From positions 98,756 through 162,755 of the forward strand of contig CAKPAW010000001.1 in the NCBI GenBank assembly GCA_934133165.1: 64,000 nucleotides of DNA, given 5' to 3'. Positions 1 through 64,000 of this stretch are shown here, one piece after another. The translations under genes and the position numbers were made by a program. This stretch comes from an uncultured Clostridia bacterium. Its GTDB lineage: Bacteria; Bacillota; Clostridia; TANB77; CAG-508. The notes beneath the pieces are model-generated. The model had not been told where the DNA came from and did no database searches. It worked only from the letters and a program-made list of their open reading frames with translations. Positions within the stretch are counted from its first letter, which is position 1, and every line of letters starts with the position of its first letter.

Positions 1-174
1 TTTGAGTTCATTACACAAATCGAGCATTATTGATGAATCAGGCATTCCTTTTCCGTTTTCCCATTTTGAAATAGCTCTATCTGTAATGTTTAATTTCTCT
101 GCAAGTTGCATTTGAGTTAAATTATTCTTTTTTCTACATTCAGCTATAAATTTTCCAATTTTAATCTGATCCAT
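1..174 (-). CDS. XRE-family helix-turn-helix transcriptional regulator, 3' end truncated by the window edge (starts at 174)
   Basis: Minus-strand translation from the ATG at 174 reads MDQIKIGKFIAECRKKNNLTQMQLAEKLNITDRAISKWENGKGMPDSS..., the typical Cro/C1 HTH. GGAGG RBS at 176-180. Confidence 0.6.
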   Translation of the reverse strand, partial: MDQIKIGKFIAECRKKNNLTQMQLAEKLNITDRAISKWENGKGMPDSSIMLDLCNELK

Positions 175-300
175 ATCATTTACCTCCTTCAAATTAAGTG
201 TAAATTATTATCTAAAAAAAGTACACATACTAATCGTTTAGTATGGGGATTTTTCTTTATCAACGATTAGTTGAATTGTTATAATTTGTGCGATAACTTA

Positions 301-1155
301 CTATTTTATTTCATCAAGTTTCTTTTGCTCTTTTATTTCTAATTTTTTCCTTTCTCTTTCAAGTTCTTTTAAACTCTTTTTAGGTGTTGGCATTTCTTCC
401 GGCATCGTTCCACCAATATCTGCAATTGCCTTTCTAACTTTTTTTCCTACCTCATAATGTACATCTTTTGCTTCTTTCTCACCTTGTACATTATCTTTTA
501 AAAGTTTTTGCTTCGTTTGATTTATTCTAAATAAATTAGCAACTAATTCATCTTCATTCATATTATCTAAAATATCTTCTCTATATCGTAATTTTTTTCT
601 TTTAAATATATCATCAGCGGTTTCACCATTATATAATCCTTTATATCCTGCATTATGAAATTCAGCCATATTTTTAACACCAACAGAAGACGCAACTTTT
701 TGCAAAGTATAATTACCTTGTCTCGTTAACTTTCTTTGATAAAATCTTTTTTCATCATCTGATAATGAATCATATTCTTGCTCTGTTATTTCTTGTTTTC
801 TTGTTTGTATAGCAAAATAGGTTTGTCCTAAAGCAACAACTTCTTTGCTTGGATCTGCATTTTGTACTATTAAATAACATATATATCTTGAAAGTTTATA
901 ATCTTGTATATTAGCAGTGGCATTATTATTTCTTTTTGACAACCTGTTGACCTCAACAAGTTGTTCATCTATATTAAACCCAGAATTTTTACAAGCATCT
1001 TTTGCTTTATTTAAAACCTTTAAGAAGTTTCTCCAGTCTTTATATTCTAAAACTTTTGAAAGTTCTCTAGCATACCAATATTCATTTCCATATTCATCCA
1101 TATGTTTAATATTTTCAAAAATATTATTAGTATATCTATCTACAATTTTCTTCAT
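301..1155 (-). CDS. dinD: DNA-damage-inducible protein D (DinD family, Bro-N/KilA-like)
   Basis: The motifs YWYARELSKVLEYKDWRNFLKVL, SRYICYLIVQNADPSKEVVALGQTYFAIQTRKQE and ANLFRINQTKQKL closely match E. coli DinD. Start moved to the ATG at 1155 (MKKIVDRY), which has a GGAGG RBS; the track start is an alternative-codon extension. Confidence 0.75.
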   Translation of the reverse strand: MKKIVDRYTNNIFENIKHMDEYGNEYWYARELSKVLEYKDWRNFLKVLNKAKDACKNSGFNIDEQLVEVNRLSKRNNNATANIQDYKLSRYICYLIVQNADPSKEVVALGQTYFAIQTRKQEITEQEYDSLSDDEKRFYQRKLTRQGNYTLQKVASSVGVKNMAEFHNAGYKGLYNGETADDIFKRKKLRYREDILDNMNEDELVANLFRINQTKQKLLKDNVQGEKEAKDVHYEVGKKVRKAIADIGGTMPEEMPTPKKSLKELERERKKLEIKEQKKLDEIK

Positions 1156-1496
1156 TACTACCTCCTTATTTATTGCTTCATATAAAAGTTTTCCATAAGT
1201 CGTTATTACCTCTATTTTATTTAAAATAACTATCATTTTCCAGTTATAAAATGTAAAAAGGAATAAGACTAAAAGACTTTATTTATAAGACTTCATAGGA
1301 AGTTTTCCATAAGTCGGTTTATAACAGTTAATGTTTGTTTTATTTTCATTATTCATTATTTTCACCTACTTTATATTATTTTCTAGCAATGAATTAACCT
1401 CTTCAGGCAATACTGCATTTATTCCATTCTTGTTAAAATTAATAATGTTTTCTCTTATATCATCTACAAATAATATTTCGTTTAAATTGCAACCAT

Positions 1497-2534
1497 TTAT
1501 TTCTCTAATTTATCTTTTAAAGTATGAACTTTACCCAAACTTTCTCTTTTTCCCACAATAATTACATTGTCTGAATCTATGCAAAATACATTTTCAACAT
1601 CAAGTAATACTACTTTTTTATTATTAGCATATACTATATTATTGTTTGAGTCTATTGCTTCAATATTTCCTTTTAGCACATTGTCTCTTTCATCTTTTGG
1701 TATATATCTTTCTACTGAATTCCATGTTCCTATATCATCCCAACCTATTTCAGTTGGAATTGTATATACATTATTTGATTTTTCCATTACAGCATAATCT
1801 ATTGATATTTTTGTACATTTTTCATAATTTTCATTTAAAAATTTATAGTATTCTGAATCTGTATATTCAGGCAAATTAATTAGTAAATTATATTCTTTTT
1901 GCACATTATTTTCAAATTCTTTTAGTATACTTTCTACATTAAAAATGAACATTCCTGCATTCCATAAATATTCCTTACTTTCATAATATTTTTTCGCTAA
2001 TTCTAAATTTGGTTTTTCTACAAATCTTGAAACTTTTAAAACTTTATCATCACTATGTTCATATTTTATATAACCATAACTTGTTTCTGGTCTTGTTGGT
2101 TTTATTCCTATTGTTACAATAGCATCTTGTTTTTTAGTAACAAATTCATTAGCTAAAACAATGTCATCTATGAATTTATTTTCATTTTCTATATGACTAT
2201 CAGATGAAACACAAACTATATTTGTATTTTTGTATATATTTTTTATATATATTGTAGACAATAAAATGCATGGAGCTGTATTTCTAGAACATGGTTCTGT
2301 TATTATATTAATATCTTTTATTTCTGGTATTTGCTCTTTTACTTTATCTACATAATTATAATTGGTTACTATAAATATTTTTTCTTTTGGAACAATTTTT
2401 TTCATTCTATCATAAGTCATTTGTATCATTGCTTTTTCACTAACTAATGATAAAAATTGCTTTGGATTTTCTGGTGTAGATTGTGGCCAAAATCTTGAAC
2501 CTACACCTCCTGCCATTATAAGTGCACATAACAT
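1497..2534 (-). CDS. Mannose-1-phosphate guanylyltransferase (GDP-mannose pyrophosphorylase)
   Basis: N-terminal LIMAGGVGSRFWP nucleotidyltransferase motif and length fit a ManC/CpsB-type enzyme. AAGGAG RBS upstream. Confidence 0.8.
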   Translation of the reverse strand: MLCALIMAGGVGSRFWPQSTPENPKQFLSLVSEKAMIQMTYDRMKKIVPKEKIFIVTNYNYVDKVKEQIPEIKDINIITEPCSRNTAPCILLSTIYIKNIYKNTNIVCVSSDSHIENENKFIDDIVLANEFVTKKQDAIVTIGIKPTRPETSYGYIKYEHSDDKVLKVSRFVEKPNLELAKKYYESKEYLWNAGMFIFNVESILKEFENNVQKEYNLLINLPEYTDSEYYKFLNENYEKCTKISIDYAVMEKSNNVYTIPTEIGWDDIGTWNSVERYIPKDERDNVLKGNIEAIDSNNNIVYANNKKVVLLDVENVFCIDSDNVIIVGKRESLGKVHTLKDKLEK

Positions 2535-2535
2535 A

Positions 2536-3285
2536 TTAGATTTTCTCCTTTCTTTTTGTAAATGATGGTTGTCCTTTTATATATTTAAAGAAACCAAATG
2601 AATATGTTATTCTTTTTATTCGAGCTTTATTAAATTGTTTAAATAATCTATATATTCCTTCTAGTCCCATCTTACTTATTAATTTAGGTGCTCTTTTTAT
2701 TTTTCCTGATACAAAGTCTACTGTTCCACCACTGCCAATAGCAAATTTAACACCGCATTTTGTTAATTCTTCTAAATTATCTCTCATAAAAAATTCTTGT
2801 TTTGGTGCTCCAAATCCAATAAATATTATATCTGGTTTTTCTTCTTTTATATGATTCATACAGTCATTTATAAACTTTCCTGAAAATGGATAATTTTCAT
2901 ATGGTGGTGAATATCCTCCTACTTCTATTCCGTATTTTTCTTTAACATTCAAAACAGCTTGTCTATTCGAATCTTCTAAACCACCCAAAAAATAGATTTT
3001 CATATTATTCTCTTTTGCATACTCACAAAAATCAAATACAATTTCACTACCTGATAATTTTTCGACTTGCTTAAATTTCTTATCTGTAAGTCTTGCAAAT
3101 TTTAATGGTATTTGTCCATCTAATGTTGCATAATTTTGATTAACAAAGTTGAATAATTCTTCGTTTGTATTTGCTAGCCTAATTATTTGTGCATTAAGTG
3201 TAACAATACACTTCGTTTTATTTGGATCTTTTTTAAATAATTCTTCTTTATTTGTAAGATTTATATTTAAATTACAATATTTCAT
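2536..3285 (-). CDS. WecB/TagA/CpsF-family glycosyltransferase (N-acetylmannosaminyltransferase-like)
   Basis: FIGFGAPKQE motif and about 250 aa length. Weak SD, with a hairpin lying between the SD-like sequence and the ATG. Confidence 0.7.
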   Translation of the reverse strand: MKYCNLNINLTNKEELFKKDPNKTKCIVTLNAQIIRLANTNEELFNFVNQNYATLDGQIPLKFARLTDKKFKQVEKLSGSEIVFDFCEYAKENNMKIYFLGGLEDSNRQAVLNVKEKYGIEVGGYSPPYENYPFSGKFINDCMNHIKEEKPDIIFIGFGAPKQEFFMRDNLEELTKCGVKFAIGSGGTVDFVSGKIKRAPKLISKMGLEGIYRLFKQFNKARIKRITYSFGFFKYIKGQPSFTKRKEKI

Positions 3286-3338
3286 AAATACTTTATAGTG
3301 AGTTTTTCACTATTTTCCTCCCTTTACATTAAAGTGTT

Positions 3339-3851
3339 TTATTTACATCCTATATATGGAATGTTTCTATTAAATCCTTCTTCGTCATCAAACCCATATC
3401 CTATTATAAATTTATTTGGAACTTCAAATCCTAAATAATCTATATTTACTTCTATTTCCCTTCTACTTGGTTTGCTTAAAAGGCTACATATTTTTATATC
3501 TTTAGGATTTTTTTCTTTTAAATGTTTTATTAAATAATGCATACTTCTTCCTGTATCTACTATATCTTCTATTATTAATATATTTCTACCTTCCACTTTT
3601 TTCTTATCTATATCTAAATATTTTCTTATTTTTCCTGTACTTTCTGTTCCCTCATAGCTTGATATTTTTATGAATTCTACTTGCATTTTTGTTTTCATTT
3701 TTAATGTTAAATCTACTGCAAAAAATGCTGCACCGTTTAACACACATATTGCAACTATATCTTGTTCTTTATAATCTCCATCTATTTGTTTTGCTAATTC
3801 TTCTATTCTTTTATTTAATTCTTCTTTTCCTATTAATTCTTTTAATTCCAT
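3339..3851 (-). CDS. hpt: Hypoxanthine phosphoribosyltransferase
   Basis: PRPP-binding motif ILIIEDIVDTGRSM, 170 aa, GGAGG RBS. Confidence 0.9.
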   Translation of the reverse strand: MELKELIGKEELNKRIEELAKQIDGDYKEQDIVAICVLNGAAFFAVDLTLKMKTKMQVEFIKISSYEGTESTGKIRKYLDIDKKKVEGRNILIIEDIVDTGRSMHYLIKHLKEKNPKDIKICSLLSKPSRREIEVNIDYLGFEVPNKFIIGYGFDDEEGFNRNIPYIGCK

Positions 3852-3963
3852 TTATTCCTCCATTTTTTATAAAAAATTTATTCATTTTTCATAACTTATA
3901 TCAATGACCCAATTATATAAAAAATACAGATAATTTTCAATATAATTACCTGCATTTTCTTCT

Positions 3964-4989
3964 TTAAAAATTAAAGTCAAGATATACATAGTTCGACATA
4001 TCATATGCTAAATTTCTTTCAATCATCTCTTTTGCTTCTTTACATACTTTTGATATTCTCTCTCCATTTACTAATGGATCAATATATCTAACTTTTGTAC
4101 CATGATATACAGAATACACCCCTTTTGGCTCTTCTTTTGAAGTTTTTACTTTTTTAGCTTTTGCCCAAGTATTAAATATATCTTTATATCGTGATTTCTT
4201 AATTATATTAATAACGTCTTGGTCTTTCATATTGTATAAATCATCTAAAGTTATTATTTTCTCTTCGTTTAGCCTTTTTATAATATCAGCTAATAATTGC
4301 ATTGAATATCTTGTTCTATCTTCCATATATATTACTGACATTTTACTAGTTAATTCAACAAATCTTTTTGCTGTTTTTTCATTTCTAAATGATAACTCTT
4401 CTATATTTTCCTCATTCTTCTCAACTTCTATATCATTATATATTTGTCGTATTTCATTAATATCTACTAATTCATATGTAAATAATGCATTTGTTAAAGA
4501 ATATTCTAACCTGTCTGCTGAAAGTTTAGGTGTGTCGTTATCTGCTATTGGATACAAATGATAGTCATTAATTTCTTCTAGCTTTATATTGTCTCTTTTT
4601 AACAATTGCATAATTTCTTCTGAATTTTTTATAATCTGTGTAGTCAAGTCTTCTGTTGATTCTTGAGTCATATAATCTCCATTCAAATAGTCTACACAAT
4701 GTTTAAATACAGGTGTTGCTATGTCGTGAAATAACCCTGATAATGTTTGTTTTTTATCATGAGTAAAATGCCAAACAATTAAAGCAACCCCTATTGAGTG
4801 TTCTAAACTTGAATATAAAATTCTGCTTTCAAATAAATCTGAATATATAGTTCCACAAGTTATTGATATATATTGTTGTTTTAATAATTCTTTTGTATTT
4901 ATATAATCATTTAACCATTTTGGAAATTCTAGTTCTAATATTTTAAAATATTCTTTTACACTTTCGTTTATAGTACTTATATAGTCCAT
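3964..4989 (-). CDS. HD-domain phosphohydrolase family protein
   Basis: H...HD signature (HSIGVALIVWH..., FHDIATP). Start moved to the ATG at 4989 (MDYIST) with a GGAG RBS. Confidence 0.6.
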   Translation of the reverse strand: MDYISTINESVKEYFKILELEFPKWLNDYINTKELLKQQYISITCGTIYSDLFESRILYSSLEHSIGVALIVWHFTHDKKQTLSGLFHDIATPVFKHCVDYLNGDYMTQESTEDLTTQIIKNSEEIMQLLKRDNIKLEEINDYHLYPIADNDTPKLSADRLEYSLTNALFTYELVDINEIRQIYNDIEVEKNEENIEELSFRNEKTAKRFVELTSKMSVIYMEDRTRYSMQLLADIIKRLNEEKIITLDDLYNMKDQDVINIIKKSRYKDIFNTWAKAKKVKTSKEEPKGVYSVYHGTKVRYIDPLVNGERISKVCKEAKEMIERNLAYDMSNYVYLDFNF

Positions 4990-5066
4990 ATTTATTTCTC
5001 CTTTTTTGTCAGTAATTTTTATAATCAATGTTATGTTTTCGTAACTTTCTCATAGAATTTTTAAAA

Positions 5067-5543
5067 TTACAAAGTTCTATAATTATTTTTGTCTGCTCTT
5101 TCATCTAGTTTTCTATCATATTGTTCATTTTTATAAAACCAATCTGTTTCTTTGTTTACTGGATTTTTAGTTCTTGTTTTATCTAATAAAATATCAAATA
5201 TAGCTGCTATTGGAAGTACAATAGCAATTAGAGCTATAAACATATTCATATAAGTTTCTGGACTAAGTGTTTCTCCTTTTATCATAGGCATAATATTTTC
5301 TATTAGACCTCTTCCAAAATAATAGCCATAGCCTATTAAATATGCGATTGCAGCCCAAATTTTTCTTTTAAATATAAATGGAATCAATGCTAAAACAACA
5401 AATAGCAATATAACTTCTATATTATTATCTATTGGTTTAAATGTAAACTCTATATCTAATGTTCCTGTTATAGCTATTATAAGTCTTAATATCCAAAACA
5501 TTATTATAAACATTGTTATTAACCAACTACTTAAATTTTTCAT
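5067..5543 (-). CDS. Hypothetical integral membrane protein
   Basis: Multiple hydrophobic helices. Start at the ATG at 5543 (MKNLSSW) with an AGGAGA RBS. Confidence 0.4.
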   Translation of the reverse strand: MKNLSSWLITMFIIMFWILRLIIAITGTLDIEFTFKPIDNNIEVILLFVVLALIPFIFKRKIWAAIAYLIGYGYYFGRGLIENIMPMIKGETLSPETYMNMFIALIAIVLPIAAIFDILLDKTRTKNPVNKETDWFYKNEQYDRKLDERADKNNYRTL

Positions 5544-5665
5544 TTTATTTTCTCCTATCTCTATTTTTTCTTTTTTATAAAATTCAATTATCACTTTTAT
5601 GTAATTTTTTTAGAATATAAAAAATTTAGAGGTTAGAATTATTAGTTCCAACCTCCAACCTTTTA

Positions 5666-5983
5666 TTATTGTTCATCATCTACAAAATTAAATTCATCTT
5701 TGAATTTTTCTTTAAAGATTTCAAATACTTTATTGAGTGTATCTTCATCATCAACACTTACGTAAGATTCTTCTTCTTCAGATTCTGTATCTTCTACTTT
5801 TAGAATTACAACTTCTCCTTCTGCTTCTTCATCTTCTTCTACTGGAAGTAATACTACATATTCTTCTCCTTCTAATTCTATTAAATCTAAAAATTCAAAA
5901 GGTACTTCTTCTCCATTTTCATCGTTTAATACAATAATATTATCTAATTCCTCCTCTGGAATGTTGTTTTCATTTTCATCCAT
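5666..5983 (-). CDS. DUF1292-family acidic protein (YrzB-like), the usual partner of ruvX
   Basis: Highly acidic small protein immediately downstream of ruvX, as in the B. subtilis yrzL-yrrK-yrzB order. Start at MDENENN with a GGAGAA RBS. Confidence 0.7.
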   Translation of the reverse strand: MDENENNIPEEELDNIIVLNDENGEEVPFEFLDLIELEGEEYVVLLPVEEDEEAEGEVVILKVEDTESEEEESYVSVDDEDTLNKVFEIFKEKFKDEFNFVDDEQ

Positions 5984-6105
5984 TTTAAAATTTTCTCCTT
6001 TCAATTATTTATATTAATTGTATTTCTACAATATTAATATCTTTTCGTTAGTATTTGTAATTTTGTTTTATCATATACTATTTTTTATATTTGTGCAATA
6101 TATGT

Positions 6106-6528
6106 TTAAGAATTTTCACATTTTTTCATATAAGTCTCTAAAATATATACTGCTGATATGGTATCTACTATATTTCTTTTTTTGTTTTTATTAACATTCA
6201 AGAAATTCATTGTTTTATGAGCCTCTACTGTTGTAAGTCTTTCGTCTATTGTCTCTATTGCTATTTTTGGAAATCTACATTTGCATTTATGTATAAATTT
6301 TTCTGTTACTTCAACTCTTTCAGTTTTAGTTCCATTCATATTTATTGGCATTCCTATAACAAAGGTATCAATTTCATATTGGTTTAATAATTCTTCAAGT
6401 CTTTTTAATACTACTTTGTCATTTCCTTGGTGATGAATAGTTTCTAATCCTTGTACAGTGATATTTAATGCATCTGTTATAGCAATTCCAACTCTAGCAT
6501 CTCCATAATCTATTCCAAGTTTTCTCAT
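6106..6528 (-). CDS. ruvX: Holliday-junction resolvase-like RNase RuvX/YqgF
   Basis: MRKLGIDYGDARVGIAITD N-terminus, 140 aa. Confidence 0.9.
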   Translation of the reverse strand: MRKLGIDYGDARVGIAITDALNITVQGLETIHHQGNDKVVLKRLEELLNQYEIDTFVIGMPINMNGTKTERVEVTEKFIHKCKCRFPKIAIETIDERLTTVEAHKTMNFLNVNKNKKRNIVDTISAVYILETYMKKCENS

Positions 6529-6530
6529 TA

Positions 6531-6788
6531 TTATTCTTCTTCCATTCCTATATAGTTTTTAACCATTTTCTCTAATAATTCATCTCTTTCTACTTGACGA
6601 ATTAAATTTCTAGCCCCTTTATGACTAGTAATATATGTTGGATCTCCAGATAAAATATAACCAACTATTTGATTAACTGGATTGTATCCTTTTTCTGATA
6701 ATGCTTCATATACTTCTTTTAAAATTTCTCTAGTCGCTAATCTTCCCTCATTTGGTACTTTGAAGCACATTGTTTCATCATTTGCCAT
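6531..6788 (-). CDS. ireB: IreB-family regulatory phosphoprotein (UPF0297/YrzL)
   Basis: 85 aa with the [20 protein letters not shown] motif. Conserved position upstream of ruvX. Confidence 0.8.
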
Positions 6789-6812
6789 ACTTTTTTTACC
6801 TCCTTAACAAGT

Positions 6813-7925
6813 CTATATATAATTAATTTGGCTTTCATTTTCTTTCGCAGAGTCTATATATTCTTCTAATTTTTTAGTAGTTCCCTCTAAAGCTGTTCCT
6901 TTATAATAAGTAGTAACTGCTATATTGATTTTAGGACTAATTATTTGTGGTTTATCACCTTCAAATACATCTTCTTCTACTTGTTCAATTTTCATATTTT
7001 CGACATTTTTCTTTATTTCAGTCATAAATTCTGTTATTCCATCTACATCTATTCCAGTAAATGCTATTACAAATTTTGGTCCCATATATCTTACAAAAAC
7101 ATATTCAGAAGCAATATTTTGTCTTACCATATCACTAACTTTTGAAATAACATAATTTCCTGTATGTCTGCCATATTCTTCGTTTATATTATTTATATTT
7201 ATTATTTTGAACATACATATAGCGGAAGTATCATACTCATCAATTTTTCTTTTACCTTCTCCATATAAATATTCTTCTGATTTTAGACCTGTAAACTCAT
7301 CATCTCTGACTATATTTTCTATTACATTTTGTTTATCAATTGTTTTTATTACAGATACTATATTATTTTTTACAACTTCTAATATTGTTGTATCTATATT
7401 GTCAAAATCGTGTGGAACTCCACTCTCAATAATCCAATATCCTATATATATATTGTCTATATATAATGGGAAAAACATTGCTGATTTTGCTCTTCCGAAT
7501 TCCATTTTTTGATAAGGAAGTCTATCTCCTTCTTTTTCTATTGTAATATATTTAGGAGTTGCCGTTTGAATACTATCTTTAAAAATTTCCTCTGAGTGTA
7601 GATTTTTTAAAGTATCCCAATGTTTACTATCTACATTTGTTGCCTTTATTGTATACTCAGCACCATTATATACAACAATTGTAGAATATTTTATGTCGTA
7701 TTTTTCTATTAATATATCATTTATTTTCTTAATTTTTTCATCTGGCGTTTTTTCTTCACTAATAGTATCCATAAATTCTTGTAACACATTTAAGCTTACT
7801 ATTTTTTGGTTTAAGTTACTAAAAGTATCTATTTTCTTATGCACTGACATATTGTATAACATTAAGAATACAATAATAACTACTAGTAATATAATCATAG
7901 CTATAGTCAAAGTTAGCACCTCCAT
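6813..7925 (-). CDS. Membrane-anchored protein with degenerate GGDEF (diguanylate-cyclase-like) C-terminal domain
   Basis: N-terminal TM helix and extracytoplasmic segment. C-terminal region has a GGDEF-like fold but carries RYMGPKF in place of the RYGGEEF active site. Confidence 0.45.
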   Translation of the reverse strand: MEVLTLTIAMIILLVVIIVFLMLYNMSVHKKIDTFSNLNQKIVSLNVLQEFMDTISEEKTPDEKIKKINDILIEKYDIKYSTIVVYNGAEYTIKATNVDSKHWDTLKNLHSEEIFKDSIQTATPKYITIEKEGDRLPYQKMEFGRAKSAMFFPLYIDNIYIGYWIIESGVPHDFDNIDTTILEVVKNNIVSVIKTIDKQNVIENIVRDDEFTGLKSEEYLYGEGKRKIDEYDTSAICMFKIININNINEEYGRHTGNYVISKVSDMVRQNIASEYVFVRYMGPKFVIAFTGIDVDGITEFMTEIKKNVENMKIEQVEEDVFEGDKPQIISPKINIAVTTYYKGTALEGTTKKLEEYIDSAKENESQINYI

Positions 7926-7951
7926 TTTTTTGCTATTTTTGTTTTTCCTTT

Positions 7952-10342
7952 TTAATAATTTCTTTTCATTTTATCTAAAGTAGAATTCATATCATTAGAA
8001 AATGTACTTCCTTCAGCATATTTATTATATTTAGGATTACTATATTTTGCTTTGTTGCTATTCACAGAATTTCCTATTACAGGATATACCATATTTGCTA
8101 ATTTATTTAATGAATTAATAAATTCTTTTGAATATCCACTTAATGTAATATTACAATTTATTAGTCCTTCTAAGTATTTTGTATATACTTGTACATCAAA
8201 TGGTATTACACAATATTGAATAGTTTCCCTATTAAATAATTCTGTCATAAATGACATTGCAGGGTCATTGTAAAATGCCATTCCGCCTATAATTGCCTTT
8301 TCTGTAACTCCTTTAACTTTAGTATATTTATTAATAACTGCTCTTAATTTATTTGGTTCTAATATACCTTTTGCTTTTAATTCTCTTAAATAAGCTGTTA
8401 ATGGTTGAATTGTAAGTACATCCATACTTTGTACTAAATACATTTCGCTTGCTTCTTTTAAATAACCATATTGTGTAGAGAAATCACAATCTAATAATAT
8501 TAAAGCATAGTTTTTTACTAATGTTTCTAATATTGAAGTATAATCTTCAATATTATTTTTTTCACCTGGTAATGATGTATATACATCTAAATTACTATTT
8601 ACTTTTATACCTTCAGCAATACCTTGATTTAATTTTTCTGTGCAATCATATGCTATTTTTCTTAATTGCTCTTCATTTTTTGTATAAATATAATATGAAT
8701 TTCTATTTTCTGTTAAATCTAAAATTGCTGTTTTTATTCCTTGATTTGATAATACTTCTGCTAAATTATTTACTAAGAATGATGTTCCATTTTTTGAAGT
8801 TCCTACCAAAGCTACTATTTTTTTATCTCTTGTTAGTAAACTTTCTAAATTTGCAGATGATTCTCTGTAATTTTGTAAATGAGATTCATTTTGTACTGGA
8901 TTAAAGAAATCTTCTTCATTATTTGAATTATAACTATTGGTATTATAATTATTATTTATTGTTGGTTCTTCTTGTTGTTCTTGTTCGTCATCTTCCCAGC
9001 CTGGAAGAACATTTTCTTCATTATCTTCTTGAGTATTATAATTGTTTGAATTTACATCTTCAAATCCCGGTAATACATCATCATCAAATCCAGAAAGTAT
9101 TGTATCTTCTTCAAATTGTGATTCATTATTATTTGGTTTCATTACACTTGAAGTTTGTTTTTCTTCAATTTCTGGATTTTCAGTTTCTTTTTCAAATCCT
9201 GGTAACATAGAATCTTCTTCAGGTTCTACAATAGTTTCTTCTACAGGATTTTTTCTTGGTCTTCCTCTTCCTTTTTTTGGTTTTTCTTCTACTTGAACAA
9301 TTTCAGGTTGTATTTTCCTTGGTCTGCCTCTTCTCTTCTTTGTTTCTTCAACCATTTCAGGAATTTCATGTACTGGTTCTTGTGTATTAGTTTCTTCTAT
9401 ATCTGGCACATTTATTTCTTCCATTTTTTGTACTAATTTTTCCTCTGGCTTTTCAATTTTTTCTACTTTTTGTACTCTTTTCATTGTATTAGCTGATGGA
9501 ATAATAACTGGTTTAGTTAATTTTTTCTCACCACTTGGTATAGACTCTACTTTTATTCCATTATTGCTAAGTGCTTTGCTTGTATTGTTATTTAACTTTG
9601 TTTTGTTTTTATTTTGATATTGTCCATATTTTGATGTTTTTGGCTTTTCAAATGACATTAATTGTTGATATCTAGGACTGTTTTCTTCTAATACTGCTTT
9701 AACATTTAGTGGTAAAAATTTTATAATAACTCTTAATTGTTGATCTGTATATTGTGTTGCAATACTATCAAAACTTTCTACATAACGTTCTTCATTTCTT
9801 CCTAAACGTTTATAATGTGTTAATATGTTTTGAATCTCTGTTTCACTAACATCTGCTTCATTTTCTGGTTTATAATCAACATCATTAGAATCTATTTTAT
9901 AATAAACTTTAGCTTCTTTTTTAGATCTTGGCTTTTGAATTAATTTACATACTTCTTCTATACTTCTGTCTTGTCCAAGTAAAGCACTATAAACACCTAT
10001 TCCAAATAATTTTATTAATAAGTTATCTGATTTTGTACGTCTATCTGTTGCAATTAATATAATAGGAATATCTTCACCTGCAGTGGTAGAAGCTTCATCT
10101 GAAATATTGTCTAATTTTTCAAATATAAAATTATCTATTGTTTCATAATTGTTGTTAGTAAAAGGCTCTAAGTCCTCACTTATAACAATACGATCATAAG
10201 TTTTATCTTTTTCTAACTCTTTTATAATAGCATTAAAATAATATACATTTTTACTTAAAATTATCTCTTTATACATTTGTTGATATTTTTTTATAATTGT
10301 TTCTGAAATAGATTCATTACTCACTGCAAATAAAACTTTCAT
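7952..10342 (-). CDS. 796-aa protein combining a receiver-like N-terminus, a disordered acidic linker with two AT-hooks (RGRPRK) and LPGF(E/D) repeats, and a C-terminal degenerate ParA/MinD-like ATPase domain
   Basis: C-terminal KIVALVGTSKNGTSFLVNNLAEVLSNQGIKTAILDL mirrors MinD/ParA topology but has a degenerate deviant Walker A (SKNGTS). KKRRGRPRK and KKGRGRPRKNP motifs lie at roughly 9250-9345. LPGFE/LSGFDDDVLPGFED/LPGWEDDE repeats. GGAGGGG RBS 9 nt before the ATG. Confidence 0.5.
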   Translation of the reverse strand: MKVLFAVSNESISETIIKKYQQMYKEIILSKNVYYFNAIIKELEKDKTYDRIVISEDLEPFTNNNYETIDNFIFEKLDNISDEASTTAGEDIPIILIATDRRTKSDNLLIKLFGIGVYSALLGQDRSIEEVCKLIQKPRSKKEAKVYYKIDSNDVDYKPENEADVSETEIQNILTHYKRLGRNEERYVESFDSIATQYTDQQLRVIIKFLPLNVKAVLEENSPRYQQLMSFEKPKTSKYGQYQNKNKTKLNNNTSKALSNNGIKVESIPSGEKKLTKPVIIPSANTMKRVQKVEKIEKPEEKLVQKMEEINVPDIEETNTQEPVHEIPEMVEETKKRRGRPRKIQPEIVQVEEKPKKGRGRPRKNPVEETIVEPEEDSMLPGFEKETENPEIEEKQTSSVMKPNNNESQFEEDTILSGFDDDVLPGFEDVNSNNYNTQEDNEENVLPGWEDDEQEQQEEPTINNNYNTNSYNSNNEEDFFNPVQNESHLQNYRESSANLESLLTRDKKIVALVGTSKNGTSFLVNNLAEVLSNQGIKTAILDLTENRNSYYIYTKNEEQLRKIAYDCTEKLNQGIAEGIKVNSNLDVYTSLPGEKNNIEDYTSILETLVKNYALILLDCDFSTQYGYLKEASEMYLVQSMDVLTIQPLTAYLRELKAKGILEPNKLRAVINKYTKVKGVTEKAIIGGMAFYNDPAMSFMTELFNRETIQYCVIPFDVQVYTKYLEGLINCNITLSGYSKEFINSLNKLANMVYPVIGNSVNSNKAKYSNPKYNKYAEGSTFSNDMNSTLDKMKRNY

Positions 10343-10346
10343 TTGT

Positions 10347-10796
10347 TTAACCCCTCCAACCTTTTACTACGATTGCAAATATTAATGGTAATACTTGCGC
10401 TATTACAAATATTGTAATAATTGAAATCATAATAGCAAAACCTTTATCTCTTGTGTCTAATTTACGAATACCTAAAACATATTGGTAAATAGCACTAATA
10501 GCTATTCCTACAAAACAAAATGGAATACTATAAATTTGTACTTTATTTAATATGTATGCTGTTAATCCGTATGTTTCTGAGCCATATGCTGCTTGATAAT
10601 CTTCTAATGTTTTTTTCTCATTATCTTTTATTTCTACTAATTGACTCATTGTTTCACTTTGTTTTACTTCATTTGATATTGAATTTGTTGTTGCTTTTGT
10701 TGTTTTTGCATTAATAGCATTTGTATTAGTTGCAAATACTGCTGTAGTAGAAAATATACAAATAACAATAGCAAAAACTATACTTATTTTTTTCAT
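10347..10796 (-). CDS. Small secreted/membrane-anchored hypothetical protein (signal peptide plus two C-terminal TM helices)
   Basis: MKKISIVFAIVICIFSTTAVFA signal peptide. Ends 4 nt before the 796-aa gene, so probably co-operonic. Confidence 0.5.
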   Translation of the reverse strand: MKKISIVFAIVICIFSTTAVFATNTNAINAKTTKATTNSISNEVKQSETMSQLVEIKDNEKKTLEDYQAAYGSETYGLTAYILNKVQIYSIPFCFVGIAISAIYQYVLGIRKLDTRDKGFAIMISIITIFVIAQVLPLIFAIVVKGWRG

Positions 10797-10973
10797 TTAT
10801 AGTTGCCCCTTTCTAGCATTTCCTATTTTTTACTTTTCTGGCACAAATTATACTTATATTATAATACAATATTATCTAAAAAATAGCAAGAAAATATGAA
10901 TAATTTTTTTATTTTCTTTTAGGGAAACTAGACTAAAACGAAAAAGGAGACTTTTTTACAGCCTCCTTTTATT

Positions 10974-12062
10974 TTACTTTAATGATGTACTATTATTTAT
11001 TATTAAAATACTATATATGAATAATATGTCTTGATTTGAAAAATTAATGTATTCATTTAATATTTTTGGTGATATATATCTAGTATCGACTACTGTAATT
11101 TTTTTGTAACCTGATACTAATAATGGAATTAAACTACTTGCATAAGAGTCTCTAAATACCACTAGTTCTTTTGTAGATTCACTTTTATCATTTTCTATTG
11201 TTAGTAATGGCACAGCACCTGATAAATATATATCATATTTATCTAAACTATCTTTCTTAGACATATCATATATTTTTGTATATTCTTTTGTTTCATAATT
11301 ATAAACTTTGCAGTTTTCTAAAATATCATTGGTTAATATTTTTATTTCATCTTCTTGCGTTTCTAATGGAAGTTGTCCTGCATATGCTCCTTCAAATTTA
11401 ATAATACTTTTTTGTTCATATTCATTTTCTATTTTTACATTCATTTCATTTGCTATAGTATTTGCTACTTTTAGTAAATTTTCTTGTTTCCAATGAGTAT
11501 CCGTTTTATAATAGTCTGATAATTGCAATTCATCAAAAATGTTAATATATTTTGCAAACTGTAGATTTTCCTTTAATATATATTCTATTTTATTATAATC
11601 TAATTTCAAATTGTCCTCATTTACAAAATAATTCTTATCTGGAACTATTGAAAAATATATATTATTTTCATCTGTTAAATTTTCTTTTTTAATTTGCGTT
11701 ATTTTATCTGCTATATTTTGAACTGAACTTTCATTTAACGGATATGTTTGTCCTATTATATATTCTTTGTTTTTGTATAAATTATCGTAATCTTTCTTTT
11801 TAAAAATATTAAGTTCTACATTTGTTTTTAATTTTCTCATATTTTGTCTTTGAACAAATTGATCTGTTACATATAAGTCAAATTTTTCAAAAAATGTTCC
11901 ATTAAATAATTTTGATATTGAAAATGAAGGTAGTTGTTCTAATTTTCTTCTTTCTGCTATAGAAATAGTATCATCTTTTTTTATTATATTTATAAAAAAT
12001 ATAAGTATAATAAAAAATAAAAACATTATTGTAACTACAATATTTTTTACTTTATCTGTCAT
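10974..12062 (-). CDS. DHHW-family protein (partner of MBOAT O-acyltransferases)
   Basis: DTHW motif (KTDTHWKQ), N-terminal TM anchor, directly downstream of the MBOAT gene. Start at the ATG at 12062 with a GGAGGG RBS; the track start is TTG. Confidence 0.7.
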   Translation of the reverse strand: MTDKVKNIVVTIMFLFFIILIFFINIIKKDDTISIAERRKLEQLPSFSISKLFNGTFFEKFDLYVTDQFVQRQNMRKLKTNVELNIFKKKDYDNLYKNKEYIIGQTYPLNESSVQNIADKITQIKKENLTDENNIYFSIVPDKNYFVNEDNLKLDYNKIEYILKENLQFAKYINIFDELQLSDYYKTDTHWKQENLLKVANTIANEMNVKIENEYEQKSIIKFEGAYAGQLPLETQEDEIKILTNDILENCKVYNYETKEYTKIYDMSKKDSLDKYDIYLSGAVPLLTIENDKSESTKELVVFRDSYASSLIPLLVSGYKKITVVDTRYISPKILNEYINFSNQDILFIYSILIINNSTSLK

Positions 12063-12079
12063 TTTTCCCTCCAATTCTT

Positions 12080-13471
12080 TTAAAATCTAAAATACAAAAA
12101 TGGATTATATGAGTTATCTACTAAATAAGCTGTAACAATAATTAATAATATAATTATAAATATAGGTTCTAACAAATTTATAACTTTTTTTATACTTTTT
12201 TTCATTTTCAACTTTGTTATGCATTCTTTTAGTAATGGTGTTGCTCCTATTATTGAAACTAGAAGTATTATAAAGTATTTCTTTAAGCAGTATAATGTAT
12301 AATCGTTTATAAACACTTCTTTATTTATACCAAATAAACCATTTATATTGATTATTGCATCTGATATATTATTTGCATTAAATATAATAAAACTTATAAT
12401 TACTATAAAAAGTACATACATTCTTTTAAATATGTTAGGTAACTTTTCTATATATTTTCCAAGCCATAACTTTTCTATTATAAGTATTATTCCAAACATT
12501 AATCCCCATATAACAAAATTCCAACTTGCTCCATGCCATATTCCTGTAAGAGTCCAAACTATAAGTAAATTTCTTACTAATACCTTTTTTCCTTTTTTGC
12601 TTCCACCTAACGGAATATATACATAGTCTCTAAACCATGAGCTTAGTGATATATGCCATCTTCTCCAAAATTCTGTTATGCTCTTTGATATGTATGGATA
12701 ATTAAAGTTTTCAAGAAATTCAAATCCAAATATTCTTCCTAACCCTATTGCCATATCTGAATACGCCGAAAAATCAAAATATATTTGCAACATATAGCTT
12801 ATTCCAAAAATCCAATAAAAAACTATACTCTTTTCATTTGTTGCTGTAAATAACTCACATAACTCTCCTAGCATATTTGCAATTAACACTTTTTTGCCTA
12901 ATCCTATTGTAAATCTTCTAACTCCATACGCAAACTTTTCAAAGGTATGTTTTCTATTATTTAACTCTTCTTCTATTGTTTCATATCTTACTATTGGTCC
13001 TGCAATTAATTGTGGAAATAATGAAACATATGTTGCAAGTTTTAATAAGTTTTTTTGTACTCTTACTTTATTTCTATATACATCTACCTCATAACTAATA
13101 ATTTGGAAAGTATAAAATGAAATTCCTATTGGTAAAGCAATTCTTAATATTGGTATATTTACACTTAATATATTATTTATATTTTCTAATATAAAGTCTG
13201 TATACTTAAATATTCCTAATAAAGCTAAATGTATTATAATTATGCATATTAATATTGATTTATTTTTGTACTTATCTATAAAAATTGCACCTATATATGC
13301 TATTAATATTTCAGCTAACATTAAAAATATATATTTAGGCTCACCATAAAAGTAAAAAGCCATAGATGCTATAAATAGTATGAAATTCTTTGCCTTTTTA
13401 GGAACAACAAAATATAGTATTAATACTATGGGCAAAAAATAATATAAAAAACTTATACTTGTAAAAAGCAT
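12080..13471 (-). CDS. MBOAT-family membrane-bound O-acyltransferase (AlgI/DltB-like)
   Basis: Polytopic membrane protein with the conserved MBOAT His region (WHISLSSWFRDYVYIPLGG). Confidence 0.85.
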   Translation of the reverse strand: MLFTSISFLYYFLPIVLILYFVVPKKAKNFILFIASMAFYFYGEPKYIFLMLAEILIAYIGAIFIDKYKNKSILICIIIIHLALLGIFKYTDFILENINNILSVNIPILRIALPIGISFYTFQIISYEVDVYRNKVRVQKNLLKLATYVSLFPQLIAGPIVRYETIEEELNNRKHTFEKFAYGVRRFTIGLGKKVLIANMLGELCELFTATNEKSIVFYWIFGISYMLQIYFDFSAYSDMAIGLGRIFGFEFLENFNYPYISKSITEFWRRWHISLSSWFRDYVYIPLGGSKKGKKVLVRNLLIVWTLTGIWHGASWNFVIWGLMFGIILIIEKLWLGKYIEKLPNIFKRMYVLFIVIISFIIFNANNISDAIININGLFGINKEVFINDYTLYCLKKYFIILLVSIIGATPLLKECITKLKMKKSIKKVINLLEPIFIIILLIIVTAYLVDNSYNPFLYFRF

Positions 13472-13523
13472 TTTTTCCTCCTATTAATAAAGCTTCCTCT
13501 TTTAAGGAAGCTTTATTATTTTA

Positions 13524-14108
13524 TTATTGTACTATCATTTGTGGTGGAAGATTTATATTTTCCTCTTCAGCCTTTTCTAGTTCTTTTCCTATGTTATTTC
13601 CTACATATTCTTTAAATTCATTATATACTGGCTTTGCCCAATCTTCATTAGACATTACCATAAAAATTGTATTTTCATTGTTAGTTATATACATTTTTTC
13701 AGCTGAAACGCAAATCCATTTTGACATATTTATATTTTCTAACATTTCTTTTTTTATTTCTTCAATATTTGCTCCTGATTTTACTTTAACAGTAACTGCT
13801 GAATATGCTTGTGAAGACATTAGTGGTTCAGATACAATTATTTTTTCAATGTCTTTATTTGATTTTAATCCTGTATATTCTTTAACTTGTGTTTCATCTT
13901 TTATAGAAATTTCTTGTGTTTCTAAGTTTGGTAACTTTTCTCCTAATTTACTATAAATTGTCTTAAACATTTCTTTCATTTGTTCTGTTGTTTCAATTTT
14001 ACCTTCCTCGTTACCTTTATTTTTGTTATTTATAATTAAAATAGTTCCTATTATAACTGCTAATATTATAACTGCAATTATAATTATAGTTAAAGTTTGT
14101 TTTTTCAT
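13524..14108 (-). CDS. Hypothetical N-terminally anchored extracytoplasmic protein
   Basis: Signal-anchor MKKQTLTIIIIAVIILAVIIGTILI followed by a hydrophilic domain. Confidence 0.45.
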   Translation of the reverse strand: MKKQTLTIIIIAVIILAVIIGTILIINNKNKGNEEGKIETTEQMKEMFKTIYSKLGEKLPNLETQEISIKDETQVKEYTGLKSNKDIEKIIVSEPLMSSQAYSAVTVKVKSGANIEEIKKEMLENINMSKWICVSAEKMYITNNENTIFMVMSNEDWAKPVYNEFKEYVGNNIGKELEKAEEENINLPPQMIVQ

Positions 14109-14259
14109 ATGTATATTCCTCCTAATTTTTTTCTTAATTATACTTTAACATATTTTATAAAAAAAATAAACACTTTTAGTTAAAAATTATTTTGTATAAT
14201 TTGTATATTTACATTTAATATTCAATATACTTATATAAAAACATTTAGTGAGGTATTTT

Positions 14260-14718
14260 ATGAAGAATTTTGGATTATATTTAAAATCTATTTTATTTCC
14301 TGTTATAGTTGGTGGAGTCGTTGGTCTTATTATTTCAAACTTTATGGATTATAACACTCTTGTAAAGCCACCATTAGCACCTCCTAGTATTTTATTTCCT
14401 ATAATGTGGACTATTTTATATATTTTAATGGGAATTTCTTACGGAATACTAAAGAGTAACTATAAAGTAGATATGGATGTTAAATTTATTTATTATTTAC
14501 AATTAGGAGTAAATGCTTTATGGTCAATTTTCTTCTTTGTTTGTAAATTACGACTATTTTCTTTTGTTTGGATACTTTTACTTGCATTACTCGTATTTAT
14601 TATGATTATTAAATTTTATCAAAAAAATAAAGTAGCAGGTCTTTTGCAAATTCCTTATCTTTTATGGGTTCTATTTGCTTCTTATTTGAATTTTGGCTTT
14701 TATTTGTTAAATAGTTAA
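14260..14718 (+). CDS. tspO: TspO/MBR tryptophan-rich sensory protein
   Basis: Five-TM, approximately 150-aa protein with W/Y-rich helices (PIMWTILYILMGISYG). ATG at 14260 preceded by a GTGAGG SD; the track start is GTG. Confidence 0.75.
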   Translation: MKNFGLYLKSILFPVIVGGVVGLIISNFMDYNTLVKPPLAPPSILFPIMWTILYILMGISYGILKSNYKVDMDVKFIYYLQLGVNALWSIFFFVCKLRLFSFVWILLLALLVFIMIIKFYQKNKVAGLLQIPYLLWVLFASYLNFGFYLLNS

Positions 14719-14795
14719 TTAGTATTCTTGCACAATATAAACTGATAGAATCTTATTACTCTTATTATATTTTATATTATAATTAGGTTAGTAAA

Positions 14796-14824
14796 AGGTG
14801 GTATTCTTTAGTACCACTTTTTTT
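14796..14824 (+). terminator. Rho-independent terminator after tspO
   Basis: Stem GTGGTA/TACCAC with a T7 run. Confidence 0.55.
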
Positions 14825-14876
14825 ATATAGTACCAAAGTTCTCCTTGTAGGAGAACTTTCTGTACTAGATAAATAT

Positions 14877-14930
14877 GGCGAGCCTTAGATTTTCTTAAAA
14901 TTTGCATTTGATAGAAAATCTTAGGCTCGC
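14877..14930. repeat. Palindromic terminator repeat family, copy 1 (arms GCGAGCCTAAGATTTTCT)
   Basis: 18-bp inverted arms with a 17-nt loop, in the convergent gap between tspO and sigK. Near-identical arms recur at 20042-20096 and 30316-30364. Confidence 0.7.
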
Positions 14931-14962
14931 TCTTTTATTTTATTTATTAATCAATACTATAC

Positions 14963-15661
14963 TTATTCTTTAATTTCTTTTGCAAGTTTTCCTATTGCTT
15001 TCGTTTCTATCCTAGAAACATATGAACGAGATATTCCCATCATTTTTGCAATTTGATTTTGAGTCCTTGGTTTATTACCATCTAATCCAAATCTCATTTC
15101 TATTATCAATTTTTCTCTATCTTTTAATACTAATTTCATTTTTTCATACAATTTCTTTACTTTCATTTTCAAATCAACTTCATCTTCTATGTTCTTTTCA
15201 CTATTTTCTAACACATCTTTTAATGTAACTGTATTATCATCTTTGTCTTTTCCTATTGCATCTTCTAAAGAAACCTCTGCTCCTATCTTTTTTGTACTTC
15301 TCAAATGCATTAGAATTTCATTATCTATGCATCTTGAAACATATGTGGATAATTTAACATTTTTACTTGGTTTAAAGCTATTTATTCCTTTTATTAAACC
15401 TATTGTTCCTATAGAAATTAAATCATCTTGTGAAACTTTTGTTGCTATATATTTTTTAGAAACATGCGCAACTAATCTTAAATTTCTTTCTATTAATATG
15501 TTTCTTGCTTCTTCGTCACCTTGACCTAGTTTTTCTAAATATAAATTTTCTTCTTCAGCAGTTAGTGGTTCTGGAAACAATTGATTATTTGATATATAAC
15601 CTACAAGAAATACCGCTCCTTGTAAAAACGTTAAAAAACTTGAAAGAGTAAGGGCTAGCAT
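14963..15661 (-). CDS. sigK: RNA polymerase sporulation sigma factor SigK (pro-sigma-K), uninterrupted
   Basis: Pro-sequence plus FLVGYISNNQLFPEPLTAEEE...ARNILIERNLRLVAHVSKKY and RFGLDG...SRSYVSRIETKA match pro-sigma-K rather than SigE. GGAGGTG RBS. Confidence 0.85.
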   Translation of the reverse strand: MLALTLSSFLTFLQGAVFLVGYISNNQLFPEPLTAEEENLYLEKLGQGDEEARNILIERNLRLVAHVSKKYIATKVSQDDLISIGTIGLIKGINSFKPSKNVKLSTYVSRCIDNEILMHLRSTKKIGAEVSLEDAIGKDKDDNTVTLKDVLENSEKNIEDEVDLKMKVKKLYEKMKLVLKDREKLIIEMRFGLDGNKPRTQNQIAKMMGISRSYVSRIETKAIGKLAKEIKE

Positions 15662-15777
15662 ACAAGCACCTCCATTTTTTTACTATACCAAATTATATGT
15701 ATAAAAAAATTAAAAGTGCCTGACCTTTAAAATAATACATGCATAGACATACTAAAATATATCTATGCATATAAATT

Positions 15778-16854
15778 TTATAAACTATTATTCAATTTTT
15801 CTATCTGTTCATTAATTTTATTAATATCAAATCCACTTGTTTTTTCATCTGTTATATTATATTTTTCTTTAATTCTTAAAATTTTTTCTACACTCTTATT
15901 AATTCTTTCTTCAGATATTTTTCCTTTCTTTATTTGATCAATTATATATTTTATAATTTTATCTACCTTTTTGTATGAAAGATCTATCATAACTATATCA
16001 TTGCCTGCTAAAATTGCTCTTTTCACTGCTCTTTTCATATTATAATGCAATCTTATTGCCATCATTTTCATATCATCTGTAATTATTAAACCATGGTAAT
16101 TATATTTTTCTATCAAATATTTTTGAATTACTTTTTTCGAAAGTGAAGCAGGATATTTTTTATCTACATCTTTTATAATAAGATGTCCTACCATTATTGC
16201 ATCTGCTCCATTTTTTATTGCTTCTCCAAAAGGTTGCATGTCTTCTTTTTGTAGTTGTTCAATTTTTTCTTTTATTTTTGGAATCCTAAAATGTGAATCC
16301 TTTTTTGTAAGTCCATGTCCAGGAAAATGTTTTATTACTGATATAACATTATTTTGTTGTATCTTTTTCATAACTTCTATTGCATATTTTTCTACATCTT
16401 CTTTGTTTTCTCCATAGCACCTATCTCCTATTGCATGTTTTTCTTCAAATCTTCTTATATCTAATATAGGAGCATAGTCCATAGATATACCTGTTTCGCT
16501 TAGCATTTTTCCTATAATATTTCCTGTTTCTTTGACTAGTTCTACATCTTTTGAATTTGCAAATTTTGTAGCACTCTTTAAATTTAAAATTTCAGGAGGC
16601 ATACGATTTACTCTTCCTCCTTCTTGATCTACACTAATAGTTATAGGAATTTTATTTTCTGCATTCATTTCTTTTATATTGTTTATTAAACCTAACATTT
16701 GTTCATAATTGTTATAATTCTTTTTATAAATAATTATTCCACCTATTTTTAGTTTTTTTATAATGCTATCTGTTTCTTTCTGTTCTTTATCTTCTAATCC
16801 CATTATAAGCATTTGTCCGATTTTTTCTTCTAAACTTAGTTCTTTTATATCCAT
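15778..16854 (-). CDS. Glycoside hydrolase family 3 beta-N-acetylhexosaminidase (NagZ-like)
   Basis: KHFPGHG motif and GH3 N-terminal domain. Confidence 0.8.
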   Translation of the reverse strand: MDIKELSLEEKIGQMLIMGLEDKEQKETDSIIKKLKIGGIIIYKKNYNNYEQMLGLINNIKEMNAENKIPITISVDQEGGRVNRMPPEILNLKSATKFANSKDVELVKETGNIIGKMLSETGISMDYAPILDIRRFEEKHAIGDRCYGENKEDVEKYAIEVMKKIQQNNVISVIKHFPGHGLTKKDSHFRIPKIKEKIEQLQKEDMQPFGEAIKNGADAIMVGHLIIKDVDKKYPASLSKKVIQKYLIEKYNYHGLIITDDMKMMAIRLHYNMKRAVKRAILAGNDIVMIDLSYKKVDKIIKYIIDQIKKGKISEERINKSVEKILRIKEKYNITDEKTSGFDINKINEQIEKLNNSL

Positions 16855-17054
16855 ATTTATACCTATCCTTTACTATTTTCAATTTTATCATATACTAAAT
16901 TTTCATACAATATTTTTTAATAATTTACTCATATATTATTTTTCAAAGAATACTTTTATATTGTAGTTATTTCCTATTCAAAAATAATTTGAAAGATTCT
17001 AAAAATCTTTTATAACTATTTGTATTTTCAGATTTGATTAAAAGGATTGGTTTT

Positions 17055-17849
17055 ATGAATTTTCTACTTTCTGTAGGTAAAGGCATTTTAATAGGTATAG
17101 GAGCCGTGGTTCCTGGAATTAGTAGTGGTGTTTTATGTGTTATTTTTGGTATTTATGAGAAATTAATTGATAGTGTTTTAGGTATTTTTAAAGATTTTAA
17201 GAAAAATATACTTTTTTTGCTTCCTATAGTTTTAGGTACTATAATAGGTTTTCTTTTATTTGGAAATATATTAAATTATGCTTTTACAAATTTTGAAGCT
17301 GAATGTAAATTATTGTTTTTAGGTCTCATTTTAGGTTCTGTTCCATCTTTAATAAAAGATACAAATTCCAAAAGTCCCTTTAAACTTCATTATCTAATAT
17401 ATACTATTTTTGCATTTTTACTTGGTCTCTTTTTGTTTTTATTAGAAACTAAAATAAGTAATTTAAGCTTTATAAGTAATTGTAATACCACTTATCTTAT
17501 TTTTTCCGGCTTTGCTATGTCTGCTGGAATTGTTATTCCTGGTGTAAGTAGTACTATTCTTTTAATGTGTTTTGGAATTTATGATGTATATCTTCAATCA
17601 CTTGCAACTTTAAATTTAAGTATTTTAGTACCTATTGGACTTGGTTGTTTGGTTGGAGGTTTTATATTTTTATTGCTTATCAGATTTTTATTAAAAAAGC
17701 ATTATTCCCAAACTTCTTATTCTATTATTGGCTTTGTATTAGGAAGCATTTTTGTACTAATTCCTAACACTTTTACTTTTACATCTATAATTTTATTTTT
17801 TGTTGGTTTTATTATTGCATTTAAGTTAGAAAATTTAAAAAATTGTTAG
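17055..17849 (+). CDS. DUF368-family membrane protein (putative undecaprenyl-phosphate translocase family)
   Basis: Repeated GxSSG/GISRSG-like motifs (PGISSGVL, PGVSSTIL). Start at the ATG at 17055; the track start is TTG. Confidence 0.7.
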   Translation: MNFLLSVGKGILIGIGAVVPGISSGVLCVIFGIYEKLIDSVLGIFKDFKKNILFLLPIVLGTIIGFLLFGNILNYAFTNFEAECKLLFLGLILGSVPSLIKDTNSKSPFKLHYLIYTIFAFLLGLFLFLLETKISNLSFISNCNTTYLIFSGFAMSAGIVIPGVSSTILLMCFGIYDVYLQSLATLNLSILVPIGLGCLVGGFIFLLLIRFLLKKHYSQTSYSIIGFVLGSIFVLIPNTFTFTSIILFFVGFIIAFKLENLKNC

Positions 17850-18033
17850 TTAATATAATTTAATATTATTGTCTTTTTAACTTTTATTATTTACAAAAAT
17901 ATTATTAAATTTCTGTGACTACTAAGAAAGTATCAAAAAAATAGTGAGTTAGAATTTTTTTCTAATTCACTATTTTTCAATTATATTCATCATTTTATGT
18001 AAAGAACAAAATTGACCCGTCCCAAAATGTCCT

Positions 18034-19263
18034 TTATTTTTTTCTTCTTAAAATCCAATCTTTCTGAACTTCAATCGGAAGTCTCATAATTACTTTTTGT
18101 TCTACCTTTCCTGGATTTATATGTGTTATTTCTTCATTTGTATCTACTTCCCATAATTTATCTATTGTGAATTTTACAGTTTCTATCTGTCCAGGAACTA
18201 TAATTTCTAATTCATCTCCAACTTGTAATTTATTTTTAATTTCAATTATAGTCTTATCTTGCATACTTTCTACTACTTTTCCTCCAAATTCATAGTCTGA
18301 ATTATATTGTTTTCCCTCATATTCTTGTATATCTTTATTATTTCTATCATTAAAATAAAATGTTGATAATCCCCTTGTTTTTGTTTTTTCTAATTCTTTT
18401 AAATATTTTGTATAATCATATTTTTCAGGATCTTTCATATAATCATCTATTGCATTTCTGTATGCATTAACTACTGAAGCTAAATAATATTCTGTTTTTA
18501 GTCTTCCTTCGATTTTTAAGCTATCTACACCCATTTCTATAATTTCAGGAATTTCTTTTACTAAGCACATATCCTTTGATGAAAAAATATAAGTTCCCTT
18601 ATCATCATGCTCTACTGGCATTAAATTACCTGGTTTATTTGTTTCTTCAACATATACATTATATGCCCATCTGCAACTTTGTGCACAATCTCCTAAATTT
18701 GCACTTCTTCCTGCTAAGAAATCACTTAAAAAACATCTTCCTGAATACCCAAAACAAATTGCTCCATGTATAAATATTTCCACCTCTAAATCTTTAGGCT
18801 TATTTTCTATAAGTTCCTTTATTTGTTTTTTATTCATTTCACGTCCTAGTATTACACGTTTTGCTCCGTTTTTATACCAAAAATTTGCTGCATGATAGCT
18901 TATAGTATTAGCTTGTGTACTAATATGTAAAGGAATGTCTGGTGCATATTCTTTTAAAATATCTACTACTCCTCCATCTGCAACTATTATTCCATCTACT
19001 TTTAATTCATTAAGCATTTTTGCTTGTTCTATAATTTCTTCATATCTATCGTCCCAAGCATATATATTTATATTTGTATATACCTTTTTACCTATTGAAT
19101 GTGCATATTTTATTGTATTTGCTAGGTCATCATCTTTCATTTCTGCTCTTGTTCTTAAAGATAAGCTAGATGTACCTGCATATACTGCATCTGCTCCATA
19201 CATAAATGCTATTTTTGCTTTTTCAAAAGACCCTGCTGGGGCTAATAACTCTGGTTTTTTCAT
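18034..19263 (-). CDS. Peptidase U32 family protein (collagenase-like PrtC/YhbU)
   Basis: MKKPELLAPAGSFEKAKIAFMYGADAVY and CxxC motifs. Start moved to the ATG at 19263 with an AGGAAG SD. Confidence 0.85.
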   Translation of the reverse strand: MKKPELLAPAGSFEKAKIAFMYGADAVYAGTSSLSLRTRAEMKDDDLANTIKYAHSIGKKVYTNINIYAWDDRYEEIIEQAKMLNELKVDGIIVADGGVVDILKEYAPDIPLHISTQANTISYHAANFWYKNGAKRVILGREMNKKQIKELIENKPKDLEVEIFIHGAICFGYSGRCFLSDFLAGRSANLGDCAQSCRWAYNVYVEETNKPGNLMPVEHDDKGTYIFSSKDMCLVKEIPEIIEMGVDSLKIEGRLKTEYYLASVVNAYRNAIDDYMKDPEKYDYTKYLKELEKTKTRGLSTFYFNDRNNKDIQEYEGKQYNSDYEFGGKVVESMQDKTIIEIKNKLQVGDELEIIVPGQIETVKFTIDKLWEVDTNEEITHINPGKVEQKVIMRLPIEVQKDWILRRKK

Positions 19264-19492
19264 TTTTTTCTTCCTTTCAAATGTACATATATATTTCTTA
19301 ATTTCTTTAAGTATTATAACATGTATCATTTTAAAAGTAAACACAAATTGCTGTTAGCTTTTTTCGTAATGTATTTTCTACATTTTTTGACATAAAAATA
19401 TTTTCAAAATAAAATATATATTTATTTTAGTTAATTTTATTTACTTTATAAAACTCTTTTGATATTATATATCTAATAAAAAGGGGGACTTT

Positions 19493-20038
19493 ATGGATAA
19501 GGAGTTTTCAACTACAGAAAATAATAATTTTCATTTATATATATTATATTTTTTCATATTTGCTTTTGCTGGTTGGTTAATGGAAACAATTTATAGTTTT
19601 ATTGTATTAGGACATTTTACTATGCGTGGATTTTTGTATGGTCCTATTTGTCCAATATATGGTTATGGTGCTCTTATACTAATTATATTTCTTGGTAAAT
19701 ATAAAAATAATTTTGTAAAGCTTTTCACTTATGCTGCTGTTGTATGTTCTGTATTTGAATATTATACAAGTTATATTTTAGAGGTATTATTTCATTCTTA
19801 TTGGTGGGATTACAGAAACGATTTTTTAAACTTAAATGGTAGAATAAGTATTTTTTATACAGTTGCTTGGGGAATTATTGCTATTGTTTTCATCGGATTT
19901 ATTTATCCGTTTATCGATAAAAAAATGAATAATATTATTTCAAAAATTTCTTACTCTAAGCTAAAAATATTTAATATTATCGCTTTAGTTCTTATGGTAG
20001 CAGACACAATTCTATCTTCTATAAAATATTTAATATAA
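19493..20038 (+). CDS. Small polytopic membrane protein (DUF1113 / putative ABC-transporter type IV-like)
   Basis: AGWLMETIYS motif and four TM helices. AAGGGGG RBS. Confidence 0.5.
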   Translation: MDKEFSTTENNNFHLYILYFFIFAFAGWLMETIYSFIVLGHFTMRGFLYGPICPIYGYGALILIIFLGKYKNNFVKLFTYAAVVCSVFEYYTSYILEVLFHSYWWDYRNDFLNLNGRISIFYTVAWGIIAIVFIGFIYPFIDKKMNNIISKISYSKLKIFNIIALVLMVADTILSSIKYLI

Positions 20039-20041
20039 AAA

Positions 20042-20096
20042 GGCGAGCTTAAGATTTTCTAATAAATGTAAATTTTAAGAAAATCTAGAGCTCGCC
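20042..20096. repeat. Palindromic terminator repeat family, copy 2
   Basis: GGCGAGCTTAAGATTTTCT ... AGAAAATCTAGAGCTCGCC in a convergent gap. Confidence 0.7.
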
Positions 20097-20177
20097 ATCT
20101 TTATCTTCTACAGAAAATTATCATACTATGATAATTTTCTGTAGAAGATAAAGAAAGACAGATATAATTCTGTCTTT

Positions 20178-20768
20178 TTAATTTTTAAACTTTGAAATTG
20201 CAAGTCCATCTCCTACTTCTAAAATTTCTGTTTCTAAATTAGGATTTTCTGTAACTTCATGAATGTATTCTCTTAAGTTTCTTACAGCTGTACGTTGTTT
20301 ATGCTTGTTGTAATCACTCATTACGTACCCTTTATATAAGATATTGTCTGCTAATATTACACCATTTTTTTCAAGCATTCGTAAAGCTTCTTTTAGGAAA
20401 AATGGATATTTTCCCTTTGCAGCATCTATAAATATCATGTCATATTTTCCAGTAAGTGTAGGTAATATTTCTACCGCATCACCTTCTAATATATTAATTT
20501 TCTCTGCAACTCCTACTTTTTCAATATTTACTTTTGCTTCCGCTATTCTTTCTTTGTCTCTTTCTATAGTATCTATTATCCCATCTTCTTGTAGATATTT
20601 AGAAAAGCACATTGCAGAATACCCTACAGCAGTTCCTATTTCAAGTATTTTCTTAGGTTTTGTTTCTTTCAATATTTTATCTACCACTTCTAAAGTATCA
20701 TCCATTATTATTGGTATATGTTCTTCTAATGCTTTTTCTTTTATTTTTTGTAATTCTTCTTTATTCAT
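20178..20768 (-). CDS. Class I SAM-dependent O-methyltransferase (YrrM/TrmR-like)
   Basis: O-methyltransferase family 3 motifs (ILEIGTAVGYSA, DMIFIDAAK). Confidence 0.75.
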   Translation of the reverse strand: MNKEELQKIKEKALEEHIPIIMDDTLEVVDKILKETKPKKILEIGTAVGYSAMCFSKYLQEDGIIDTIERDKERIAEAKVNIEKVGVAEKINILEGDAVEILPTLTGKYDMIFIDAAKGKYPFFLKEALRMLEKNGVILADNILYKGYVMSDYNKHKQRTAVRNLREYIHEVTENPNLETEILEVGDGLAISKFKN

Positions 20769-20841
20769 TTTTACCTCTTATCATATATTTTTAGAAAAAA
20801 GGACGTCTCTTTTTTTAGACGCCTTTTCTCATATTTTTATT

Positions 20842-22653
20842 CTATCTTCTTGCTTCTCTTTCTCTTGTTTTTGTATCTAATGTTTTCTTTCTTAATCTGA
20901 TATTTTTTGGTGTTACTTCAACTAGTTCGTCTTCTGCTATAAATTCAATAGCTTTTTCTAGAGACATTTGTAATGGTGGAACTAAACGAAGTGCATCGTC
21001 TGAACCTGAAGCTCTTGTATTTGTTAAGTGTTTTTCTTTACATACATTTATTGCTATATCTTCATTTCTAGAGTTTATACCAACTATCATTCCTTCATAT
21101 ACATCTACACCAGGACCTATTAAAAGTTCTCCTCTTTCTTGTGCATTGTATAAACCATATGTTACAGATGTTCCTTGTTCAAATGCTACTAAAACACCTC
21201 TTGTTCTAGCTTGTATATCACCTTTAAATGGTTCATAGCAGTCAAATATAGAGTTCATTGTACCTGTTCCTTTTGTGTCTGTTAAAAATTCTGTTCTATA
21301 TCCTATTAATCCTCTTGCAGGTATTTTAAATTCTACTTTTGTATGACCTAATTCTGCTGGTTCCATATTAGTCATTTCTGCTTTTCTTCTTCCTAATTTT
21401 TCAATAACTGTTCCTATTGATTCATCTGGTACATTAACAACTAATTTTTCCATTGGTTCACATTTTACGCCATCTATTTCTTTAAAAATAACCTTTGGAC
21501 GAGAAACTAAAAGTTCAAATCCCTCTCTTCTCATTGTTTCAATTAATACTGATAAATGAAGTTCCCCACGTCCACATACTTCAAAACTATCTGCTGAGTC
21601 TGTTTCTTTTACTCTTAAAGATACGTTTCTTTCTAGCTCTTTGAATAATCTATCTCTAATATGTCTTGATGTAATAAATTGTCCTTCTTTTCCTGCAAAT
21701 GGTCCATTATTTACACTAAATGTCATAGATACTGTTGGTTCATCTATATCTACGAAATCTATTTTTTCTGGATGATTTAAATCACATATTGTTTCTCCAA
21801 TTCCAATATCTGCAATTCCTGAAAGTGATACGATATCTCCAGCTTGTGCTTCTTCTACTTCAGTTCTTTTTAAACCTTCGTATGTAAATAATTTTGCAAC
21901 TTTACCTTGTGTTATTTTATCATCTTGTTTGCAAATTGCTATTGGCATACCAGATTTAATAGTTCCTCTTTCTATTCTTCCTACTGCAATTCTTCCTAAA
22001 TAATCATCATAATCTATGTTAGATACTAGCATTTGAGCTGGTCCTTCGATTTCACATTTAGGTGGTTCAATATATTTTAATATTGTATCAAATATACAAT
22101 TTACATTATCAGATTCTTCATCTAAACTCATTTTTGCTATTCCATTTTTAGCAGATGCATATATTACTGGGAAATCTAATTGGTCGTCATTTGCATTAAG
22201 TTCAATAAATAATTCTAATACTTGATCTACTACTTTTGCTGGGTTTGAACCTGGTCTATCTATTTTGTTAATTACAACTATTGGTTTTAAATTAAGTGCT
22301 AATGATTTTTTTAGAACTTCTCTTGTTTGAGGCATTGGTCCTTCAAAAGCATCTACTAATAGTAAAACACCATCAACTGTTTTTAAAACACGTTCAACTT
22401 CTCCACCAAAGTCAGCATGGCCTGGTGTATCTACTATATTAATTTTTGTACCATTATACATAACTGATGTGTTTTTAGAAAGAATTGTAATTCCTCTTTC
22501 TTTTTCCAAATCATTTGAGTCCATTACTCTTTCTGCTACTTGTTCATTTTCTCTAAATACGTGACTTTGTTTTAATAAACAATCTACAAGTGTTGTTTTT
22601 CCGTGGTCAACGTGTGCAATTATTGCTATGTTTCTTATTTTTTCATTTATCAT
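20842..22653 (-). CDS. typA: Translational GTPase TypA/BipA
   Basis: [18 protein letters not shown]1 motif and full-length match to BipA. Confidence 0.95.
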
Positions 22654-22742
22654 TTTATTTACCCCTTCTTATATTGAATTTTATCCCATAAAACAAGCGA
22701 TGTCCTCATCGCTTATTTTAATATTTTTAGAAATTATACTAT

Positions 22743-23843
22743 TTAAATTTCTTCTTTATATTCATTAGAAGTTCCTTCTAATTCTTTAATTGATAATTCT
22801 ATTCTTTGTGTTTCTAAATCCATTTCTATTATTTTAGCATTAACATTTTGATTTAGTTTTAATTCTTCTTCTGGCTTTGATATTTTCTTTTCTGCTATTT
22901 GTGAAATATGTACTAATCCCTGAATTCCTGGTTCTAGTTCTACAAAAACACCAAATGGCATCATTTTTACGACTTTAACCTTCACAATGTCTTCTACATG
23001 ATATTTTTCTGGTACCTTGTTCCAAGGATTTGGTCCTTTATCTCCGTAGCTTAATTTTATACGTTTATTTTCTTTATCTAAGTCTATAATTGTTACTTCA
23101 ATTTCTTGTCCTTGCTTTAAAATTTCATCTACTTTTGCATTTCTATCCCAAGAAATTTCTGAAACATGTAATAACCCTTGTGTTACTCCTAAGTCTACGA
23201 AAGCTCCATAAGAACTTAAACTTGTAACTATTCCTTTATATTTTTTTCCAACTTCTACATCATTCCAAAACTCTTCTTGCTTTGCTTTTCTTTCTTCGTC
23301 TAATATAGAACGAATTGAACCTATTACTCTATTTGTTTTTTGGTCATACTCTGTAATTTTGAATTTAACATCTTTCCCTAAATAAGAATTTATATCTTCT
23401 CCTCTAGGTATTCCTGATAATGATAGTGGAATAAAAATTCTTGTATCATTTACATTTACGATTAAACCTTTTTCATTAACTTGTGAAACTTTAGCTTCAA
23501 TAGTTTCATTATTTTTAAATTTTTCTTCTATCTTAGTTTTGTTTTCACGATTTTTAACTCTTTTATATGATAAAAGTACATTACCTAATCCATCATTTAA
23601 TTTTAATACATCTGCTGTAATTGTATCTCCTACTTTAAATTCACTTTTAGGATCTGCATTTTCATCATTACTATATTCTTTCTTAGGAATAATTCCATCA
23701 GCTTTGTAGTTAATATCTACAAAAATTTCTCCGTTAGAAGTTATACTGATAATTTTTCCTGTTACTGTCTTTTCTAATTTTTTTTCTTTCAAAGATTCTT
23801 GTTTTAGTAGTTCTTCAAAAGATAATTCTTTTTCATTTTCCAT
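22743..23843 (-). CDS. Four-S1-domain RNA-binding protein (short ribosomal protein S1 homolog)
   Basis: Four S1 repeats. Conserved cmk-plsC-rpsA-like order. Confidence 0.8.
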   Translation of the reverse strand: MENEKELSFEELLKQESLKEKKLEKTVTGKIISITSNGEIFVDINYKADGIIPKKEYSNDENADPKSEFKVGDTITADVLKLNDGLGNVLLSYKRVKNRENKTKIEEKFKNNETIEAKVSQVNEKGLIVNVNDTRIFIPLSLSGIPRGEDINSYLGKDVKFKITEYDQKTNRVIGSIRSILDEERKAKQEEFWNDVEVGKKYKGIVTSLSSYGAFVDLGVTQGLLHVSEISWDRNAKVDEILKQGQEIEVTIIDLDKENKRIKLSYGDKGPNPWNKVPEKYHVEDIVKVKVVKMMPFGVFVELEPGIQGLVHISQIAEKKISKPEEELKLNQNVNAKIIEMDLETQRIELSIKELEGTSNEYKEEI

Positions 23844-23994
23844 ATTCTCACCTTATTTATTTTTTAACTATTTTATTATATAGCAATCTACTTTTGTTGT
23901 CAACATAATTTTTGCAAGTTTTTGGTAAAAAAATGTTCTGCATAAAAATTACCACAAAAGTGTTAAATGCTTTTGTGGTAATTCAGTAGTTTTA

Positions 23995-24588
23995 TTATTT
24001 TGTAAGTTCTAATATTTTTTCCATTAAATCTTCTGTTATCTTATCTAATGCTTCTTCATCATTTTTATCATAATTGCTATAATCTAATGGTTTTCCATAT
24101 CTAATTATTGCTTTTGAAAATGGACCTGTTTTTCCAGATATTCCAACTGGAACTATTTTAGCACCAGTTCTTAAAGCAAAAAATGCTGCACCATCTTTTA
24201 CTTTTTCTCCTTTTGCTAGTCCATTTCTTGTTCCTTCTGGGAAAAGTGCTATACATTCTCCATTTTTTAAATATCTTAAAGATTGCTTTATTGCATTAAT
24301 GTCTTTTGAATCTCTTAATACTGGTATAGTTTCAAATACCCATCCTAAAAAAGCCAAGAATTTGTTTTTATATAATGTTCCTTTTGCCAAAAAATGACAA
24401 TTTCTTTTTGCAGTTACTTTAATTAAAACAGGATCTAAAAAAGTTCTATGATTTCCACAAAATATAACTGGCTCATCCATAGGAATATTTTCTCTTCCCT
24501 CTATTTTCATTCTATGAAAAATTATGCAATATACATATAATATTTTTTCTATTACTATTCCTAAAACTCTTTTTAATTTTCTTTTCAT
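23995..24588 (-). CDS. plsC: 1-acyl-sn-glycerol-3-phosphate acyltransferase
   Basis: HRTFLDP (HX4D) and FPEGTR motifs. Confidence 0.85.
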   Translation of the reverse strand: MKRKLKRVLGIVIEKILYVYCIIFHRMKIEGRENIPMDEPVIFCGNHRTFLDPVLIKVTAKRNCHFLAKGTLYKNKFLAFLGWVFETIPVLRDSKDINAIKQSLRYLKNGECIALFPEGTRNGLAKGEKVKDGAAFFALRTGAKIVPVGISGKTGPFSKAIIRYGKPLDYSNYDKNDEEALDKITEDLMEKILELTK

Positions 24589-24627
24589 CTCTTCTACCTA
24601 ATAATGAATATCATTATCTTTCCTTTC

Positions 24628-25308
24628 TTAAAAATTTTTGTTTTTATATTTTTCCATTATTATTTCTTTAACTTTTTCTTTTACTTCTTCAATTGTTAAA
24701 TTTGTAGTATCTATATAAATTGCATCTTCTGCTATTTTTAAAGCTCCTATTTCTTTTTCTTTATCATTTTTATCACGAATTTGAATATTTTTTAGCACTT
24801 CCTCATATGTCATTTCTATACCTTTTTCTTGTATTTCTTTATATCTTCTCTTAGCTCTTTCTTCTTCATCAGCATCCAAATAAATTTTTACATCAGCATT
24901 TGGAAATACATATGTTGTAATATCTCTTCCTTCCATTATAACATCTTTTCCTTTTGCCAAGTTTCTTTGAACTTCTACCATTGCAAGTCTAACTTCTACT
25001 ATTGAAGATACCTGTGATACTATTTTTGTAACTTCTTTACTTCTTATCTCACTTGTTACGTCTTCATTATTTAAATATACTTTTTGAACACCTTGTTCAT
25101 TTTTCATATCTATATGAATATTAGGTAATGATTCTATTATTTTTTCTTTTTCTTCTAATTTTATATTGTTTTTAATTGCATATAAAGCTACACATCTATA
25201 TGTTGCTCCTGTATCTATATTAACTAATCCCATTTCTTTTGAAATTAAACTTGTTATTGTTCCTTTTCCTGTACCTGCAGGTCCATCCATTGCTACTATA
25301 AATGACAT
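24628..25308 (-). CDS. cmk: Cytidylate kinase
   Basis: IVAMDGPAGTGKGT P-loop, 226 aa. Confidence 0.9.
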   Translation of the reverse strand: MSFIVAMDGPAGTGKGTITSLISKEMGLVNIDTGATYRCVALYAIKNNIKLEEKEKIIESLPNIHIDMKNEQGVQKVYLNNEDVTSEIRSKEVTKIVSQVSSIVEVRLAMVEVQRNLAKGKDVIMEGRDITTYVFPNADVKIYLDADEEERAKRRYKEIQEKGIEMTYEEVLKNIQIRDKNDKEKEIGALKIAEDAIYIDTTNLTIEEVKEKVKEIIMEKYKNKNF

Positions 25309-25379
25309 ATTTTTTTCCTCTTTTCTTAATTTTAGTTATCTATTAAATTTGATTATCTACAACAATTAATTTAATCTTC

Positions 25380-26216
25380 TTAATCTTTTTTCTGTGGCAT
25401 TTCTATTGATTTAGCTATTACTGTTATTTTTTGTACATTCATGGTTGTTGATTTTTCAATTTCTTTCACGCATTTTTCTTTAAATTCTTTTAATTCTTTT
25501 ATAACACTATGACCATATATTACTGCTACTTCCATATAAATAGATGGCCCTTCTCCGTAATTTTCCACTCTGGTTCTCATTACTCTTGATATTCCTTCCG
25601 CCTTTTTAGCTAAATATTCTACTATTTGACGAAATACTGTGTCTGAAATTGTGAAATTACCTAAATAACTAAATGTAGGTCTTATTATTGATTTTTCTGA
25701 TATATATGGTTTGTTTCCGCTTCCCTTTGACTTAAATATTTGTAGTGGATCTAATATATAACCTGAAAAATCTTTTTTTATCTCAAATGTAGGAACAGGT
25801 ATTACATGTTTTCCTTGTGTTACCCTTATATTTCTAGCTGTTTTCATTTCTGTTTCTGTTGCTACATCTTGAATATAAATTGTTTTTTGTATTTTAGGTA
25901 GGCCTAAGTTTTCTGCAATTTTTTCTACCATTCCATCTGATGTTCCTAAAATTAAAATTGATTCTGGTTTTAATCTTTTTATAGCTTTTTGCATTTCTTT
26001 TCTTTCTTTTTCATCTATAAAAATAGCATGTTTTACAGTTTCAATTTTTGTTGGTGCTTTTTTGGCAGACTCTCCTGCTACTACCTCATTTTCATTTACT
26101 AAAAGTCCATCATCTATAATATAAGAAATATTATTTTCTCCTGCTACCATTTGTGCCCTGTAACTTTTTCCTGTTCCAGAAGGTCCAACAAATGCATATA
26201 CTCTTATATCTTTCAT
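25380..26216 (-). CDS. Uncharacterized P-loop NTPase (HprK-C-like GPSGTGKS...IIDDG) fused to an Asp23/Gls24-like C-terminal domain
   Basis: N-terminal VYAFVGPSGTGKSYRAQ...YIIDDGLLV. C-terminal ISDTVFRQIVEYLAKKAEGISRV...IYMEVAVIYGHSV resembles the Asp23 family. AAGGAG RBS. Confidence 0.5.
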   Translation of the reverse strand: MKDIRVYAFVGPSGTGKSYRAQMVAGENNISYIIDDGLLVNENEVVAGESAKKAPTKIETVKHAIFIDEKERKEMQKAIKRLKPESILILGTSDGMVEKIAENLGLPKIQKTIYIQDVATETEMKTARNIRVTQGKHVIPVPTFEIKKDFSGYILDPLQIFKSKGSGNKPYISEKSIIRPTFSYLGNFTISDTVFRQIVEYLAKKAEGISRVMRTRVENYGEGPSIYMEVAVIYGHSVIKELKEFKEKCVKEIEKSTTMNVQKITVIAKSIEMPQKKD

Positions 26217-26228
26217 ACATTTTCTCCT

Positions 26229-27743
26229 TTAATCCTTTTCTACTAGTGTAATTGTATAATGTAAATTATGGTATTTTACATTATATGATTTTGTTTCTAC
26301 TATTTGTACATTTTCTAGCTCTTGTTTTATTTCTTCTGTAAAATCTTCACTAGAATCTATTAGCCAAATTCTTCCTTTATAATCTTTAAGTTCATCTATA
26401 TTTTCATATGTTTTAAAATTATATCCAAAGGCTTTATATGCTTGTTCTACATTCCAATTATCTTTATTCCAAAAATATACTTTATTGTCTAAGAAATTGA
26501 CATCTAAAACAAAACTATCTACATTATTTTTGTGTAATATTATATCGTCTTTTTGTATATTTTCCTTTATGTATTCTATATGTTTATTATTACTTTCATC
26601 ATAATTTGTTTGTATTAATTTTACTTGTACAAATATAGATATTATTAATGATATTATACAAATAGCTATAGTTATATATTTATTTCCTTTTTCAGCCATT
26701 GTATAACTTAAGAAAAATATAAACAATCCTGTTACACATAACATATATCTTGCATATATTATTGGTCTCCATATTATTAATGAAACTAAGCATATAGCAA
26801 GTACAAGTATTCCCCATATTAATATTGCAAGTTTTTCTGGTTTTTCTTCTTTACTTTTATTTTTTATATTAGCATATACCATATATGCACATATTAATAT
26901 TCCAAATATTCCTGCAATTACAGGATTTACATATGCATCTCCACCTAAATTCCCTGTAAATTGAAAATTAAAAAATTCTATTAATGAATCTGGAAATTTA
27001 ATTGATATCCAAAAGCCTGATGATACTTGTTTTACTTGTAATAGTAAAGAAACTATCCAAGGTATATATAATATAATTTGTGGTATTGCAATTGCAAAAA
27101 ACATTTTTAAATTGTCTGTAAATTTTTTCTCTTTAATTGCTTCTTTTGTAAAAAATACAAATAACATTAAATTAACAATTCCTGCCGTTGCCAAAGCATA
27201 ATAATGTGTATATGCTGATGCCAAGCTAAATATTGCAAATAAAATCCAATTTTTAATTTGTTTTTTATCTCTATTTTTATAAGTTCTATATGCATATATA
27301 CACATTAGCGTAACTAACAACATAGCTAATGTATACATTCTAATTTCGCCTGTATACACCATATTTACAGGTAAGAAATATATTAAAAATGAAAAAATTA
27401 ATCCTACATTTTTTCCAAAATCTTTTCTAATATGTGTAAATCCAAGTATTCCTAAAATTGATATGCAAACTAATGAAAATAGCCTGTAGCAAATTATTTT
27501 ATTTCCAAATATTAAATTAATAATATGTAATATCCAATAATATAAAATAGGATGTACATCATTTCCACCAATTGTCCAAATTTCTGTAAAAGTATGATTT
27601 GCTAAACCTACAGAATAGCTTTCGTCAAACCATAAATTTTCATGAAATATTGGTACTGCTACAAATATAATTCCTAATATTATAACTATTATATGTAATA
27701 TATCTTTCTTATCTAATTTCATATTATTTTTTATTCCTTTCAT
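26229..27743 (-). CDS. GT-C fold membrane glycosyltransferase (GT39/PMT-ArnT-like)
   Basis: Eleven or more TM helices and an N-terminal DE-containing loop (LWFDESYS) typical of PMT/ArnT-type lipid-linked sugar transferases. The start is ambiguous between 27743 and the ATG at 27722. Confidence 0.55.
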   Translation of the reverse strand: MKGIKNNMKLDKKDILHIIVIILGIIFVAVPIFHENLWFDESYSVGLANHTFTEIWTIGGNDVHPILYYWILHIINLIFGNKIICYRLFSLVCISILGILGFTHIRKDFGKNVGLIFSFLIYFLPVNMVYTGEIRMYTLAMLLVTLMCIYAYRTYKNRDKKQIKNWILFAIFSLASAYTHYYALATAGIVNLMLFVFFTKEAIKEKKFTDNLKMFFAIAIPQIILYIPWIVSLLLQVKQVSSGFWISIKFPDSLIEFFNFQFTGNLGGDAYVNPVIAGIFGILICAYMVYANIKNKSKEEKPEKLAILIWGILVLAICLVSLIIWRPIIYARYMLCVTGLFIFFLSYTMAEKGNKYITIAICIISLIISIFVQVKLIQTNYDESNNKHIEYIKENIQKDDIILHKNNVDSFVLDVNFLDNKVYFWNKDNWNVEQAYKAFGYNFKTYENIDELKDYKGRIWLIDSSEDFTEEIKQELENVQIVETKSYNVKYHNLHYTITLVEKD

Positions 27744-27901
27744 TGCTATCTAAAGCTTTTTTAGAAAATTTATAAACTTATTTTTTCGAATTTTATTTTC
27801 GTTAGTTATTATATCATTATGATAAAAAAAAGTCTATAAGTTTTATCTATACACTCTAGTAATTTCTCTAAAATTTTATATTGATTAGATAATTTAAATA
27901 T

Positions 27902-27930
27902 TTGTTTTATTTTTATATTAATGTTATAAT
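27902..27930 (+). promoter_or_regulatory. Candidate sigma-A promoter for the vbhA-like/fic pair
   Basis: TTGTTT, 17 nt, TGtTATAAT (extended -10), about 30 nt upstream of the ATG at 27964. Confidence 0.45.
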
Positions 27931-27963
27931 ATATTTATAGATTTAAAAGAAAGAGGAAATTTT

Positions 27964-28170
27964 ATGGATTTATCAATAAAAAATACAACTAGAGAACAAA
28001 GAAAAGAAATTGTAAAAACAGCTCTTGCAATTTCTATTACAGGAACTGATTTTCCAAGTGATGAAGCTTTAAAAATAGTGAAAGAATACGTTGATGGTAA
28101 AACTGAAATTGAAGAAGTTCAAAGAAAAATTATTGAATTGTATAAAAAGGATGGTGAAAATAATGATTAA
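27964..28170 (+). CDS. VbhA/YhfG-family small antitoxin-like protein (Fic partner)
   Basis: 68 aa, helical. ALAISITGTDFPSDEALK aligns to the VbhA ALASQRLEGLEP region. Its stop overlaps the fic start, and it has an AAGAGG RBS. Confidence 0.55.
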   Translation: MDLSIKNTTREQRKEIVKTALAISITGTDFPSDEALKIVKEYVDGKTEIEEVQRKIIELYKKDGENND

Positions 28171-28852
28171 AGACCCTTATGTTCAAGAAAACGGAACTTT
28201 AAAAAATAGACTTGGTATTACTGACTATAATACTTTAAATTCAGCTGAAAAAGATATTACTTTTTCAAAATTTCTTAATATAAAAGAAACTTTCCGTACC
28301 AAGTTTGATATTTCTTACATTAAAGCTATTCATAAACATATTTTTGAAGATATTTTTGATTGGGCTGGTGAGTTTAGAGAAGTTCCTGTTTATAAACAAG
28401 AATTAGTAATTCCTGGTATTAGTCTTAATTATACAGATCCTAAAAATATTGAAAAAGAATTATCTGATTGCTTAGAAAAAATTAATAATACTAATTGGAC
28501 TGCACTTACTTTAGATCAAAAAAGTGCTACTTTTACTAAATATCTTACTGAATTTTGGGCAATTCATCCTTTTAGAGATGGTAATACTAGGACTACATTA
28601 ACATTTGCTACTCAATTTTCAAGAGAGCATGATTTTCCTTTAGATTTAGGTGTTTTGCTTGATAATTTAACAAGAAAATTTGATAGTAATGGTAAAATTA
28701 CACAATTTAGTATTAGAGATAAATTTGTATTATCAGCTATTCCTGAAGAATATTGTCCTGAACCTGAACATTTAAATTCTTTAATTCATACTGCAATGGT
28801 TTCTGGAATATCTAAAAATATAGAAAAATTACAAAATAATTTAGAAAGATAA
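28163..28852 (+). CDS. Fic/Doc-family protein (E. coli Fic-like class I AMPylase fold)
   Basis: Fic core motif HPFRDGNTRTT at the expected position and an N-terminal KDPYV segment like E. coli Fic. The ATG at 28163 overlaps the upstream stop by 8 nt. Confidence 0.8.
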   Translation: MIKDPYVQENGTLKNRLGITDYNTLNSAEKDITFSKFLNIKETFRTKFDISYIKAIHKHIFEDIFDWAGEFREVPVYKQELVIPGISLNYTDPKNIEKELSDCLEKINNTNWTALTLDQKSATFTKYLTEFWAIHPFRDGNTRTTLTFATQFSREHDFPLDLGVLLDNLTRKFDSNGKITQFSIRDKFVLSAIPEEYCPEPEHLNSLIHTAMVSGISKNIEKLQNNLER

Positions 28853-28904
28853 TTTTATTTATTGTAGGAATTTCACCTATAATTAGACTTATTAAATTAC
28901 AAAA

Positions 28905-28956
28905 ATATGGTTAGTAATTATCTAAAATATTGATAACTACTAACCATATTTATTTT
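28905..28956. terminator. Bidirectional terminator between fic and the GT2 gene
   Basis: 12-bp stem ATATGGTTAGTA/TACTAACCATAT followed by a T-run. Confidence 0.6.
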
Positions 28957-30186
28957 TTAATTTACTTCATTTATTTTTATATCTCTTACATGTTCTATTT
29001 TTTCCCATTTTGTGTTTCTTACAAATAAACATTTAAAGTTAATTAATAGCCATGAACCTAGGAATAATGGGTAAAAAATTAATCCTTTTAACATTGGTTT
29101 AATTGGCTTTTTATCTAATACCATAATTAATAATGCTGTTAGTATTGGTAATAAAAATGTTGGTATTAAATAGCGCAAACAATTTATTAATAGTTCTTGA
29201 GCTGTCATTCCATTTGCAAAATACATCACAAAGTTTAATAATAATAAAATAATTGTTACTACAAACATTGGTATACTACCTAGTATATATAAAAGTCCAT
29301 CAAAGTTCATTAATGTTTTCTTTTCTTTTACAGCTGCCGCTAATAGTCCAGTATATTCTTTCATACATTGAATATGTCCAACTGTCCATCTTGATCTTTG
29401 AGACCATGATTGTTTAAATCCTGTTGGTTGCTCATCATACACTATTGCATCTGTTGCCCAACCTAATTTTCTTCCTTCTATAATATTTTTTAAAGAAAAT
29501 TCTATATCTTCTGTTAATGTGTTTGTATCCCAACCTGTTGGTTTTATTATATCAAATCTAACCATAAAACCTGTACCATTTAAAAGTGGAGATAAACCTA
29601 AATTATATCTTGCTAAATGATAAAAACGATTCATTGTCCAATAGAAAATTGCATAACCTGCTGTTATCCAGTTATCTGTAGGGTTTTTAATATCACGATA
29701 ACCTTGTACTACATTCTCTCCTTGGCATAGTTTTTTATTCATTGCTTTTAAAAAGTTTTCATCTGCTATGTTATCTGCATCAAATATACAAAATGCATCA
29801 TATGGTGCATCTTCTTCTATCTTTTGAGCTAAAAACCATTGAAGTGCAAAACCTTTTGTTTTTTTCTTTTCATCAAATCTTTCATAGACAATTGCTCCTG
29901 CATTTCTTGCTACTTCTGCTGTATTATCTGTGCAGTTATCTGCTATTACATATATATCATATAAGTTTTTAGGATATTTTTGATTTTTTAAACTTTCTAT
30001 TAAGTTTGCAACCACTGCCGCTTCGTTATGTGCAGGAATGATTGCCATAAATCTATTTTCTTTATCCTCTAATATTGGTTTTTCTTTTAATTTTACTAAT
30101 GAACATATACTAACTATTAATTGATATAACCAAAATATTGTTACCAACCAAGCTAATGCTTGTTGTAATATATATAAATATTCCAT
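28957..30186 (-). CDS. Processive family-2 glycosyltransferase with C-terminal membrane domain (PgaC/IcaA/cellulose-synthase-like)
   Basis: D, DxD and QRSRW (Q-x-x-R-W) motifs plus four or more C-terminal TM helices. Confidence 0.8.
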   Translation of the reverse strand: MEYLYILQQALAWLVTIFWLYQLIVSICSLVKLKEKPILEDKENRFMAIIPAHNEAAVVANLIESLKNQKYPKNLYDIYVIADNCTDNTAEVARNAGAIVYERFDEKKKTKGFALQWFLAQKIEEDAPYDAFCIFDADNIADENFLKAMNKKLCQGENVVQGYRDIKNPTDNWITAGYAIFYWTMNRFYHLARYNLGLSPLLNGTGFMVRFDIIKPTGWDTNTLTEDIEFSLKNIIEGRKLGWATDAIVYDEQPTGFKQSWSQRSRWTVGHIQCMKEYTGLLAAAVKEKKTLMNFDGLLYILGSIPMFVVTIILLLLNFVMYFANGMTAQELLINCLRYLIPTFLLPILTALLIMVLDKKPIKPMLKGLIFYPLFLGSWLLINFKCLFVRNTKWEKIEHVRDIKINEVN

Positions 30187-30315
30187 TTTTTGCTCCTTGT
30201 CCTTTTTTATATTTTATTAGTTAATCATTAATATTATACTATTTTCTTTTTTATTTTGCAATGATTTGTAATATTTTTATTTAATTTTCAAATAAATTTC
30301 ACATATAAAGAAAAA

Positions 30316-30364
30316 GAACCTAAGATTTTCTATCAAATACAAACTTTAAGAAAATCTTAGGCTC
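30316..30364. repeat. Palindromic terminator repeat family, copy 3 (pnp terminator)
   Basis: GAACCTAAGATTTTCT ... AGAAAATCTTAGGCTC immediately downstream of pnp. Confidence 0.7.
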
Positions 30365-30378
30365 ATCATATTTATTTT

Positions 30379-32514
30379 TTACTCTTCTTCTTTGTTGTCT
30401 TCTGAATTTGTTACTTCTAGGTCTTTCATATTTAAGTTTATTCTACCTTGATTGTCTATTTCAGATACCTTAACTGTAACTTCATCTCCAACTGAAAGAA
30501 CATCTTCTACTTTTTCTACTCTTTTATTTGAGATTTTAGAGATATGAAGTAATCCTTCTTTTCCTCCACCTAAATCTACAAATGCTCCAAATGTAGCTAT
30601 TCTTGTTACTTTTCCGTCATATATTTTTCCAGCTTCTATTTCTCTTGTTATTTCTTCTATCATTTTCTTAGCTTTTGGTCCATCTTGTCCTTCTGCACTA
30701 TAAATACAAACTGTTCCATCTTCTTCTATGTCAATTTTAACTCCATTTGCTTCTTCTATTATTTTATTTATCATTTTTCCACCAGGTCCGATAACATCTT
30801 TAATTTTATCTACTGGTATTGTCATTGTAATAATTTTAGGTGCATATTTTGATATTTCTTTTCTAGGTTCTGCAATTACTGGTAACATAATGTTATCTAA
30901 TATATAATCTCTTGCAACTTTTGTTCTTGCAAAAGCTTCTGCAATTATATCATATGTTAAACCATCACATTTAATATCTACTTGAATTGCTGTAATACCT
31001 TCTTTTGTTCCACCAACTTTAAAGTCCATGTCTCCAAAGAAGTCTTCTATTCCTTGAATATCTGTAAGCATTACATATTCATTTGGATTTTCTTTGCTTG
31101 TAACTAAACCTGTTGAAATACCTGCAACTGGTCTTTTAATTGGAACACCAGCATCCATTAATGCTAAAGTGCTTCCACAAATACTTGCTTGTGATGTTGA
31201 ACCATTTGAAGATAAAATTTCAGATACAACACGAATTGCATATGGAAATTCTTCTTCTGATGGAATTACTGGAACTAATGCTTTTTCTGCTAAAGCTCCA
31301 TGTCCTATTTCTCTTCTTCCAGGTCCACGAGAAGGTCTTGCTTCTCCTACTGAATAAGATGGGAAGTTGTATTGGTGCATATATCTTTTTCCTGTTTCTT
31401 CATCTACACCATCTAGCATTTGTTCTTCACTCTTCATTCCTAGAGTTACAATAGTCATAGCTTGTGTTTGACCTCTAGTAAATATTGCACTACCATGTAC
31501 TCTTGGAAGTAAACCTACTTCACATGAAAGTGGTCTTAACTCATCTATTTTTCTTCCATCTGGACGTTTATGTTCATTGAAAATCATTTCTCTAACACAT
31601 TCTTTTTCTAGGTCATGAACTGTATCTGCAATGTCTTGTTTTCTTTCTTCTCCTGCTTCTTCCCCATATTTTTCTACTACATAATTTGTAATATCTTCTG
31701 TTATTTTATCTATGTTAGCGTCTCTAGTTTCTTTGTCTGGAGCTTGTACATCTTGGTACATTCTGTCTTTGAAAGCTCCTCTTAATTCTTCATAGAAACT
31801 TTCTTCTACACCAAAGTGTTTGTATTCAAATTTTTCTTTTCCACAATCTTTTTGAATTTCAGAAATAAATTCACAGATTTTTTTAATTTCTACATGAGCT
31901 GCTTTTATAGCATCTAACATTGTATCGTTTGGTATTTCGTCTGCTCCTGCTTCAATCATTGTTATTTTTTCTTGTGTTGCAGCTACTGTTAATGTTAATC
32001 TTGATTTTTCCCTTTGAGCTACTGTTGGGTTTATAACAATTTGTCCATCTACATAACCTACATTTACTGCTGCTGTTGGTCCTCCAAATGGAATATCTGA
32101 AATTGCCAAAGCTGCTGCAGAACCTATCATAGCACATACTTCTGGGCTATTATCTTGTTCTACTGAAAGAACTGTTGCAACAACACATACATCATTTCTG
32201 AAATCCTTTGGGAATAATGGACGAAGTGGTCTATCTATTGCTCTTGATGTTAATATTGCTTTGTCTGTTGGTTTTCCTTCTCTTTTTGTAAAGCTTCCTG
32301 GAATTTTTCCTACAGCATATAATTTTTCTTCATAATCTACTGATAATGGGAAAAAGTCAATTCCATCTTTTGGTTCTTTTGCAGCTGTAACATTTACCAT
32401 TACAACTGTGTCTCCGTAGCGAACCATAACACTACCATTTGCAAGTTCTGCTATTTTACCTGTTTCTATTGTTAGCTTTCTTCCTGCAAGTTCTGTTGAA
32501 TAAGTTTTAAACAT
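30379..32514 (-). CDS. pnp: Polynucleotide phosphorylase
   Basis: Full-length match to PNPase: two RNase PH domains, KH and S1. Confidence 0.95.
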   Translation of the reverse strand: MFKTYSTELAGRKLTIETGKIAELANGSVMVRYGDTVVMVNVTAAKEPKDGIDFFPLSVDYEEKLYAVGKIPGSFTKREGKPTDKAILTSRAIDRPLRPLFPKDFRNDVCVVATVLSVEQDNSPEVCAMIGSAAALAISDIPFGGPTAAVNVGYVDGQIVINPTVAQREKSRLTLTVAATQEKITMIEAGADEIPNDTMLDAIKAAHVEIKKICEFISEIQKDCGKEKFEYKHFGVEESFYEELRGAFKDRMYQDVQAPDKETRDANIDKITEDITNYVVEKYGEEAGEERKQDIADTVHDLEKECVREMIFNEHKRPDGRKIDELRPLSCEVGLLPRVHGSAIFTRGQTQAMTIVTLGMKSEEQMLDGVDEETGKRYMHQYNFPSYSVGEARPSRGPGRREIGHGALAEKALVPVIPSEEEFPYAIRVVSEILSSNGSTSQASICGSTLALMDAGVPIKRPVAGISTGLVTSKENPNEYVMLTDIQGIEDFFGDMDFKVGGTKEGITAIQVDIKCDGLTYDIIAEAFARTKVARDYILDNIMLPVIAEPRKEISKYAPKIITMTIPVDKIKDVIGPGGKMINKIIEEANGVKIDIEEDGTVCIYSAEGQDGPKAKKMIEEITREIEAGKIYDGKVTRIATFGAFVDLGGGKEGLLHISKISNKRVEKVEDVLSVGDEVTVKVSEIDNQGRINLNMKDLEVTNSEDNKEEE

Positions 32515-32849
32515 AAATATTTCTCCTTTTCTTCCCCAAAAGTTCCAGGTACTTTTGAGGTAAACCTTTATTTCGTTTATTTTTATATATTTATATATTT
32601 TTTAACAATACTTTTCTTAGCTGTAACCTCTACAATGTACTATTTTTATAGTATATTGTACAAGCTACATTCTAATTTCAAGTATTATTATAAAATAAAA
32701 ATATTTTATAAAATTATAATTTATTATAATACCACTTATTAAATTATAATTCTAATCCATTACCCCATAAGTACCTGGTCTTTTTGGGGTAAAAATAATT
32801 TTAAAATGGACGTTTCACTTTTATTTAGCAAAACGTCCTTTTTGATTAA

Positions 32850-33113
32850 TTATTTTCTTAATCCTAATTTTTCAACGATATCTCTGTATCTTTGAACATC
32901 TTTATCACTTAAATATTTAAGTAAGCTACGTCTTGCACCTACCATTTTTAAAAGACCTCTTCTTGAGTGATTGTCTTTTTTGTGTACTTTTAAGTGTTCT
33001 GTTAATTCATTAATTCTTTCTGTTAAAAGAGCTATTTGAACTTCTGGAGAACCAGTATCTTTTTCATCTCTTTTATAAGTATTAATTATTTCTTGTTTTC
33101 TTTCTTTTGTCAT
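32850..33113 (-). CDS. rpsO: 30S ribosomal protein S15
   Basis: [42 protein letters not shown] at 33113 with an AGGAGG RBS; the track start is GTG. Confidence 0.9.
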
Positions 33114-33261
33114 TTTAGATTGCACCTCCTATTTTTTTCTTATTTGCCTTAAACTGAGTTTAAGCAGGTTTTTCCTAAAACTAAGTATAAGGTATTTGTC
33201 TTTGACTTAACTATAATACCATGTTTTTCTAATAAATGCAATAGCAAAATGTAAAAAACAT

Positions 33262-33308
33262 TAGGGACGGTCCTTTTTGTTCCGAAATCGGAACAGGAGG
33301 GACACTCC
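33262..33308 (+). repeat. 47-nt conserved intergenic element, copy 1 (TAGGGACGGTCCTTTTTGTTCCGAAATCGGAACAGGAGGGAC)
   Basis: About 85% identical to the reverse complement of 60041-60086. Contains the internal palindrome GTTCCGAAATCGGAAC and a direct GGGACGG/GGGAC repeat. Confidence 0.6.
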
Positions 33309-33370
33309 TTAATATTACCAAAACAAATAAAAATGAGATAGATTTTTTTAATTTCTATCTCATTTTTATT

Positions 33371-33676
33371 TTACTCACAATACTTGTCTAATATTGCCCA
33401 AATAATTTTGTGGTATCTTCTAATTTCTATAATCTTAGAGCCATCGTCACATTCGCAAGTTATGAAAGGTATATCCTTCTGGCTGTTTCTATCTTTATCT
33501 ATTGTTATAGAAATAAGATTTGGTATTACTTTAACCAATTTAGAAGAAATTTCATTATCATCTGAAAAAGATTTTTTTATGCTTTTCATCAACTCATAAA
33601 ACTCTTTCCGATCTATTTCTTTTATGTACTCTTTTCCATTTTGTTTCCAAATAAAAATAATTTCCTCTTTTTTCAT
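33371..33676 (-). CDS. Hypothetical small protein
   Basis: ATG at 33676 (MKKEEIIF) with a GGAGG RBS. No recognisable family. Confidence 0.4.
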   Translation of the reverse strand: MKKEEIIFIWKQNGKEYIKEIDRKEFYELMKSIKKSFSDDNEISSKLVKVIPNLISITIDKDRNSQKDIPFITCECDDGSKIIEIRRYHKIIWAILDKYCE

Positions 33677-33874
33677 TATATTTACCTCCTTTAATTGTTT
33701 GTTTTTTAGATAAACTTTGGAGATAAATATATGTCTCCGATATTTATCTAAAGACATATTTGTACTTTAAATTATTTTCATATTATAGCATGCTTTCTTT
33801 ATTTTATCAATAGTTAACAATATAATAGACGCTTTTACTAATATATAAGAATAAAAGCGTCTATATTTAATATA

Positions 33875-35014
33875 TTATAATATTTCACTTGTCATTGTGT
33901 TTAAAGTAGTTTTGCTACTCTGATTATTATCTTTTTGTTCATTCGTCTTAGTAACATTTGTATTAGTATTACTTGATTTTGTATTTGTAGTATTATTTAC
34001 TACAGAATTTTCTGTCACATTTTGCTTTATACTATTATCTATCGTATTAGTAGTAATATTACCTTTATTATCTCCTGTAGTTTCATTTGTAATATTGTTT
34101 GAAACTTCATTTTCTATAACATTACTTACAACATTAGTATTTGTCGTCTCATTTTTACTAGTATTATTTTTAGTATTTTCATTATCATTGTTTTCTTTTT
34201 TATTATCTTCATTTTTATATGTATGCCATGGATTTGATGAATCTGGATCTGTAGGATCCCAGTTTCTTAAATAATCTGGATAAGATGATATTTTTCTAGC
34301 ACTTGGTTTTCCTAGTGGTCCAGGATTTGAACTGCTATAAAATTCAACTTTTGTTCCTCTTGCACAATTATAGAAAATCCACTTTGCGTCTGCTACAGTT
34401 AAACGAATACAACCTGCTGAAGCATAAGTTCCTAATTTATCATATTCCCAATATTCTAGACTAGACTTATCTCCTCTTGTCAAATATGGAACTGAATGAA
34501 ATAATATATTTCCTTTAATTTGCGTACTATAATGTCCATATACATCTCCTTGAAGTCCTAGCCACTCCCATCTTGCTGGTATTGAATATACTCCAGAAGT
34601 TGGTGTAGCTACTCCTGTAGAACATACCATTGCTTTATATGGGACTGTATATTCTCCATTTTCATCTTGAGTATATATTGTAACTACTTGTGCTCCATAA
34701 TTTACCTTTATATAGTAAGGTAATGAACTATTTGTATTATTATTTTTGTTATTTGTTTTATCAATATCTTTGCTATCTTCTTTTTCAGTTTCATCTGTTT
34801 CTTTTTCTAATTCCTCTATACTCGCAAATTCTTCTACCTCTTCATTTACATTAATTAATATTTCTTCATTATTAAATTTTTCTTTTGCTTTAGAATTAGT
34901 TTCTTTCGTTTTATTTTTTATACATATTCCTATTATAGTTACTATTATTATAGCAATTATACCAATGCTTAATAATATTAAATTTTTTAAATCTTTTATT
35001 TTTCCTACATTCAT
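33875..35014 (-). CDS. L,D-transpeptidase (YkuD domain) with N-terminal membrane anchor and long Asn/Thr-rich C-terminal tail
   Basis: Catalytic HSVPYL...SAGCIRL motif. AGGGGAAT RBS. Confidence 0.75.
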   Translation of the reverse strand: MNVGKIKDLKNLILLSIGIIAIIIVTIIGICIKNKTKETNSKAKEKFNNEEILINVNEEVEEFASIEELEKETDETEKEDSKDIDKTNNKNNNTNSSLPYYIKVNYGAQVVTIYTQDENGEYTVPYKAMVCSTGVATPTSGVYSIPARWEWLGLQGDVYGHYSTQIKGNILFHSVPYLTRGDKSSLEYWEYDKLGTYASAGCIRLTVADAKWIFYNCARGTKVEFYSSSNPGPLGKPSARKISSYPDYLRNWDPTDPDSSNPWHTYKNEDNKKENNDNENTKNNTSKNETTNTNVVSNVIENEVSNNITNETTGDNKGNITTNTIDNSIKQNVTENSVVNNTTNTKSSNTNTNVTKTNEQKDNNQSSKTTLNTMTSEIL

Positions 35015-35172
35015 TTTAATATTCCCCTTAATTCTTATATCTTTTTTAATTTTATCACATATATTTTTTTATATCAATACCATTTACATAGTATTTTGAA
35101 ATTTACTTTTCTTAGTATTTTCAATGGTTTCAAAGTTTTTTTAATTTTTTTATATTTTTTTCAAAATAAGTA

Positions 35173-35201
35173 TTGACATTTATTTTAAAATCTTGTATAC
35201 T
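35173..35201 (+). promoter_or_regulatory. Sigma-A promoter of the tRNA-Val/Asp/Phe operon
   Basis: TTGACA (35173-35178), 17 nt, TATACT (35196-35201), about 20 nt upstream of tRNA-Val. Confidence 0.6.
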
Positions 35202-35222
35202 TAATCTCGTCGAAAGAAACAA

Positions 35223-35298
35223 GGTCGCTTAGCTCAGCTGGGAGAGCATCTGCCTTACAAGCAGGGGGTCATAGGTTCGAGCCCTATAGCGACCACCA
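35223..35298 (+). tRNA. tRNA-Val (anticodon TAC)
   Basis: Cloverleaf with acceptor GGTCGCT/AGCGACC, anticodon loop CTTACAA, GGTTCGAGCC T-arm and encoded CCA. Confidence 0.9.
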
Positions 35299-35317
35299 TT
35301 TTTTTTATTTAAAATTT

Positions 35318-35394
35318 GGCCTGGTAGTTCAGTTGGTTAGAACGCTAGCCTGTCACGCTAGAGGTCGACGGTTCGAGCCCGTTCCAGGTCGCCA
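35318..35394 (+). tRNA. tRNA-Asp (anticodon GTC)
   Basis: Anticodon loop CTGTCAC, T-arm GGTTCGAGCCC, encoded CCA. Confidence 0.9.
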
Positions 35395-35403
35395 TTTTTT
35401 TAT

Positions 35404-35479
35404 GCTTCGATAGCTCAGTTGGTAGAGCAAGGGACTGAAAATCCCTGTGTCAGTGGTTCGATTCCACTTCGAAGCACCA
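35404..35479 (+). tRNA. tRNA-Phe (anticodon GAA)
   Basis: Anticodon loop CTGAAAA, T-arm GGTTCGATTCC, encoded CCA. Confidence 0.9.
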
Positions 35480-35484
35480 ATAAA

Positions 35485-35522
35485 AAACAGCTATTTCAAT
35501 AGATTTAGCTGTTTTTATTTTT
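35485..35522 (+). terminator. Rho-independent terminator after the tRNA operon
   Basis: ACAGCT...AGCTGT stem followed by a T-run. Confidence 0.6.
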
Positions 35523-35710
35523 TATTCATTTTGTCTATTTTATCTTATTTTTTCTATCTAAAAAGTTGCCTATTTTATTTGCTATTTCTAATTATATAGT
35601 AAACAACGTTTTATAAACGCTTATCTAATGTTAAAATTTCATAAAACACTTCAGTATTTCTTACATTTTACATAAATAATCAAATTTTATAAGATTTTTT
35701 TCCTATTTTC

Positions 35711-35739
35711 TTGACTTTTGTTATTATTTGTATTAGAAT
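35711..35739 (+). promoter_or_regulatory. Candidate sigma-A promoter of rplM-rpsI (upstream of a roughly 115-nt leader)
   Basis: TTGACT, 17 nt, TAGAAT. Confidence 0.45.
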
Positions 35740-35855
35740 AATATAGCGTAATTATGAAATGTTACCTTTTATATATAAACTTCTCCCCGGTAGTTTAAGT
35801 ATAAAGTGGTTTCATATAAATAATATTATATAATGAATGGAGGGTATTTATTACC

Positions 35856-36293
35856 ATGAACAATACAACACACAGTGTAAAAAAGAATGAAATTGAAAGA
35901 AAATGGTATGTTTTAGATGCTGCTAACAAACCTTTAGGTAGAGTTGCAACTGAAGCTGCTAGATTATTAAGAGGAAAACACAAACCAACTTATACACCAA
36001 ATATGGATGTTGGAGATCACGTAATTATTATTAATTGTAAAGATGCTGTTTTAACAGGAAGAAAATTAGATCAAAAAGTTTACAGACATCATTCAGGATA
36101 TATTGGTGGAATGAAAGAAACATCTGCAAGAGTTATGATGGAAAACAAACCAGAACAAGCTATGATGCTTGCTGTAAAAGGAATGCTTCCACACAATAGT
36201 CTAGGAAGACAAATGGTAAAAAAATTAAGAGTATATGCTGGTAGCGAACATGAAAACATCGCTCAAAAACCAGAAGTTTGGGAGGTAAAATAA
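35856..36293 (+). CDS. rplM: 50S ribosomal protein L13
   Basis: [52 protein letters not shown]. Confidence 0.95.
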
Positions 36294-36294
36294 T

Positions 36295-36702
36295 ATGGCT
36301 AAAGCAAAATCAGTTAAATCAGTTTTCTATGGTACTGGTAGAAGAAAAAAATCTATTGCTAGAGTAAGACTTGTAGAAGGTACTGGAGTTATTACAATAA
36401 ACGGAAAAAGTATAGATGAATACTTTGGAACAGAAGTTTTAAAAACTATAGTAAGACAACCATTATCTGCAACAGAAACAACAGCTAAATATGATGTTAT
36501 TGCAAAAGTTCAAGGTGGAGGATTTACAGGTCAAGCTGGAGCTATCCGTCATGGTATCGCAAGAGCATTAAATGAAGCAAATAGTGAATTTAGACCAACA
36601 TTAAAATCTAATGGATACTTAACAAGAGATCCACGTATGAAAGAAAGAAAAAAATACGGTCTTAAAAAAGCTAGAAAAGCTCCACAATTTAGTAAAAGAT
36701 AA
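36295..36702 (+). CDS. rpsI: 30S ribosomal protein S9
   Basis: [15 protein letters not shown] ... C-terminal [17 protein letters not shown]. Confidence 0.95.
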
Positions 36703-36709
36703 AAAATAC

Positions 36710-36743
36710 AAACTCGGAATTATTTATATTCCGAGTTTTTTGT
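36710..36743. terminator. Bidirectional terminator after rpsI
   Basis: CTCGGAAT/ATTCCGAG stem followed by a T6 run. Confidence 0.65.
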
Positions 36744-37732
36744 TATTTTATATTTTCTAATTCTTCATATTTATTATGACTTTTCTCTATCTCATTTTTT
36801 GTGATGATATTTTCCTTGTAGCTTTTTTCTATCATTTCCTGTTTTTGCATTAATGGTGTCTTTGTATTAATTCCAAATTCTTCAAAATCTTCCATATCAT
36901 AATCTATTTCTCCATGTAACTTTGGATTGTTAATGTTATTTATATATTGTTTTCCATCAATTCCTGTTGTTAGTTCTTTTTTATTTGGAACTTTTGTAGG
37001 ATTTTTTCTTTCTTTTTCTTCTAATATAAATGAATCTCCATATAATTTTGCTCTTTCTCCTGTCAATTCTATATAACCTTTTGATAAAATTTCTTCTGCT
37101 AATTCTCTTCCTCCTTGCATTTTTAAAAGCCAATATCCTGCCATTGGTGCTACTTTATTACCAAATTCTTTATCTTTTATGAATTCACCGCGTGAATTTG
37201 TTATTTCCTCTCTTAAAAAGAATTGTCTGAATGTTGTATCTACTAAATACATTTTATCTTCAACTTTTTCTGAAGTTTTAATAGGAATATTGACTGTTAT
37301 AAAAGCATGTCTCCCTGTATCTTCTCCTATTGTTGGATTTACATTACATACATTTGGATTTAATCCCATATTTCTTAATGTTTGTGCTGTAATTGCTTGA
37401 CCAAATCCACAGCAACCTAATAAACTTTCTTCTTGTAAATTTTTGTCTTTAGCTAGTTCATTTCTTGCATTTTGTACAGTCCATTTTAAAATTTCTTCTG
37501 CCTCTTGCTCTGTTATTCCTTGATTTTTATTTTCTTTATTACCTTCTAATACTTTCTTTAGTTTTCCTTCTGTATTAGCCAATTTCATTAATCTTAATTC
37601 TGAATACTCTTCCATATTTGGCTTTGTATCTATTATAAACCTCTTTCCTTCTTTGTATCCTAATATATTTCTTATTTTTTGTTTTAATTTATCATATATA
37701 GTTACTTTCTTTGGTAAATTCACATTTTTCAT
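36743..37732 (-). CDS. Hypothetical protein with a candidate papain-like Cys/His core (GCCGFGQ ... GRHAFITVN ... D)
   Basis: Hydrophilic, K/E-rich ends. The central LLGCCGFGQAITAQTLRNMGL...DTGRHAFITVNI...YLVDTTF is arranged like a Cys-His-Asp peptidase/transglutaminase-like fold. No confident family assignment. Confidence 0.4.
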   Translation of the reverse strand: MKNVNLPKKVTIYDKLKQKIRNILGYKEGKRFIIDTKPNMEEYSELRLMKLANTEGKLKKVLEGNKENKNQGITEQEAEEILKWTVQNARNELAKDKNLQEESLLGCCGFGQAITAQTLRNMGLNPNVCNVNPTIGEDTGRHAFITVNIPIKTSEKVEDKMYLVDTTFRQFFLREEITNSRGEFIKDKEFGNKVAPMAGYWLLKMQGGRELAEEILSKGYIELTGERAKLYGDSFILEEKERKNPTKVPNKKELTTGIDGKQYINNINNPKLHGEIDYDMEDFEEFGINTKTPLMQKQEMIEKSYKENIITKNEIEKSHNKYEELENIK

Positions 37733-37854
37733 ATTTTCACTCTTCGTTTATTATATTTGTCTATATTAAGTGTAATACATTTTATAAAAAAACACAATAT
37801 AAAAAAGCATAGAAATCAATTTTTGATTGTCTACACTTTTCTATTATTAAATAT

Positions 37855-38562
37855 TTATTTTATAGTTTCTAACAAATTATTTGTTGTAACTCCATCAAAG
37901 TTATAATAAGTATTTGGTGTCGTTCCCAATATTACCGCTTCTGCTAATAATATTTGATTTGATATTTTTTCTTCCATTGTGTTAAATGGAGTTAATATAA
38001 TCACATTGCAATCTACTTGCAAATACATTTTGTGTAATGTCTGATTAATTCCCGCTGATGAAAATTCTGATCTTAAGTCTGTGTCCAAATTTCCTATTGT
38101 TGACATTTTAATATTTACATTTGGTCCTTTCCCTGAAAGTAATCTACTTCCTGTAAAACTACCTAATCTAATTGAAAAGTTGCTATTATCTGCTTTATTA
38201 AATTCTTCTTGTATTTTTATTGCTACGTCTGAAATTATTTCGTTTATAGGAATTACATTTGCTTTTATCATAGTTATATTTCCATTGTTGTCTTTTGATA
38301 TTGTACATAAATCCTCATATTTATACTTGCTCATTACTATAGTTGCTTGTTCATTTGAAATTTTTGTAGATATACTTTTTGCCATATTAATACATTGCTT
38401 ATCTACGATTGGCCTAACTGCATATATAATTCCATTTGCTGTTACTATTGCTATACACATAATAAAGACTATTTTAGTTATTTTTATTAATTTTTCATTA
38501 TTCTTATTTTTGTTAAAACTTTTAGGCAAGTTTATTCGTTTTCTAGAATATATCTTATCCAT
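37855..38562 (-). CDS. Sporulation protein YunB-like
   Basis: N-terminal TM anchor, approximately 235 aa, YunB-like core. Lies in a sporulation gene block. Confidence 0.45.
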   Translation of the reverse strand: MDKIYSRKRINLPKSFNKNKNNEKLIKITKIVFIMCIAIVTANGIIYAVRPIVDKQCINMAKSISTKISNEQATIVMSKYKYEDLCTISKDNNGNITMIKANVIPINEIISDVAIKIQEEFNKADNSNFSIRLGSFTGSRLLSGKGPNVNIKMSTIGNLDTDLRSEFSSAGINQTLHKMYLQVDCNVIILTPFNTMEEKISNQILLAEAVILGTTPNTYYNFDGVTTNNLLETIK

Positions 38563-38577
38563 GATATTTCCTTTAAT

Positions 38578-40107
38578 TTAAATTGCTATTGGAATAAATA
38601 ATTGCTCTCCAATATTTATTTTGTTCTCGTCCTCTATTCCATTTATATTAGCTATGTTTGAAACTGTACTATGAAATTTCTTTGCTATATTCCATAATGT
38701 ATCTCCTGGCTTTACAAAATATATTATTAAACTATATCTTTCTGTGTTTCTTGCTTCATCTACGTTTATTTCTTGTATTACATTTATATCTCTATGGTTA
38801 GACAAATTTATAGTAAAGCCTAAATCTATTTTCATATCTATACTTTCATCTGGCATTACAATAAAGTCTTGTAGTTCTACTTCTACACTAGTTTCAATTT
38901 GTGATGTAGCTGTTACTCCCATGCAATCCATATTAAAGTTAAATGGTAGCACTAGATTTTTTGTTCCCATTCTGCTACTATTATCTGCATCAAATAAAAA
39001 GTTTAGTTCTACTTCTCCCTCAAACATTATTCTATTATTCATTATTGTTTGATTCGTAATTGTTGGCTTTACATCTACATCATATATTTTTCTGTTTTCT
39101 ATTTCTGCTATAAATTGTTTTTCTCTTATATTGCAAGTATCTTTTAAAATTTCTTTTTGAGAAATTGCTCTTATTTGTTTTTGCTTATATGTCAAGTCTA
39201 CACTTGGACTATATAAATCTTCTATTATATTTACTTGTCTTGTTTGATATACCATGCAATTTATCTCTAATTCTGCTTCTACATATATCGAATGTTCTTC
39301 TATATTATTTGGTTTTATTACTAGATTTCTTATTTGATATTTCACATCACATAAATTTTCGTCTGTTACATCTGGCATATCTATAAATCCCATTACAGGT
39401 ATTAGATTGCAAGTAGAACATATTCTATTATCTTCTGTTCTATATAATATTTTTACACATGCATCTGCCTTTACCAGTACTTTGTTATAACTTATTTTTG
39501 TCTCTCTATTAATTATATTAATATTTACCTTCATAATTTCTGCTAAATTATCTGCAGAATCTATTACTAAAGTATCTTTAGCATAGACTTTTGTAACGCC
39601 TGTTCCTAATAATGAATTTAGTTTCAAATTATTCTCTAAAAGTTGAATATCTTTAATATCATTCATTTCTTTTACAAATTCTACATCTTCATTTGAATCA
39701 ATTTTTAGTTCAATATCTATTATTGCTTTTACATTTACTTTTCTTCCGTTTATAACTCTACATTCTATAGCTTTTAAGTCTACATTGTCGTCTAACAACA
39801 TACCTGTTTTTACTACATCAAAATCTATAGTTTGTGAAAATTCTAAAGTTGTGTTTAAACTTCTTACACTTGATTCTTCATCATCTGCTAAATACATAAT
39901 ATATGCATTTATACAGCCATCTAGTCTAACCTTTCCATCCATCACTTCTTTTTTATAGATGCAAATTGTTCCATTTGTACTAATTGTATTTAATATATCT
40001 GGTTTTATATCAGGAACTACAAAATCCTCCTCTACCATGGCTGTATCTGTTTTTTGTCCTATTATTTGATTAACACATAATGTCTCTTTACTTGCTGTGA
40101 CTTGCAT
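38578..40107 (-). CDS. SipL-like spore-coat morphogenetic protein (DUF3794/SPOCS repeats plus C-terminal LysM)
   Basis: C-terminal LysM (YFVKPGDTLWNIAKKFHSTVSNIANINGI). sipL-veg-yabG gene order as in C. difficile. ATG at 40107 with a GGAGG RBS. Confidence 0.55.
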   Translation of the reverse strand: MQVTASKETLCVNQIIGQKTDTAMVEEDFVVPDIKPDILNTISTNGTICIYKKEVMDGKVRLDGCINAYIMYLADDEESSVRSLNTTLEFSQTIDFDVVKTGMLLDDNVDLKAIECRVINGRKVNVKAIIDIELKIDSNEDVEFVKEMNDIKDIQLLENNLKLNSLLGTGVTKVYAKDTLVIDSADNLAEIMKVNINIINRETKISYNKVLVKADACVKILYRTEDNRICSTCNLIPVMGFIDMPDVTDENLCDVKYQIRNLVIKPNNIEEHSIYVEAELEINCMVYQTRQVNIIEDLYSPSVDLTYKQKQIRAISQKEILKDTCNIREKQFIAEIENRKIYDVDVKPTITNQTIMNNRIMFEGEVELNFLFDADNSSRMGTKNLVLPFNFNMDCMGVTATSQIETSVEVELQDFIVMPDESIDMKIDLGFTINLSNHRDINVIQEINVDEARNTERYSLIIYFVKPGDTLWNIAKKFHSTVSNIANINGIEDENKINIGEQLFIPIAI

Positions 40108-40227
40108 GACAATATACCTCCTTAATTTTTTTATTACTAATGTATATTGCTTGGGCACAAAAAAAATTCCTAAAAATTTAGGAATTTTTTATTATTTTAT
40201 ATTTTTTACTTTTGTTCTTCTTTTATG

Positions 40228-40518
40228 TTATGCTTTTACACTAACAACTGGTGGAATTAATGGTGAATAACTTTCTCCATCAAATACCTCTACTTCTACT
40301 GTTCTTGTTAAAACATCTGTATAACTATAGGTAACATTTCTTTCGTTTTCCTCGTATTTAACTACGAAAATGTTTGGATAAGCCTTTTCTATTGTAGCTT
40401 CTTTTTCGAATGTTTTACTTCTTCCTAAAGAACCTTTAACAATAATTTTTTGACCTACTTTATCTCCAATATCTGTTTTTAGACTTGCTATATCACTTTT
40501 ACAAATCATGTTCATCAC
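40228..40518 (-). CDS. veg: Veg (DUF1021) protein
   Basis: VTYSYTDVLTRTVEVEV matches B. subtilis Veg (VSYSYADILTETVEL). Confidence 0.8.
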   Translation of the reverse strand: MMNMICKSDIASLKTDIGDKVGQKIIVKGSLGRSKTFEKEATIEKAYPNIFVVKYEENERNVTYSYTDVLTRTVEVEVFDGESYSPLIPPVVSVKA

Positions 40519-40674
40519 CTACTTCTTTAAGATGAACTTATTCTATCATGAAAGGCGCAAAATGTCAAAAGCAAAAGCTTTATGTCGTTTCTTGTTTTTA
40601 GCCTATATCAAAGGTTTTGGAGTTTTATTACATTTGTATTACAATATAATTACTATTATATTACATTGATATTT

Positions 40675-51406: not shown

Positions 51407-51465
51407 ATGTAATGTTAAGACTTTTTAAATCTTAACATATTTTTTTATATTGTGCAAGTATTTTT

Positions 51466-51945
51466 TTAAATTTTTGTAAATACTTCTGGCAATCTATAAT
51501 GTGTAGTTCCTCTATACTCTACTCCCTTTGGATAGTACACTGTATGTGATTGTTTATTAATAATATATAAATCTCTCAAATTATCACTACTTGTTATTGT
51601 AGTATTTTCACCTTTTTTTAATGCCTTAGTATAGTCACTTCCATTATTTAATTTTACTTCTAATTGTCTAATATCTAGTACATAATATTCATCATTATCA
51701 TTTATATTTTTTATAGATTCTATCATAGATGTATCTGTATATCTATTTAATAATGGTAAATCTTTTACTCTTGAATAATATTGTTCTACTTCTTCTTTTA
51801 ATCTTTGCATATCTGTCTCAAAATTGCTCTTTGCCCTTTGTTCCAAATATGGTTGTATATTAACTGATATTGTAAATGTTAATATTATAATAACAGCTAT
51901 TGTTATAACTAGAGTAATTAATGTAATTCCACTTTCATTTTTCAT
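51466..51945 (-). CDS. Prepilin-like protein, family member B (ESG|ITLITLVITI signal)
   Basis: Shares only the N-terminal G-ITL(V/I)xLV(V/I)TI helix with members A and C. The rest is a unique hydrophilic domain. Confidence 0.45.
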   Translation of the reverse strand: MKNESGITLITLVITIAVIIILTFTISVNIQPYLEQRAKSNFETDMQRLKEEVEQYYSRVKDLPLLNRYTDTSMIESIKNINDNDEYYVLDIRQLEVKLNNGSDYTKALKKGENTTITSSDNLRDLYIINKQSHTVYYPKGVEYRGTTHYRLPEVFTKI

Positions 51946-52009
51946 AAGTGCACTCCTTTTATGATATTGATATATACATTAAAAGGCACTTTTAATTAGT
52001 GCCTCTATA

Positions 52010-52465
52010 TTATTCTTCATCTTTATTTATATCTTTTAGTAATTCTAATTGAGAAATTAATAATGATTCCATTTTTGCTTTATATACATCAAATTGTTTT
52101 TTAATATCTTCTAATTCTTTTTTCTTCATTAGAATTTCTTGTCCTAAATCATCTACTGATTTTCTAGCATTGCCTTCTGCTTCTTTTATAATTTGTTCAG
52201 CTTGTTGTCTTGCTACATTTTTTACTTCTTCAGCAGTTGATTGTGCCATTACTAATGTATTTTGAAGTGTGTCTTCTATTTTTTTATAATGTAATAAGCT
52301 ACTTTCTAGTTCATCTACTCTAGATTTTAATTCTGTGCTTTGTTTATATGCTCTTTCATAGTCTGCTGTTAAATCATCTAAAAATTCATCTACTTCTTCT
52401 ACACTATATCCATTCATCATTTGTTTTGAAAATTTTTTATTTTCTATATCTAATGGTGTTATCAT
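52010..52465 (-). CDS. divIVA: DivIVA-domain cell-division protein
   Basis: MITPLDIENKKFSK... DivIVA N-terminal domain and coiled-coil. Confidence 0.85.
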   Translation of the reverse strand: MITPLDIENKKFSKQMMNGYSVEEVDEFLDDLTADYERAYKQSTELKSRVDELESSLLHYKKIEDTLQNTLVMAQSTAEEVKNVARQQAEQIIKEAEGNARKSVDDLGQEILMKKKELEDIKKQFDVYKAKMESLLISQLELLKDINKDEE

Positions 52466-52495
52466 TTTACTTCCTCCTATATATTGGGCACAAAA

Positions 52496-52957
52496 TTATC
52501 CATTTGAATTTCTTAGCCAAGATACAGATAATTTATTTTTTAATTCTTCTCTAGCTAAATCACTTGTAATTTCATAATTATATGGTGCAATTAGGAATAT
52601 AGAATTTGATACTTTTTGAATATGTCCGTCTAATGCATGAACAGCACCACTAATAACATCTACAATACGTCTTGCTACGTCTTTGTTAACGTACTCTAAA
52701 TTAACAATTACTGATTTCTTTTCTTTTAATAAATCACAAATTGCTTCTGATTGTTCAAATGTAGTTGGTTGTGATATAACCATTTTAATTTGTTCTGTTT
52801 GTGGCATATTTACAACCTTGCTACGTCTATTCCAAAAATTTCTTCCCTCTTCTTCTTGTTCTGGTTCTTGTTCTAATTCTTCCTCTTCTTCGTAATCTTC
52901 TCCTGCTGTATCTACTCCAAATAAATCTAATACTTTGTTCATGATTGCTCCTGACAT
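52496..52957 (-). CDS. sepF: Cell-division protein SepF
   Basis: SepF C-terminal domain with an acidic linker. GGAGG RBS. Confidence 0.85.
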   Translation of the reverse strand: MSGAIMNKVLDLFGVDTAGEDYEEEEELEQEPEQEEEGRNFWNRRSKVVNMPQTEQIKMVISQPTTFEQSEAICDLLKEKKSVIVNLEYVNKDVARRIVDVISGAVHALDGHIQKVSNSIFLIAPYNYEITSDLAREELKNKLSVSWLRNSNG

Positions 52958-53092
52958 TTCAAAACCTCCTAAAATTATCGTCCTTCGTAATCTTTTTAAT
53001 TATGCTATAAGTATCTAACTTTTTTATTTTATTGTCAATAGTTTTTTAAAATTGTAATGTTAATTTAATTTCTTTGTAATATTTTTGTAATA

Positions 53093-54328
53093 TTATAGTT
53101 GAATTTCATCATATAATGATATTTTTTTCCTATTTTTGACAAAATCTTCTGAAACTCCTTTTTCTATCAATTCATTACTAGTTTCATAATTCTTTATAAT
53201 AGAATATTTATCTCCACTTTTCAATATTTGAACATATACTTTGTCTGTATACCCTGCTCTTTTACAAATCACATATGCTAAATCTTCTGCCTCATATTTT
53301 ATTGCACTATTTGGTACTTTCCAGCCACTTACATCCCACCAAATAATGTCAAAGGATATTTTTCTGTAATTGATTAATTCTTCTGTATAATTTTCTAGTT
53401 TAAATACAACTAAGTCTTCAGTATCACTTTCTTTTGCTATATATTCTATTTTTGCTTTTACTTCTTTTCTATTTGAAAGTCTAATATTAATTGAATCTCC
53501 AACATTTGCATTTTTTTCTTCTAAGTTTTTACTTTTTAATACACATGCAATATAGCATGAAAAATTATCAATAATTTTTCCACTTTCCTCACTTGTTGAA
53601 ACAATTTGTCCTGTTTTTAAGTGCAAGTCTTCTAACATTTTTTTACTCAAATTTCCAAAATTAGAAGGTGTAAGTATATCTTCTAACCCATCCACTCTGT
53701 ATGAAACTACTCCTGATCTAGTAGAAGTCAGATATTCTGATCCAGAATTTAGTTGATTTTCATATTCACTTCTTTGGTTTATTAAATCTTTTAAATATGA
53801 ACCTGATGGGCTCAATTCTCCCGCTATTTTAGCTTTTTTAGTAATATATGAATTTAAATCTTTCTTATATTCTTTTATTTTTTGCATATCATTTACATGA
53901 TACATATCTGTTAATTTGTTTTCCACTTGTTGTTCTATTATCTTTATATCACTTGAAAATATATTATCTTCTTTTTCCCAAGCTTCTTGTATTTTTACAT
54001 CTAACTCTTTTATTTTGCTTTTTAATTTTTCTTCTCCTGCTGTTGAATAACGAAAAACTGCTTCTCCTTTTGCTACCTTTTCTCCTTCTGCTTTAATTTG
54101 CACTAAACCATTTTTATAATTTTCGCCTTTCAAAACAGTTTCGTCTCTAATTATATAGCCTTGTACTGTTTCTTCTGAAGATATTTTTCCATTTTCTACA
54201 ACAAATGTATCTGTAGGTTTTATTATTAAATTATATACCATATAAATAATATAAACTAGAATAGCAATTAAAATAATAATAAATACAAATTGCTTATTTC
54301 TATTTATTTGTTTACTTTTTTTCTTCAC
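53093..54328 (-). CDS. HlyD-like membrane-fusion/periplasmic-adaptor-fold protein with N-terminal TM anchor
   Basis: TM anchor, lipoyl-like hairpins and a coiled-coil. Overlaps the miaA stop by 4 nt. Confidence 0.45.
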   Translation of the reverse strand: MKKKSKQINRNKQFVFIIILIAILVYIIYMVYNLIIKPTDTFVVENGKISSEETVQGYIIRDETVLKGENYKNGLVQIKAEGEKVAKGEAVFRYSTAGEEKLKSKIKELDVKIQEAWEKEDNIFSSDIKIIEQQVENKLTDMYHVNDMQKIKEYKKDLNSYITKKAKIAGELSPSGSYLKDLINQRSEYENQLNSGSEYLTSTRSGVVSYRVDGLEDILTPSNFGNLSKKMLEDLHLKTGQIVSTSEESGKIIDNFSCYIACVLKSKNLEEKNANVGDSINIRLSNRKEVKAKIEYIAKESDTEDLVVFKLENYTEELINYRKISFDIIWWDVSGWKVPNSAIKYEAEDLAYVICKRAGYTDKVYVQILKSGDKYSIIKNYETSNELIEKGVSEDFVKNRKKISLYDEIQL

Positions 54329-55245
54329 TTGTTTATCTCCTCCAAGATAATATGAATATTTTCAGATATTGGATTTTCTCCATTTAACCATATTGTTTTT
54401 TTGTTTTTTCTAAACCATGTAAGCTGTCTTTTTGCATATCTTCTTGACTCTAATTTTATTTTTTCTATTGCCTCTTCTTTTGTTAATTTTCCTTCTATAT
54501 ATTCTACTATTTCTTTGTATCCTAATGCTTGTAGTGATGTAGGAAGCTTTTCATATTTTTCATAAATATTTTTTACTTCTTCTATCAAACCTTTTTCGAC
54601 CATAATATCTACTCTTTTATTTATTCTTTCATATAAAATTTCTCTATTCATATCTATTGCAAACATCTTATAATCAAATTCTGGTTCTTTTCTTGATTCT
54701 TTTTCTAATTCTGTTTTTGTCTTTCCTGTTTGATGGTATATTTCTAACACTCTTAAAATTCTTTTTCTATCATTTGGGCTTATCTTTTCCATTGCTGTTG
54801 GATCTATTTTTTTTGCTTCTTCATATAGTTTTTCTAATCCTTCTTTTTCCATTAAGTCCTCAAGATGTTTTCTATATTGAAGGTCCACTTCTAATTCTAG
54901 ATATTCTATTTCATAAATAAGTGAATCTATGTATAAACCTGTTCCCCCTATTACTATAGGAATTTTTCCTTTTTCTACTATTTCTCTTATACACTTTTTA
55001 GCATCTTTTTTATAATCTGCAACACTATATCTTACTTCTGGACTTATAATATCTAACATATAATGTTTAATATTTTGTTTTTCATCTTCATCTGGCTTAG
55101 CTGTTCCTATATCCATTTCTTTATATATTTGCATTGAATCTGCTGATACTATTTCTCCATTTATTGCTTTTGCAAGTTCAATAGATAGTGCTGTTTTTCC
55201 AGATGCAGTAGGTCCACCTATAACTATTACTTTAGCTTTTTGCAT
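54325..55245 (-). CDS. miaA: tRNA dimethylallyltransferase
   Basis: VIGGPTASGKTALS P-loop, full-length match to MiaA. Confidence 0.9.
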   Translation of the reverse strand: MQKAKVIVIGGPTASGKTALSIELAKAINGEIVSADSMQIYKEMDIGTAKPDEDEKQNIKHYMLDIISPEVRYSVADYKKDAKKCIREIVEKGKIPIVIGGTGLYIDSLIYEIEYLELEVDLQYRKHLEDLMEKEGLEKLYEEAKKIDPTAMEKISPNDRKRILRVLEIYHQTGKTKTELEKESRKEPEFDYKMFAIDMNREILYERINKRVDIMVEKGLIEEVKNIYEKYEKLPTSLQALGYKEIVEYIEGKLTKEEAIEKIKLESRRYAKRQLTWFRKNKKTIWLNGENPISENIHIILEEINK

Positions 55246-55256
55246 ATTCTTGCTCC

Positions 55257-55817
55257 TTAAATTTGATTTGTTGTATTAGTATTGCTCTTATTTAAACTCA
55301 CTCTATTTGAATTTATTTCATTATTATCTATTGTATTTAATAATTCTTCATTATTAACTCTATCCTCTGTTATTTGCTCGTTTTGTACTATTGTATTTGT
55401 TTTATTTTCACCTATATTTTTAACATTTTTTTGCATATTCACAAAATAGAAATACTCAACTACTAAAACTATAATAAGTAATATTACTAATGTACTAAGT
55501 TTTTTTGATAATTCTTGTACCTTTATTTGTTTGTTTTTAAATTTTCTATATTGTGATGCAAAATATGGTATAAATAAAATTACATTTATTGGTACAAATA
55601 AATATGTAACAAAATTTTTCATTGCTTCATGTACAGTTGAATCTATTCCAAATCCACTTATCCAATATACAATTGAAATTAAAATATACATAGTTGCCAC
55701 ACTAATTGCAAGAAATACTATTATTTCTTTTTTAGGCATTTTTTTAATAAATTGATAAGTTAAAGCTAATGCAACTATATTTGCAACTGCTGTAGCTATT
55801 ATTAACCATATATCCAT
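55257..55817 (-). CDS. Hypothetical membrane protein with Asn-rich tail
   Basis: Four to five TM helices. No recognisable family. Confidence 0.4.
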   Translation of the reverse strand: MDIWLIIATAVANIVALALTYQFIKKMPKKEIIVFLAISVATMYILISIVYWISGFGIDSTVHEAMKNFVTYLFVPINVILFIPYFASQYRKFKNKQIKVQELSKKLSTLVILLIIVLVVEYFYFVNMQKNVKNIGENKTNTIVQNEQITEDRVNNEELLNTIDNNEINSNRVSLNKSNTNTTNQI

Positions 55818-55823
55818 ATTTTT

Positions 55824-58112
55824 CTATCTCCTTGAAAATTTCTTTTCTATATCATTTTTTGTCATTTTTATTGCTGTTGGTCTTCCATGTGGGCAAGTAA
55901 ATGGATTTGGAAGTCTTAGCAATTCTTCCATTAAACTATCTACTTCTTCTTTTGTAAGAGCCATATGAGCTTTTACAGCTGCTTTGCAAGCAACTGTTGC
56001 AATAAATTTTTCTTCTTTTTCTTGCTTTGCTGTTCTTGCTACTGTATTTATTTCATCTAGTGTCTCTAAGAATAATTCTTTAGTATCTAGTTCTAAACAT
56101 ATATTAGGAACTCCTGTTAATTTGATAGTGTTTTCTCCAAATTCTTCTAAAACAAATCCTGCTTTTTCAAACATATCTATATTTTCTTTTGCTATATCCA
56201 TTTCTTTATGTGTTAAATTAATAATATCTGGTAATAACATCATTTGAGAATCTTTTTCTCCATTTTTATAGTAATTTTCTTTTACTTTTTCATACATTAT
56301 TCTTTCATGAGCTGCATGTTGATCTATCATATATAATTCATTTCTTAATTCTATAATTATATATGTTGAAAAAGCAATTCCAATAAATTTATATGCAGGA
56401 ATAGCATTTTGTTCTTTTTCAAACATTGATATATTTTCACCTGTTGCTATTTCTGCATCTATTTTGTATTCTTCTGGTTCTTCTTTTATTTCTGCTTCTT
56501 TTTCTGGTGCTTTTCCAAAAACAGATGTATACATATCTTCAAATTTTTCTTCATTTGTTTCGTATTTATCATTTTGTTCACTAACTTCTCTAGCTATTTC
56601 TTGCTCTTGGTTAATTTTGTTAGTATCTATTATTTGTGTCTCATCTATTTCCATGTTTTTAGCTAGTTCTTGTTTCATTTCATCTGTTATTACTATTGTT
56701 TCATCACTAAAGTTTGCTTCTTTAGGTTCTATTGTTTCTAATATTTTAGTATTGTCTTCTTCACTTTCTTTAACTGGTTTTGTAACTTCTATATTTTCTT
56801 TTTCAGTATTTAACTCATTTGAACTTTCTTTAAATTCTTCAACAGATTTTTTCATCTCTGCCATCTTGTCCATTATATTTTCGAAACTATTTATGTTTTG
56901 TTTTGTATTATTTTCTTGTTTTCTTGCTTCGTATATGTCTCTCATAATATTGGGTTCATTTGAGTTTTCTATTTCTTCTTTTTCTACTTTTTCCTCTTTT
57001 TTTGATAAAAATCTTGAAAACAAACCTTTAGATTTTTCTGGTACTTGTATATTTTCTAATACGTTACTTTTTATTTCTATTTGATTGTCTTTTACCTCTT
57101 TTTCTTCTTGAACTCCTACCAAATCATTTTTTAATAAAGTATCTTTTATTGCATGATATACTGCTTTAAAAACTTTTTGTTCTTCTTCGAAACGCACTTC
57201 TAGTTTTGCTGGATGAACATTAACATCTACTTTATGTGGATCAATTTCAATATTCAAAACTAAAAATCCAAATTTTCCAACTGTAATCATTCCTTTATAT
57301 GCCTGTTCTGCACTACTTGTCAATGTTTTATCTTTTACATATCTTTTATTTACAAAGAATAATTGGTTTGAACGATTTGAACGAGCAATAATAGGTCTTC
57401 CAACTACACCTGTTATTTTAATATCTTCATATTCATAATTAACTTCTAATATATTCTCTGTAATTTCTTTTCCATAAATACCATATATAACATTTTTAAT
57501 GTCACCATTTCCAGAAGTTTGAATAATAGTTTTTCCTGAGCTTATCAATTTTATTGCTATTTCTGGATGTATTAATGCTATTCTAGTCATAACATCTTCT
57601 ATATAGCCTGACTCTGTAAAGTCTTTTTTTAGGAATTTATAACGAACTGGAGTATTATAAAAAAGATTTTCTATAGTAATACTTGTTCCATCTGGGCAAC
57701 CTGTTTCTTCATTTTTTAGAATATTTCCACCCTCTACAATTACTTCATGTCCAATTTCTTGATCTCTAGTTTTAGATTTCATACTTACTTTAGCTATTGC
57801 CGCAATACTTGCTAAAGCCTCACCTCTAAACCCCATAGATTTTACAGTTTCTAAGTCACTTGCTACTCTTATTTTGCTTGTTGCATGTCTCTCAAATGCA
57901 ATTTCCATATCATCTGGCATAATTCCTTTTCCATTGTCTGTTACACGAATGTAAGAAATTCCGCCATTTTTTATTTCTACGCTAATATTATTTGCTCCTG
58001 CATCTATTGAATTTTCTACTAATTCTTTTACTACAGATGCTGGCCTTTCAATTACTTCACCTGCTGCTATTTTATTTATTGTTAAGTCATCTAATAATAC
58101 TATATTTCCCAC
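55824..58112 (-). CDS. mutL: DNA mismatch repair protein MutL (with long E/K-rich linker)
   Basis: INKIAAGEVIERPASVVKELVENSIDAG GHKL ATPase motif and C-terminal dimerisation domain. GTG start at 58112 with a GGAGGAAG RBS; the track ORF is extended upstream. Confidence 0.9.
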   Translation of the reverse strand: MGNIVLLDDLTINKIAAGEVIERPASVVKELVENSIDAGANNISVEIKNGGISYIRVTDNGKGIMPDDMEIAFERHATSKIRVASDLETVKSMGFRGEALASIAAIAKVSMKSKTRDQEIGHEVIVEGGNILKNEETGCPDGTSITIENLFYNTPVRYKFLKKDFTESGYIEDVMTRIALIHPEIAIKLISSGKTIIQTSGNGDIKNVIYGIYGKEITENILEVNYEYEDIKITGVVGRPIIARSNRSNQLFFVNKRYVKDKTLTSSAEQAYKGMITVGKFGFLVLNIEIDPHKVDVNVHPAKLEVRFEEEQKVFKAVYHAIKDTLLKNDLVGVQEEKEVKDNQIEIKSNVLENIQVPEKSKGLFSRFLSKKEEKVEKEEIENSNEPNIMRDIYEARKQENNTKQNINSFENIMDKMAEMKKSVEEFKESSNELNTEKENIEVTKPVKESEEDNTKILETIEPKEANFSDETIVITDEMKQELAKNMEIDETQIIDTNKINQEQEIAREVSEQNDKYETNEEKFEDMYTSVFGKAPEKEAEIKEEPEEYKIDAEIATGENISMFEKEQNAIPAYKFIGIAFSTYIIIELRNELYMIDQHAAHERIMYEKVKENYYKNGEKDSQMMLLPDIINLTHKEMDIAKENIDMFEKAGFVLEEFGENTIKLTGVPNICLELDTKELFLETLDEINTVARTAKQEKEEKFIATVACKAAVKAHMALTKEEVDSLMEELLRLPNPFTCPHGRPTAIKMTKNDIEKKFSRR

Positions 58113-58338
58113 GTTTCTTCCTCCGTTTTTTATTTTTATATACTTTTTTAGAATTATATCATTAAATGTTTGAATTTGTATAGTTTTTTCAAAAAAATAG
58201 TAAAAAAATATTATCTCATTAAATATCTGTAACAATTTACTTTTTTGAAACATTGTAACACTTTTTTATTTTTAGAATAGTATATACCATACAAAAGAAC
58301 AAACGACGTAACAAAAATTTATATAGGAGGTACTTATA

Positions 58339-58449
58339 ATGAGAAATTGTTGTTGTAACAGTGAAATACTTTGGTTCATTATCCTATTTTTACTACTTTT
58401 CTGTGGCTGTGGAAACAATAACTGCGGATGTGGCAATGGATGTTGCTAG
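58339..58449 (+). CDS. Tiny Cys/Gly-rich transmembrane peptide, 36 aa (YjcZ/tiny-TM-like)
   Basis: MRNCCCNSEILWFIILFLLLFCGCGNNNCGCGNGCC. AGGAGG RBS 6 nt upstream. Not in the ORF track (under 60 aa). Confidence 0.55.
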   Translation: MRNCCCNSEILWFIILFLLLFCGCGNNNCGCGNGCC

Positions 58450-58506
58450 TTTCTCTTAGGTAAATGTCAAAGGTTCAAAGTTTACTTTTGAAAGGAGGGA
58501 AATATT

Positions 58507-58635
58507 ATGCCAGAAAATAGAGGTTGTGGATGTGGTTTCGGTAATGGATGTGACTGCATTTGGATTATAATCATATTAATATTAATATTCTGTTGTTGTG
58601 GAAATAACAACTGTGGCGGTTGCGGATGCTGCTAG
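58507..58635 (+). CDS. Tiny Cys/Gly-rich transmembrane peptide, 42 aa (paralog)
   Basis: MPENRGCGCGFGNGCDCIWIIIILILIFCCCGNNNCGGCGCC. AAGGAGGG RBS. Hairpin terminator at about 58655-58685. Confidence 0.55.
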   Translation: MPENRGCGCGFGNGCDCIWIIIILILIFCCCGNNNCGGCGCC

Positions 58636-58689
58636 AATTTAATTCTTCAAACATAAAAAGCGATAGAAGTTTTCTATCGCTTTTATTAT

Positions 58690-59956
58690 TTAATTCATTC
58701 CTGCTGTATACCCTGTAGAATATGCAATTTGAAGATTGAAGCCCCCTGTATACGCATCTACATCAATTATTTCTCCTGCAAAATATAATCCCTCTACAAT
58801 TTTAGATTCCATTGTTTTTGGGTTTATTTCCTTTATGCTAATTCCTCCAGCTGTAACTATTGCCTCTTCTATTGGTCTGAAACCTTTTATTTCTATTTGA
58901 AATCCTTTCAATGTTTTTAATAATTCTAATCTTTCTTCTTTTGTGACAGAATTTATTTTCTTTTCTCCATCTAGTTTTGCAAATTCTAAAACTGGCAAAA
59001 TCATTTTTGATGGTAGTAAATCTTGAAGTCCATTTTGTAAATCTTTATTTTTATATTTTTCAAAATCTCTTTTTATTCTATTGTCTAGTTTTGTTTCATC
59101 TAAAGCTGGTTTTAAATCTATTTTTAATGCAATTTTGTTCTCTCTAAATTTTTCTTCTATATTTTTGTATCTTAATAAATGTGCCGATGAGCTAAGTATT
59201 GTAGGTCCTGATACTCCAAAATGTGTAAATAGCATTTCTCCAAAATCTTCATAAATAGTCTTGTTAGTTTCTTTATCTATTAACGTTATTCCTACATTTT
59301 TTAAACTTAACCCTTGCATTTGTTTGCAAAGTTTTAATGACTTTTCTGATACTGTTAGTGGTACAAGTGATGGTTTTATTTTTTCTATGCTATGACCTAA
59401 TTCTTTTACCATTTCATAGCCATCTCCCGTAGAACCTGTTGCAGGATAGCTTTTTCCTCCTGTTGTTAAAATAATTTTGTCTGCCTTTATTTTTTCTCCA
59501 TTTTCCAAAATAACCCCTATAGCTCTTTTTTCCCTATCAACTTCTTCTACTAAAATTTTCTTCACTTTCGTATTGGTTTTTATCTGGACTTTTAAGCTAT
59601 TTAATTTTCTTATAAGTGCATTTAATACATCTTGTGAATGATCAGACACAGGGAATATTCTATTTCCTCTTTCTTCCTTTACTTCTATATGTTGGTCTTT
59701 TAATAAATTTATTATATCTTCATTTGTACAATTTTGAAAACTACTATATAAAAATCTTCCATTACCAGGAATGTTTGAAATAAATTCTTCCATAGGAATA
59801 GAAGATGTAATATTACACCTTCCTTTTCCTGTTATTAATAATTTTCTTCCTAAGCTATTCATTTTTTCAAGTATTGTTACACTATTTCCACTTTCAGCAC
59901 TACTAATTGCTGCCATCATTCCTGCTGGTCCACCGACCTATAACAATTACTTTCAT
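58690..59956 (-). pseudogene. BaiN/HI0933-like NAD(P)/FAD-dependent oxidoreductase interrupted by a 1-nt insertion in the GxGxxG motif
   Basis: ATG at 59956 (RBS AAGGAGG) reads MKVIVIGRWTSRNDGSN*. The main ORF (MMAAISSAESG..., 58690-59919) is in another frame. Deleting the G at 59935 gives MKVIVIGGGPAGMMAAISSAESG, a canonical Rossmann dinucleotide-binding N-terminus. Confidence 0.6.
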
Positions 59957-60040
59957 TTTTCCTCCTTATGTTAGTCCCAAACTAAATTAAAAAAGAATTA
60001 ATTTTTTAGTTTTGTTACTATTTTTCAATTAAATTTTTAA

Positions 60041-60086
60041 GTCCGTCCCTTGTGTTACGAAATCGGAACAAAAAGGTCCGTCCCTA
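60041..60086 (-). repeat. 47-nt conserved element, copy 2 (inverted relative to copy 1), overlapping the 3' end of the mtnN-like ORF
   Basis: Reverse complement TAGGGACGGACCTTTTTGTTCCGATTTCGTAACACAAGGGACGGAC matches 33262-33308. Confidence 0.6.
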
Positions 60087-60804
60087 TTGTTCTTTTTACT
60101 AAATTATATATATATTCTTGACCTATTTTTCCTACTGATTTATCATATTCTTCCCCTAGCAATAAATTATTTGATAAAATACGAATTCCTATTGTAGGAA
60201 TATTAAATTTTAACCCAATTTGATATGTACTTATTGTTTCCATATCCTCACATATTATATCGTACTTTTCTGAAAGCCATAGTAATCTATCTTTTTCATT
60301 ATTCCAAACATCTCCACTTCCCATTGTTCCTACTACATAAGAAAGTGCTTGTTTTTTGGCCTCCTCTTCTGCTAGTTTTACTAACTCAGCATTTGCTTTT
60401 AATACAACTAATTCATCTATTCCTTCTTTAAATGTTTTTAATTTCCACTCTAATGAATTACTTCCTTTTCCTTCTTCTTTATATGGTGTTTGAAATGAGT
60501 TTATATTAATGCAACTTTGTCCTATTACCAAATCTCCTTTGTGAATATTTTTTGTAATTCCTCCTGCAACGCCTTGGTTTATTATAAGACAAGGTGAAAA
60601 ATTTATTATTCCGATTATAGTAGCTGCTGTGGTATTAATTATTCCAACCTGTGTTTTAGACAAAATTACTGGGTATTCATCTATTTTTCCTTTATAGAAA
60701 ACAAATCCATTTAAAGTTATTTTTTCTATTTCATTCATTTTTTCTTTAATAACTGCAATTTCATCTTCCATTGCACCTTGTATTAATATAGGCCCTTGTT
60801 TCAT
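60055..60804 (-). CDS. mtnN: 5'-methylthioadenosine/S-adenosylhomocysteine nucleosidase family protein
   Basis: PNP/UDP-phosphorylase-1 fold with MtnN-like motifs (GAMEDE, SGDVW). The last roughly 10 codons are supplied by the repeat element, so the true C-terminus is uncertain. Confidence 0.7.
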   Translation of the reverse strand: MKQGPILIQGAMEDEIAVIKEKMNEIEKITLNGFVFYKGKIDEYPVILSKTQVGIINTTAATIIGIINFSPCLIINQGVAGGITKNIHKGDLVIGQSCININSFQTPYKEEGKGSNSLEWKLKTFKEGIDELVVLKANAELVKLAEEEAKKQALSYVVGTMGSGDVWNNEKDRLLWLSEKYDIICEDMETISTYQIGLKFNIPTIGIRILSNNLLLGEEYDKSVGKIGQEYIYNLVKRTIGTDLFVPIS

Positions 60805-60816
60805 TTTTCTTTTTTC

Positions 60817-64000: not shown

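What the first reader, a model, noticed from the sequence alone, without database searches (positions are those of the whole stretch)
6813..10796. Operon upstream of ireB-ruvX encoding an AT-hook, degenerate ParA/MinD protein plus a degenerate GGDEF protein and a secreted partner
Where alaS normally sits upstream of ireB-ruvX-DUF1292, this locus has a three-gene unit. The first gene encodes a signal-peptide protein with a double C-terminal TM. The second encodes a 796-aa protein with an N-terminal CheY-like but Asp-less domain and a roughly 300-aa acidic, disordered linker. That linker carries two textbook AT-hooks (KKRRGRPRK, KKGRGRPRKNP) and four L(P/S)G(F/W)(E/D) repeats. Its C-terminus is a ParA/MinD-fold domain with a degenerate deviant Walker A (GTSKNGTS). 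The third gene encodes a membrane-anchored protein whose GGDEF domain has lost the GG(D/E)EF active site. AT-hooks are rare in bacteria. Combining them with a catalytically dead ParA-like positioning domain and a dead GGDEF receptor suggests an undescribed positioning, nucleoid-tethering or c-di-GMP-sensing scaffold.
Basis: partly seen in the sequence, partly recalled or inferred. Interest (0 to 1): 0.7.

Follow-up and report, generated by a model that had tools for sequence, protein, structure and literature searches.

The report
TadZ-like pseudo-ATPase scaffold with AT-hooks
An uncultured, very AT-rich gut Clostridia lineage keeps an unnamed protein in front of its ireB-ruvX genes that joins a dead receiver domain to a dead ParA/MinD-type domain through a floppy linker carrying two DNA-gripping AT-hooks; it is probably a membrane-linked scaffold that touches the chromosome, but nobody has tested it.

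Summary

**What the 796-aa protein is**
- With a 70-sequence alignment, AlphaFold models the globular parts at pLDDT above 90.
- The overall architecture is therefore TadZ/CpaE-like, but no tad genes are nearby.
- No Pfam or NCBIfam model reaches threshold.

**Conservation**
- At least 591 GTDB species genomes carry the family, all uncultured Clostridia (relatives of CAG:508).
- The order small 2-TM protein, 796-aa protein, dead GGDEF, ireB, ruvX, DUF1292 holds in 77-79 of 80 loci.
- Hairpins bracket these six genes, which suggests one operon.
- The two RGRP AT-hooks sit 20-26 residues apart and occur in 79 of 80 orthologues, followed by acidic LPGF(E/D) repeats. This is an HMGA/CarD-like module.

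**Evolutionary order**
- The membrane-protein/scaffold pair next to ireB is oldest.
- The dead GGDEF gene came later.
- The AT-hooks are youngest.

**Reading**
- c-di-GMP sensing is unsupported because there is no I-site.
- My best reading is a non-catalytic membrane-chromosome scaffold. This is inferred, not shown.

The parts
10942..10970 (-). Terminator-like hairpin that ends the upstream DHHW gene. It marks the 5' boundary of the transcription unit. Promoter-like hexamers lie at 10861-10900.
   Evidence: sequence
10347..10796 (-). p149, a small membrane protein. It has a signal-like N-terminus (aa 1-25), a variable Thr/Asn-rich exposed region, a conserved YG..YG..AY stretch, two TM helices (aa 86-110 and 117-148) and a short basic loop, RKLDTRDKG, between them. 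Its last codons carry the Shine-Dalgarno sequence (GGAGGGG) for the next gene, with a 4-nt gap.
   Evidence: Homologues sit upstream of every p796 homologue examined.
7952..10342 (-). p796, a 796-aa scaffold protein. It consists of a pseudo-receiver, a helical bundle, an HMGA-like disordered linker, a ParA/MinD-fold pseudo-ATPase and a conserved C-terminal helix.
9899..10342 (-). p796 aa 1-148: a receiver-like (beta-alpha)5 domain, pLDDT 89-97. The end of beta1 reads SNE (no Asp-Asp pair). The end of beta3 reads VISE56D, with E56 invariant. There is no equivalent of the conserved Lys.
9653..9844 (-). p796 aa 167-230: a five-helix bundle (pLDDT 92-95). It is conserved across the family (F191, Q197, Y198, L210, P211). 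No fold assignment was obtained.
8855..9649 (-). p796 aa 232-496: a disordered linker (pLDDT below 50) with net charge -21. The first half is basic and the second half is acidic.
9314..9340 (-). AT-hook 1, KKRRGRPRK (aa 335-343)
   Evidence: Pfam AT_hook 16.7 bits against a cut-off of 17.4
9245..9277 (-). AT-hook 2, KKGRGRPRKNP (aa 356-366). The distance between the two hooks is 20-26 residues in 72 of 79 orthologues.
8978..9217 (-). Acidic tract with four L(P/S)G(F/W)(E/D) motifs (aa 380, 416, 424, 446). The family consensus is (E/D)3-(T/N)-(I/V)-L-P-G-F-(E/D)3, in 1-8 copies.
8075..8851 (-). p796 aa 498-756: a ParA/MinD-fold domain (pLDDT 88-97)
8777..8803 (-). Degenerate P-loop, GTSKNGTSF (aa 514-522). 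T515 aligns with the MinD signature Lys11 and T520 with the P-loop Lys16. G514, G519 and F522 are invariant, and K517 (like T520) is conserved in at least 90% of members, down to 28% identity.
8483..8503 (-). Walker-B-like strand, LILLDCD (aa 614-620; D618 invariant). It aligns with the CapB strand VIIDT.
7955..8002 (-). Conserved C-terminal helix, FSNDMNSTLDKMKRNY (aa 781-796). It is moderately amphipathic. Distant relatives end instead in KKGLFG-type tails that resemble the MinD membrane-targeting sequence.
6813..7925 (-). Membrane-anchored dead-GGDEF protein. It has one N-terminal TM segment (aa 1-32), a conserved domain of unknown type (about aa 40-200) and a GGDEF domain (aa 209-364). The start codon may be TTG at 7910 (365 aa) rather than ATG at 7925.
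7071..7091 (-). RYMGPKF in place of RxGG(D/E)EF. It is invariant in 79 orthologues and reads YSGPRF in a distant one. The I-site position reads ASEY.
6531..6788 (-). ireB, 24 nt after the GGDEF gene with no terminator between
6106..6528 (-). ruvX (YqgF family)
5666..6004 (-). DUF1292 protein, the last gene of the unit
5626..5658 (-). Terminator-like hairpin (13 pairs followed by a T-run) directly after DUF1292. It marks the 3' boundary of the unit.

Best explanation
**What it is.** The three genes head a six-gene operon: p149, p796, dead GGDEF, ireB, ruvX, DUF1292.

**Family and architecture.**
- p796 belongs to an unnamed, lineage-wide family with TadZ/CpaE-like architecture.
- The N-terminus is a pseudo-receiver plus a helical bundle. 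The C-terminus is a ParA/MinD-fold domain that has lost both nucleotide-handling lysines.
- It is always encoded directly after a small two-TM membrane protein, with signs of translational coupling.
- In the window's clade, the 265-aa disordered linker between the two globular ends has become an HMGA/CarD-like module. This module has two AT-hooks at a fixed spacing, followed by an acidic tract with repeated LPGF(E/D) motifs.

**How I think it works.** It is a non-catalytic scaffold or landmark protein.
- The globular ends dimerise and bind partners, as proposed for TadZ.
- p149, and perhaps the conserved C-terminal helix, hold it at the cytoplasmic membrane.
- The AT-hooks clamp the minor groove of the AT-rich chromosome (about 26% G+C).
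- The LPGF(E/D) motifs recruit a partner that is still unknown.
- The dead-GGDEF protein is a membrane-anchored accessory partner, not a cyclase and not an I-site c-di-GMP receptor.
- Co-transcription with ireB, which in other Firmicutes regulates peptidoglycan synthesis (my own knowledge, not tested or checked in a paper here), suggests a role in envelope or cell-cycle organisation.

**Shown here:** the folds, the motif losses, the conservation, the synteny and the operon signals.

**Inferred:** membrane association, DNA binding, lack of catalysis and the scaffold role.
For: **Folds.**
- The model has pLDDT above 90 in both globular parts and below 50 in the linker.

**Loss of catalytic residues.**
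- T515 and T520 align with MinD K11 and K16, and T544 aligns with MinD D40.
- T520 aligns with the P-loop Lys of CapB.
- TadZ proteins also have a Walker-A-like motif without a fixed P-loop Lys, K/RGGxGxS/T (10.64898/2026.07.08.737194).

**Conservation and linkage.**
- At least 591 species genomes carry the family.
- There are 265 clusters at 50% identity with E <= 1e-30.
- The six-gene order holds in 77-79 of 80 loci.
- The p149/p796/ireB linkage persists at 28-33% identity.
- The Shine-Dalgarno sequence for p796 lies inside the end of p149.
- Hairpins bracket the six genes.

**HMGA-like module.**
- RGRP hooks are present in 79 of 80 orthologues, at a spacing of 20-26 residues in 72 of 79.
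- RGRP occurs nowhere else in the window.
- CarD of Myxococcus is a bacterial precedent. It combines a disordered acidic region with RGRP hooks and binds spaced AT tracts (PMC8156234).

**Membrane hints.**
- p149 and the GGDEF protein have TM segments.
- Distant homologues carry KKGGLFGxLK motifs and C-terminal KKGLFG tails of the MinD membrane-targeting type.

**Dead GGDEF.**
- MGPKF replaces GGEEF, the metal-binding Asp is replaced, and there is no RxxD.
Against: - No experiment exists for any member, and the organisms are uncultured.
- The AT-hooks and LPGF motifs are missing from older branches, which have an E/K/R/A-rich linker instead. DNA tethering therefore cannot be the core function of the family.
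- Branches without hooks have equally low G+C, 22-26%.
- The window protein's own C-terminal helix is only weakly hydrophobic (mean hydrophobicity -0.36, hydrophobic moment 0.44). Direct membrane binding by this helix is therefore doubtful.
- The near-strict conservation of G-x-x-K-x-G-T-[ST]-F, D542 and D618 hints that the pocket still binds something. 'Pseudo-ATPase' is therefore not proven.
- Nothing shows that p149, p796 and the GGDEF protein touch each other.
- Linkage to ireB may only reflect a shared promoter.
Confidence: 0.4

Rival explanations
1. p796 is still a nucleotide-driven ParA-type positioning ATPase. The invariant K517 inside the P-loop takes over the role of the lost lysines. 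The protein would then cycle on the nucleoid (through the AT-hooks) or on the membrane, as ParA and MinD do.
For: - G514, G519, D542 and D618 are invariant, and K517 is conserved in at least 90% of members, down to 28% identity.
- The fold is a full ParA/MinD fold.
Against: - The positions of both MinD lysines (K11, K16) and of D40 hold Thr.
- No ParB-, MinE- or McdB-like activator gene is linked.
- Constitutive AT-hook binding would make an ATP-gated DNA-binding cycle pointless.
Confidence: 0.12
2. p796 is mainly an architectural or transcriptional factor of the CarD/HMGA type. On this reading the AT-hooks target AT tracts at promoters, and the folded domains recruit regulators. It could regulate its own ireB operon or act genome-wide.
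For: - The linker is HMGA-like, with fixed hook spacing.
- CarD is a precedent (PMC8156234).
- The helical bundle (aa 167-230) could be a DNA- or protein-binding module.
Against: - The older family members have no hooks but keep the domains, the membrane partner and the synteny.
- No helix-turn-helix or RNA-polymerase-binding family is detected.
- The obligate membrane-protein neighbour fits a membrane-bound scaffold better.
Confidence: 0.12
3. This is the first reader's reading: a c-di-GMP-sensing scaffold. The dead GGDEF protein would act as the receptor and signal to the ParA-like protein, by analogy with BcsE(REC*-GGDEF*)-BcsR-BcsQ.
For: - BcsQ is among the best structural matches, and a solved BcsE-BcsR-BcsQ complex exists (6yay, 6ybb).
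- The trio of small protein, ParA-like protein and dead GGDEF looks similar to that system.
Against: - There is no RxxD I-site (ASEY), and several nucleotide-contacting residues are replaced.
- The GGDEF gene is absent from the deepest branch.
- No other GGDEF, EAL or PilZ gene was found among the window ORFs of at least 150 aa that were scanned against Pfam.
Confidence: 0.06
4. p149 and p796 form a degenerate bacterial-tyrosine-kinase-like pair, analogous to the CapA/CapB type. On this reading it regulates envelope polysaccharide synthesis.
For: - The only sequence-level hits in the PDB are to CapB (E 0.009-0.08).
- One NCBI record names a homologue 'CpsD/CapB family tyrosine-protein kinase'.
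- A membrane partner is encoded upstream.
- There is a Tyr-rich stretch, KYSNPKYNKY, at aa 766-775.
- Envelope genes lie nearby (MBOAT, DHHW, WecG).
Against: - The P-loop Lys is absent.
- p149 has no Wzz/CapA-type domain.
- The polysaccharide genes are not syntenic in other genomes.
- The Tyr-rich stretch is missing in distant members.
Confidence: 0.06
5. p796 is simply the TadZ/CpaE of a Tad pilus.
For: - It has the same two-domain architecture.
- TadZ 3fkq and the CpaE2 N-terminal domain are among the structural matches.
Against: - No tadA, tadB/C or pilin genes are adjacent in the window or in the six loci with called genes. A lone T2SSE gene lies 6 kb away in L082 only.
- The 80 genome loci all show the same non-tad gene order downstream of p796.
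- TANB77 genomes have a separate Tad cluster with its own TadZ (231 aa) and CpaE (280 aa) (PMC11680825).
- The K/R-G-G part of the TadZ motif is absent.
Confidence: 0.03

Closest known systems
TadZ / CpaE (Tad pilus localisation proteins)
   Same: [quoted passage not shown]
- In both, the Walker-A-like motif has no fixed P-loop Lys.
- Both are thought to act as localisation hubs rather than as motors.
- Evidence: 10.64898/2026.07.08.737194.
   Different: - p796 is not in a tad locus.
- The TadZ K/R-G-G signature is absent.
- p796 has an extra helical bundle.
- A 265-aa HMGA-like linker is inserted between the domains.
- It has an obligate small 2-TM partner.
- It is linked to ireB-ruvX.
- No sequence model of the CpaE/TadZ families matches it.
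ParA / MinD / FlhG / FleN / McdA positioning ATPases
   Same: - The Walker-B Asp and the first switch-I Asp are kept.
- Distant family members carry MinD-like basic-hydrophobic tails.
   Different: - The signature Lys, the P-loop Lys and the second switch-I Asp are all Thr.
- Pfam CbiA scores only E 0.007-0.06, below threshold.
- A profile search of 1.84 billion representative proteins finds only 754 hits, so it does not reach canonical ParA/MinD.
CarD HMGA-like domain of Myxococcus xanthus (and eukaryotic HMGA)
   Same: Both are disordered segments that combine RGRP AT-hooks with a highly acidic tract. In CarD this segment binds spaced AT tracts in the minor groove (PMC8156234).
   Different: - p796 has two hooks rather than four or three.
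- In p796 the module is an internal linker, not a C-terminal tail.
- It is attached to a pseudo-receiver and a pseudo-ParA rather than to an RNA-polymerase-binding domain.
- The acidic tract carries LPGF(E/D) motifs.
BcsE (REC*-GGDEF*) - BcsR - BcsQ cellulose secretion regulators
   Same: Both combine a ParA/MinD-fold protein, a small partner and degenerate receiver and GGDEF domains. BcsQ is a top structural match.
   Different: - BcsE binds c-di-GMP (the solved BcsE-BcsR-BcsQ complex 6ybb has it bound), through an I-site as I recall. Here the I-site is absent.
- The domains are distributed differently over the proteins.
- No cellulose synthase genes are present.
Pseudo-receiver domains such as FrzS
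   Different: There is no sequence similarity. The family has an invariant Glu at the acceptor position.

Membership tests
ParA/MinD superfamily (deviant Walker A ATPases) | SIMIBI ParA/MinD three-dimensional fold | tested here: met
   [not shown]
ParA/MinD superfamily (deviant Walker A ATPases) | Deviant Walker A, xKGGxGK[ST], with a signature Lys and a P-loop Lys | tested here: not met
   The motif is GTSKNGTS. T515 aligns with MinD K11 and T520 with K16. T520 aligns with the CapB P-loop Lys. T520 holds in at least 90% of the family.
ParA/MinD superfamily (deviant Walker A ATPases) | Switch I / Walker A' Asp pair (MinD D38, D40) and Walker B Asp | tested here: inconclusive
   D542 aligns with D38 and is invariant. 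T544 aligns with D40. D618, in LILLDCD, aligns with the CapB Walker B strand.
ParA/MinD superfamily (deviant Walker A ATPases) | Match to a curated sequence model (Pfam CbiA, ParA, AAA_31 or MipZ; NCBIfam) above its cut-off | tested here: not met
   CbiA scores 13.8-16.7 bits against a cut-off of 25.4. None of 21 diverse members matches at E <= 0.01. NCBIfam finds nothing.
ParA/MinD superfamily (deviant Walker A ATPases) | ATP-dependent dimerisation and stimulated hydrolysis | not testable with these tools
   This needs purified protein.
TadZ/CpaE | N-terminal atypical receiver domain plus C-terminal atypical ParA/MinD domain | tested here: met
   [not shown]
TadZ/CpaE | Walker-A-like motif K/R-G-G-x-G-x-S/T | tested here: not met
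   The aligned residues are T-S-K-N-G-T-S. The G-x-S part fits, but the K/R-G-G part is absent.
TadZ/CpaE | Encoded in a tad/cpa pilus locus next to tadA | tested here: not met
   No tad genes appear in the window or in the six loci with called genes, and the 80 genome loci share the same non-tad order downstream. TANB77 has a separate Tad cluster with its own TadZ and CpaE (PMC11680825).
AT-hook (PF02178) | R-G-R-P core flanked by Lys/Arg, in a disordered context | tested here: met
   KKRRGRPRK and KKGRGRPRKNP lie in a region with pLDDT below 50. They are conserved in 79 of 80 orthologues. The Pfam score of 16.7 is just below the cut-off of 17.4, but one homologue carries a precomputed PF02178 hit.
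AT-hook (PF02178) | Minor-groove binding to AT-rich DNA | not testable with these tools
   This needs EMSA or footprinting.
GGDEF diguanylate cyclases | GGDEF domain | tested here: met
   Pfam PF00990 E 3e-11, 43.8 bits against 23.8. TIGR00254 38.8 bits against 37.4.
GGDEF diguanylate cyclases | GG(D/E)EF active-site motif and metal-binding Asp | tested here: not met
   MGPKF aligns with GGEEF of 6zxb. 'fkiin' aligns with 'didkf', so the Asp is lost. The motif is invariant in 79 orthologues.
Degenerate GGDEF c-di-GMP receptors (I-site type) | RxxD inhibitory site five residues before the GGDEF motif | tested here: not met
   ASEY occupies that position.
Response-regulator receiver domains | (beta-alpha)5 receiver fold | tested here: met
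   [not shown]
Response-regulator receiver domains | Active-site residues Asp-Asp, phospho-acceptor Asp, Thr/Ser and Lys | tested here: not met
   The end of beta1 reads V-S-N-E. The end of beta3 reads VIS-E56 (Glu invariant). No Lys follows beta5. Positions were assigned from secondary-structure register, not from a residue-level structural alignment. Pfam Response_reg gives no hit.
BY-kinases (CapB/CpsD/Wzc) | Walker A Lys, C-terminal Tyr cluster, and a Wzz-type membrane activator | tested here: not met
   [not shown]

The most novel reading that the evidence does not exclude
The small 2-TM protein and the TadZ-like pseudo-ATPase form a previously unrecognised, order-wide cell-organisation module of TANB77-type Clostridia. 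On this reading, in the CAG-508-like clade the module has been converted into a physical tether between the membrane and the AT-rich chromosome. Its LPGF(E/D) motifs would dock division, cell-wall or DNA-processing factors. It would then be a functional analogue of Noc, RacA or Min-type systems, built from non-catalytic parts and co-expressed with the IreB cell-wall regulator.
Probability: 0.15. Interest if true: 0.8.

Novelty: new variant of a known kind. Interest (0 to 1): 0.58.

Why it matters
- **The lineage.** TANB77 and its family CAG-508 form a prevalent but uncultured gut order with reduced genomes. The order has been linked to response to cancer immunotherapy (PMC11680825), and almost nothing is known of its cell biology.
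- **The family.** This protein family is present in at least 591 species genomes, sits in a housekeeping operon, and matches no curated family model in any library tried.
- **Evolutionary interest.** It shows how a ParA/MinD fold and a receiver fold can both lose their chemistry and persist as a scaffold. It also shows a bacterial lineage acquiring textbook HMGA-type AT-hooks, which are rare in bacteria.
- **If the tether reading is right.** It would be a new way of coupling chromosome, membrane and wall synthesis.
- **Testability.** Heterologous expression and peptide-DNA assays could test it without culturing the organism.

Tried and rejected
1. **First structure prediction.** With 29 close homologues it gave mean pLDDT 48. 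I did not use it. Adding relatives at 28-50% identity raised the domains above 90.
2. **Sequence-only routes to ParA.** These failed or were marginal:
   - Pfam, NCBIfam, PADLOC and PHROGs.
   - phmmer and profile searches against the PDB, where only CapB appeared, at E 0.009-0.08.
I used it only for motif register.
3. **Names.** Cluster look-ups gave only 'hypothetical protein'.
4. **Phage or defence origin.** Rejected: no PADLOC hit, and the only PHROG hits are weak or are generic GGDEF families of unknown function.
5. **AT-hooks as an adaptation to extreme AT content.** Rejected: hook-less relatives have 22-26% G+C.
6. **Direct membrane binding by the C-terminal helix.** The amphipathicity calculation supports it only weakly for the window protein.
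7. **afdb50 fold search.** The library was unavailable.
8. **TadZ structure paper (PMC3272108).** It is not held in the library.
9. **RNA elements.** Rfam and tRNA scans found nothing in the region.
10. **Literature.** Searches for AT-hook plus ParA, and for IreB/RuvX/DUF1292, found no description of this family.
11. **Helical bundle (aa 167-230).** I could not assign its fold because fold searches take whole models only.

Full report
**1. What is in the sequence**

The window has about 26% G+C. Six consecutive minus-strand ORFs cover 5666-10796:

| ORF | Coordinates | Size / identity |
|---|---|---|
| p149 | 10347-10796 | 149 aa |
| p796 | 7952-10342 | 796 aa |
| GGDEF protein | 6813-7925 | 370 aa |
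| IreB | 6531-6788 | Pfam E 1e-38 |
| RuvX | 6106-6528 | Pfam E 1e-39 |
| DUF1292 | 5666-6004 | Pfam E 1e-16 |

- A terminator-like hairpin follows the upstream DHHW gene (10970-10942). Another follows DUF1292 (5658-5626). The scan found five such sites where 0.8 were expected.
- Gaps inside the block are 4, 26, 24 and 2 nt, then 101 nt before DUF1292.
- The Shine-Dalgarno sequence for p796 (GGAGGGG) lies inside the last codons of p149.
- I read this as one operon with translational coupling of the first two genes. This is an inference from sequence signals only.

**2. The 796-aa protein**

RGRP occurs twice in the six-frame translation of the whole window, both times in this linker, against about 0.03 expected per 17,000 coding residues.

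*Model.*
- A first AlphaFold run with 29 close homologues was poor (mean pLDDT 48).
- A profile search of 1.84 billion representative proteins supplied relatives down to 28% identity.
- With a 70-sequence alignment (A3) the model has pLDDT 89-97 for residues 1-148. It has 92-95 for residues 167-230, below 50 for 236-496 and 88-97 for 498-756.
- A short C-terminal helix (785-795) scores 57-73.

*C-terminal domain.*
- Foldseek against the PDB puts ParA-family 3ea0 first (E 3e-8, target-normalised TM 0.72). FlhG, MinD, Soj and BcsQ follow.

*N-terminal domain.*

**3. Both folded domains have lost their chemistry**

*ParA/MinD-like domain.*
- Sequence profiles barely see ParA. Pfam CbiA scores E 0.007-0.06, and none of 21 diverse members matches any Pfam ParA or receiver model.
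- The only sequence-level PDB matches are CapB tyrosine kinases (E 0.009-0.08).
- Those alignments place T520 on the P-loop Lys and LILLDCD on the Walker B strand.
- An hhalign of the domain profile with E. coli MinD is weak (36 columns) but gives the same register.

| p796 residue | MinD residue |
|---|---|
| T515 | K11 (signature Lys) |
| T520 | K16 (P-loop Lys) |
| D542 | D38 |
| T544 | D40 |

- The motif G-x-x-K-x-G-T-[ST]-F is conserved to the deepest branches: G514, G519 and F522 are invariant, and K517 and T520 hold in at least 90% of members. This is an old state, not recent decay. I cannot explain why it is so strictly kept.

*Receiver-like domain.*
- beta1 ends in V-S-N-E, with no Asp-Asp pair.
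- beta3 ends in VIS-E56-D. E56 is invariant and D57 is variable.
- No Lys follows beta5.
- These positions come from secondary-structure register, not from a residue-level superposition.

**4. The linker**

- Residues 232-375 are basic (32 K/R against 24 D/E) and carry the two hooks.
- Residues 376-495 are acidic (4 K/R against 33 D/E) and carry four L(P/S)G(F/W)(E/D) motifs.
- Among 80 orthologues taken from GTDB species genomes, 73 have two RGRP[KR][KR] hooks, one has three and one has one. The other five have two hooks of the variant RGRPPK.
- The spacing between the hooks is 20-26 residues in 72 of 79.
- The repeated motif has the consensus (E/D)3-(T/N)-(I/V)-L-P-G-F-(E/D)3, in 1-8 copies.
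- RGRP hooks combined with an acidic disordered tract are the make-up of HMGA proteins and of the HMGA-like domain of Myxococcus CarD. CarD binds spaced AT tracts, and its reviewers call such motifs rare in bacteria (PMC8156234).
- The second refutation test ('RGRPRK not conserved') also fails.

**5. Distribution and synteny**

*Distribution.*
- The family has more than 6,000 clusters at 90% identity. It has 265 clusters at 50% identity with E <= 1e-30.
- At least 591 GTDB species genomes carry it.
- All are uncultured Clostridia. Record titles include Clostridium sp. CAG:508, CAG:567 and Candidatus Merdicola.
- CAG-508 is a major family of the uncultured order TANB77 (PMC11680825). Placing the window in that order is my inference from these relatives.

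*Gene order in the 80 loci.* Counts include loci where the contig ends early.

| Gene next to p796 | Loci with it (of 80) |
|---|---|
| p149 | 77 |
| GGDEF | 79 |
| IreB | 79 |
| RuvX | 78 |
| DUF1292 | 78 |

*Layering by sequence distance.*
- Relatives at 28-33% identity keep a p149 homologue, the p796 homologue and ireB-ruvX-DUF1292. They have no GGDEF gene and no hooks.
- Those relatives have an E/K/R/A-rich linker, a KKGGLFGxLK motif after the N-terminal part and a C-terminal KKGLFG tail. That tail resembles MinD membrane-targeting sequences.
- Relatives at 30-41% identity have the GGDEF gene (YSGPRF in L083) but still no hooks.
- The order of acquisition is therefore: first the membrane-protein/scaffold pair next to ireB, then the dead GGDEF, then the HMGA-like linker.
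- Hook-less branches are just as AT-rich (22-26% G+C).

**6. The GGDEF protein**

- It has one N-terminal TM segment and a conserved region of unknown type (about residues 40-200).
- Its GGDEF domain aligns with the Leptospira cyclase 6zxb. MGPKF lies over GGEEF, and the metal-binding Asp is replaced.
- VRYMGPKFV is invariant in 79 orthologues, and the I-site position reads ASEY.
- It is neither a cyclase nor an I-site receptor. Database names such as 'diguanylate cyclase' are misleading.
- The start codon may be TTG at 7910 rather than ATG at 7925.

**7. What it most likely does**

The closest architecture is TadZ/CpaE.
- TadZ/CpaE has an atypical receiver domain plus an atypical ParA/MinD domain.
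- Its Walker-A-like motif, K/RGGxGxS/T, has no fixed P-loop Lys.
- It is regarded as a localisation hub (10.64898/2026.07.08.737194).

p796 is not the Tad protein, for three reasons.
- No tad genes are linked to it.
- TANB77 has its own Tad cluster with its own TadZ and CpaE.
- The K/R-G-G signature is missing.

My best reading (confidence about 0.4) is a non-catalytic scaffold.
- p149 holds it at the membrane.
- In this clade it grips AT-rich DNA through the hooks.
- It presents LPGF(E/D) motifs to an unknown partner.
- The dead GGDEF protein is a membrane-bound accessory.
- It is expressed together with IreB.

The folds, motif states, conservation and synteny are shown. Every functional step is inferred.

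Rivals, weighed in the rival list:
- a still-active ATPase that uses K517;
- a CarD-like architectural regulator;
- a BcsE/BcsQ-like c-di-GMP module;
- a degenerate tyrosine-kinase pair;
- a true TadZ.

**8. Novelty and score**

- Each part belongs to a known kind: ParA/MinD fold, pseudo-receiver, AT-hook and degenerate GGDEF. The two-domain plan has a precedent in TadZ.
- What is new is the combination. It has an HMGA-like module inside such a protein, an obligate 2-TM partner, fixed linkage to ireB-ruvX and order-wide conservation without any annotation.
- I rate it a new variant of a known kind, with interest 0.58.
- It would surprise specialists moderately. It offers a testable entry into the cell biology of an uncultured, clinically noted gut order. 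Its function remains unknown.

Noticed in passing
window 10974-14108 (-): MBOAT/DltB-like (12080-13471), DHHW (10974-12074) and a 194-aa protein lie between sigK and the operon. Among the 80 related loci they are found upstream of p149 only in the nearest relative (L001). This looks like a recent insertion of an O-acylation module.
   Followed up: partly
window 14963-15661 (-); also L081 5492-6178: A sporulation sigma factor SigK (TIGR02846, 299.8 bits) lies about 4 kb upstream of the operon. A sigma-70-family gene of similar size and the same Pfam domains (not typed further) also lies about 1.4 kb upstream of the p149 homologue in the distant locus L081. The neighbourhood may therefore be old.
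   Followed up: partly
window 37855-41373 (-): Sporulation genes YunB, SipL (SPOCS + LysM) and the YabG protease are present. This reduced-genome, uncultured lineage appears to keep a sporulation programme.
   Followed up: no
window 41632-46922 (-): A cell-separation cluster: a CtpB-like S41 protease, two tandem PcsB-like coiled-coil M23 peptidases, FtsX and FtsE.
   Followed up: no
window 52010-52957 (-): DivIVA and SepF lie side by side. Both are candidate partners for a membrane- or division-linked scaffold. No MinD or ParA gene was seen among the window ORFs of at least 150 aa that were scanned.
   Followed up: no
window 5067-5594 (-): A 175-aa protein with three hydrophobic segments and no family match lies just after the operon terminator. 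It is conserved at that position in 67 of 80 loci.
   Followed up: partly
window 7910-7925: The start of the GGDEF gene is ambiguous. The first ATG (7925) overlaps a GGAGGTG that would serve as the ribosome-binding site for a TTG start at 7910. Public gene calls give 365 aa.
   Followed up: yes
window 8012-8047 (p796 aa 766-777): A Tyr-rich stretch, KYSNPKYNKYAE, lies just before the C-terminal helix. It is conserved in close orthologues and absent in distant ones. It recalls the Tyr clusters of BY-kinases but may be chance.
   Followed up: partly
A2 alignment; L081 and L082: Distant family members carry two GLFG-type basic-hydrophobic motifs, one after the N-terminal part and one at the C-terminus. 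Their linker is a long E/K/R/A/Q-rich segment that looks like a charged single helix or a coiled coil. The linker has been swapped wholesale between clades.
   Followed up: partly
window 301-1236 (-) and 28091-28852 (+): A Bro-N domain protein and a Fic-domain protein are present. Both may be remnants of mobile elements.
   Followed up: no
window 35223-35479 (+), 51332-51406 (-): A tRNA-Val/Asp/Phe cluster and a tRNA-Trp are present. No riboswitch or T-box was found anywhere in the window at Rfam gathering thresholds.
   Followed up: yes

What the first reader, a model, noticed from the sequence alone, without database searches (positions are those of the whole stretch)
27902..28956. Fic plus VbhA/YhfG-like two-gene module with atypical motifs
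A 68-aa helical protein is translationally coupled to a 229-aa Fic protein, with an 8-nt overlap of stop and start. The small protein aligns to the VbhA/YhfG antitoxin family, but the inhibitory (S/T)xxxE(G/N) glutamate position reads SITGTD, so no Glu is present. The Fic motif is HPFRDGNTRTTL versus the canonical HPFx(D/E)GNGRxxR, substituting the second Gly and the final Arg. The pair therefore resembles a class I Fic toxin/antitoxin. Either it has altered regulation (no Glu plug) and altered nucleotide-substrate geometry, or it is a decaying module. It is flanked by two membrane glycosyltransferases and has its own promoter and bidirectional terminator, consistent with an inserted cassette.
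Basis: partly seen in the sequence, partly recalled or inferred. Interest (0 to 1): 0.55.

Follow-up and report, generated by a model that had tools for sequence, protein, structure and literature searches.

The report
Variant Fic enzyme with small partner
An uncultured gut Clostridium carries a well-conserved two-gene unit: a Fic-type protein-modifying enzyme with an unusual active-site motif, and a small VbhA-like partner that lacks the usual inhibitory glutamate. The unit is intact and belongs to a Fic subgroup that has already been noticed but whose chemistry is unknown, so it is a good example rather than a new kind of system.

Summary
A 68-aa ORF (27964..28170) overlaps a 229-aa Fic ORF (28163..28852) by 8 nt. 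The Fic motif reads HPFRDGNTRTTL, and neither protein contains (S/T)xxxE(G/N).

The pair is not decaying:
- The motif is fixed in 118/120 close homologues, and GNTR with a non-Arg last position is found in 129 of 136 readable 50%-identity cluster representatives.
- Both genes are under purifying selection.
- The small gene sits directly upstream of fic in 78 of 80 genomes.

The motif class Hxxx[DE]GNTRxx[!R] was described in 2015. One member, Campylobacter fetus Fic2, is toxic in a His-dependent way, but its chemistry is unknown.

New here:
- The inhibitory-Glu column aligns to G27.
- The family instead keeps an acidic residue at position 29 (90%), anticorrelated with acidic residues at position 27.
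- Partners of other GNTR Fics keep E or D in the canonical column.

A recent insertion is not supported. Synteny holds down to 64% identity, GC is unremarkable, there are no mobility genes, and no close relatives turn up in phage collections.

Verdict: a new member of a known, biochemically unsolved kind, of moderate interest.

The parts
27902..27930 (+). Putative sigma-70-type promoter: -35-like TTGTTT (27902-27907) and an extended -10 TGTTATAAT (27922-27930)
   Evidence: Read directly from the sequence. It was not called by the consensus scan, and promoter-like hits in the region are at chance level, so it is an inference only.
27964..28170 (+). Small ORF of 68 aa, a three-helix VbhA-fold partner (putative antitoxin/regulator), with Shine-Dalgarno AGAGGA at 27952-27957
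   Evidence: Located. The family has 108 clusters. AF2 gives pLDDT 81 with helices 10-25, 33-43 and 49-65. The top PDB fold hits are all VbhA/BiaA. Pfam VbhA scores 14.5 bits for this protein, below the 25.9 cut-off, but 24 of 31 relatives match, with a best E-value of 6.6e-7. dN/dS is 0.0-0.31.
28021..28056 (+). Codons 20-31 (ALAISITGTDFP): the end of helix 1 plus a loop, equivalent to the inhibitory alpha-inh motif. G27 occupies the canonical Glu column, S24 is nearly invariant, and D29 is the conserved acidic residue.
   Evidence: hhalign, MAFFT of 213 partners, and column counts.
28163..28852 (+). Fic-domain protein of 229 aa, class I (VbhT-like) fold, GNTR subgroup
   Evidence: Pfam PF02661 at 2.9e-15, VbhT in PDB at 2.5e-17, AF2 pLDDT 87, Foldseek match to VbhT with TMt 0.82-0.86, and dN/dS 0.19-0.37.
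28565..28600 (+). Codons for the active-site motif H135-P-F-R-D-G-N-T142-R-T-T-L146
   Evidence: It is conserved in 118 of 120 close homologues and across the GNTR clade.
28903..28951 (.). Hairpin between the convergent fic (+) and GT2 (-) genes, with A-rich and T-rich flanks: a likely bidirectional intrinsic terminator
   Evidence: Inverted repeat with 20-nt arms, 95% complementary, and a 9-nt loop. The fold z-score is -6.2. The simple terminator scan did not call it because the stem is AT-rich.

Best explanation
This is a functional, long-resident chromosomal class-I-type Fic module of the 'GNTR' subgroup, whose motif class is Hxxx[D/E]GNTRxx[not R].

Shown:
- The Fic protein has the VbhT-like fold and keeps the catalytic His, the metal-binding Asp, the Asn and the first Arg.
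- It has a fixed Thr in place of the second Gly of the phosphate-binding nest, and a fixed hydrophobic residue in place of the gamma-phosphate/Glu-binding second Arg.
- It is translationally coupled to a VbhA-fold protein that is almost always encoded directly upstream.
- Both genes are under purifying selection.

Inferred:
- The small protein binds the Fic active-site face as VbhA binds VbhT, and holds the enzyme inactive or controlled.
- In this subfamily the acidic 'plug' has moved from the canonical column (G27 here) to D29, two residues further along the loop.
- The free enzyme is growth-inhibitory, as shown for the only tested GNTR member, C. fetus Fic2.
- It modifies a conserved cellular target through its highly conserved flap.
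- Its donor binding or chemistry differs from standard ATP-dependent AMPylation, by analogy with Doc, where a side chain at the same Gly position inverts ATP.
For: Architecture.

Motif fixation:
- 118 of 120 close homologues carry HPFRDGNTRxx[L/I/M].
- Among the best 150 representatives of 50%-identity clusters, 129 carry GNTR with a non-Arg last residue, 2 carry GNSR, and only 5 carry GNGR..R.
- Residues invariant in GNTR proteins but variable in their GNGR neighbours are W132, T142, E80 and the flap residues L83/G85/S87.

Pairing and selection:
- The partner gene lies directly upstream in 78 of 80 genome loci.
- dN/dS is below 0.4 for both genes.

Acidic residue:
- The canonical Glu column is G138/S23/D7/E2, while position 29 is D123/E33.
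- 163 of 173 members have an acid at one of the two positions, and the two are anticorrelated (Fisher 7.7e-7, not corrected for phylogeny).
- Partners of other GNTR Fics keep E (19) or D (17) in the canonical column.

Toxin-like behaviour:
- C. fetus Fic2 (HPFREGNTRTIA) is toxic in E. coli, its H184A mutant is not, and a protein partner neutralises it (PMC5651007).
- GNTR or GNSR pairs sit beside par genes and a zeta toxin on Clostridium and C. difficile plasmids.
- Five independent nonsense alleles of fic occur. The small gene is intact in the four where it could be checked.

Canonical roles of the changed residues:
- The second Arg salt-bridges the gamma-phosphate at the site the inhibitory Glu otherwise occupies, and the second Gly amide binds the beta-phosphate (PMC3667792).
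- A Lys at that Gly position in Doc inverts ATP and makes Doc a kinase (PMC4177925).
Against: - No experiment and no complex model exists for this pair.
- The 27/29 anticorrelation rests on few independent evolutionary events.
- Two loci (L076, L078) carry an intact GNTR fic with no partner gene. That is unexpected if the enzyme is a potent toxin.
- The module sits in a housekeeping neighbourhood and is vertically inherited. This is untypical of addiction modules and compatible with a regulatory role.
- This particular small protein is below Pfam's VbhA threshold, and an HMM of the family does not find VbhA in the PDB by sequence.
- A Thr side chain need not abolish the backbone-amide nest, so ordinary AMPylation is not excluded.
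Confidence: 0.6

Rival explanations
1. The pair is a canonical FicT-type AMPylating toxin-antitoxin system. Despite T142 and L146, the enzyme still AMPylates GyrB/ParE from ATP, and the motif changes only tune its activity.
For: The closest solved and curated relatives are the gyrase-targeting class I toxins VbhT, EcFicT and Fic-1. His, Asp, Asn and the first Arg are intact. The nest is formed by backbone amides (PMC3667792), so a Thr might be tolerated.
Against: G-to-T and R-to-non-R change together without exception in 129 representatives, which points to a distinct functional state rather than drift. The second Arg is what holds the gamma-phosphate in the competent ATP conformation (PMC3667792). 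The GNTR clade also has its own invariant flap and W132.
Confidence: 0.17
2. The pair is a non-toxic housekeeping regulator or pseudoenzyme. Fic and the small protein form an obligate complex that reversibly modifies a cellular component, or simply binds one, and it is not an addiction or defence module.
For: Synteny is stable within a translation and nucleotide-metabolism neighbourhood down to 64% identity. There are no mobility genes. Intact partner-less copies exist. The small protein is very strongly conserved: the identical sequence is seen on 237 contigs. Precedents exist for FIC domains that bind rather than modify (BepC, PMC7842960) and for a FicTA complex acting as a deAMPylase (PMC13327609).
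Against: All catalytic residues except the two variant ones are invariant, which argues against a pure scaffold. Recurrent nonsense alleles hit fic, and the partner gene is intact wherever it could be checked. Related pairs sit among plasmid maintenance genes. Fic2 is toxic (PMC5651007).
Confidence: 0.15
3. The pair is an anti-phage abortive-infection module, in which Fic is released from its partner on infection.
For: There is a strong match to the PADLOC candidate family PDC-S04 (4.6e-45) and a weak match to SoFic (2.2e-6). SoFic is a validated Fic defence with a small regulatory partner (PMC12249575).
Against: PDC-S04 is an untested candidate, and one native-host test found no defence (bioRxiv 10.1101/2024.12.20.629700). 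The neighbourhood is housekeeping and not a defence island. This reading is compatible with the TA reading rather than exclusive of it.
Confidence: 0.06
4. The pair is a decaying remnant of a FicTA module that has lost its catalytic and inhibitory residues.
For: Both hallmark motifs deviate from the consensus. A few relatives carry premature stops in fic.
Against: The deviating residues are themselves invariant across a clade reaching down to about 30% identity. dN/dS is 0.0-0.37. The ORFs are intact and paired in 78 of 80 genomes. The models are confident and well folded.
Confidence: 0.02

Closest known systems
VbhT/VbhA of Bartonella schoenbuchensis (class I FicTA; PDB 3SHG, 3ZC7, 3ZCB)
   Same: It is the best sequence and fold match for both proteins. 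In both, a small three-helix partner is encoded upstream and overlaps the Fic gene. Both have the N-terminal 'DPY...G.L.N.L.I' region, the flap, and the HPFR[DE]GN.R core.
   Different: VbhT has GNGR..R and VbhA has S20xxxE24G25. Here the second Gly is T142, the second Arg is L146, and the Glu column is G27. This Fic has no BID or other C-terminal domain. Instead it has a family-specific C-terminal SIRDKFVL...PEPEHL segment. Identity is about 25%.
E. coli FicT/FicA (Fic/YhfG; PDB 5JFF, 5JFZ) and Pseudomonas Fic-1/AntF (8WT0)
   Same: They share the class I architecture and fold (NCBIfam PRK10347 at 4.3e-18). The G-x-[DE]-hydrophobic-P spacing after the inhibitory column resembles YhfG.
   Different: They have the canonical motif and the canonical Glu (E28 in YhfG). 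They AMPylate, or as a complex deAMPylate, GyrB (PMC13327609). None of this is shown here, and the Glu needed for it is absent.
Campylobacter fetus subsp. venerealis Fic2 (HPFREGNTRTIA), the only experimentally studied GNTR-type Fic (PMC5651007)
   Same: It has the same motif class: Thr for the second Gly and no final Arg. It is toxic, dependent on the catalytic His, and neutralised by protein partners.
   Different: Its neutralisers are a class II Fic protein (Fic1) and an unrelated small protein (Fti3), not a VbhA-like partner. It is encoded on a pathogenicity island in a proteobacterium. Its chemistry and target are also unknown.
Motif group Hxxx[D|E]GNTRxx[!R] of Khater & Mohanty 2015 (PMC4454073)
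   Same: The window's motif fits it exactly. The authors also mention a 'modified inhibitory helix' for this group.
   Different: That description was in silico only, called the group 'small', and gave no detail on the inhibitory helix. Here the clade is large. Partners fall into Glu-, Asp- and Gly-column types.
Doc/Phd (phage P1) and AnkX
   Same: These are Fic-fold enzymes that, like this one, have a side chain at or near the second-Gly position (Lys in Doc) and lack the final Arg. They bind the donor inverted and transfer phosphate or phosphocholine (PMC4177925).
   Different: The match to DOC_P1 is only 18.6 bits against a cut-off of 38.65, and the match to AnkX is only E 1.3e-3. Doc lacks the flap and the N-terminal region, and its antitoxin Phd is unrelated. 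The resemblance is a mechanistic analogy only.
PADLOC candidate PDC-S04 / SoFic
   Same: The profile match is 4.6e-45 to PDC-S04 and 2.2e-6 to SoFic.
   Different: PDC-S04 is an unvalidated candidate. SoFic is a class II protein of about 360 aa with its own inhibitory helix.

Membership tests
Fic/Fido superfamily (Pfam PF02661) | Fic-domain profile match above the curated threshold, plus the Fic fold | tested here: met
   57.3 bits against a cut-off of 24. AF2 model pLDDT is 87, with 78 PDB Fic hits at E<=1e-3.
Canonical AMPylating Fic | Signature HxFx(D/E)GNGRxxR, including the second Gly and the second Arg | tested here: not met
   The motif is HPFRDGNTRTTL: T142 replaces the second Gly and L146 replaces the second Arg. 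The substitution is fixed in the family.
Class I Fic (FicTA, VbhT/VbhA type) | No inhibitory helix in the Fic chain itself; a separate small VbhA-family protein is encoded next to it | tested here: met
   No (S/T)xxxE(G/N) is present in Fic. A partner lies upstream in 78 of 80 loci. Its fold best matches BiaA/VbhA. Pfam VbhA is hit by 24 of 31 family members, although this protein scores only 14.5 bits against 25.9.
Class I Fic (FicTA, VbhT/VbhA type) | The partner carries the inhibitory motif (S/T)xxxE(G/N) with the invariant Glu | tested here: not met
   The Glu column aligns to G27 and the Ser column to I23. No such motif is present.
GNTR Fic motif group (Khater & Mohanty 2015) | Hxxx[D/E]GNTRxx[not R] | tested here: met
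   H135...D139-G-N-T142-R143-T-T-L146. The nearest 129 cluster representatives share it.
Type II toxin-antitoxin system | The toxin inhibits growth, and the cognate antitoxin neutralises it by direct binding | not testable with these tools
   Only indirect evidence is available: Fic2 toxicity (PMC5651007), nonsense alleles of fic, and a plasmid TA-like context for relatives. Against it, there are two partner-less intact copies.
FicT toxins (gyrase/topo IV AMPylators) | AMPylation of GyrB/ParE | not testable with these tools
   There are no biochemical data. The motif deviates at residues needed for the competent ATP conformation (PMC3667792).
Doc (death-on-curing) kinases | Motif Hxxx[D/N][A/G]NKR and a Doc profile match | tested here: not met
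   TIGR01550 scores 18.6 bits against a cut-off of 38.65. The residue is Thr, not Lys, and the fold is the longer VbhT type.
Mobile or inserted cassette | Atypical composition, mobility genes, variable presence at the site, or carriage by phages or plasmids | tested here: not met
   GC is 0.20-0.26, against 0.22-0.30 in the flanks. The site is syntenic down to 64% identity. No integrase or transposase is found among neighbours. Hits in viral, phage and plasmid collections reach at most 39% identity. The only features pointing the other way are the opposite orientation and the separate terminator.

The most novel reading that the evidence does not exclude
The GNTR Fic clade, including this protein, catalyses a reaction other than AMPylation. 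One possibility is Doc-like phosphoryl transfer from an inverted ATP; another is use of a different donor. The target would be a conserved component of the translation apparatus. In the window's subfamily the partner would control the enzyme through a relocated carboxylate (D29), through the invariant N-terminal S-I-K-N-T-T segment acting as a pseudosubstrate or modification site, or through both. That would be a regulatory logic distinct from the Glu-Arg plug of classical FicTA.
Probability: 0.2. Interest if true: 0.65.

Novelty: new member of a known kind. Interest (0 to 1): 0.35.

Why it matters
Fic enzymes are a major family of post-translational modifiers, and each departure from the canonical motif that has been studied (Doc, AnkX) turned out to be a new chemistry.

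The GNTR[!R] class is large. It dominates the nearest 150 cluster representatives of a family with 3,864 detectable representatives. It has no solved structure and no known reaction or target.

This locus offers a compact, well-conserved, chromosomal two-gene example from abundant gut Clostridia. The comparative data give concrete hypotheses that can be tested by mutagenesis:
- T142 and L146 in the enzyme;
- G27, D29 and the KNTT segment in the partner;
- the clade-specific flap and W132.

It does not open a new category by itself, because other members of the clade would serve equally well.

Tried and rejected
No complex model could be made, and both prediction jobs went to the monomers.
- Sequence search for VbhA: phmmer and a family HMM of the small protein against the PDB found nothing significant. 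Only fold comparison and Pfam scans of relatives established the relationship.
- Literature: the first search ('GNTR' + 'Fic') returned only GntR regulators. Searching motif strings found the two relevant papers.
- Relocated arginine: I asked whether an arginine elsewhere compensates for the lost second Arg. R185 is invariant in the GNTR clade but is equally conserved in GNGR relatives, so the idea was rejected.
- Promoter: the consensus promoter scan is uninformative here, with hits at chance level. The terminator scan missed the AT-rich hairpin, which was recovered by repeat finding and folding.
- Phage or plasmid carriage: there are no close relatives in these collections. IMG/VR hits reach at most 31% identity, GenBank phage hits about 34%, and plasmid hits 39%.
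- Glu loss coupled to R2 loss: I considered that loss of the Glu is a necessary consequence of losing the second Arg. This was rejected because most other GNTR Fics are paired with partners that keep E or D in the canonical column.
- Rfam and tRNA scans found nothing in or next to the module.
Full report
WHAT IS THERE

The window carries two same-strand ORFs. They are the only + strand genes in a long run of - strand genes. The first is a 68-aa ORF at 27964..28170, preceded by AGAGGA. The second is a 229-aa ORF at 28163..28852. The two overlap by 8 nt, ATGATTAA. Homologues all start M-x-KDPY, which fixes the Fic start at the ATG at 28163 rather than the upstream TTG.

The large protein is a Fic-domain protein:
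- Pfam PF02661, 2.9e-15.
- Best curated match: the N-terminal Fic domain of VbhT, 1.4e-25.
- Best solved relative: VbhT, 2.5e-17.

Its signature reads H135-PFRDGNTRTT-L146. In the alignment to VbhT, T142 falls on the second Gly and L146 on the second Arg. Neither protein contains (S/T)xxxE(G/N).

The flanking genes are a PMT_2-type and a GT2-type membrane glycosyltransferase. Downstream lies a hairpin with 20-nt arms at 28903-28951, with A- and T-rich flanks and a fold z-score of -6.2. It sits between the convergent genes. A TTGTTT / TGTTATAAT promoter can be read at 27902-27930, but promoter-like sites are at chance frequency in this AT-rich DNA.

THE SMALL PROTEIN IS A VbhA RELATIVE

By sequence the case is weak for this protein alone. 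It scores 14.5 bits on Pfam VbhA against a cut-off of 25.9, and PDB sequence searches find nothing.

Other evidence settles it:
- 24 of 31 family members hit Pfam VbhA, with a best E-value of 6.6e-7.
- The AlphaFold model (pLDDT 81) has three helices.
- Its five best Foldseek matches in the PDB are all VbhA or BiaA chains.
- The Fic model (pLDDT 87) superposes best on VbhT, with TMt 0.82-0.86.

The architecture is that of a class I FicTA module.

WHERE THE INHIBITORY GLUTAMATE SHOULD BE

A gapless hhalign alignment and a MAFFT alignment of 213 distinct partner sequences plus VbhA and YhfG agree. The VbhA and YhfG sequences were checked against PDB chains. VbhA E24 / YhfG E28 corresponds to G27 of the window protein, G25 to T28, and the conserved Pro to P31.

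No Glu exists between E15 and E34.

NOT DECAY

- The exact motif, or a conservative variant at the last position, occurs in 118 of 120 close homologues at 58-90% identity.
- An exhaustive search of 1.84 billion cluster representatives found 3,864 relatives.
- Among the best 150 of these, the motif was readable in 136. Of those, 129 have GNTR with a non-Arg last residue, 2 have GNSR, and only 5 have the canonical GNGR..R, down to about 30% identity. No GNTR protein retains the final Arg.
- Compared with the GNGR neighbours, the GNTR proteins also have an invariant W132, E80 and flap residues L83, G85 and S87.
- dN/dS against relatives is 0.0-0.31 for the small gene and 0.19-0.37 for fic.
- The small gene lies immediately upstream of fic in 78 of 80 species-representative genomes. 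All are uncultured gut or rumen Clostridia or Bacilli/Erysipelotrichaceae.

ALREADY IN THE LITERATURE

Khater & Mohanty 2015 (PMC4454073) list Hxxx[D|E]GNTRxx[!R] as one of five Fic/Doc motif groups. They note the Thr and the missing Arg, and remark on unpublished simulations suggesting a 'modified inhibitory helix'.

Sprenger et al. 2017 (PMC5651007) studied C. fetus Fic2 (HPFREGNTRTIA):
- It is toxic in E. coli, and the H184A mutant is not.
- It lowers 70S and raises free ribosomal subunits.
- It is neutralised by Fic1 and by Fti3.
- Its chemistry remains unknown.

No GNTR-type structure is in the PDB. NCBI already names some partners of GNTR Fics 'antitoxin VbhA family protein'.

WHAT IS NEW HERE

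First, partners fall into types. A metagenome sample of other GNTR Fics gave 38 distinct partners. In these the canonical column is E in 19, D in 17 and G in 2. Losing the second Arg therefore does not by itself make the acidic residue dispensable.

Second, the window's family differs, and the numbers are these (173 distinct sequences):
- The canonical column (position 27) is G in 138, S in 23, D in 7 and E in 2.
- Position 29 is D in 123 and E in 33.
- Acidic at 29 only: 154. Acidic at 27 only: 7. Both: 2. Neither: 10.
- Fisher p = 7.7e-7, not corrected for shared ancestry.

I read this as a probable two-residue relocation of the carboxylate along the loop that follows helix 1. This is an inference.

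Third, the family and its deeper 'type A' relatives share an N-terminal [YL]-S-I-K-x-T-T-[KR]-x-x-R segment that is absent from VbhA. The relatives include a C. difficile plasmid protein. K6, N7, T8, T9 and R13 are invariant among close relatives. T9-x-x-E/Q looks like a helix N-cap. A pseudosubstrate role is possible but untested.

HOW IT MOST LIKELY WORKS

In canonical Fic enzymes the four backbone amides of the G-N-G-R nest hold the alpha- and beta-phosphates. The second Arg salt-bridges the gamma-phosphate in the only catalytically competent ATP conformation. The inhibitory Glu occupies that gamma-phosphate site (PMC3667792). In Doc, a Lys at the second-Gly position forces ATP to bind inverted, which makes Doc a kinase. 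AnkX also binds its donor inverted (PMC4177925).

Here the catalytic His, the Asp, the Asn and the first Arg are invariant, so I expect an active enzyme. The fixed Thr and the missing Arg argue that donor binding differs from standard AMPylation. The clade-wide invariant flap argues for one conserved target.

I infer that the partner docks as VbhA does and blocks or controls the site through the S24...D29 loop.

Evidence for toxin-like behaviour is indirect:
- Fic2 is toxic (PMC5651007).
- Related pairs sit beside ParM and a zeta toxin, or beside ParB and a recombinase, on plasmids.
- Five independent nonsense alleles of fic exist. Four are in genome loci with the partner gene intact. The fifth is a 72-aa allele seen on 20 contigs.

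Evidence against a potent toxin:
- Two intact partner-less copies exist.
- The module's genomic residence is stable and among housekeeping genes.

NOT A RECENT INSERTION

- The order bipA-rpsA-cmk-(278-aa ATPase)-[pair]-GT2-pnp-rpsO recurs in relatives at 82% and 64% Fic identity and in L001-L005 and L010. Only the PMT_2-type gene moves or is missing.
- GC content (0.20-0.26) matches the flanks.
- Other lineages hold the pair in other housekeeping contexts without integrases or transposases.
- IMG/VR and GenBank phages hold only distant relatives.

The opposite orientation and the separate terminator show an independent transcription unit, not mobility.

DEFENCE READING

The Fic matches the PADLOC candidate PDC-S04 at 4.6e-45. 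That family is unvalidated, and it was negative in the one native-host test reported.

VERDICT

The class I resemblance is right. Decay and recent insertion are wrong. The atypical motif places the protein in a published but biochemically unsolved Fic subgroup.

I file it as a new member of a known kind, with moderate interest (0.35). The interest is carried by the unsolved chemistry of the GNTR clade and by the apparent relocation of the partner's acidic residue.

Noticed in passing
L002 6001-6687; L036, L043, L053 (fic genes); protein P0395: Independent in-frame stop codons interrupt fic at codons 80, about 201, 69 and 89, while the upstream small gene stays intact. In addition, a 72-aa truncated allele with a stop at codon 73 is seen on 20 contigs (its small gene was not checked). 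This could be recurrent toxin inactivation in natural populations, or assembly error.
   Followed up: partly
L076 5995-6642 and L078 5977-6648: Two Bacillales/Erysipelotrichaceae MAGs carry an intact GNTR-type fic (HPFRDGNTRTIV) with no small ORF upstream. It is followed by a conserved gene of about 517 aa encoding a P-loop ATPase. These are orphan copies that sit awkwardly with a strict toxin-antitoxin reading.
   Followed up: partly
L173 2282-3391 (C. difficile plasmid LIBA6289, NZ_MF547664.1): A plasmid pair has the same partner type (MEEYLIKNTTKEQR...ALAIGSIDSREP, annotated as hypothetical) and a Fic with a GNSR variant (HAFREGNSRTIM). It lies between parB/HTH genes and an ADP-ribosyltransferase and recombinase. 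A third residue, Ser, is therefore tolerated at the second-Gly position.
   Followed up: no
L172 1414-3331 (Clostridium estertheticum plasmid pCF004-C): A GNTR Fic (HGFREGNTRTTA) with an NCBI-annotated 'antitoxin VbhA family protein' that has L-D-G in the inhibitory column sits directly after a zeta-toxin gene and near parM. It looks like a cluster of plasmid maintenance and toxin modules.
   Followed up: no
window 26229..27743 (-): The 504-aa PMT_2-type membrane glycosyltransferase is the variable element of an otherwise conserved neighbourhood. It is 59% identical in L005, where the flanking genes are 92-97% identical. It has no detectable homologue in L002 or L010. In L084 a 504-aa gene with no Pfam hit lies on the other side of fic, though homology was not checked. 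This may be a surface-glycan diversification hotspot.
   Followed up: partly
window 25380..26216 (-): A 278-aa protein has an N-terminal P-loop and a weak Asp23/AmaP-like C-terminal match. It carries no Pfam call in public annotations, yet it is a constant neighbour of cmk/rpsA and of the Fic pair across relatives. Its function is unknown.
   Followed up: no
L081 10443-12566: In one metagenome contig the pnp gene is called as two ORFs (487 aa and 212 aa). It is a single gene of 707-711 aa in the window and in L082. This is a frameshift or an assembly error.
   Followed up: no
window 35223-35479 (+) and 51332-51406 (-): A tRNA-Val(tac)/Asp(gtc)/Phe(gaa) cluster and a single tRNA-Trp(cca) are the only Rfam or ARAGORN hits in the 64-kb window. 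No riboswitch or other RNA family reached threshold.
   Followed up: no

What the first reader, a model, noticed from the sequence alone, without database searches (positions are those of the whole stretch)
33262..60086. 47-nt conserved element present twice in opposite orientations (33262-33308 and 60041-60086)
TAGGGACGG(T/A)CCTTTTTGTTCCGA(AA/TT)TCG(G/T)AACA..AGGGAC(A/G)(C/G)(T/A)C occurs upstream of rpsO and, inverted, at the 3' end of the mtnN-like gene, where it supplies the last roughly 10 codons of that ORF. It contains a perfect GTTCCGA-N2-TCGGAAC palindrome flanked by a direct GGGACGG repeat and is GC-rich against a very AT-rich background. Candidates are a small dispersed repeat or MITE-like fragment, a structured small RNA, or a regulator-binding site.
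Basis: seen in the sequence. Interest (0 to 1): 0.5.

Follow-up and report, generated by a model that had tools for sequence, protein, structure and literature searches.

The report
REP-type palindromic repeat in gut Clostridia
The 47-base element is a small hairpin-forming repeat of the REP type: in related bacteria the same design brackets the gene for the enzyme (a RAYT) thought to copy such repeats, so it is a new member of a known kind, not a new regulator.

Summary
Two copies, 37/47 identical, lie in opposite orientation at 33262-33308 (+) and 60041-60086 (-). None is expected by chance.

Each copy is a head-to-tail doublet of a GGGAC-centred hairpin unit. It can fold as one long hairpin. 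A third, single unit (41633..41599, -) is the terminator of a peptidase gene.

The same design recurs at 8 or more further sites in AT-rich uncultured Clostridia genome bins. In L100 and L154 inverted copies bracket a RAYT (REP-associated tyrosine transposase) gene.

Related single units share the apex GGGACRGTYC on stems that covary. They flank about half of 80 metagenomic RAYT loci, + upstream and - downstream. Acetoanaerobium noterae has 35 units in 300 kb, 91% outside ORFs.

Copy 2 lies in a ~111-nt insertion absent from a more distant orthologous locus. It replaced the native MtnN C-terminus. A G-to-T change in the window breaks its palindrome and creates the stop codon.

Best reading: non-autonomous REP/REPIN-like elements, probably old. 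No RAYT was found in the window's 64 kb or in the pieces of related genome bins that I fetched, so activity in this genome is not shown.

Novelty: a new member of a known kind. The odd points are a conserved apex instead of a GTAG tag, and the head-to-tail doublet.

The parts
33256..33313 (+). REP doublet, copy 1. It has a 5' arm AAACA, unit 1 apex GGGACGGTCC (33264-33273), T5, arm GTTCCG, loop AAAT, arm CGGAAC and unit 2 apex GGGACACTCC (33299-33308). It folds as one long hairpin over 33260-33313. Its GGGACGG strand is antisense to the neighbouring genes.
   Evidence: Sequence. RNA fold -32.8 kcal/mol, z -6.7. ssDNA fold -11.9 kcal/mol, z -3.4. Conserved in the conspecific loci L001, L003, L005, L010, L017 and L023.
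60040..60092 (-). REP doublet, copy 2, decayed. It has a 5' arm GAACA (60092..60088), unit 1 apex GGGACGGACC (60084..60075), T5 + GTTCC, GATTTC, arm GTAACA (60058..60053, G-to-T relative to orthologues) and unit 2 apex GGGACGGACT (60049..60040). It is in sense orientation within the 3' end of the mtnN-like gene.
   Evidence: Weak fold: RNA -16.8 kcal/mol, ssDNA -5.5 kcal/mol with z -0.6. Orthologues keep GGAACA and read on to ...EHKGRT.
60055..60057 (-). TAA stop codon of the mtnN-like ORF. It was created inside the REP arm by the GGAACA-to-GTAACA change.
   Evidence: ORF end. Comparison with the 255-aa homologues P0241 and P0243-P0247 and with L152 DNA.
59968..60093 (-). The 126 nt between the two sequence blocks shared with orthologue L150, where only 15 nt separate them. 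This gives a net insertion of about 111 nt (the REP doublet plus about 72 nt of AT-rich spacer carrying a new ribosome-binding site) and replaced the native MtnN C-terminus.
   Evidence: blastn block ends; alignment; protein C-termini.
41599..41633 (-). Single REP-like unit used as an intrinsic terminator after the S41 peptidase gene: GTGGCAATA-GGGACGCCCC-TTATTGCCAC followed by T7.
   Evidence: 15-pair stem plus T-run. ssDNA fold -12.2 kcal/mol, z -5.9. The same apex variant GGGACGCCCC occurs in family members L015, L026 and L029.
33213..33241 (-). rpsO promoter (-35 TTGCAT at 33241..33236, 17-nt spacer, -10 TATTAT at 33218..33213). It is not part of the element and is given to fix the position of copy 1, which starts 21 nt upstream of the -35.
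   Evidence: Hexamers conserved in all 11 aligned loci. This is a consensus-based inference, not an experimental mapping.
33325..33372 (.). Bidirectional terminator hairpin of the upstream 101-aa ORF. It is not part of the element. It separates copy 1 from upstream transcription.
   Evidence: Sequence; alignment.

Best explanation
The element is a REP (repetitive extragenic palindrome) of a family found in Clostridia. Here it takes a doublet form that behaves like a REPIN, that is, two hairpin units that together fold into one long hairpin.

**Anatomy.** The basic unit is a hairpin: 5' arm, 2-3 nt, GGGAC(G/A)G(T/A)(C/T)C, a T-run, then the 3' arm. The GGGAC decamer sits at the tip and the arms vary freely but stay complementary. 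In the AT-rich gut lineage of this window, two units are joined head to tail: GGGACG[GT]TCC, arm, loop, complementary arm, GGGACACTCC.

**Mechanism (inferred).** Such elements are non-autonomous. They are thought to be recognised as single-stranded DNA hairpins and cut and rejoined by a RAYT, a single-copy HUH/Y1 tyrosine transposase whose own gene is bracketed by inverted copies. This mechanism rests on published work on E. coli TnpA_REP. It was not tested for this family.

**What is shown here.**
- The repeat family exists.
- The hairpin is supported by covariation.
- Inverted copies bracket RAYT genes in relatives.
- Copy 2 lies in an insertion relative to an orthologous empty site.

**What is inferred.**
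- A RAYT mobilised these two particular copies.
- The copies are old and probably no longer mobile. Copy 2 is shared by species whose MtnN proteins are 78-100% identical to the window's, and it has decayed.

**Local consequences.**
- Copy 2 rewrote the last 10 codons of MtnN. It separates mtnN from the next gene and places a weak hairpin at the end of the mtnN coding sequence in the mRNA.
- Copy 1 sits outside the rpsO transcript, between a terminator and the promoter, and is most likely neutral there.
- The single unit at 41.6 kb serves as an intrinsic terminator.
For: **1. The repeat is real and dispersed.**
- The window holds two doublets plus one single unit.
- The doublet occurs at 10 independent sites: two here and eight in the AT-rich Clostridia genome bins L024 (two sites), L028, L033 and L034 (two sites) and flanking the RAYT gene in metagenomic contig L100 (two).
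- L033 is 95% identical to the L017/L023 copy over 58 nt.

**2. Link to RAYT genes.**
- In L100 (27% G+C) the RAYT ORF 3001-3762 is flanked upstream (+) and downstream (-) by TTCAACAGGGACGTTCCTTTTAGTTCCACTTTGGAACTTTAGGGACACTCC, which has the window's architecture.
- L154 shows the same, with arms TTAAATTTC/GAAATTTA.
- L055-L057 carry GGGACGGTCCTTTTTGTCC units around the RAYT P0113/P0093.
- In A. noterae the RAYT gene has units at 421778+, 421797+ and 422685-.
- Among 80 metagenomic RAYT loci, 38/74 have a + unit within 250 nt upstream (6 have a - unit) and 29/67 have a - unit at the gene end (2 have a + unit). Both flanks are occupied in 28/61. Unit density is 1.0/kb near the gene and 0.2/kb elsewhere.

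**3. The protein is RAYT-like.**
- Pfam Y1_Tnp, E 8e-15.
- The best or only NCBIfam hit is REP_Tyr_transpos.
- The HUH motif and the catalytic Tyr are invariant.
- The family profile hits only 4ER8, E. coli TnpA_REP, in the PDB.

**4. The hairpin covaries.** In 190 distinct units the outer stem is paired in 70% of cells, against 41 +/- 1.5% when arms are shuffled between units. There are 115 different arms. G.T wobbles pair only on the GGGACGG strand.

**5. The units are extragenic.** In A. noterae 32 of 35 units lie outside ORFs that cover 88% of the sequence.

**6. Copy 2 is an insertion.** The L150 orthologue has 15 nt where the window has 126 nt. MtnN homologues at or below 76% identity end ...EWIKRKEETCK without the repeat-encoded tail.
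Against: - No RAYT gene was found in the 64-kb window or in the 8-kb pieces of related genome bins (tblastn). The defining association is therefore shown only in other genomes. The closest case, L100, shares the design but not the exact arm sequences.
- Copy number in this lineage looks low. The strict pattern gave 2-4 hits per genome bin, far below classical REP families.
- The RAYT proteins score 59-74 bits against NCBIfam REP_Tyr_transpos, below its 80-bit cut-off.
- There is no invariant GTAG or CGTC tag. Most AT-rich copies have (N)TAG before GGGAC, but this varies.
- About half of the sampled RAYT loci show no GGGAC unit.
- Copy 2 has persisted at one site across species. That shows stability, not mobility.
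- At the rpsO site the absence of the repeat in L008 and L002 is part of a larger replaced segment, not a clean empty site.
Confidence: 0.8

Rival explanations
1. The element is a host RNA feature, either an intrinsic terminator or a 3' stem-loop that protects mRNA. On this view the GGGAC apex is conserved for an RNA-level reason, and the association with RAYT genes is secondary.
For: - The single unit at 41633..41599 is a textbook terminator, with 15 pairs and then T7.
- Many copies start at or within a few bases of a stop codon in sense orientation (L024 twice; A. noterae; copy 2).
- G.U pairs make the GGGACGG strand fold better as RNA: -32.8 against -24.9 kcal/mol.
Against: - Neither doublet in the window is followed by a U-tract.
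- Copy 1 is antisense to both neighbouring genes and lies between a terminator and a promoter, so it is probably not transcribed in the favourable orientation. No + strand promoter with 9 or more of 12 matches lies upstream of it.
- Oriented inverted copies bracket RAYT genes, which a pure terminator role does not explain.
- This rival is compatible with the best explanation as a secondary, co-opted use.
Confidence: 0.1
2. The element is a double-stranded DNA operator for a dimeric regulator or a partition-type protein, because the central TGTTCCGA-AA-TCGGAACA is an 18-bp palindrome.
For: Copy 1 has a perfect palindrome just upstream of the rpsO promoter. I recalled a superficial likeness of the outer bases to parS-type sites; this was not tested.
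Against: - Other copies lie at 3' ends of genes or between convergent genes, and copy 2 lies inside a coding sequence.
- The palindrome arms change between lineages while staying complementary (TTTTAGTTCC/GGAACTTTA, TTAAATTTC/GAAATTTA). A fixed protein-DNA code would not allow that.
- Wobble pairs break the symmetry of the duplex.
- Copy 2 has lost the palindrome.
Confidence: 0.03
3. The element is a structured small RNA or riboswitch-like element, for example a guanidine-II (mini-ykkC) type with two ACGR-loop hairpins.
For: Each unit can form GGG-ACGG-(U/C)CC, which resembles ACGR tetraloop hairpins, and there are two per element. This resemblance is from memory and is only a lead.
Against: - There is no match to mini-ykkC or to any Rfam family, even at E up to 10 in 351-nt searches. 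Nothing reaches gathering scores.
- Unit 2 has ACAC or a G.A-closed loop.
- No transporter or guanidine-related gene lies downstream.
- The orientation is opposite at the two loci.
Confidence: 0.02
4. The element is a classical MITE, a deletion derivative of a DDE-transposase insertion sequence, or a footprint of two abutted terminal inverted repeats.
For: Perfectly palindromic tail-to-tail versions exist (L012, L027, L036). These first suggested back-to-back terminal repeats.
Against: - No DDE transposase lies next to any copy.
- No target-site duplication is recognisable at the one clean insertion.
- The two GGGAC motifs are in direct, not inverted, orientation.
- The only gene consistently bracketed by copies is a Y1/HUH transposase.
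Confidence: 0.03

Closest known systems
REP/BIME elements and their RAYT (TnpA_REP) in E. coli. The REPtron concept is from Ton-Hoang et al. 2012 and the structure 4ER8 from Messing et al. 2012; both are cited from my own knowledge, and the PDB hit is.
   Same: - Short imperfect palindromes, mostly extragenic and often just after stop codons.
- They occur as singles, tandems and inverted pairs.
- Inverted copies bracket a single Y1/HUH transposase gene.
- The family profile's only PDB match is 4ER8.
   Different: - There is no unpaired GTAG tag. The conserved part is a decamer at the hairpin tip (GGGACRGTYC) on freely covarying stems.
- The RAYT is about 250-270 aa with an extra C-terminal HTH-like region, and it falls below NCBIfam's RAYT cut-off.
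- Copy number is far lower in the window's lineage.
- The host is Clostridia, not Proteobacteria.
REPINs of Pseudomonas (Bertels and Rainey 2011, PMC3116915; RAYT groups in Bertels et al. 2017, PMC5581495)
   Same: - A two-unit element that folds into one long hairpin.
- It is thought to be the mobilised unit.
- It is vertically inherited and long-lived.
- It is associated with a single-copy RAYT.
- The 2017 paper notes that Group 1 RAYTs are 'also found in the Clostridia', with only modestly repeated flanking 16-mers.
   Different: - REPINs are two REPs in inverted orientation. Here the two GGGAC motifs are in direct (head-to-tail) orientation, and the long hairpin arises because each motif is itself half-palindromic.
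- Populations are tens per genome or fewer, not hundreds.
- I did not determine which RAYT group this clade belongs to.
GTAG- and CGTC-tagged REP superfamilies (Di Nocera et al. 2013, PMC3733652)
   Same: - Stem-loop repeats with 8-13-bp stems and 4-5-nt loops.
- They form dimers.
- Some units are intragenic or overlap gene ends.
- Some act as terminators.
   Different: - That survey's text never mentions Clostridia or Firmicutes.
- Head-to-tail dimers are described there as rare, but they are the standard form here.
- CGTC occurs here only inside the apex on the complementary strand (CCGTCCC), not as a terminal tag.
IS200/IS605-derived palindrome-associated elements
   Same: A Y1/HUH transposase recognises subterminal hairpins in single-stranded DNA.
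   Different: - NCBIfam's IS200 model scores much lower than its RAYT model (26 against 74 bits).
- The gene sits in one conserved genomic context across samples.
- The two flanks are the same hairpin inverted, not distinct left and right ends.

Membership tests
REP / REPIN (RAYT-associated repetitive extragenic palindromes) | Short imperfect palindrome able to form a hairpin | tested here: met
   - Copy 1 folds at -32.8 kcal/mol as RNA (z -6.7) and -11.9 kcal/mol as ssDNA (z -3.4).
- The long hairpin and the unit-1 hairpin are each about 80% paired across 10 doublets.
- In 190 units the stems covary: 70% paired against 41% in the shuffle control.
- Copy 2 has decayed (z -0.6).
REP / REPIN (RAYT-associated repetitive extragenic palindromes) | Multiple dispersed, mainly extragenic copies in a genome | tested here: inconclusive
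   - The feature is met for the family. A. noterae has 35 units in 300 kb, 91% outside ORFs, and at least 25 BLAST places in the whole record.
- For the window's own lineage I found only 2 doublets plus 1 single unit in 64 kb, and 2-4 strict-pattern hits per genome bin.
- The whole genome was not available.
REP / REPIN (RAYT-associated repetitive extragenic palindromes) | Inverted copies bracket a RAYT gene in the same genome (REPtron) | not testable with these tools
   - The feature is met in other genomes: L100 and L154 for the doublet form; L052-L057 and A. noterae for single units; and 28/61 metagenomic RAYT loci.
- In the window's genome there is no RAYT in the 64 kb or in L001-L044.
REP / REPIN (RAYT-associated repetitive extragenic palindromes) | Conserved unpaired GTAG (or CGTC) tetranucleotide at one end | tested here: not met
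   The bases before GGGAC are TTA, ATA, GTA, CTA, CAA or TAA in the AT-rich copies, and CTG, AAG, ACG and others elsewhere. The invariant part is the apex GGGACRGTYC.
REP / REPIN (RAYT-associated repetitive extragenic palindromes) | The associated protein is a Y1/HUH transposase of the RAYT type, not IS200 TnpA | tested here: met
   - Pfam Y1_Tnp above its cut-off.
- NCBIfam REP_Tyr_transpos is the best or only hit, but at 59-74 bits it is below the 80-bit cut-off. The IS200 model scores 26 bits.
- HxH and the catalytic Y are invariant.
- The only PDB hit is 4ER8.
- This counts as met with the caveat that the clade is divergent.
REP / REPIN (RAYT-associated repetitive extragenic palindromes) | Evidence of insertion or mobility (presence/absence at orthologous sites) | tested here: met
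   - mtnN site: 126 nt in the window against 15 nt in L150. The repeat-encoded tail occurs only in homologues of 78% identity or more.
- The rpsO site is not a clean empty site.
- Recent transposition is not shown.
Classical MITE (DDE insertion-sequence derivative) | Terminal inverted repeats matching an insertion sequence, plus a target-site duplication | tested here: not met
   No duplication is visible at the L150/window junction. The GGGAC motifs are direct repeats. No DDE transposase lies near any copy.
Guanidine-II riboswitch (mini-ykkC, RF01068) | Two ACGR-tetraloop hairpins matching the Rfam model, in a 5' UTR | tested here: not met
   No hit at E up to 10 in either 351-nt region. The location is not a 5' UTR of a relevant gene.
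Intrinsic (Rho-independent) terminator | G+C-rich hairpin directly followed by a U-tract, downstream of a gene in sense orientation | tested here: not met
   Not met by the two doublets, which have no T-run after the hairpin. Met by the single unit at 41633..41599.

The most novel reading that the evidence does not exclude
This clade of RAYTs, found mainly in Clostridia, may recognise its repeats through a conserved 10-nt hairpin tip (GGGACRGTYC) rather than through the unpaired GTAG tag used by the studied proteobacterial enzymes. That would leave the stems free to drift and would allow a head-to-tail doublet to serve as the mobile unit. If so, this is a distinct recognition mode for REP-type elements. 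It operates in abundant uncultured gut Clostridia, where the repeats have been built into gene ends (the MtnN C-terminus, RAYT C-termini) and into terminators.
Probability: 0.3. Interest if true: 0.5.

Novelty: new member of a known kind. Interest (0 to 1): 0.35.

Why it matters
REP/RAYT systems have been studied almost entirely in Proteobacteria. The REP survey I searched (Di Nocera et al. 2013) never mentions Firmicutes or Clostridia. Bertels et al. 2017 mention Clostridia only in passing, for Group 1 RAYTs.

This finding ties a recognisable repeat, with a simple signature (GGGACRGTYC at a hairpin tip), to a large RAYT clade. That clade has 572 homologues at E of 1e-10 or better for one query and 833 at 1e-20 or better for another. 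The carriers include common human-gut and rumen Clostridia.

Practical value:
- It explains odd G+C-rich islands, extended or recoded C-termini and some terminators in these AT-rich genomes.
- It warns annotators that such tails are repeat-derived.
- It offers A. noterae, which is cultured, as a carrier in which RAYT function could be tested.

It does not reveal a new kind of system.

Tried and rejected
- **Rfam.** The whole window at gathering scores gave only four tRNAs. Permissive scans of both loci gave only chance-level hits, such as snoRNA, miRNA and SurA models far below their thresholds.
- **Back-to-back terminal repeats of a transposon.** I considered this after finding perfect palindromes in L012, L027 and L036, and a block shared by L018, L019 and L032 that starts exactly at the motif. 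The shared block turned out to be the 5' region and coding sequence of an EAL-domain gene, not a mobile element.
- **Group II intron link.** L021 has intron fragments 350 nt away. This is a class-C-like insertion after a terminator and is unrelated to the element.
- **Other ideas weighed from the sequence and from memory, and dropped for lack of fit.** These were LexA/Cheo box, parS, integron attC, DNA uptake sequence, CsrA sponge, SECIS/PYLIS-like recoding signal and a conserved peptide reading. None was formally tested beyond what is stated here.
- **Phage and plasmid collections.** No phage hit and no viral-contig hit. The only useful 'plasmid' hit was the mislabelled A. noterae replicon.
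- **RAYT in the window's own lineage.** tblastn with seven RAYT queries against the window and L001-L044 found nothing. Look-ups of the prevalent gut RAYTs P0123, P0220 and P0137 gave related but not identical repeats.
- **Covariation on the 10 doublets alone.** This was too weak to choose between the long hairpin and the unit-1 hairpin, since both are about 80% paired. One compensatory change supports each.
- **Literature.** A search for RAYT and Clostridium gave nothing specific.

Full report
**1. The observation**

- Copy 1 reads TAGGGACGGTCCTTTTTGTTCCGAAATCGGAACAGGAGGGACACTCC on the + strand at 33262-33308.
- Copy 2 reads TAGGGACGGACCTTTTTGTTCCGATTTCGTAACACAAGGGACGGACT on the - strand at 60086-60040.

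They share 37 of 47 positions. The 22-mer GGGACGGNCCTTTTTGTTCCGA, searched with up to three mismatches, occurs exactly twice in the window. It occurred in none of 100 dinucleotide-preserving shuffles. The window has 26.7% G+C, so the element is a G+C-rich island.

All neighbouring genes are on the - strand.

Copy 1 lies between the bidirectional terminator of a 101-aa ORF (33325-33372) and the rpsO promoter. The promoter has -35 TTGCAT at 33241..33236 and -10 TATTAT at 33218..33213, conserved in 11 loci. The GGGACGG strand of copy 1 is antisense to these genes.

Copy 2 is in sense orientation. It provides the last ten codons (IGTDLFVPIS) and the stop codon of the mtnN-like ORF.

**2. Anatomy**

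Comparison with other copies showed that the element is a doublet of a smaller unit.

The unit is a hairpin with these parts, in order:
- a 5' arm (GAACA here);
- 2-3 nt, often nTA;
- GGGACGG(T/A)CC;
- TTTTT;
- a 3' arm (TGTTC).

In the window the 3' arm of unit 1 is followed by a short loop. Then comes a second 5' arm (GGAACA), a second GGGAC motif (GGGACACTCC in copy 1) and no second 3' arm.

The middle arm can therefore pair in two ways. It can pair leftwards, giving the unit-1 hairpin with GGGAC at the tip.

Fold energies:
- Copy 1 folds into the long hairpin at -32.8 kcal/mol as RNA (z -6.7) and -11.9 kcal/mol as ssDNA (z -3.4).
- The complementary strand of copy 1 folds less well, because several pairs are G.T wobbles.
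- Copy 2 has decayed: RNA -16.8 kcal/mol, ssDNA -5.5 kcal/mol, z -0.6.

A scan for the GGGAC core found a third member in the window. It is GTGGCAATA-GGGACGCCCC-TTATTGCCAC followed by T7, at 41633..41599 on the - strand. It has the same apex on an unrelated stem and is the intrinsic terminator of the S41 peptidase gene.

**3. Copies elsewhere**

Some are chance singletons in unrelated phyla. The rest are in uncultured Clostridia.

The AT-rich genome bins carry the full doublet. These are L017 and L023 (the same rpsO site), L024 (two copies), L028, L033 and L034 (two copies). L027 and L036 carry tail-to-tail palindromic versions.

The window is about 97% identical to L017 (uncultured Clostridium sp. 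UMGS1612) over 8 kb.

In L024 each of two copies begins at the stop codon of one of two convergent genes, in sense orientation.

Bins with higher G+C (RUG095 and others) have GGGACG(A/C)CCC-TTTTT-GTTCCG preceded by one to five repeats of the 5' arm.

**4. The link to a transposase**

A BLAST search of copy 1 against the plasmid collection hit a 2.63-Mb record of Acetoanaerobium noterae. The record is labelled a plasmid but is chromosome-sized. A query made of its own units found at least 25 places in that record.

I fetched 300 kb of it. It holds 35 units of the form AATCA-nnA-GGGACGGTTC-TTTTTGATT. They occur as singles, tandems and inverted pairs. 32 of the 35 lie outside ORFs of 100 aa or more, although such ORFs cover 88% of the DNA.

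One ORF there (record 421881-422696) has these properties:
- It matches Pfam Y1_Tnp (E 8e-15).
- Its best NCBIfam hit is REP-associated tyrosine transposase, at 73.7 bits against a cut-off of 80. The IS200 model scores 26 bits.
- It is flanked by two + units upstream and one - unit at its 3' end.

Its homologues number 572 at E of 1e-10 or better. Several are named 'REP element-mobilizing transposase RayT' by their sources. Some have C-termini that are translations of the repeat, such as QKEPS, KRTVP or KGRSFLS.

Contexts of several homologues show the same layout:
- L052-L054 have inverted GGGACGGTTC hairpins on new stems.
- L055-L057 have GGGACGGTCC-TTTTTGTCC, the window's apex and T-run, on both sides of the gene.

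A metagenome scan with a 40-sequence alignment of these proteins returned 80 loci.
- 38 of 74 loci with upstream flank have a + unit within 250 nt upstream. Only 6 have a - unit there.
- 29 of 67 have a - unit at the gene end. Only 2 have a + unit there.
- 28 of 61 have both.
- Unit density is five times higher around the gene than elsewhere in the same loci.

The decisive cases are two AT-rich contigs.
- In L100 (27% G+C, from a 197-kb contig) the RAYT ORF 3001-3762 is preceded by TTCAACA-GGGACGTTCC-TTTTAGTTCC-ACTTT-GGAACTTTA-GGGACACTCC. It is followed by the inverted copy of the same doublet, which also encodes its last residues, KECP.
- In L154 (26% G+C) the doublet is GGGACGTTCC-TTAAATTTC-ATTTT-GAAATTTA-GGGACACTCC.

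So the two-motif design of the window's element, with its characteristic second motif GGGACACTCC, is the form that brackets RAYT genes in this lineage. The central arms covary between lineages.

The profile of the protein family hits only one PDB entry, 4ER8, the E. coli TnpA_REP bound to a REP. The HxH motif and the catalytic tyrosine are invariant.

**5. The hairpin is real**

I collected 190 distinct 36-mers centred on the apex and analysed them in one fixed register.
- Outer-stem positions are paired in 70% of cells.
- When arms are exchanged between units the figure is 41 +/- 1.5%, with a maximum of 45% in 500 shuffles.
- In shifted registers it is 35-40%.
- There are 115 different 6-nt arms and five or six pair types per position.

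The apex is nearly constant. Wobble pairs form only on the GGGACGG strand. This fits a hairpin read on one strand, either ssDNA or RNA, and does not fit a duplex operator.

On the ten doublets alone, the long hairpin and the unit-1 hairpin are each about 80% paired, and one compensatory change supports each. I cannot say which fold matters.

**6. History of the two copies**

*Copy 2.* MtnN homologues with 83-100% identity carry the repeat-encoded tail ...TIGTDLFVPISEHKGRT and are 255 aa long. One homologue at 78% identity reads the same repeat in another frame. Those at 76% identity or less end ...EWIKRKEETCK and lack it.

At the DNA level, the orthologue L150 (82% nt identity) has 15 nt between the blocks that flank the site. 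The window has 126 nt there. The net insertion is about 111 nt: the doublet plus an AT-rich spacer carrying a new ribosome-binding site.

In the window, a G-to-T change in the arm (GGAACA to GTAACA) both breaks the palindrome and creates the TAA stop. This shortens the protein to 249 aa.

Copy 2 is therefore an old, vertically inherited and decaying insertion.

*Copy 1.* It is conserved in the conspecific loci L001, L003, L005, L010, L017 and L023. The sequence block shared with close relatives (L008 at 96%, L002 at 93%) ends at 33228-33241, at the promoter. Upstream of that point those relatives carry quite different genes. The repeat thus sits about 20 nt from a synteny break next to a tRNA cluster. 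This is not a clean empty site.

**7. Mechanism and its standing**

Shown here:
- a repeat family exists;
- the hairpin covaries;
- the units are mostly extragenic;
- oriented inverted copies bracket RAYT genes;
- one copy is an insertion that recoded a gene end.

Inferred from published work on E. coli TnpA_REP and Pseudomonas REPINs:
- the RAYT recognises the hairpin in single-stranded DNA and cleaves and rejoins next to it;
- the doublet is the mobilised unit.

Not shown:
- a RAYT in this genome;
- any recent movement.

No RAYT was found in the window or in the fetched pieces of related genome bins.

Local effects are inferences.
- Copy 1 is outside the rpsO transcript and is probably neutral.
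- Copy 2 places a weak hairpin at the end of the mtnN coding sequence in the mRNA and separates two formerly abutting genes.
- The single unit at 41.6 kb acts as a terminator.

**8. Comparison with what is known, and novelty**

The element works like a REP/REPIN and passes most membership tests. It departs in these ways:
- it has no GTAG or CGTC tag;
- its conserved part is a hairpin tip;
- its dimers are head to tail;
- its RAYT is longer and divergent;
- its copy number is low.

The survey by Di Nocera et al. 2013 never mentions Firmicutes or Clostridia in its text. Bertels et al. 2017 note only that Group 1 RAYTs also occur in Clostridia, with modestly repeated flanking 16-mers.

I rate it a new member of a known kind, of moderate interest.

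Noticed in passing
window 59905-59956 (- strand), the start of the HI0933-like flavoprotein gene; also L152 and L150: There is an apparent +1 frameshift inside the Rossmann motif. ATG AAA GTA ATT GTT ATA GGT CGG TGG ACC ... reads MKVIVIGRWTSRNDGSN*. Skipping the C of GGT-C-GGT-GGA-CCA restores MKVIVIG-GGPAGMMAAISS. The same extra base is present in two independently assembled orthologues whose neighbouring MtnN is 87% and 75% identical to the window's, so it is not an assembly error. GGU-CGG-U, with CGG likely a rare codon at 27% G+C (not checked), resembles a Ty3-type programmed +1 site. Gene callers instead start at MMAAISS, which would remove the FAD-binding loop.
   Followed up: partly
window 33114-33205 (- strand): The rpsO 5' leader is almost invariant across 11 loci from several species. 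It matches no Rfam family at gathering scores. It is probably an S15 autoregulatory leader of a type not in Rfam for this lineage.
   Followed up: no
window 58482-58635: Small ORFs lie between mutL and the flavoprotein gene. One (58507..58635, +) is rich in Cys and Gly: MPENRGCGCGFGNGCDC...CCCGNNNCGGCGCC. I did not examine it.
   Followed up: no
L046-L051 (A. noterae NZ_CP154629.1, 200-500 kb): The record is labelled 'plasmid pTPELB2' but is 2.63 Mb long. All 35 repeat units in the 300 kb I sampled lie within 341-424 kb, around the RAYT gene at 421.9 kb, and none lies in the other 218 kb. A longer repeat of about 60-80 nt that includes the last 26 codons of the RAYT gene is itself dispersed.
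   Followed up: partly
P0001-P0240 (RAYT homologues): About a dozen RAYT proteins end in peptides that are translations of their own flanking repeat in one of three frames (QKEPS, KRTVP, KNRP, KGRSFLS, KECP). The repeat therefore commonly overlaps the 3' end of the gene.
   Followed up: partly
L008 1-2800, compared with window 33228-35155: A close relative, 96% identical across rpsO-pnp, has the segment between the tRNA cluster and the rpsO promoter replaced by an integrase gene, a DUF2726 gene and others. This is a variable island next to the tRNA genes, and REP copy 1 lies about 20 nt from its boundary.
   Followed up: partly
L021 900-1150: Group II intron fragments (RF01998, RF02001) lie directly after a terminator whose loop contains GGGACGG, in the RUG095 genome bin. 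This looks like a class-C-type insertion after a terminator.
   Followed up: no
window 33309-33317: TAATATTAC, the geminivirus/circovirus origin nonanucleotide, directly follows copy 1. It is TAATATTGC in L017 and is not in a loop. It is almost certainly chance in an AT-rich genome.
   Followed up: no

What the first reader, a model, noticed from the sequence alone, without database searches (positions are those of the whole stretch)
58260..58690. Two tandem unannotated tiny Cys/Gly-rich transmembrane peptide genes
Between mutL and the FAD-oxidoreductase gene lie two small ORFs absent from the ORF track: a 36-aa ORF at 58339-58449 and a 42-aa ORF at 58507-58635. Each has a strong SD (AGGAGG, AAGGAGGG) and the pair is followed by a terminator. 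Each peptide is a CxC/CG-rich N-terminus, a roughly 17-residue hydrophobic core and a CGNNNCG(G)CGCC tail (9-10 Cys each). The architecture matches the poorly characterised tiny-TM/YjcZ-like sporulation peptide family, but these copies have unusually high Cys content. A CATACA element at 58288-58293 resembles sporulation-sigma -10 boxes. Alternatives are metal- or redox-binding membrane peptides, or RiPP-like precursors without an adjacent modification enzyme.
Basis: seen in the sequence. Interest (0 to 1): 0.6.

Follow-up and report, generated by a model that had tools for sequence, protein, structure and literature searches.

The report
Paired tiny cysteine-rich sporulation membrane peptides
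Two real but unannotated genes encode 36- and 42-residue cysteine-rich membrane peptides of an unnamed Clostridia-wide family whose conserved promoter looks like those of late spore-coat genes, so they are probably small spore-envelope components that gene callers routinely miss.

Summary
ORF1 (58339-58449, 36 aa, 9 Cys) and ORF2 (58507-58635, 42 aa, 11 Cys) each have a strong SD and share a terminator (58656-58684).

Both are genuine genes. Homologues are under purifying selection (pN/pS 0.12-0.38, all indels in-frame). The ORF1-type/ORF2-type pair recurs divergent from mutL in several lineages, and fused two-helix versions exist. A profile search finds 112 clusters, none with a functional name and none matching Pfam or NCBIfam.

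All 18 loci examined carry GTAAC(A/C)-N14/15-(C/A)ATAnnnT(A/G) 55-93 nt upstream of the first peptide gene. This applies even to distant members in unrelated contexts. The motif matches experimentally mapped sigma-K promoters of C. difficile (cotE, cdeC) and not sigma-E promoters. The window also encodes SipL, so the organism forms endospores.

The peptides resemble YjcZ in architecture and predicted regulation but fail its HMMs and lack its invariant core. Profile-profile similarity barely exceeds a reversed control.

Best reading: late mother-cell peptides anchored by one helix in the spore envelope, with Cys/Gly/Asn flanks for disulfide or metal cross-linking. Expression and function are inferred, not shown. 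No conserved neighbouring maturase supports a RiPP role.

The parts
58255..58261 (+). -35 element GTAACAC (sigma-K core 'AC' at 58258-58259)
   Evidence: GTAAC(A/C) is conserved at the same spacing in 15 of 18 family loci. GTAAC occurs in the -35 region of 8/25 mapped C. difficile sigma-K promoters and 0/47 sigma-E promoters.
58276..58284 (+). -10 element AATAGTATA, the (C/A)ATAnnnTA mother-cell type, 16 nt after the AC
   Evidence: The motif AC-N16/17-[C/A]ATAnnnT[A/G] is present in 18/18 family loci. It occurs in 4.7% of other gene upstream regions and 5% of shuffles. C. difficile cotE has GTAACAC..AATAGAAT.
58288..58293 (+). CATACA, the predicted transcription start region (not a -10 box)
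   Evidence: It lies 4-9 nt after the end of the -10. In C. difficile the mapped sigma-K start sites lie 5-7 nt after the -10 octamer. The element is only semi-conserved (CATACA, CATACC, CATAAA, TATACA).
58325..58330 (+). Shine-Dalgarno AGGAGG of ORF1
   Evidence: Read from the sequence. It lies 8 nt before the ATG.
58339..58449 (+). ORF1, a 36-aa peptide (ORF1-type: short N-flank, xEILWFIILFLLLF helix, CGCGNNN.. tail; 9 Cys)
   Evidence: P0056-P0067 homologues. The same gene sits in the same position in L015-17, L018-20, L021/22 and L025/26. pN/pS is 0.12-0.26 against the window.
58492..58499 (+). Shine-Dalgarno AAGGAGGG of ORF2
   Evidence: Read from the sequence. It lies 7 nt before the ATG. 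There is no terminator in the 57-nt spacer, so the two genes probably form an operon.
58507..58635 (+). ORF2, a 42-aa peptide (ORF2-type: MPENRG, CG/FG flank, DCIWIIILILIF helix, CCCGNNN..GCC tail; 11 Cys)
   Evidence: Invariant residues are M1, W19, I21, C29, C30, G32 and C41. pN/pS is 0.23-0.38. AlphaFold2 predicts a single helix at residues 15-30.
58656..58684 (.). Bidirectional intrinsic terminator shared with the convergent oxidoreductase gene
   Evidence: 13-bp stem, 3-nt loop, T-runs on both strands. Homologous loci also end in a hairpin terminator.

Best explanation
The locus is a two-gene operon for paralogous tiny peptides. Each peptide has one very hydrophobic helix of about 15 residues flanked by uncharged Cys/Gly/Asn-rich segments. 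The promoter is of the sigma-K type, so the peptides would be made in the mother cell late in sporulation, when coat and exosporium proteins are made.

Inferred mechanism: the helix anchors the peptides in a membrane that faces the developing spore, or buries them in the hydrophobic coat. The juxtamembrane CCC-G and terminal GCC clusters then link the peptides to each other, and to other Cys-rich envelope proteins, by disulfides or metal-thiolate bridges. In this way they would contribute to envelope assembly or hardening.

They work like YjcZ-type sporulation peptides but form a separate, so far unnamed, Clostridia-wide sequence family.

Shown here: the genes are real, conserved and paired, and the promoter motif is conserved. 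Inferred: sigma-K dependence, location and cross-linking.
For: Coding:
- pN/pS is 0.12-0.38, all indels are in-frame, and L001 vs L002 differ by 10 synonymous and 0 non-synonymous changes.

Family:
- 43 and 35 hits in two searches.
- 112 clusters at E<=1e-3 among 1.84 billion representatives.

Pairing:
- An ORF1-type gene followed by an ORF2-type gene lies next to mutL in the window (identical ENA record L014), L015-17, L018-20, L021/22 and L025/26.
- Eight miscalled long ORFs read from the alternative frame of an ORF1-type gene into ORF2.
- Fused two-helix proteins exist: P0042, P0172, L004, L006, L008, L012.

Promoter:
- 18/18 loci match the relaxed motif, including distant members beside unrelated genes.
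- 9/18 match the textbook AC-N16/17-CATAnnnTA, against 2/193 control upstream regions and 0.8% of shuffles.
- Near-identity to TSS-mapped C. difficile sigma-K promoters of cotE and CD1067 (CD1067 is cdeC by my own knowledge).
- GTAAC is found in 8/25 sigma-K and 0/47 sigma-E promoters.
- The rule 'sigma-K -35 is AC, sigma-E -35 is ATA' comes from PMC3789822.

Spore former:
- SipL is encoded at 38578-40158.

Analogy:
- B. subtilis yjcZ is in the sigma-K regulon (PMC517825).
- A B. atrophaeus YjcZ gene carries the strict motif, and B. thuringiensis has three tandem YjcZ genes.
- In C. difficile, sigma-K-dependent proteins of unknown function are mostly spore-associated, and Cys-rich CdeC/CdeM build the exosporium (PMC6101409).

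Structure:
- One helix at residues 15-30 with disordered flanks.
Against: - No expression data are available. The promoter can also be read as a weak sigma-A promoter (GTAACA-17/18-TAnnAT, 4-5 of 6 matches in each hexamer).
- The relaxed motif was defined after seeing the data.
- The hydrophobic run is short (11-13 residues, about 15 with flanking Cys) for a bilayer-spanning helix.
- AlphaFold2 confidence is low (mean pLDDT 60).
- Some distant relatives have no Cys at all (P0173, P0166, P0181, P0183, P0191). Cys chemistry therefore cannot be the function of the whole superfamily.
- Nothing shows localisation to the spore.
- The organisms of most loci are uncultured, so spore formation is shown only indirectly.
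Confidence: 0.55

Rival explanations
1. The peptides are membrane-anchored metal- or redox-active (metallothionein-like or thiol-buffer). The CxC, CC and CGC clusters on both sides of the helix would bind Zn, Cu or Fe, or sense oxidation. This could load, sequester or sense metals or oxygen in the maturing spore of an anaerobe. It is compatible with sigma-K timing.
For: Cys makes up 25-26% of residues, in CxC/CC/CGC patterns typical of metal-thiolate proteins. The juxtamembrane CCC-G and terminal GCC are the best-conserved positions. The C. difficile sigma-K regulon includes feoAB and a cation efflux protein. The cytoplasm of an anaerobe is reducing, so the thiols would be free.
Against: There is no match to any metallothionein or metal-binding family in Pfam or NCBIfam. 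Cys-free relatives exist. Cys spacing in the flanks is variable, with frequent indels. That fits cross-linking or low-complexity regions better than a defined metal site.
Confidence: 0.2
2. The peptides are membrane-active (holin-like or type I toxin-like). Produced late, they would permeabilise the mother-cell membrane and help mother-cell lysis and spore release.
For: They are tiny hydrophobic single-helix peptides resembling type I toxins and small holins. One YjcZ-family protein is annotated 'putative type I toxin' by a depositor (P0233). Sigma-K timing coincides with mother-cell lysis.
Against: The Rfam scan of the region finds only sub-threshold hits on the terminator hairpin, and antisense promoters were not examined specifically. 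There is no charged C-terminal tail as in most type I toxins. Strong conservation of the Cys clusters is not explained. There is no match to PADLOC or to toxin families, and no plasmid or phage copies.
Confidence: 0.1
3. The peptides are precursors of ribosomally synthesised, post-translationally modified peptides (for example sactipeptide- or ranthipeptide-like). The modifying enzymes would be encoded elsewhere.
For: They are short and Cys-rich, and their N-terminus (MPENRG) is highly conserved. Clostridia encode many radical-SAM peptide maturases (own knowledge).
Against: No maturase, protease or exporter is conserved next to the genes in any of about 12 lineages. The neighbours are mutL, groEL, PEPCK, a KAP NTPase, SPL, FtsZ, MltG-like, ClpC and others. 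There is no match to SCIFF or other precursor models. The central 12-residue hydrophobic helix is the most conserved part, which is not typical of a leader/core layout.
Confidence: 0.05
4. The ORFs are not expressed as proteins and the conserved feature is an RNA or DNA element.
For: The ORFs are very short, no exact copy is in protein databases, and gene callers skip them.
Against: The substitution pattern is codon-wise (pN/pS 0.12-0.38, in-frame indels only). Strong SDs sit at the correct spacing in every lineage. There is no Rfam match other than sub-threshold hits on the terminator hairpin. Protein similarity persists where DNA identity is about 70%.
Confidence: 0.03

Closest known systems
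YjcZ family sporulation proteins (Pfam PF09680 / TIGR01732 'tiny TM' proteins of Bacillales)
   Same: Both are 30-60 aa with a Gly-rich variable N-flank, one extremely hydrophobic helix and a short tail that often carries C/G/Y. Both are often in tandem copies (three in B. thuringiensis). B. subtilis yjcZ is in the sigma-K regulon (PMC517825), and a sigma-K motif lies upstream of a B. atrophaeus copy. Function is unknown in both.
   Different: There is no HMM match. The invariant YjcZ core FALLVVLFILLIIVG is replaced by DCIWIIILILIFCCCG or EILWFIILFLLLFCGCG. hhalign gives 65% probability, and a reversed control scores nearly as well. The flanks are Cys/Asn-rich rather than Gly/Tyr-rich. The conserved MPENRG N-terminus is absent from YjcZ. 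The family is found in Clostridia rather than Bacillales.
Cysteine-rich spore-surface morphogenetic proteins of Clostridia (C. difficile CdeC, CdeM)
   Same: Both are Cys-rich. Both have sigma-K-type promoters: the CD1067 (cdeC) promoter GTAACA..CATAGTAT is almost the same as the family consensus. CdeC and CdeM build the exosporium and are thought to self-assemble (PMC6101409, PMC7677010).
   Different: CdeC and CdeM are much larger soluble proteins without a hydrophobic helix. No sequence relationship was detected: the family profile found only tiny peptides.
Small mother-cell sporulation peptides SpoVM (26 aa) and CmpA (37 aa) of B. subtilis
   Same: These are tiny mother-cell-made peptides that act at the forespore surface in coat and cortex assembly (PMC10730256).
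   Different: SpoVM and CmpA are sigma-E-dependent (early). SpoVM is an amphipathic surface helix, not a fully hydrophobic one. Neither is Cys-rich. There is no sequence similarity.
SCIFF / ranthipeptide precursors of Clostridia
   Same: These are short Cys-rich peptides that are widespread in Clostridia.
   Different: SCIFF peptides have no hydrophobic helix and are encoded next to a radical-SAM maturase. Here there is no model match and no conserved neighbouring enzyme.

Membership tests
YjcZ family (PF09680 / TIGR01732) | Match to the family HMM | tested here: not met
   Neither peptide, nor any of 43 relatives, matches PF09680 or TIGR01732 at E<=10. Genuine YjcZ proteins in the same database do carry PF09680.
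YjcZ family (PF09680 / TIGR01732) | Invariant hydrophobic core F-x-L-x-V-V-L-F-I-L-L-x-I-x-G | tested here: not met
   In alignment A3 of 36 YjcZ proteins, F, V, V, L, F, I, L, L, I and G are invariant. The window peptides have IWIIIILILIFCCCG and ILWFIILFLLLFCGCG.
YjcZ family (PF09680 / TIGR01732) | Detectable remote homology (profile-profile) | tested here: inconclusive
   hhalign of A2 vs A3 gives probability 65%, score 23.3, over 21 columns. Reversed A2 scores 19.0 and column shuffles average 7.6. Most of the signal comes from the hydrophobic run.
YjcZ family (PF09680 / TIGR01732) | Architecture: under 60 aa, Gly-rich flank, one hydrophobic helix, short tail | tested here: met
   The peptides are 36 and 42 aa. 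AlphaFold2 predicts a single helix at residues 15-30.
YjcZ family (PF09680 / TIGR01732) | Late mother-cell (sigma-K) expression in an endospore former | not testable with these tools
   Only the promoter motif could be tested. It is sigma-K-like in 18/18 loci, and SipL is in the window. Expression itself needs RNA data.
Sigma-K regulon (promoter class) | -35 'AC' and -10 'CATA---TA' 16-17 nt apart, with no 'ATA' at -35 | tested here: met
   The window has AC (58258-9), N16, then AATAGTATA. The first base is A rather than C, as in the C. difficile cotE, CD0332, CD1065 and CD2399 promoters. The strict form occurs in 9/18 family loci.
SCIFF / radical-SAM-modified RiPP precursors | Precursor model match and adjacent maturase gene | tested here: not met
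   There is no NCBIfam match. Neighbours vary and include no radical-SAM or other maturase.
Bacterial lipoproteins | Lipobox [LVI][ASTVI][GAS]C after an uncharged h-region that follows K/R | tested here: not met
   This was read from the sequence. ORF1 has F-C-G-C and ORF2 has I-F-C, neither of which fits. E9 and D16 interrupt the region after the only Arg.
Type I toxins | Overlapping antisense RNA antitoxin, and toxicity on expression | not tested
   No known sRNA family reaches its threshold in 57900-58900. Antisense transcription and toxicity need experiments.
Metallothioneins | Match to a metallothionein family, or a fixed Cys pattern that binds metal | tested here: not met
   There is no Pfam match. 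Cys spacing in the flanks varies through indels. Metal binding itself was not testable.

The most novel reading that the evidence does not exclude
These peptides define a new Clostridia-wide class of late-sporulation membrane peptides. Their dense thiol clusters on both faces of a membrane would act as an oxygen- or metal-triggered latch. They would stay reduced inside the anaerobic mother cell and cross-link the outer spore membrane to the Cys-rich coat or exosporium once the spore meets oxidants. The paired and fused forms would reflect an obligate hetero-oligomer.
Probability: 0.12. Interest if true: 0.75.

Novelty: new variant of a known kind. Interest (0 to 1): 0.5.

Why it matters
Spore envelopes of anaerobic Clostridia are poorly understood compared with Bacillus, and most of their coat and exosporium components have no Bacillus counterpart. 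This is a conserved, paired, extremely Cys-rich peptide family with a promoter of the same type as cotE and cdeC. It has no curated family in Pfam or NCBIfam, no functional name from any source, and is frequently not called as a gene at all. If it is a spore-envelope component, it adds a missing small-protein layer to models of spore assembly, hydrophobicity and resistance in gut and pathogenic Clostridia. It also gives a testable functional handle on the equally uncharacterised YjcZ-type peptides. More generally, it shows that tiny genes next to a housekeeping gene such as mutL are systematically missed or mis-called: several database entries are read-throughs from the wrong frame.

Tried and rejected
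- Pfam, NCBIfam and PADLOC scans of the two peptides, and Pfam and NCBIfam scans of 43 relatives, gave only chance hits with E>0.05.
- A PDB sequence search with the family profile found nothing.
- Rfam on 57900-58900 gave only sub-threshold hits on the terminator hairpin.
- A literature search for the peptide motifs (MPENRG, WFIILFLLLF, FCCCGNN, LFFIIIFLLLF) and for TIGR01732/PF09680 found nothing relevant. A 2023 review of small proteins in Gram-positive bacteria does not mention YjcZ or SscA, and the passages it returned on sporulation cover SpoVM, CmpA, MciZ and SASPs.
It returned only 10, mostly distant, loci, so taxonomic breadth is under-sampled.
- The viral contig scan and plasmid tblastn found no homologues.
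- A sigma-E reading of CATACA was rejected. There is no ATA-type -35 at the right spacing, and the element is not conserved as a -10.
- A lipoprotein reading was rejected because there is no lipobox.
- The dual- or opposite-topology idea suggested by the fused forms found no support. Both types carry an acidic residue plus Trp at the N-terminal helix boundary and have similar charge distributions, so it is left open.
- The organism could not be named.
Full report
**1. What is in the sequence**

The window (26.7% GC) has a 226-nt AT-rich gap between mutL and ORF1.
- mutL is on the minus strand at 55824-58112. Its true start is a GTG giving MGNIVLLDD, 762 aa, as called in the identical ENA record L014.
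- ORF1 is at 58339-58449 (36 aa) and ORF2 at 58507-58635 (42 aa).
- A hairpin terminator at 58656-58684 is shared with the convergent HI0933-like FAD oxidoreductase gene at 58690-59919.
- Both ORFs have strong SDs at canonical spacing. The 57-nt spacer has no terminator, so an operon is likely.
- The peptides have 9 and 11 Cys and only 2-3 charged residues. Each has an unbroken hydrophobic run (ILWFIILFLLLF and IWIIIILILIF).
- AlphaFold2 with a 28-sequence alignment predicts one helix at residues 15-30 of ORF2, with disordered flanks. Confidence is low (mean pLDDT 60).

**2. They are real genes of a conserved family**

Two searches of a 5.8-billion-cluster protein database returned 43 ORF2-type proteins. 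Their consensus is MPENRGCGCGFGxxDCIWIIILILIFCCCGNNNxGCC.

The searches also returned ORF1-type proteins (MxxCCNxEILWFIILFLLLFCGCGN...). A longer third type reads MPEEGRNCGCGCGNNGILGGLFGGxGCNSEILFFIIVFLLLFTNCGCGRN.

A profile search of 1.84 billion representatives found 112 clusters at E<=1e-3.

Codon-level comparison of the window genes with homologous loci gives pN/pS of 0.12-0.38. Every indel is a multiple of three. One pair of loci differs by 10 synonymous and no non-synonymous changes.

None of the listed proteins has a functional name or a Pfam domain; the few that are named are called 'hypothetical protein'. The window's own peptides are absent from a 15-billion-protein collection, although the neighbouring genes are present. 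The genes are therefore frequently missed. Several database entries are artefactual long ORFs that begin in the wrong frame of an ORF1-type gene and read into ORF2.

**3. Pairing and synteny**

The arrangement 'mutL, then divergently an ORF1-type gene followed by an ORF2-type gene' recurs in four further lineages: L015-17, L018-20, L021/22 and L025/26.
- A single ORF2-type gene sits beside mutL in L001-3.
- A single ORF2-type gene sits beside an integrase gene and groEL in L023/24.
- The downstream neighbour varies: groEL, PEPCK, a KAP NTPase, spore photoproduct lyase, or the oxidoreductase.
- Distant members are found in contigs labelled Eubacterium, Ruminococcus, Oscillospiraceae, Faecalimonas and 'Clostridia bacterium'. 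They lie beside unrelated housekeeping genes.
- Many of these distant members are fusions of two units into one 65-90-aa two-helix protein.
- No enzyme is conserved next to the genes.
- There are no phage or plasmid copies.

**4. The promoter**

Aligning the regions upstream of the first peptide gene shows GTAAC(A/C), then 14-15 nt, then (C/A)ATAnnnT(A/G). The rest of the intergenic sequence is not conserved.
- This motif is present in 18 of 18 loci, 55-93 nt before the ATG.
- The textbook sigma-K form AC-N16/17-CATAnnnTA is present in 9 of 18. It occurs in 2 of 193 upstream regions of other genes in the same DNA and in 0.8% of shuffles.
- Caveats: some of the 18 loci are close relatives, and the relaxed form was defined after looking at the data.

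Saujet et al. [quoted passage not shown] Their Table S7 of TSS-mapped promoters includes:
- cotE: GTAACAC...AATAGAAT
- CD1067 (cdeC): GTAACA...CATAGTAT
- cotA, CD1891 and CD3613, which are similar.

These are essentially the family consensus, including the AATA variant seen in the window. GTAAC occurs in 8 of 25 sigma-K promoters and 0 of 47 sigma-E promoters. The relaxed motif occurs in 10 of 25 and 0 of 47 respectively.

In the window the elements are GTAACAC at 58255-58261 and AATAGTATA at 58276-58284.

The same bases can be read as a weak sigma-A promoter (GTAACA-17-TAGTAT). However, TTG is never present at -35 and CA always precedes the TA of the -10, which favours sigma-K.

The window also encodes SipL (three SPOCS repeats plus LysM). 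SipL is the clostridial coat morphogenetic protein, so the organism is an endospore former.

**5. Relation to YjcZ**

Genuine YjcZ proteins were retrieved with a query built on the YjcZ core consensus recalled from memory; nearly all listed hits carry PF09680. They have an invariant core F-x-L-x-VVLFILL-x-I-x-G.
- The window peptides and 43 relatives do not match PF09680 or TIGR01732 at E<=10.
- Profile-profile comparison gives 65% probability (score 23.3). A reversed-sequence control scores 19.0, so homology is not shown.

The functional resemblance is nevertheless close.
- Size and architecture are the same.
- Tandem copies occur in both: three YjcZ genes in a row in B. thuringiensis.
- Both show sigma-K control. 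B. subtilis yjcZ is in the sigma-K regulon (PMC517825), and the strict motif lies upstream of a B. atrophaeus YjcZ gene.
- One Cys-free relative has Gly/Tyr-rich flanks like YjcZ (P0173).

**6. Mechanism**

The committed reading is a late mother-cell peptide pair. Each peptide is anchored by one helix in a spore-facing membrane or in the coat. The Cys/Gly/Asn flanks cross-link by disulfide or metal-thiolate bonds to each other and to other Cys-rich envelope proteins.

Supporting context comes from C. difficile. Sigma-K-dependent unknown proteins there are mostly spore-associated. Cys-rich CdeC and CdeM are exosporium morphogenetic proteins (PMC6101409).

What is shown: coding, conservation, pairing and fusion, and the promoter motif. 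What is inferred: sigma-K dependence, location and chemistry.

Rivals, in order of likelihood:
- a metal- or redox-binding role, which is compatible with the above;
- a lytic or holin-like role;
- a RiPP precursor, which is unlikely because no maturase is conserved nearby;
- a non-coding element, which the substitution pattern excludes.

**7. Verdict**

This is an unnamed, frequently uncalled family that works like a known but itself uncharacterised kind of peptide. It is of moderate interest.

Noticed in passing
window 38578-40158 (-): A 526-aa protein with three SipL/SPOCS repeats and a C-terminal LysM domain. It is the clostridial coat morphogenetic protein SipL, which marks the organism as an endospore former.
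   Followed up: partly
window 55824-58253 (-): The longest mutL ORF (809 aa) over-extends. Homologues and the ENA gene call indicate a GTG start at 58112 (762 aa). mutL here is not preceded by mutS. Its central region is a long Glu/Lys/Asn-rich low-complexity insert of variable length between lineages: called gene products range from 720 to 858 aa.
   Followed up: partly
L006 (contig CAVKUD010000016.1) and L008 (JAMPBO010000003.1): Two-helix family members occur on contigs binned as Senegalimassilia (an actinobacterium) and Bacteroides. L006 has 41% GC, which by my recollection is far below the GC content of Senegalimassilia (about 60%). The contigs are therefore probably mis-binned Clostridia DNA.
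   Followed up: partly
L001-L003, about 40-60 nt upstream of the peptide ATG: In the lineage with a single ORF2-type gene, the predicted 5' UTR contains a conserved small hairpin (gcgattgagaaatcgc) that other lineages lack. It may be an mRNA-stabilising 5' stem-loop.
   Followed up: no
L019 4215-5237 (+): In one lineage the gene immediately downstream of the peptide pair, on the same strand, is spore photoproduct lyase (PF20903), another sporulation-related gene.
   Followed up: no
L031 1206-1629 (B. thuringiensis AE017355.1): Three YjcZ-family genes (36, 34 and 42 aa) lie in tandem, each with its own SD and a TTG start. No sigma-K motif was found within 160 nt of the first gene, unlike the B. 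atrophaeus copy.
   Followed up: partly
P0113, P0115, P0118, P0126, P0131, P0133, P0139 (database proteins): Public gene calls of 82-121 aa (P0113, P0115, P0118, P0126, P0131, P0133, P0139) start in the wrong frame of an ORF1-type gene (translated as ..FYGSLSYSYYFSVAV..) and run into the ORF2-type gene. This is a systematic annotation artefact at this locus.
   Followed up: partly
P0166, P0181, P0183, P0191, P0152, P0159: A Cys-free two-helix subfamily repeats the unit ..SEILFFILVFLLLFYD.. twice and ends exactly at ..LFY. It is related to the helix of the family but lacks the thiol-rich flanks.
   Followed up: no
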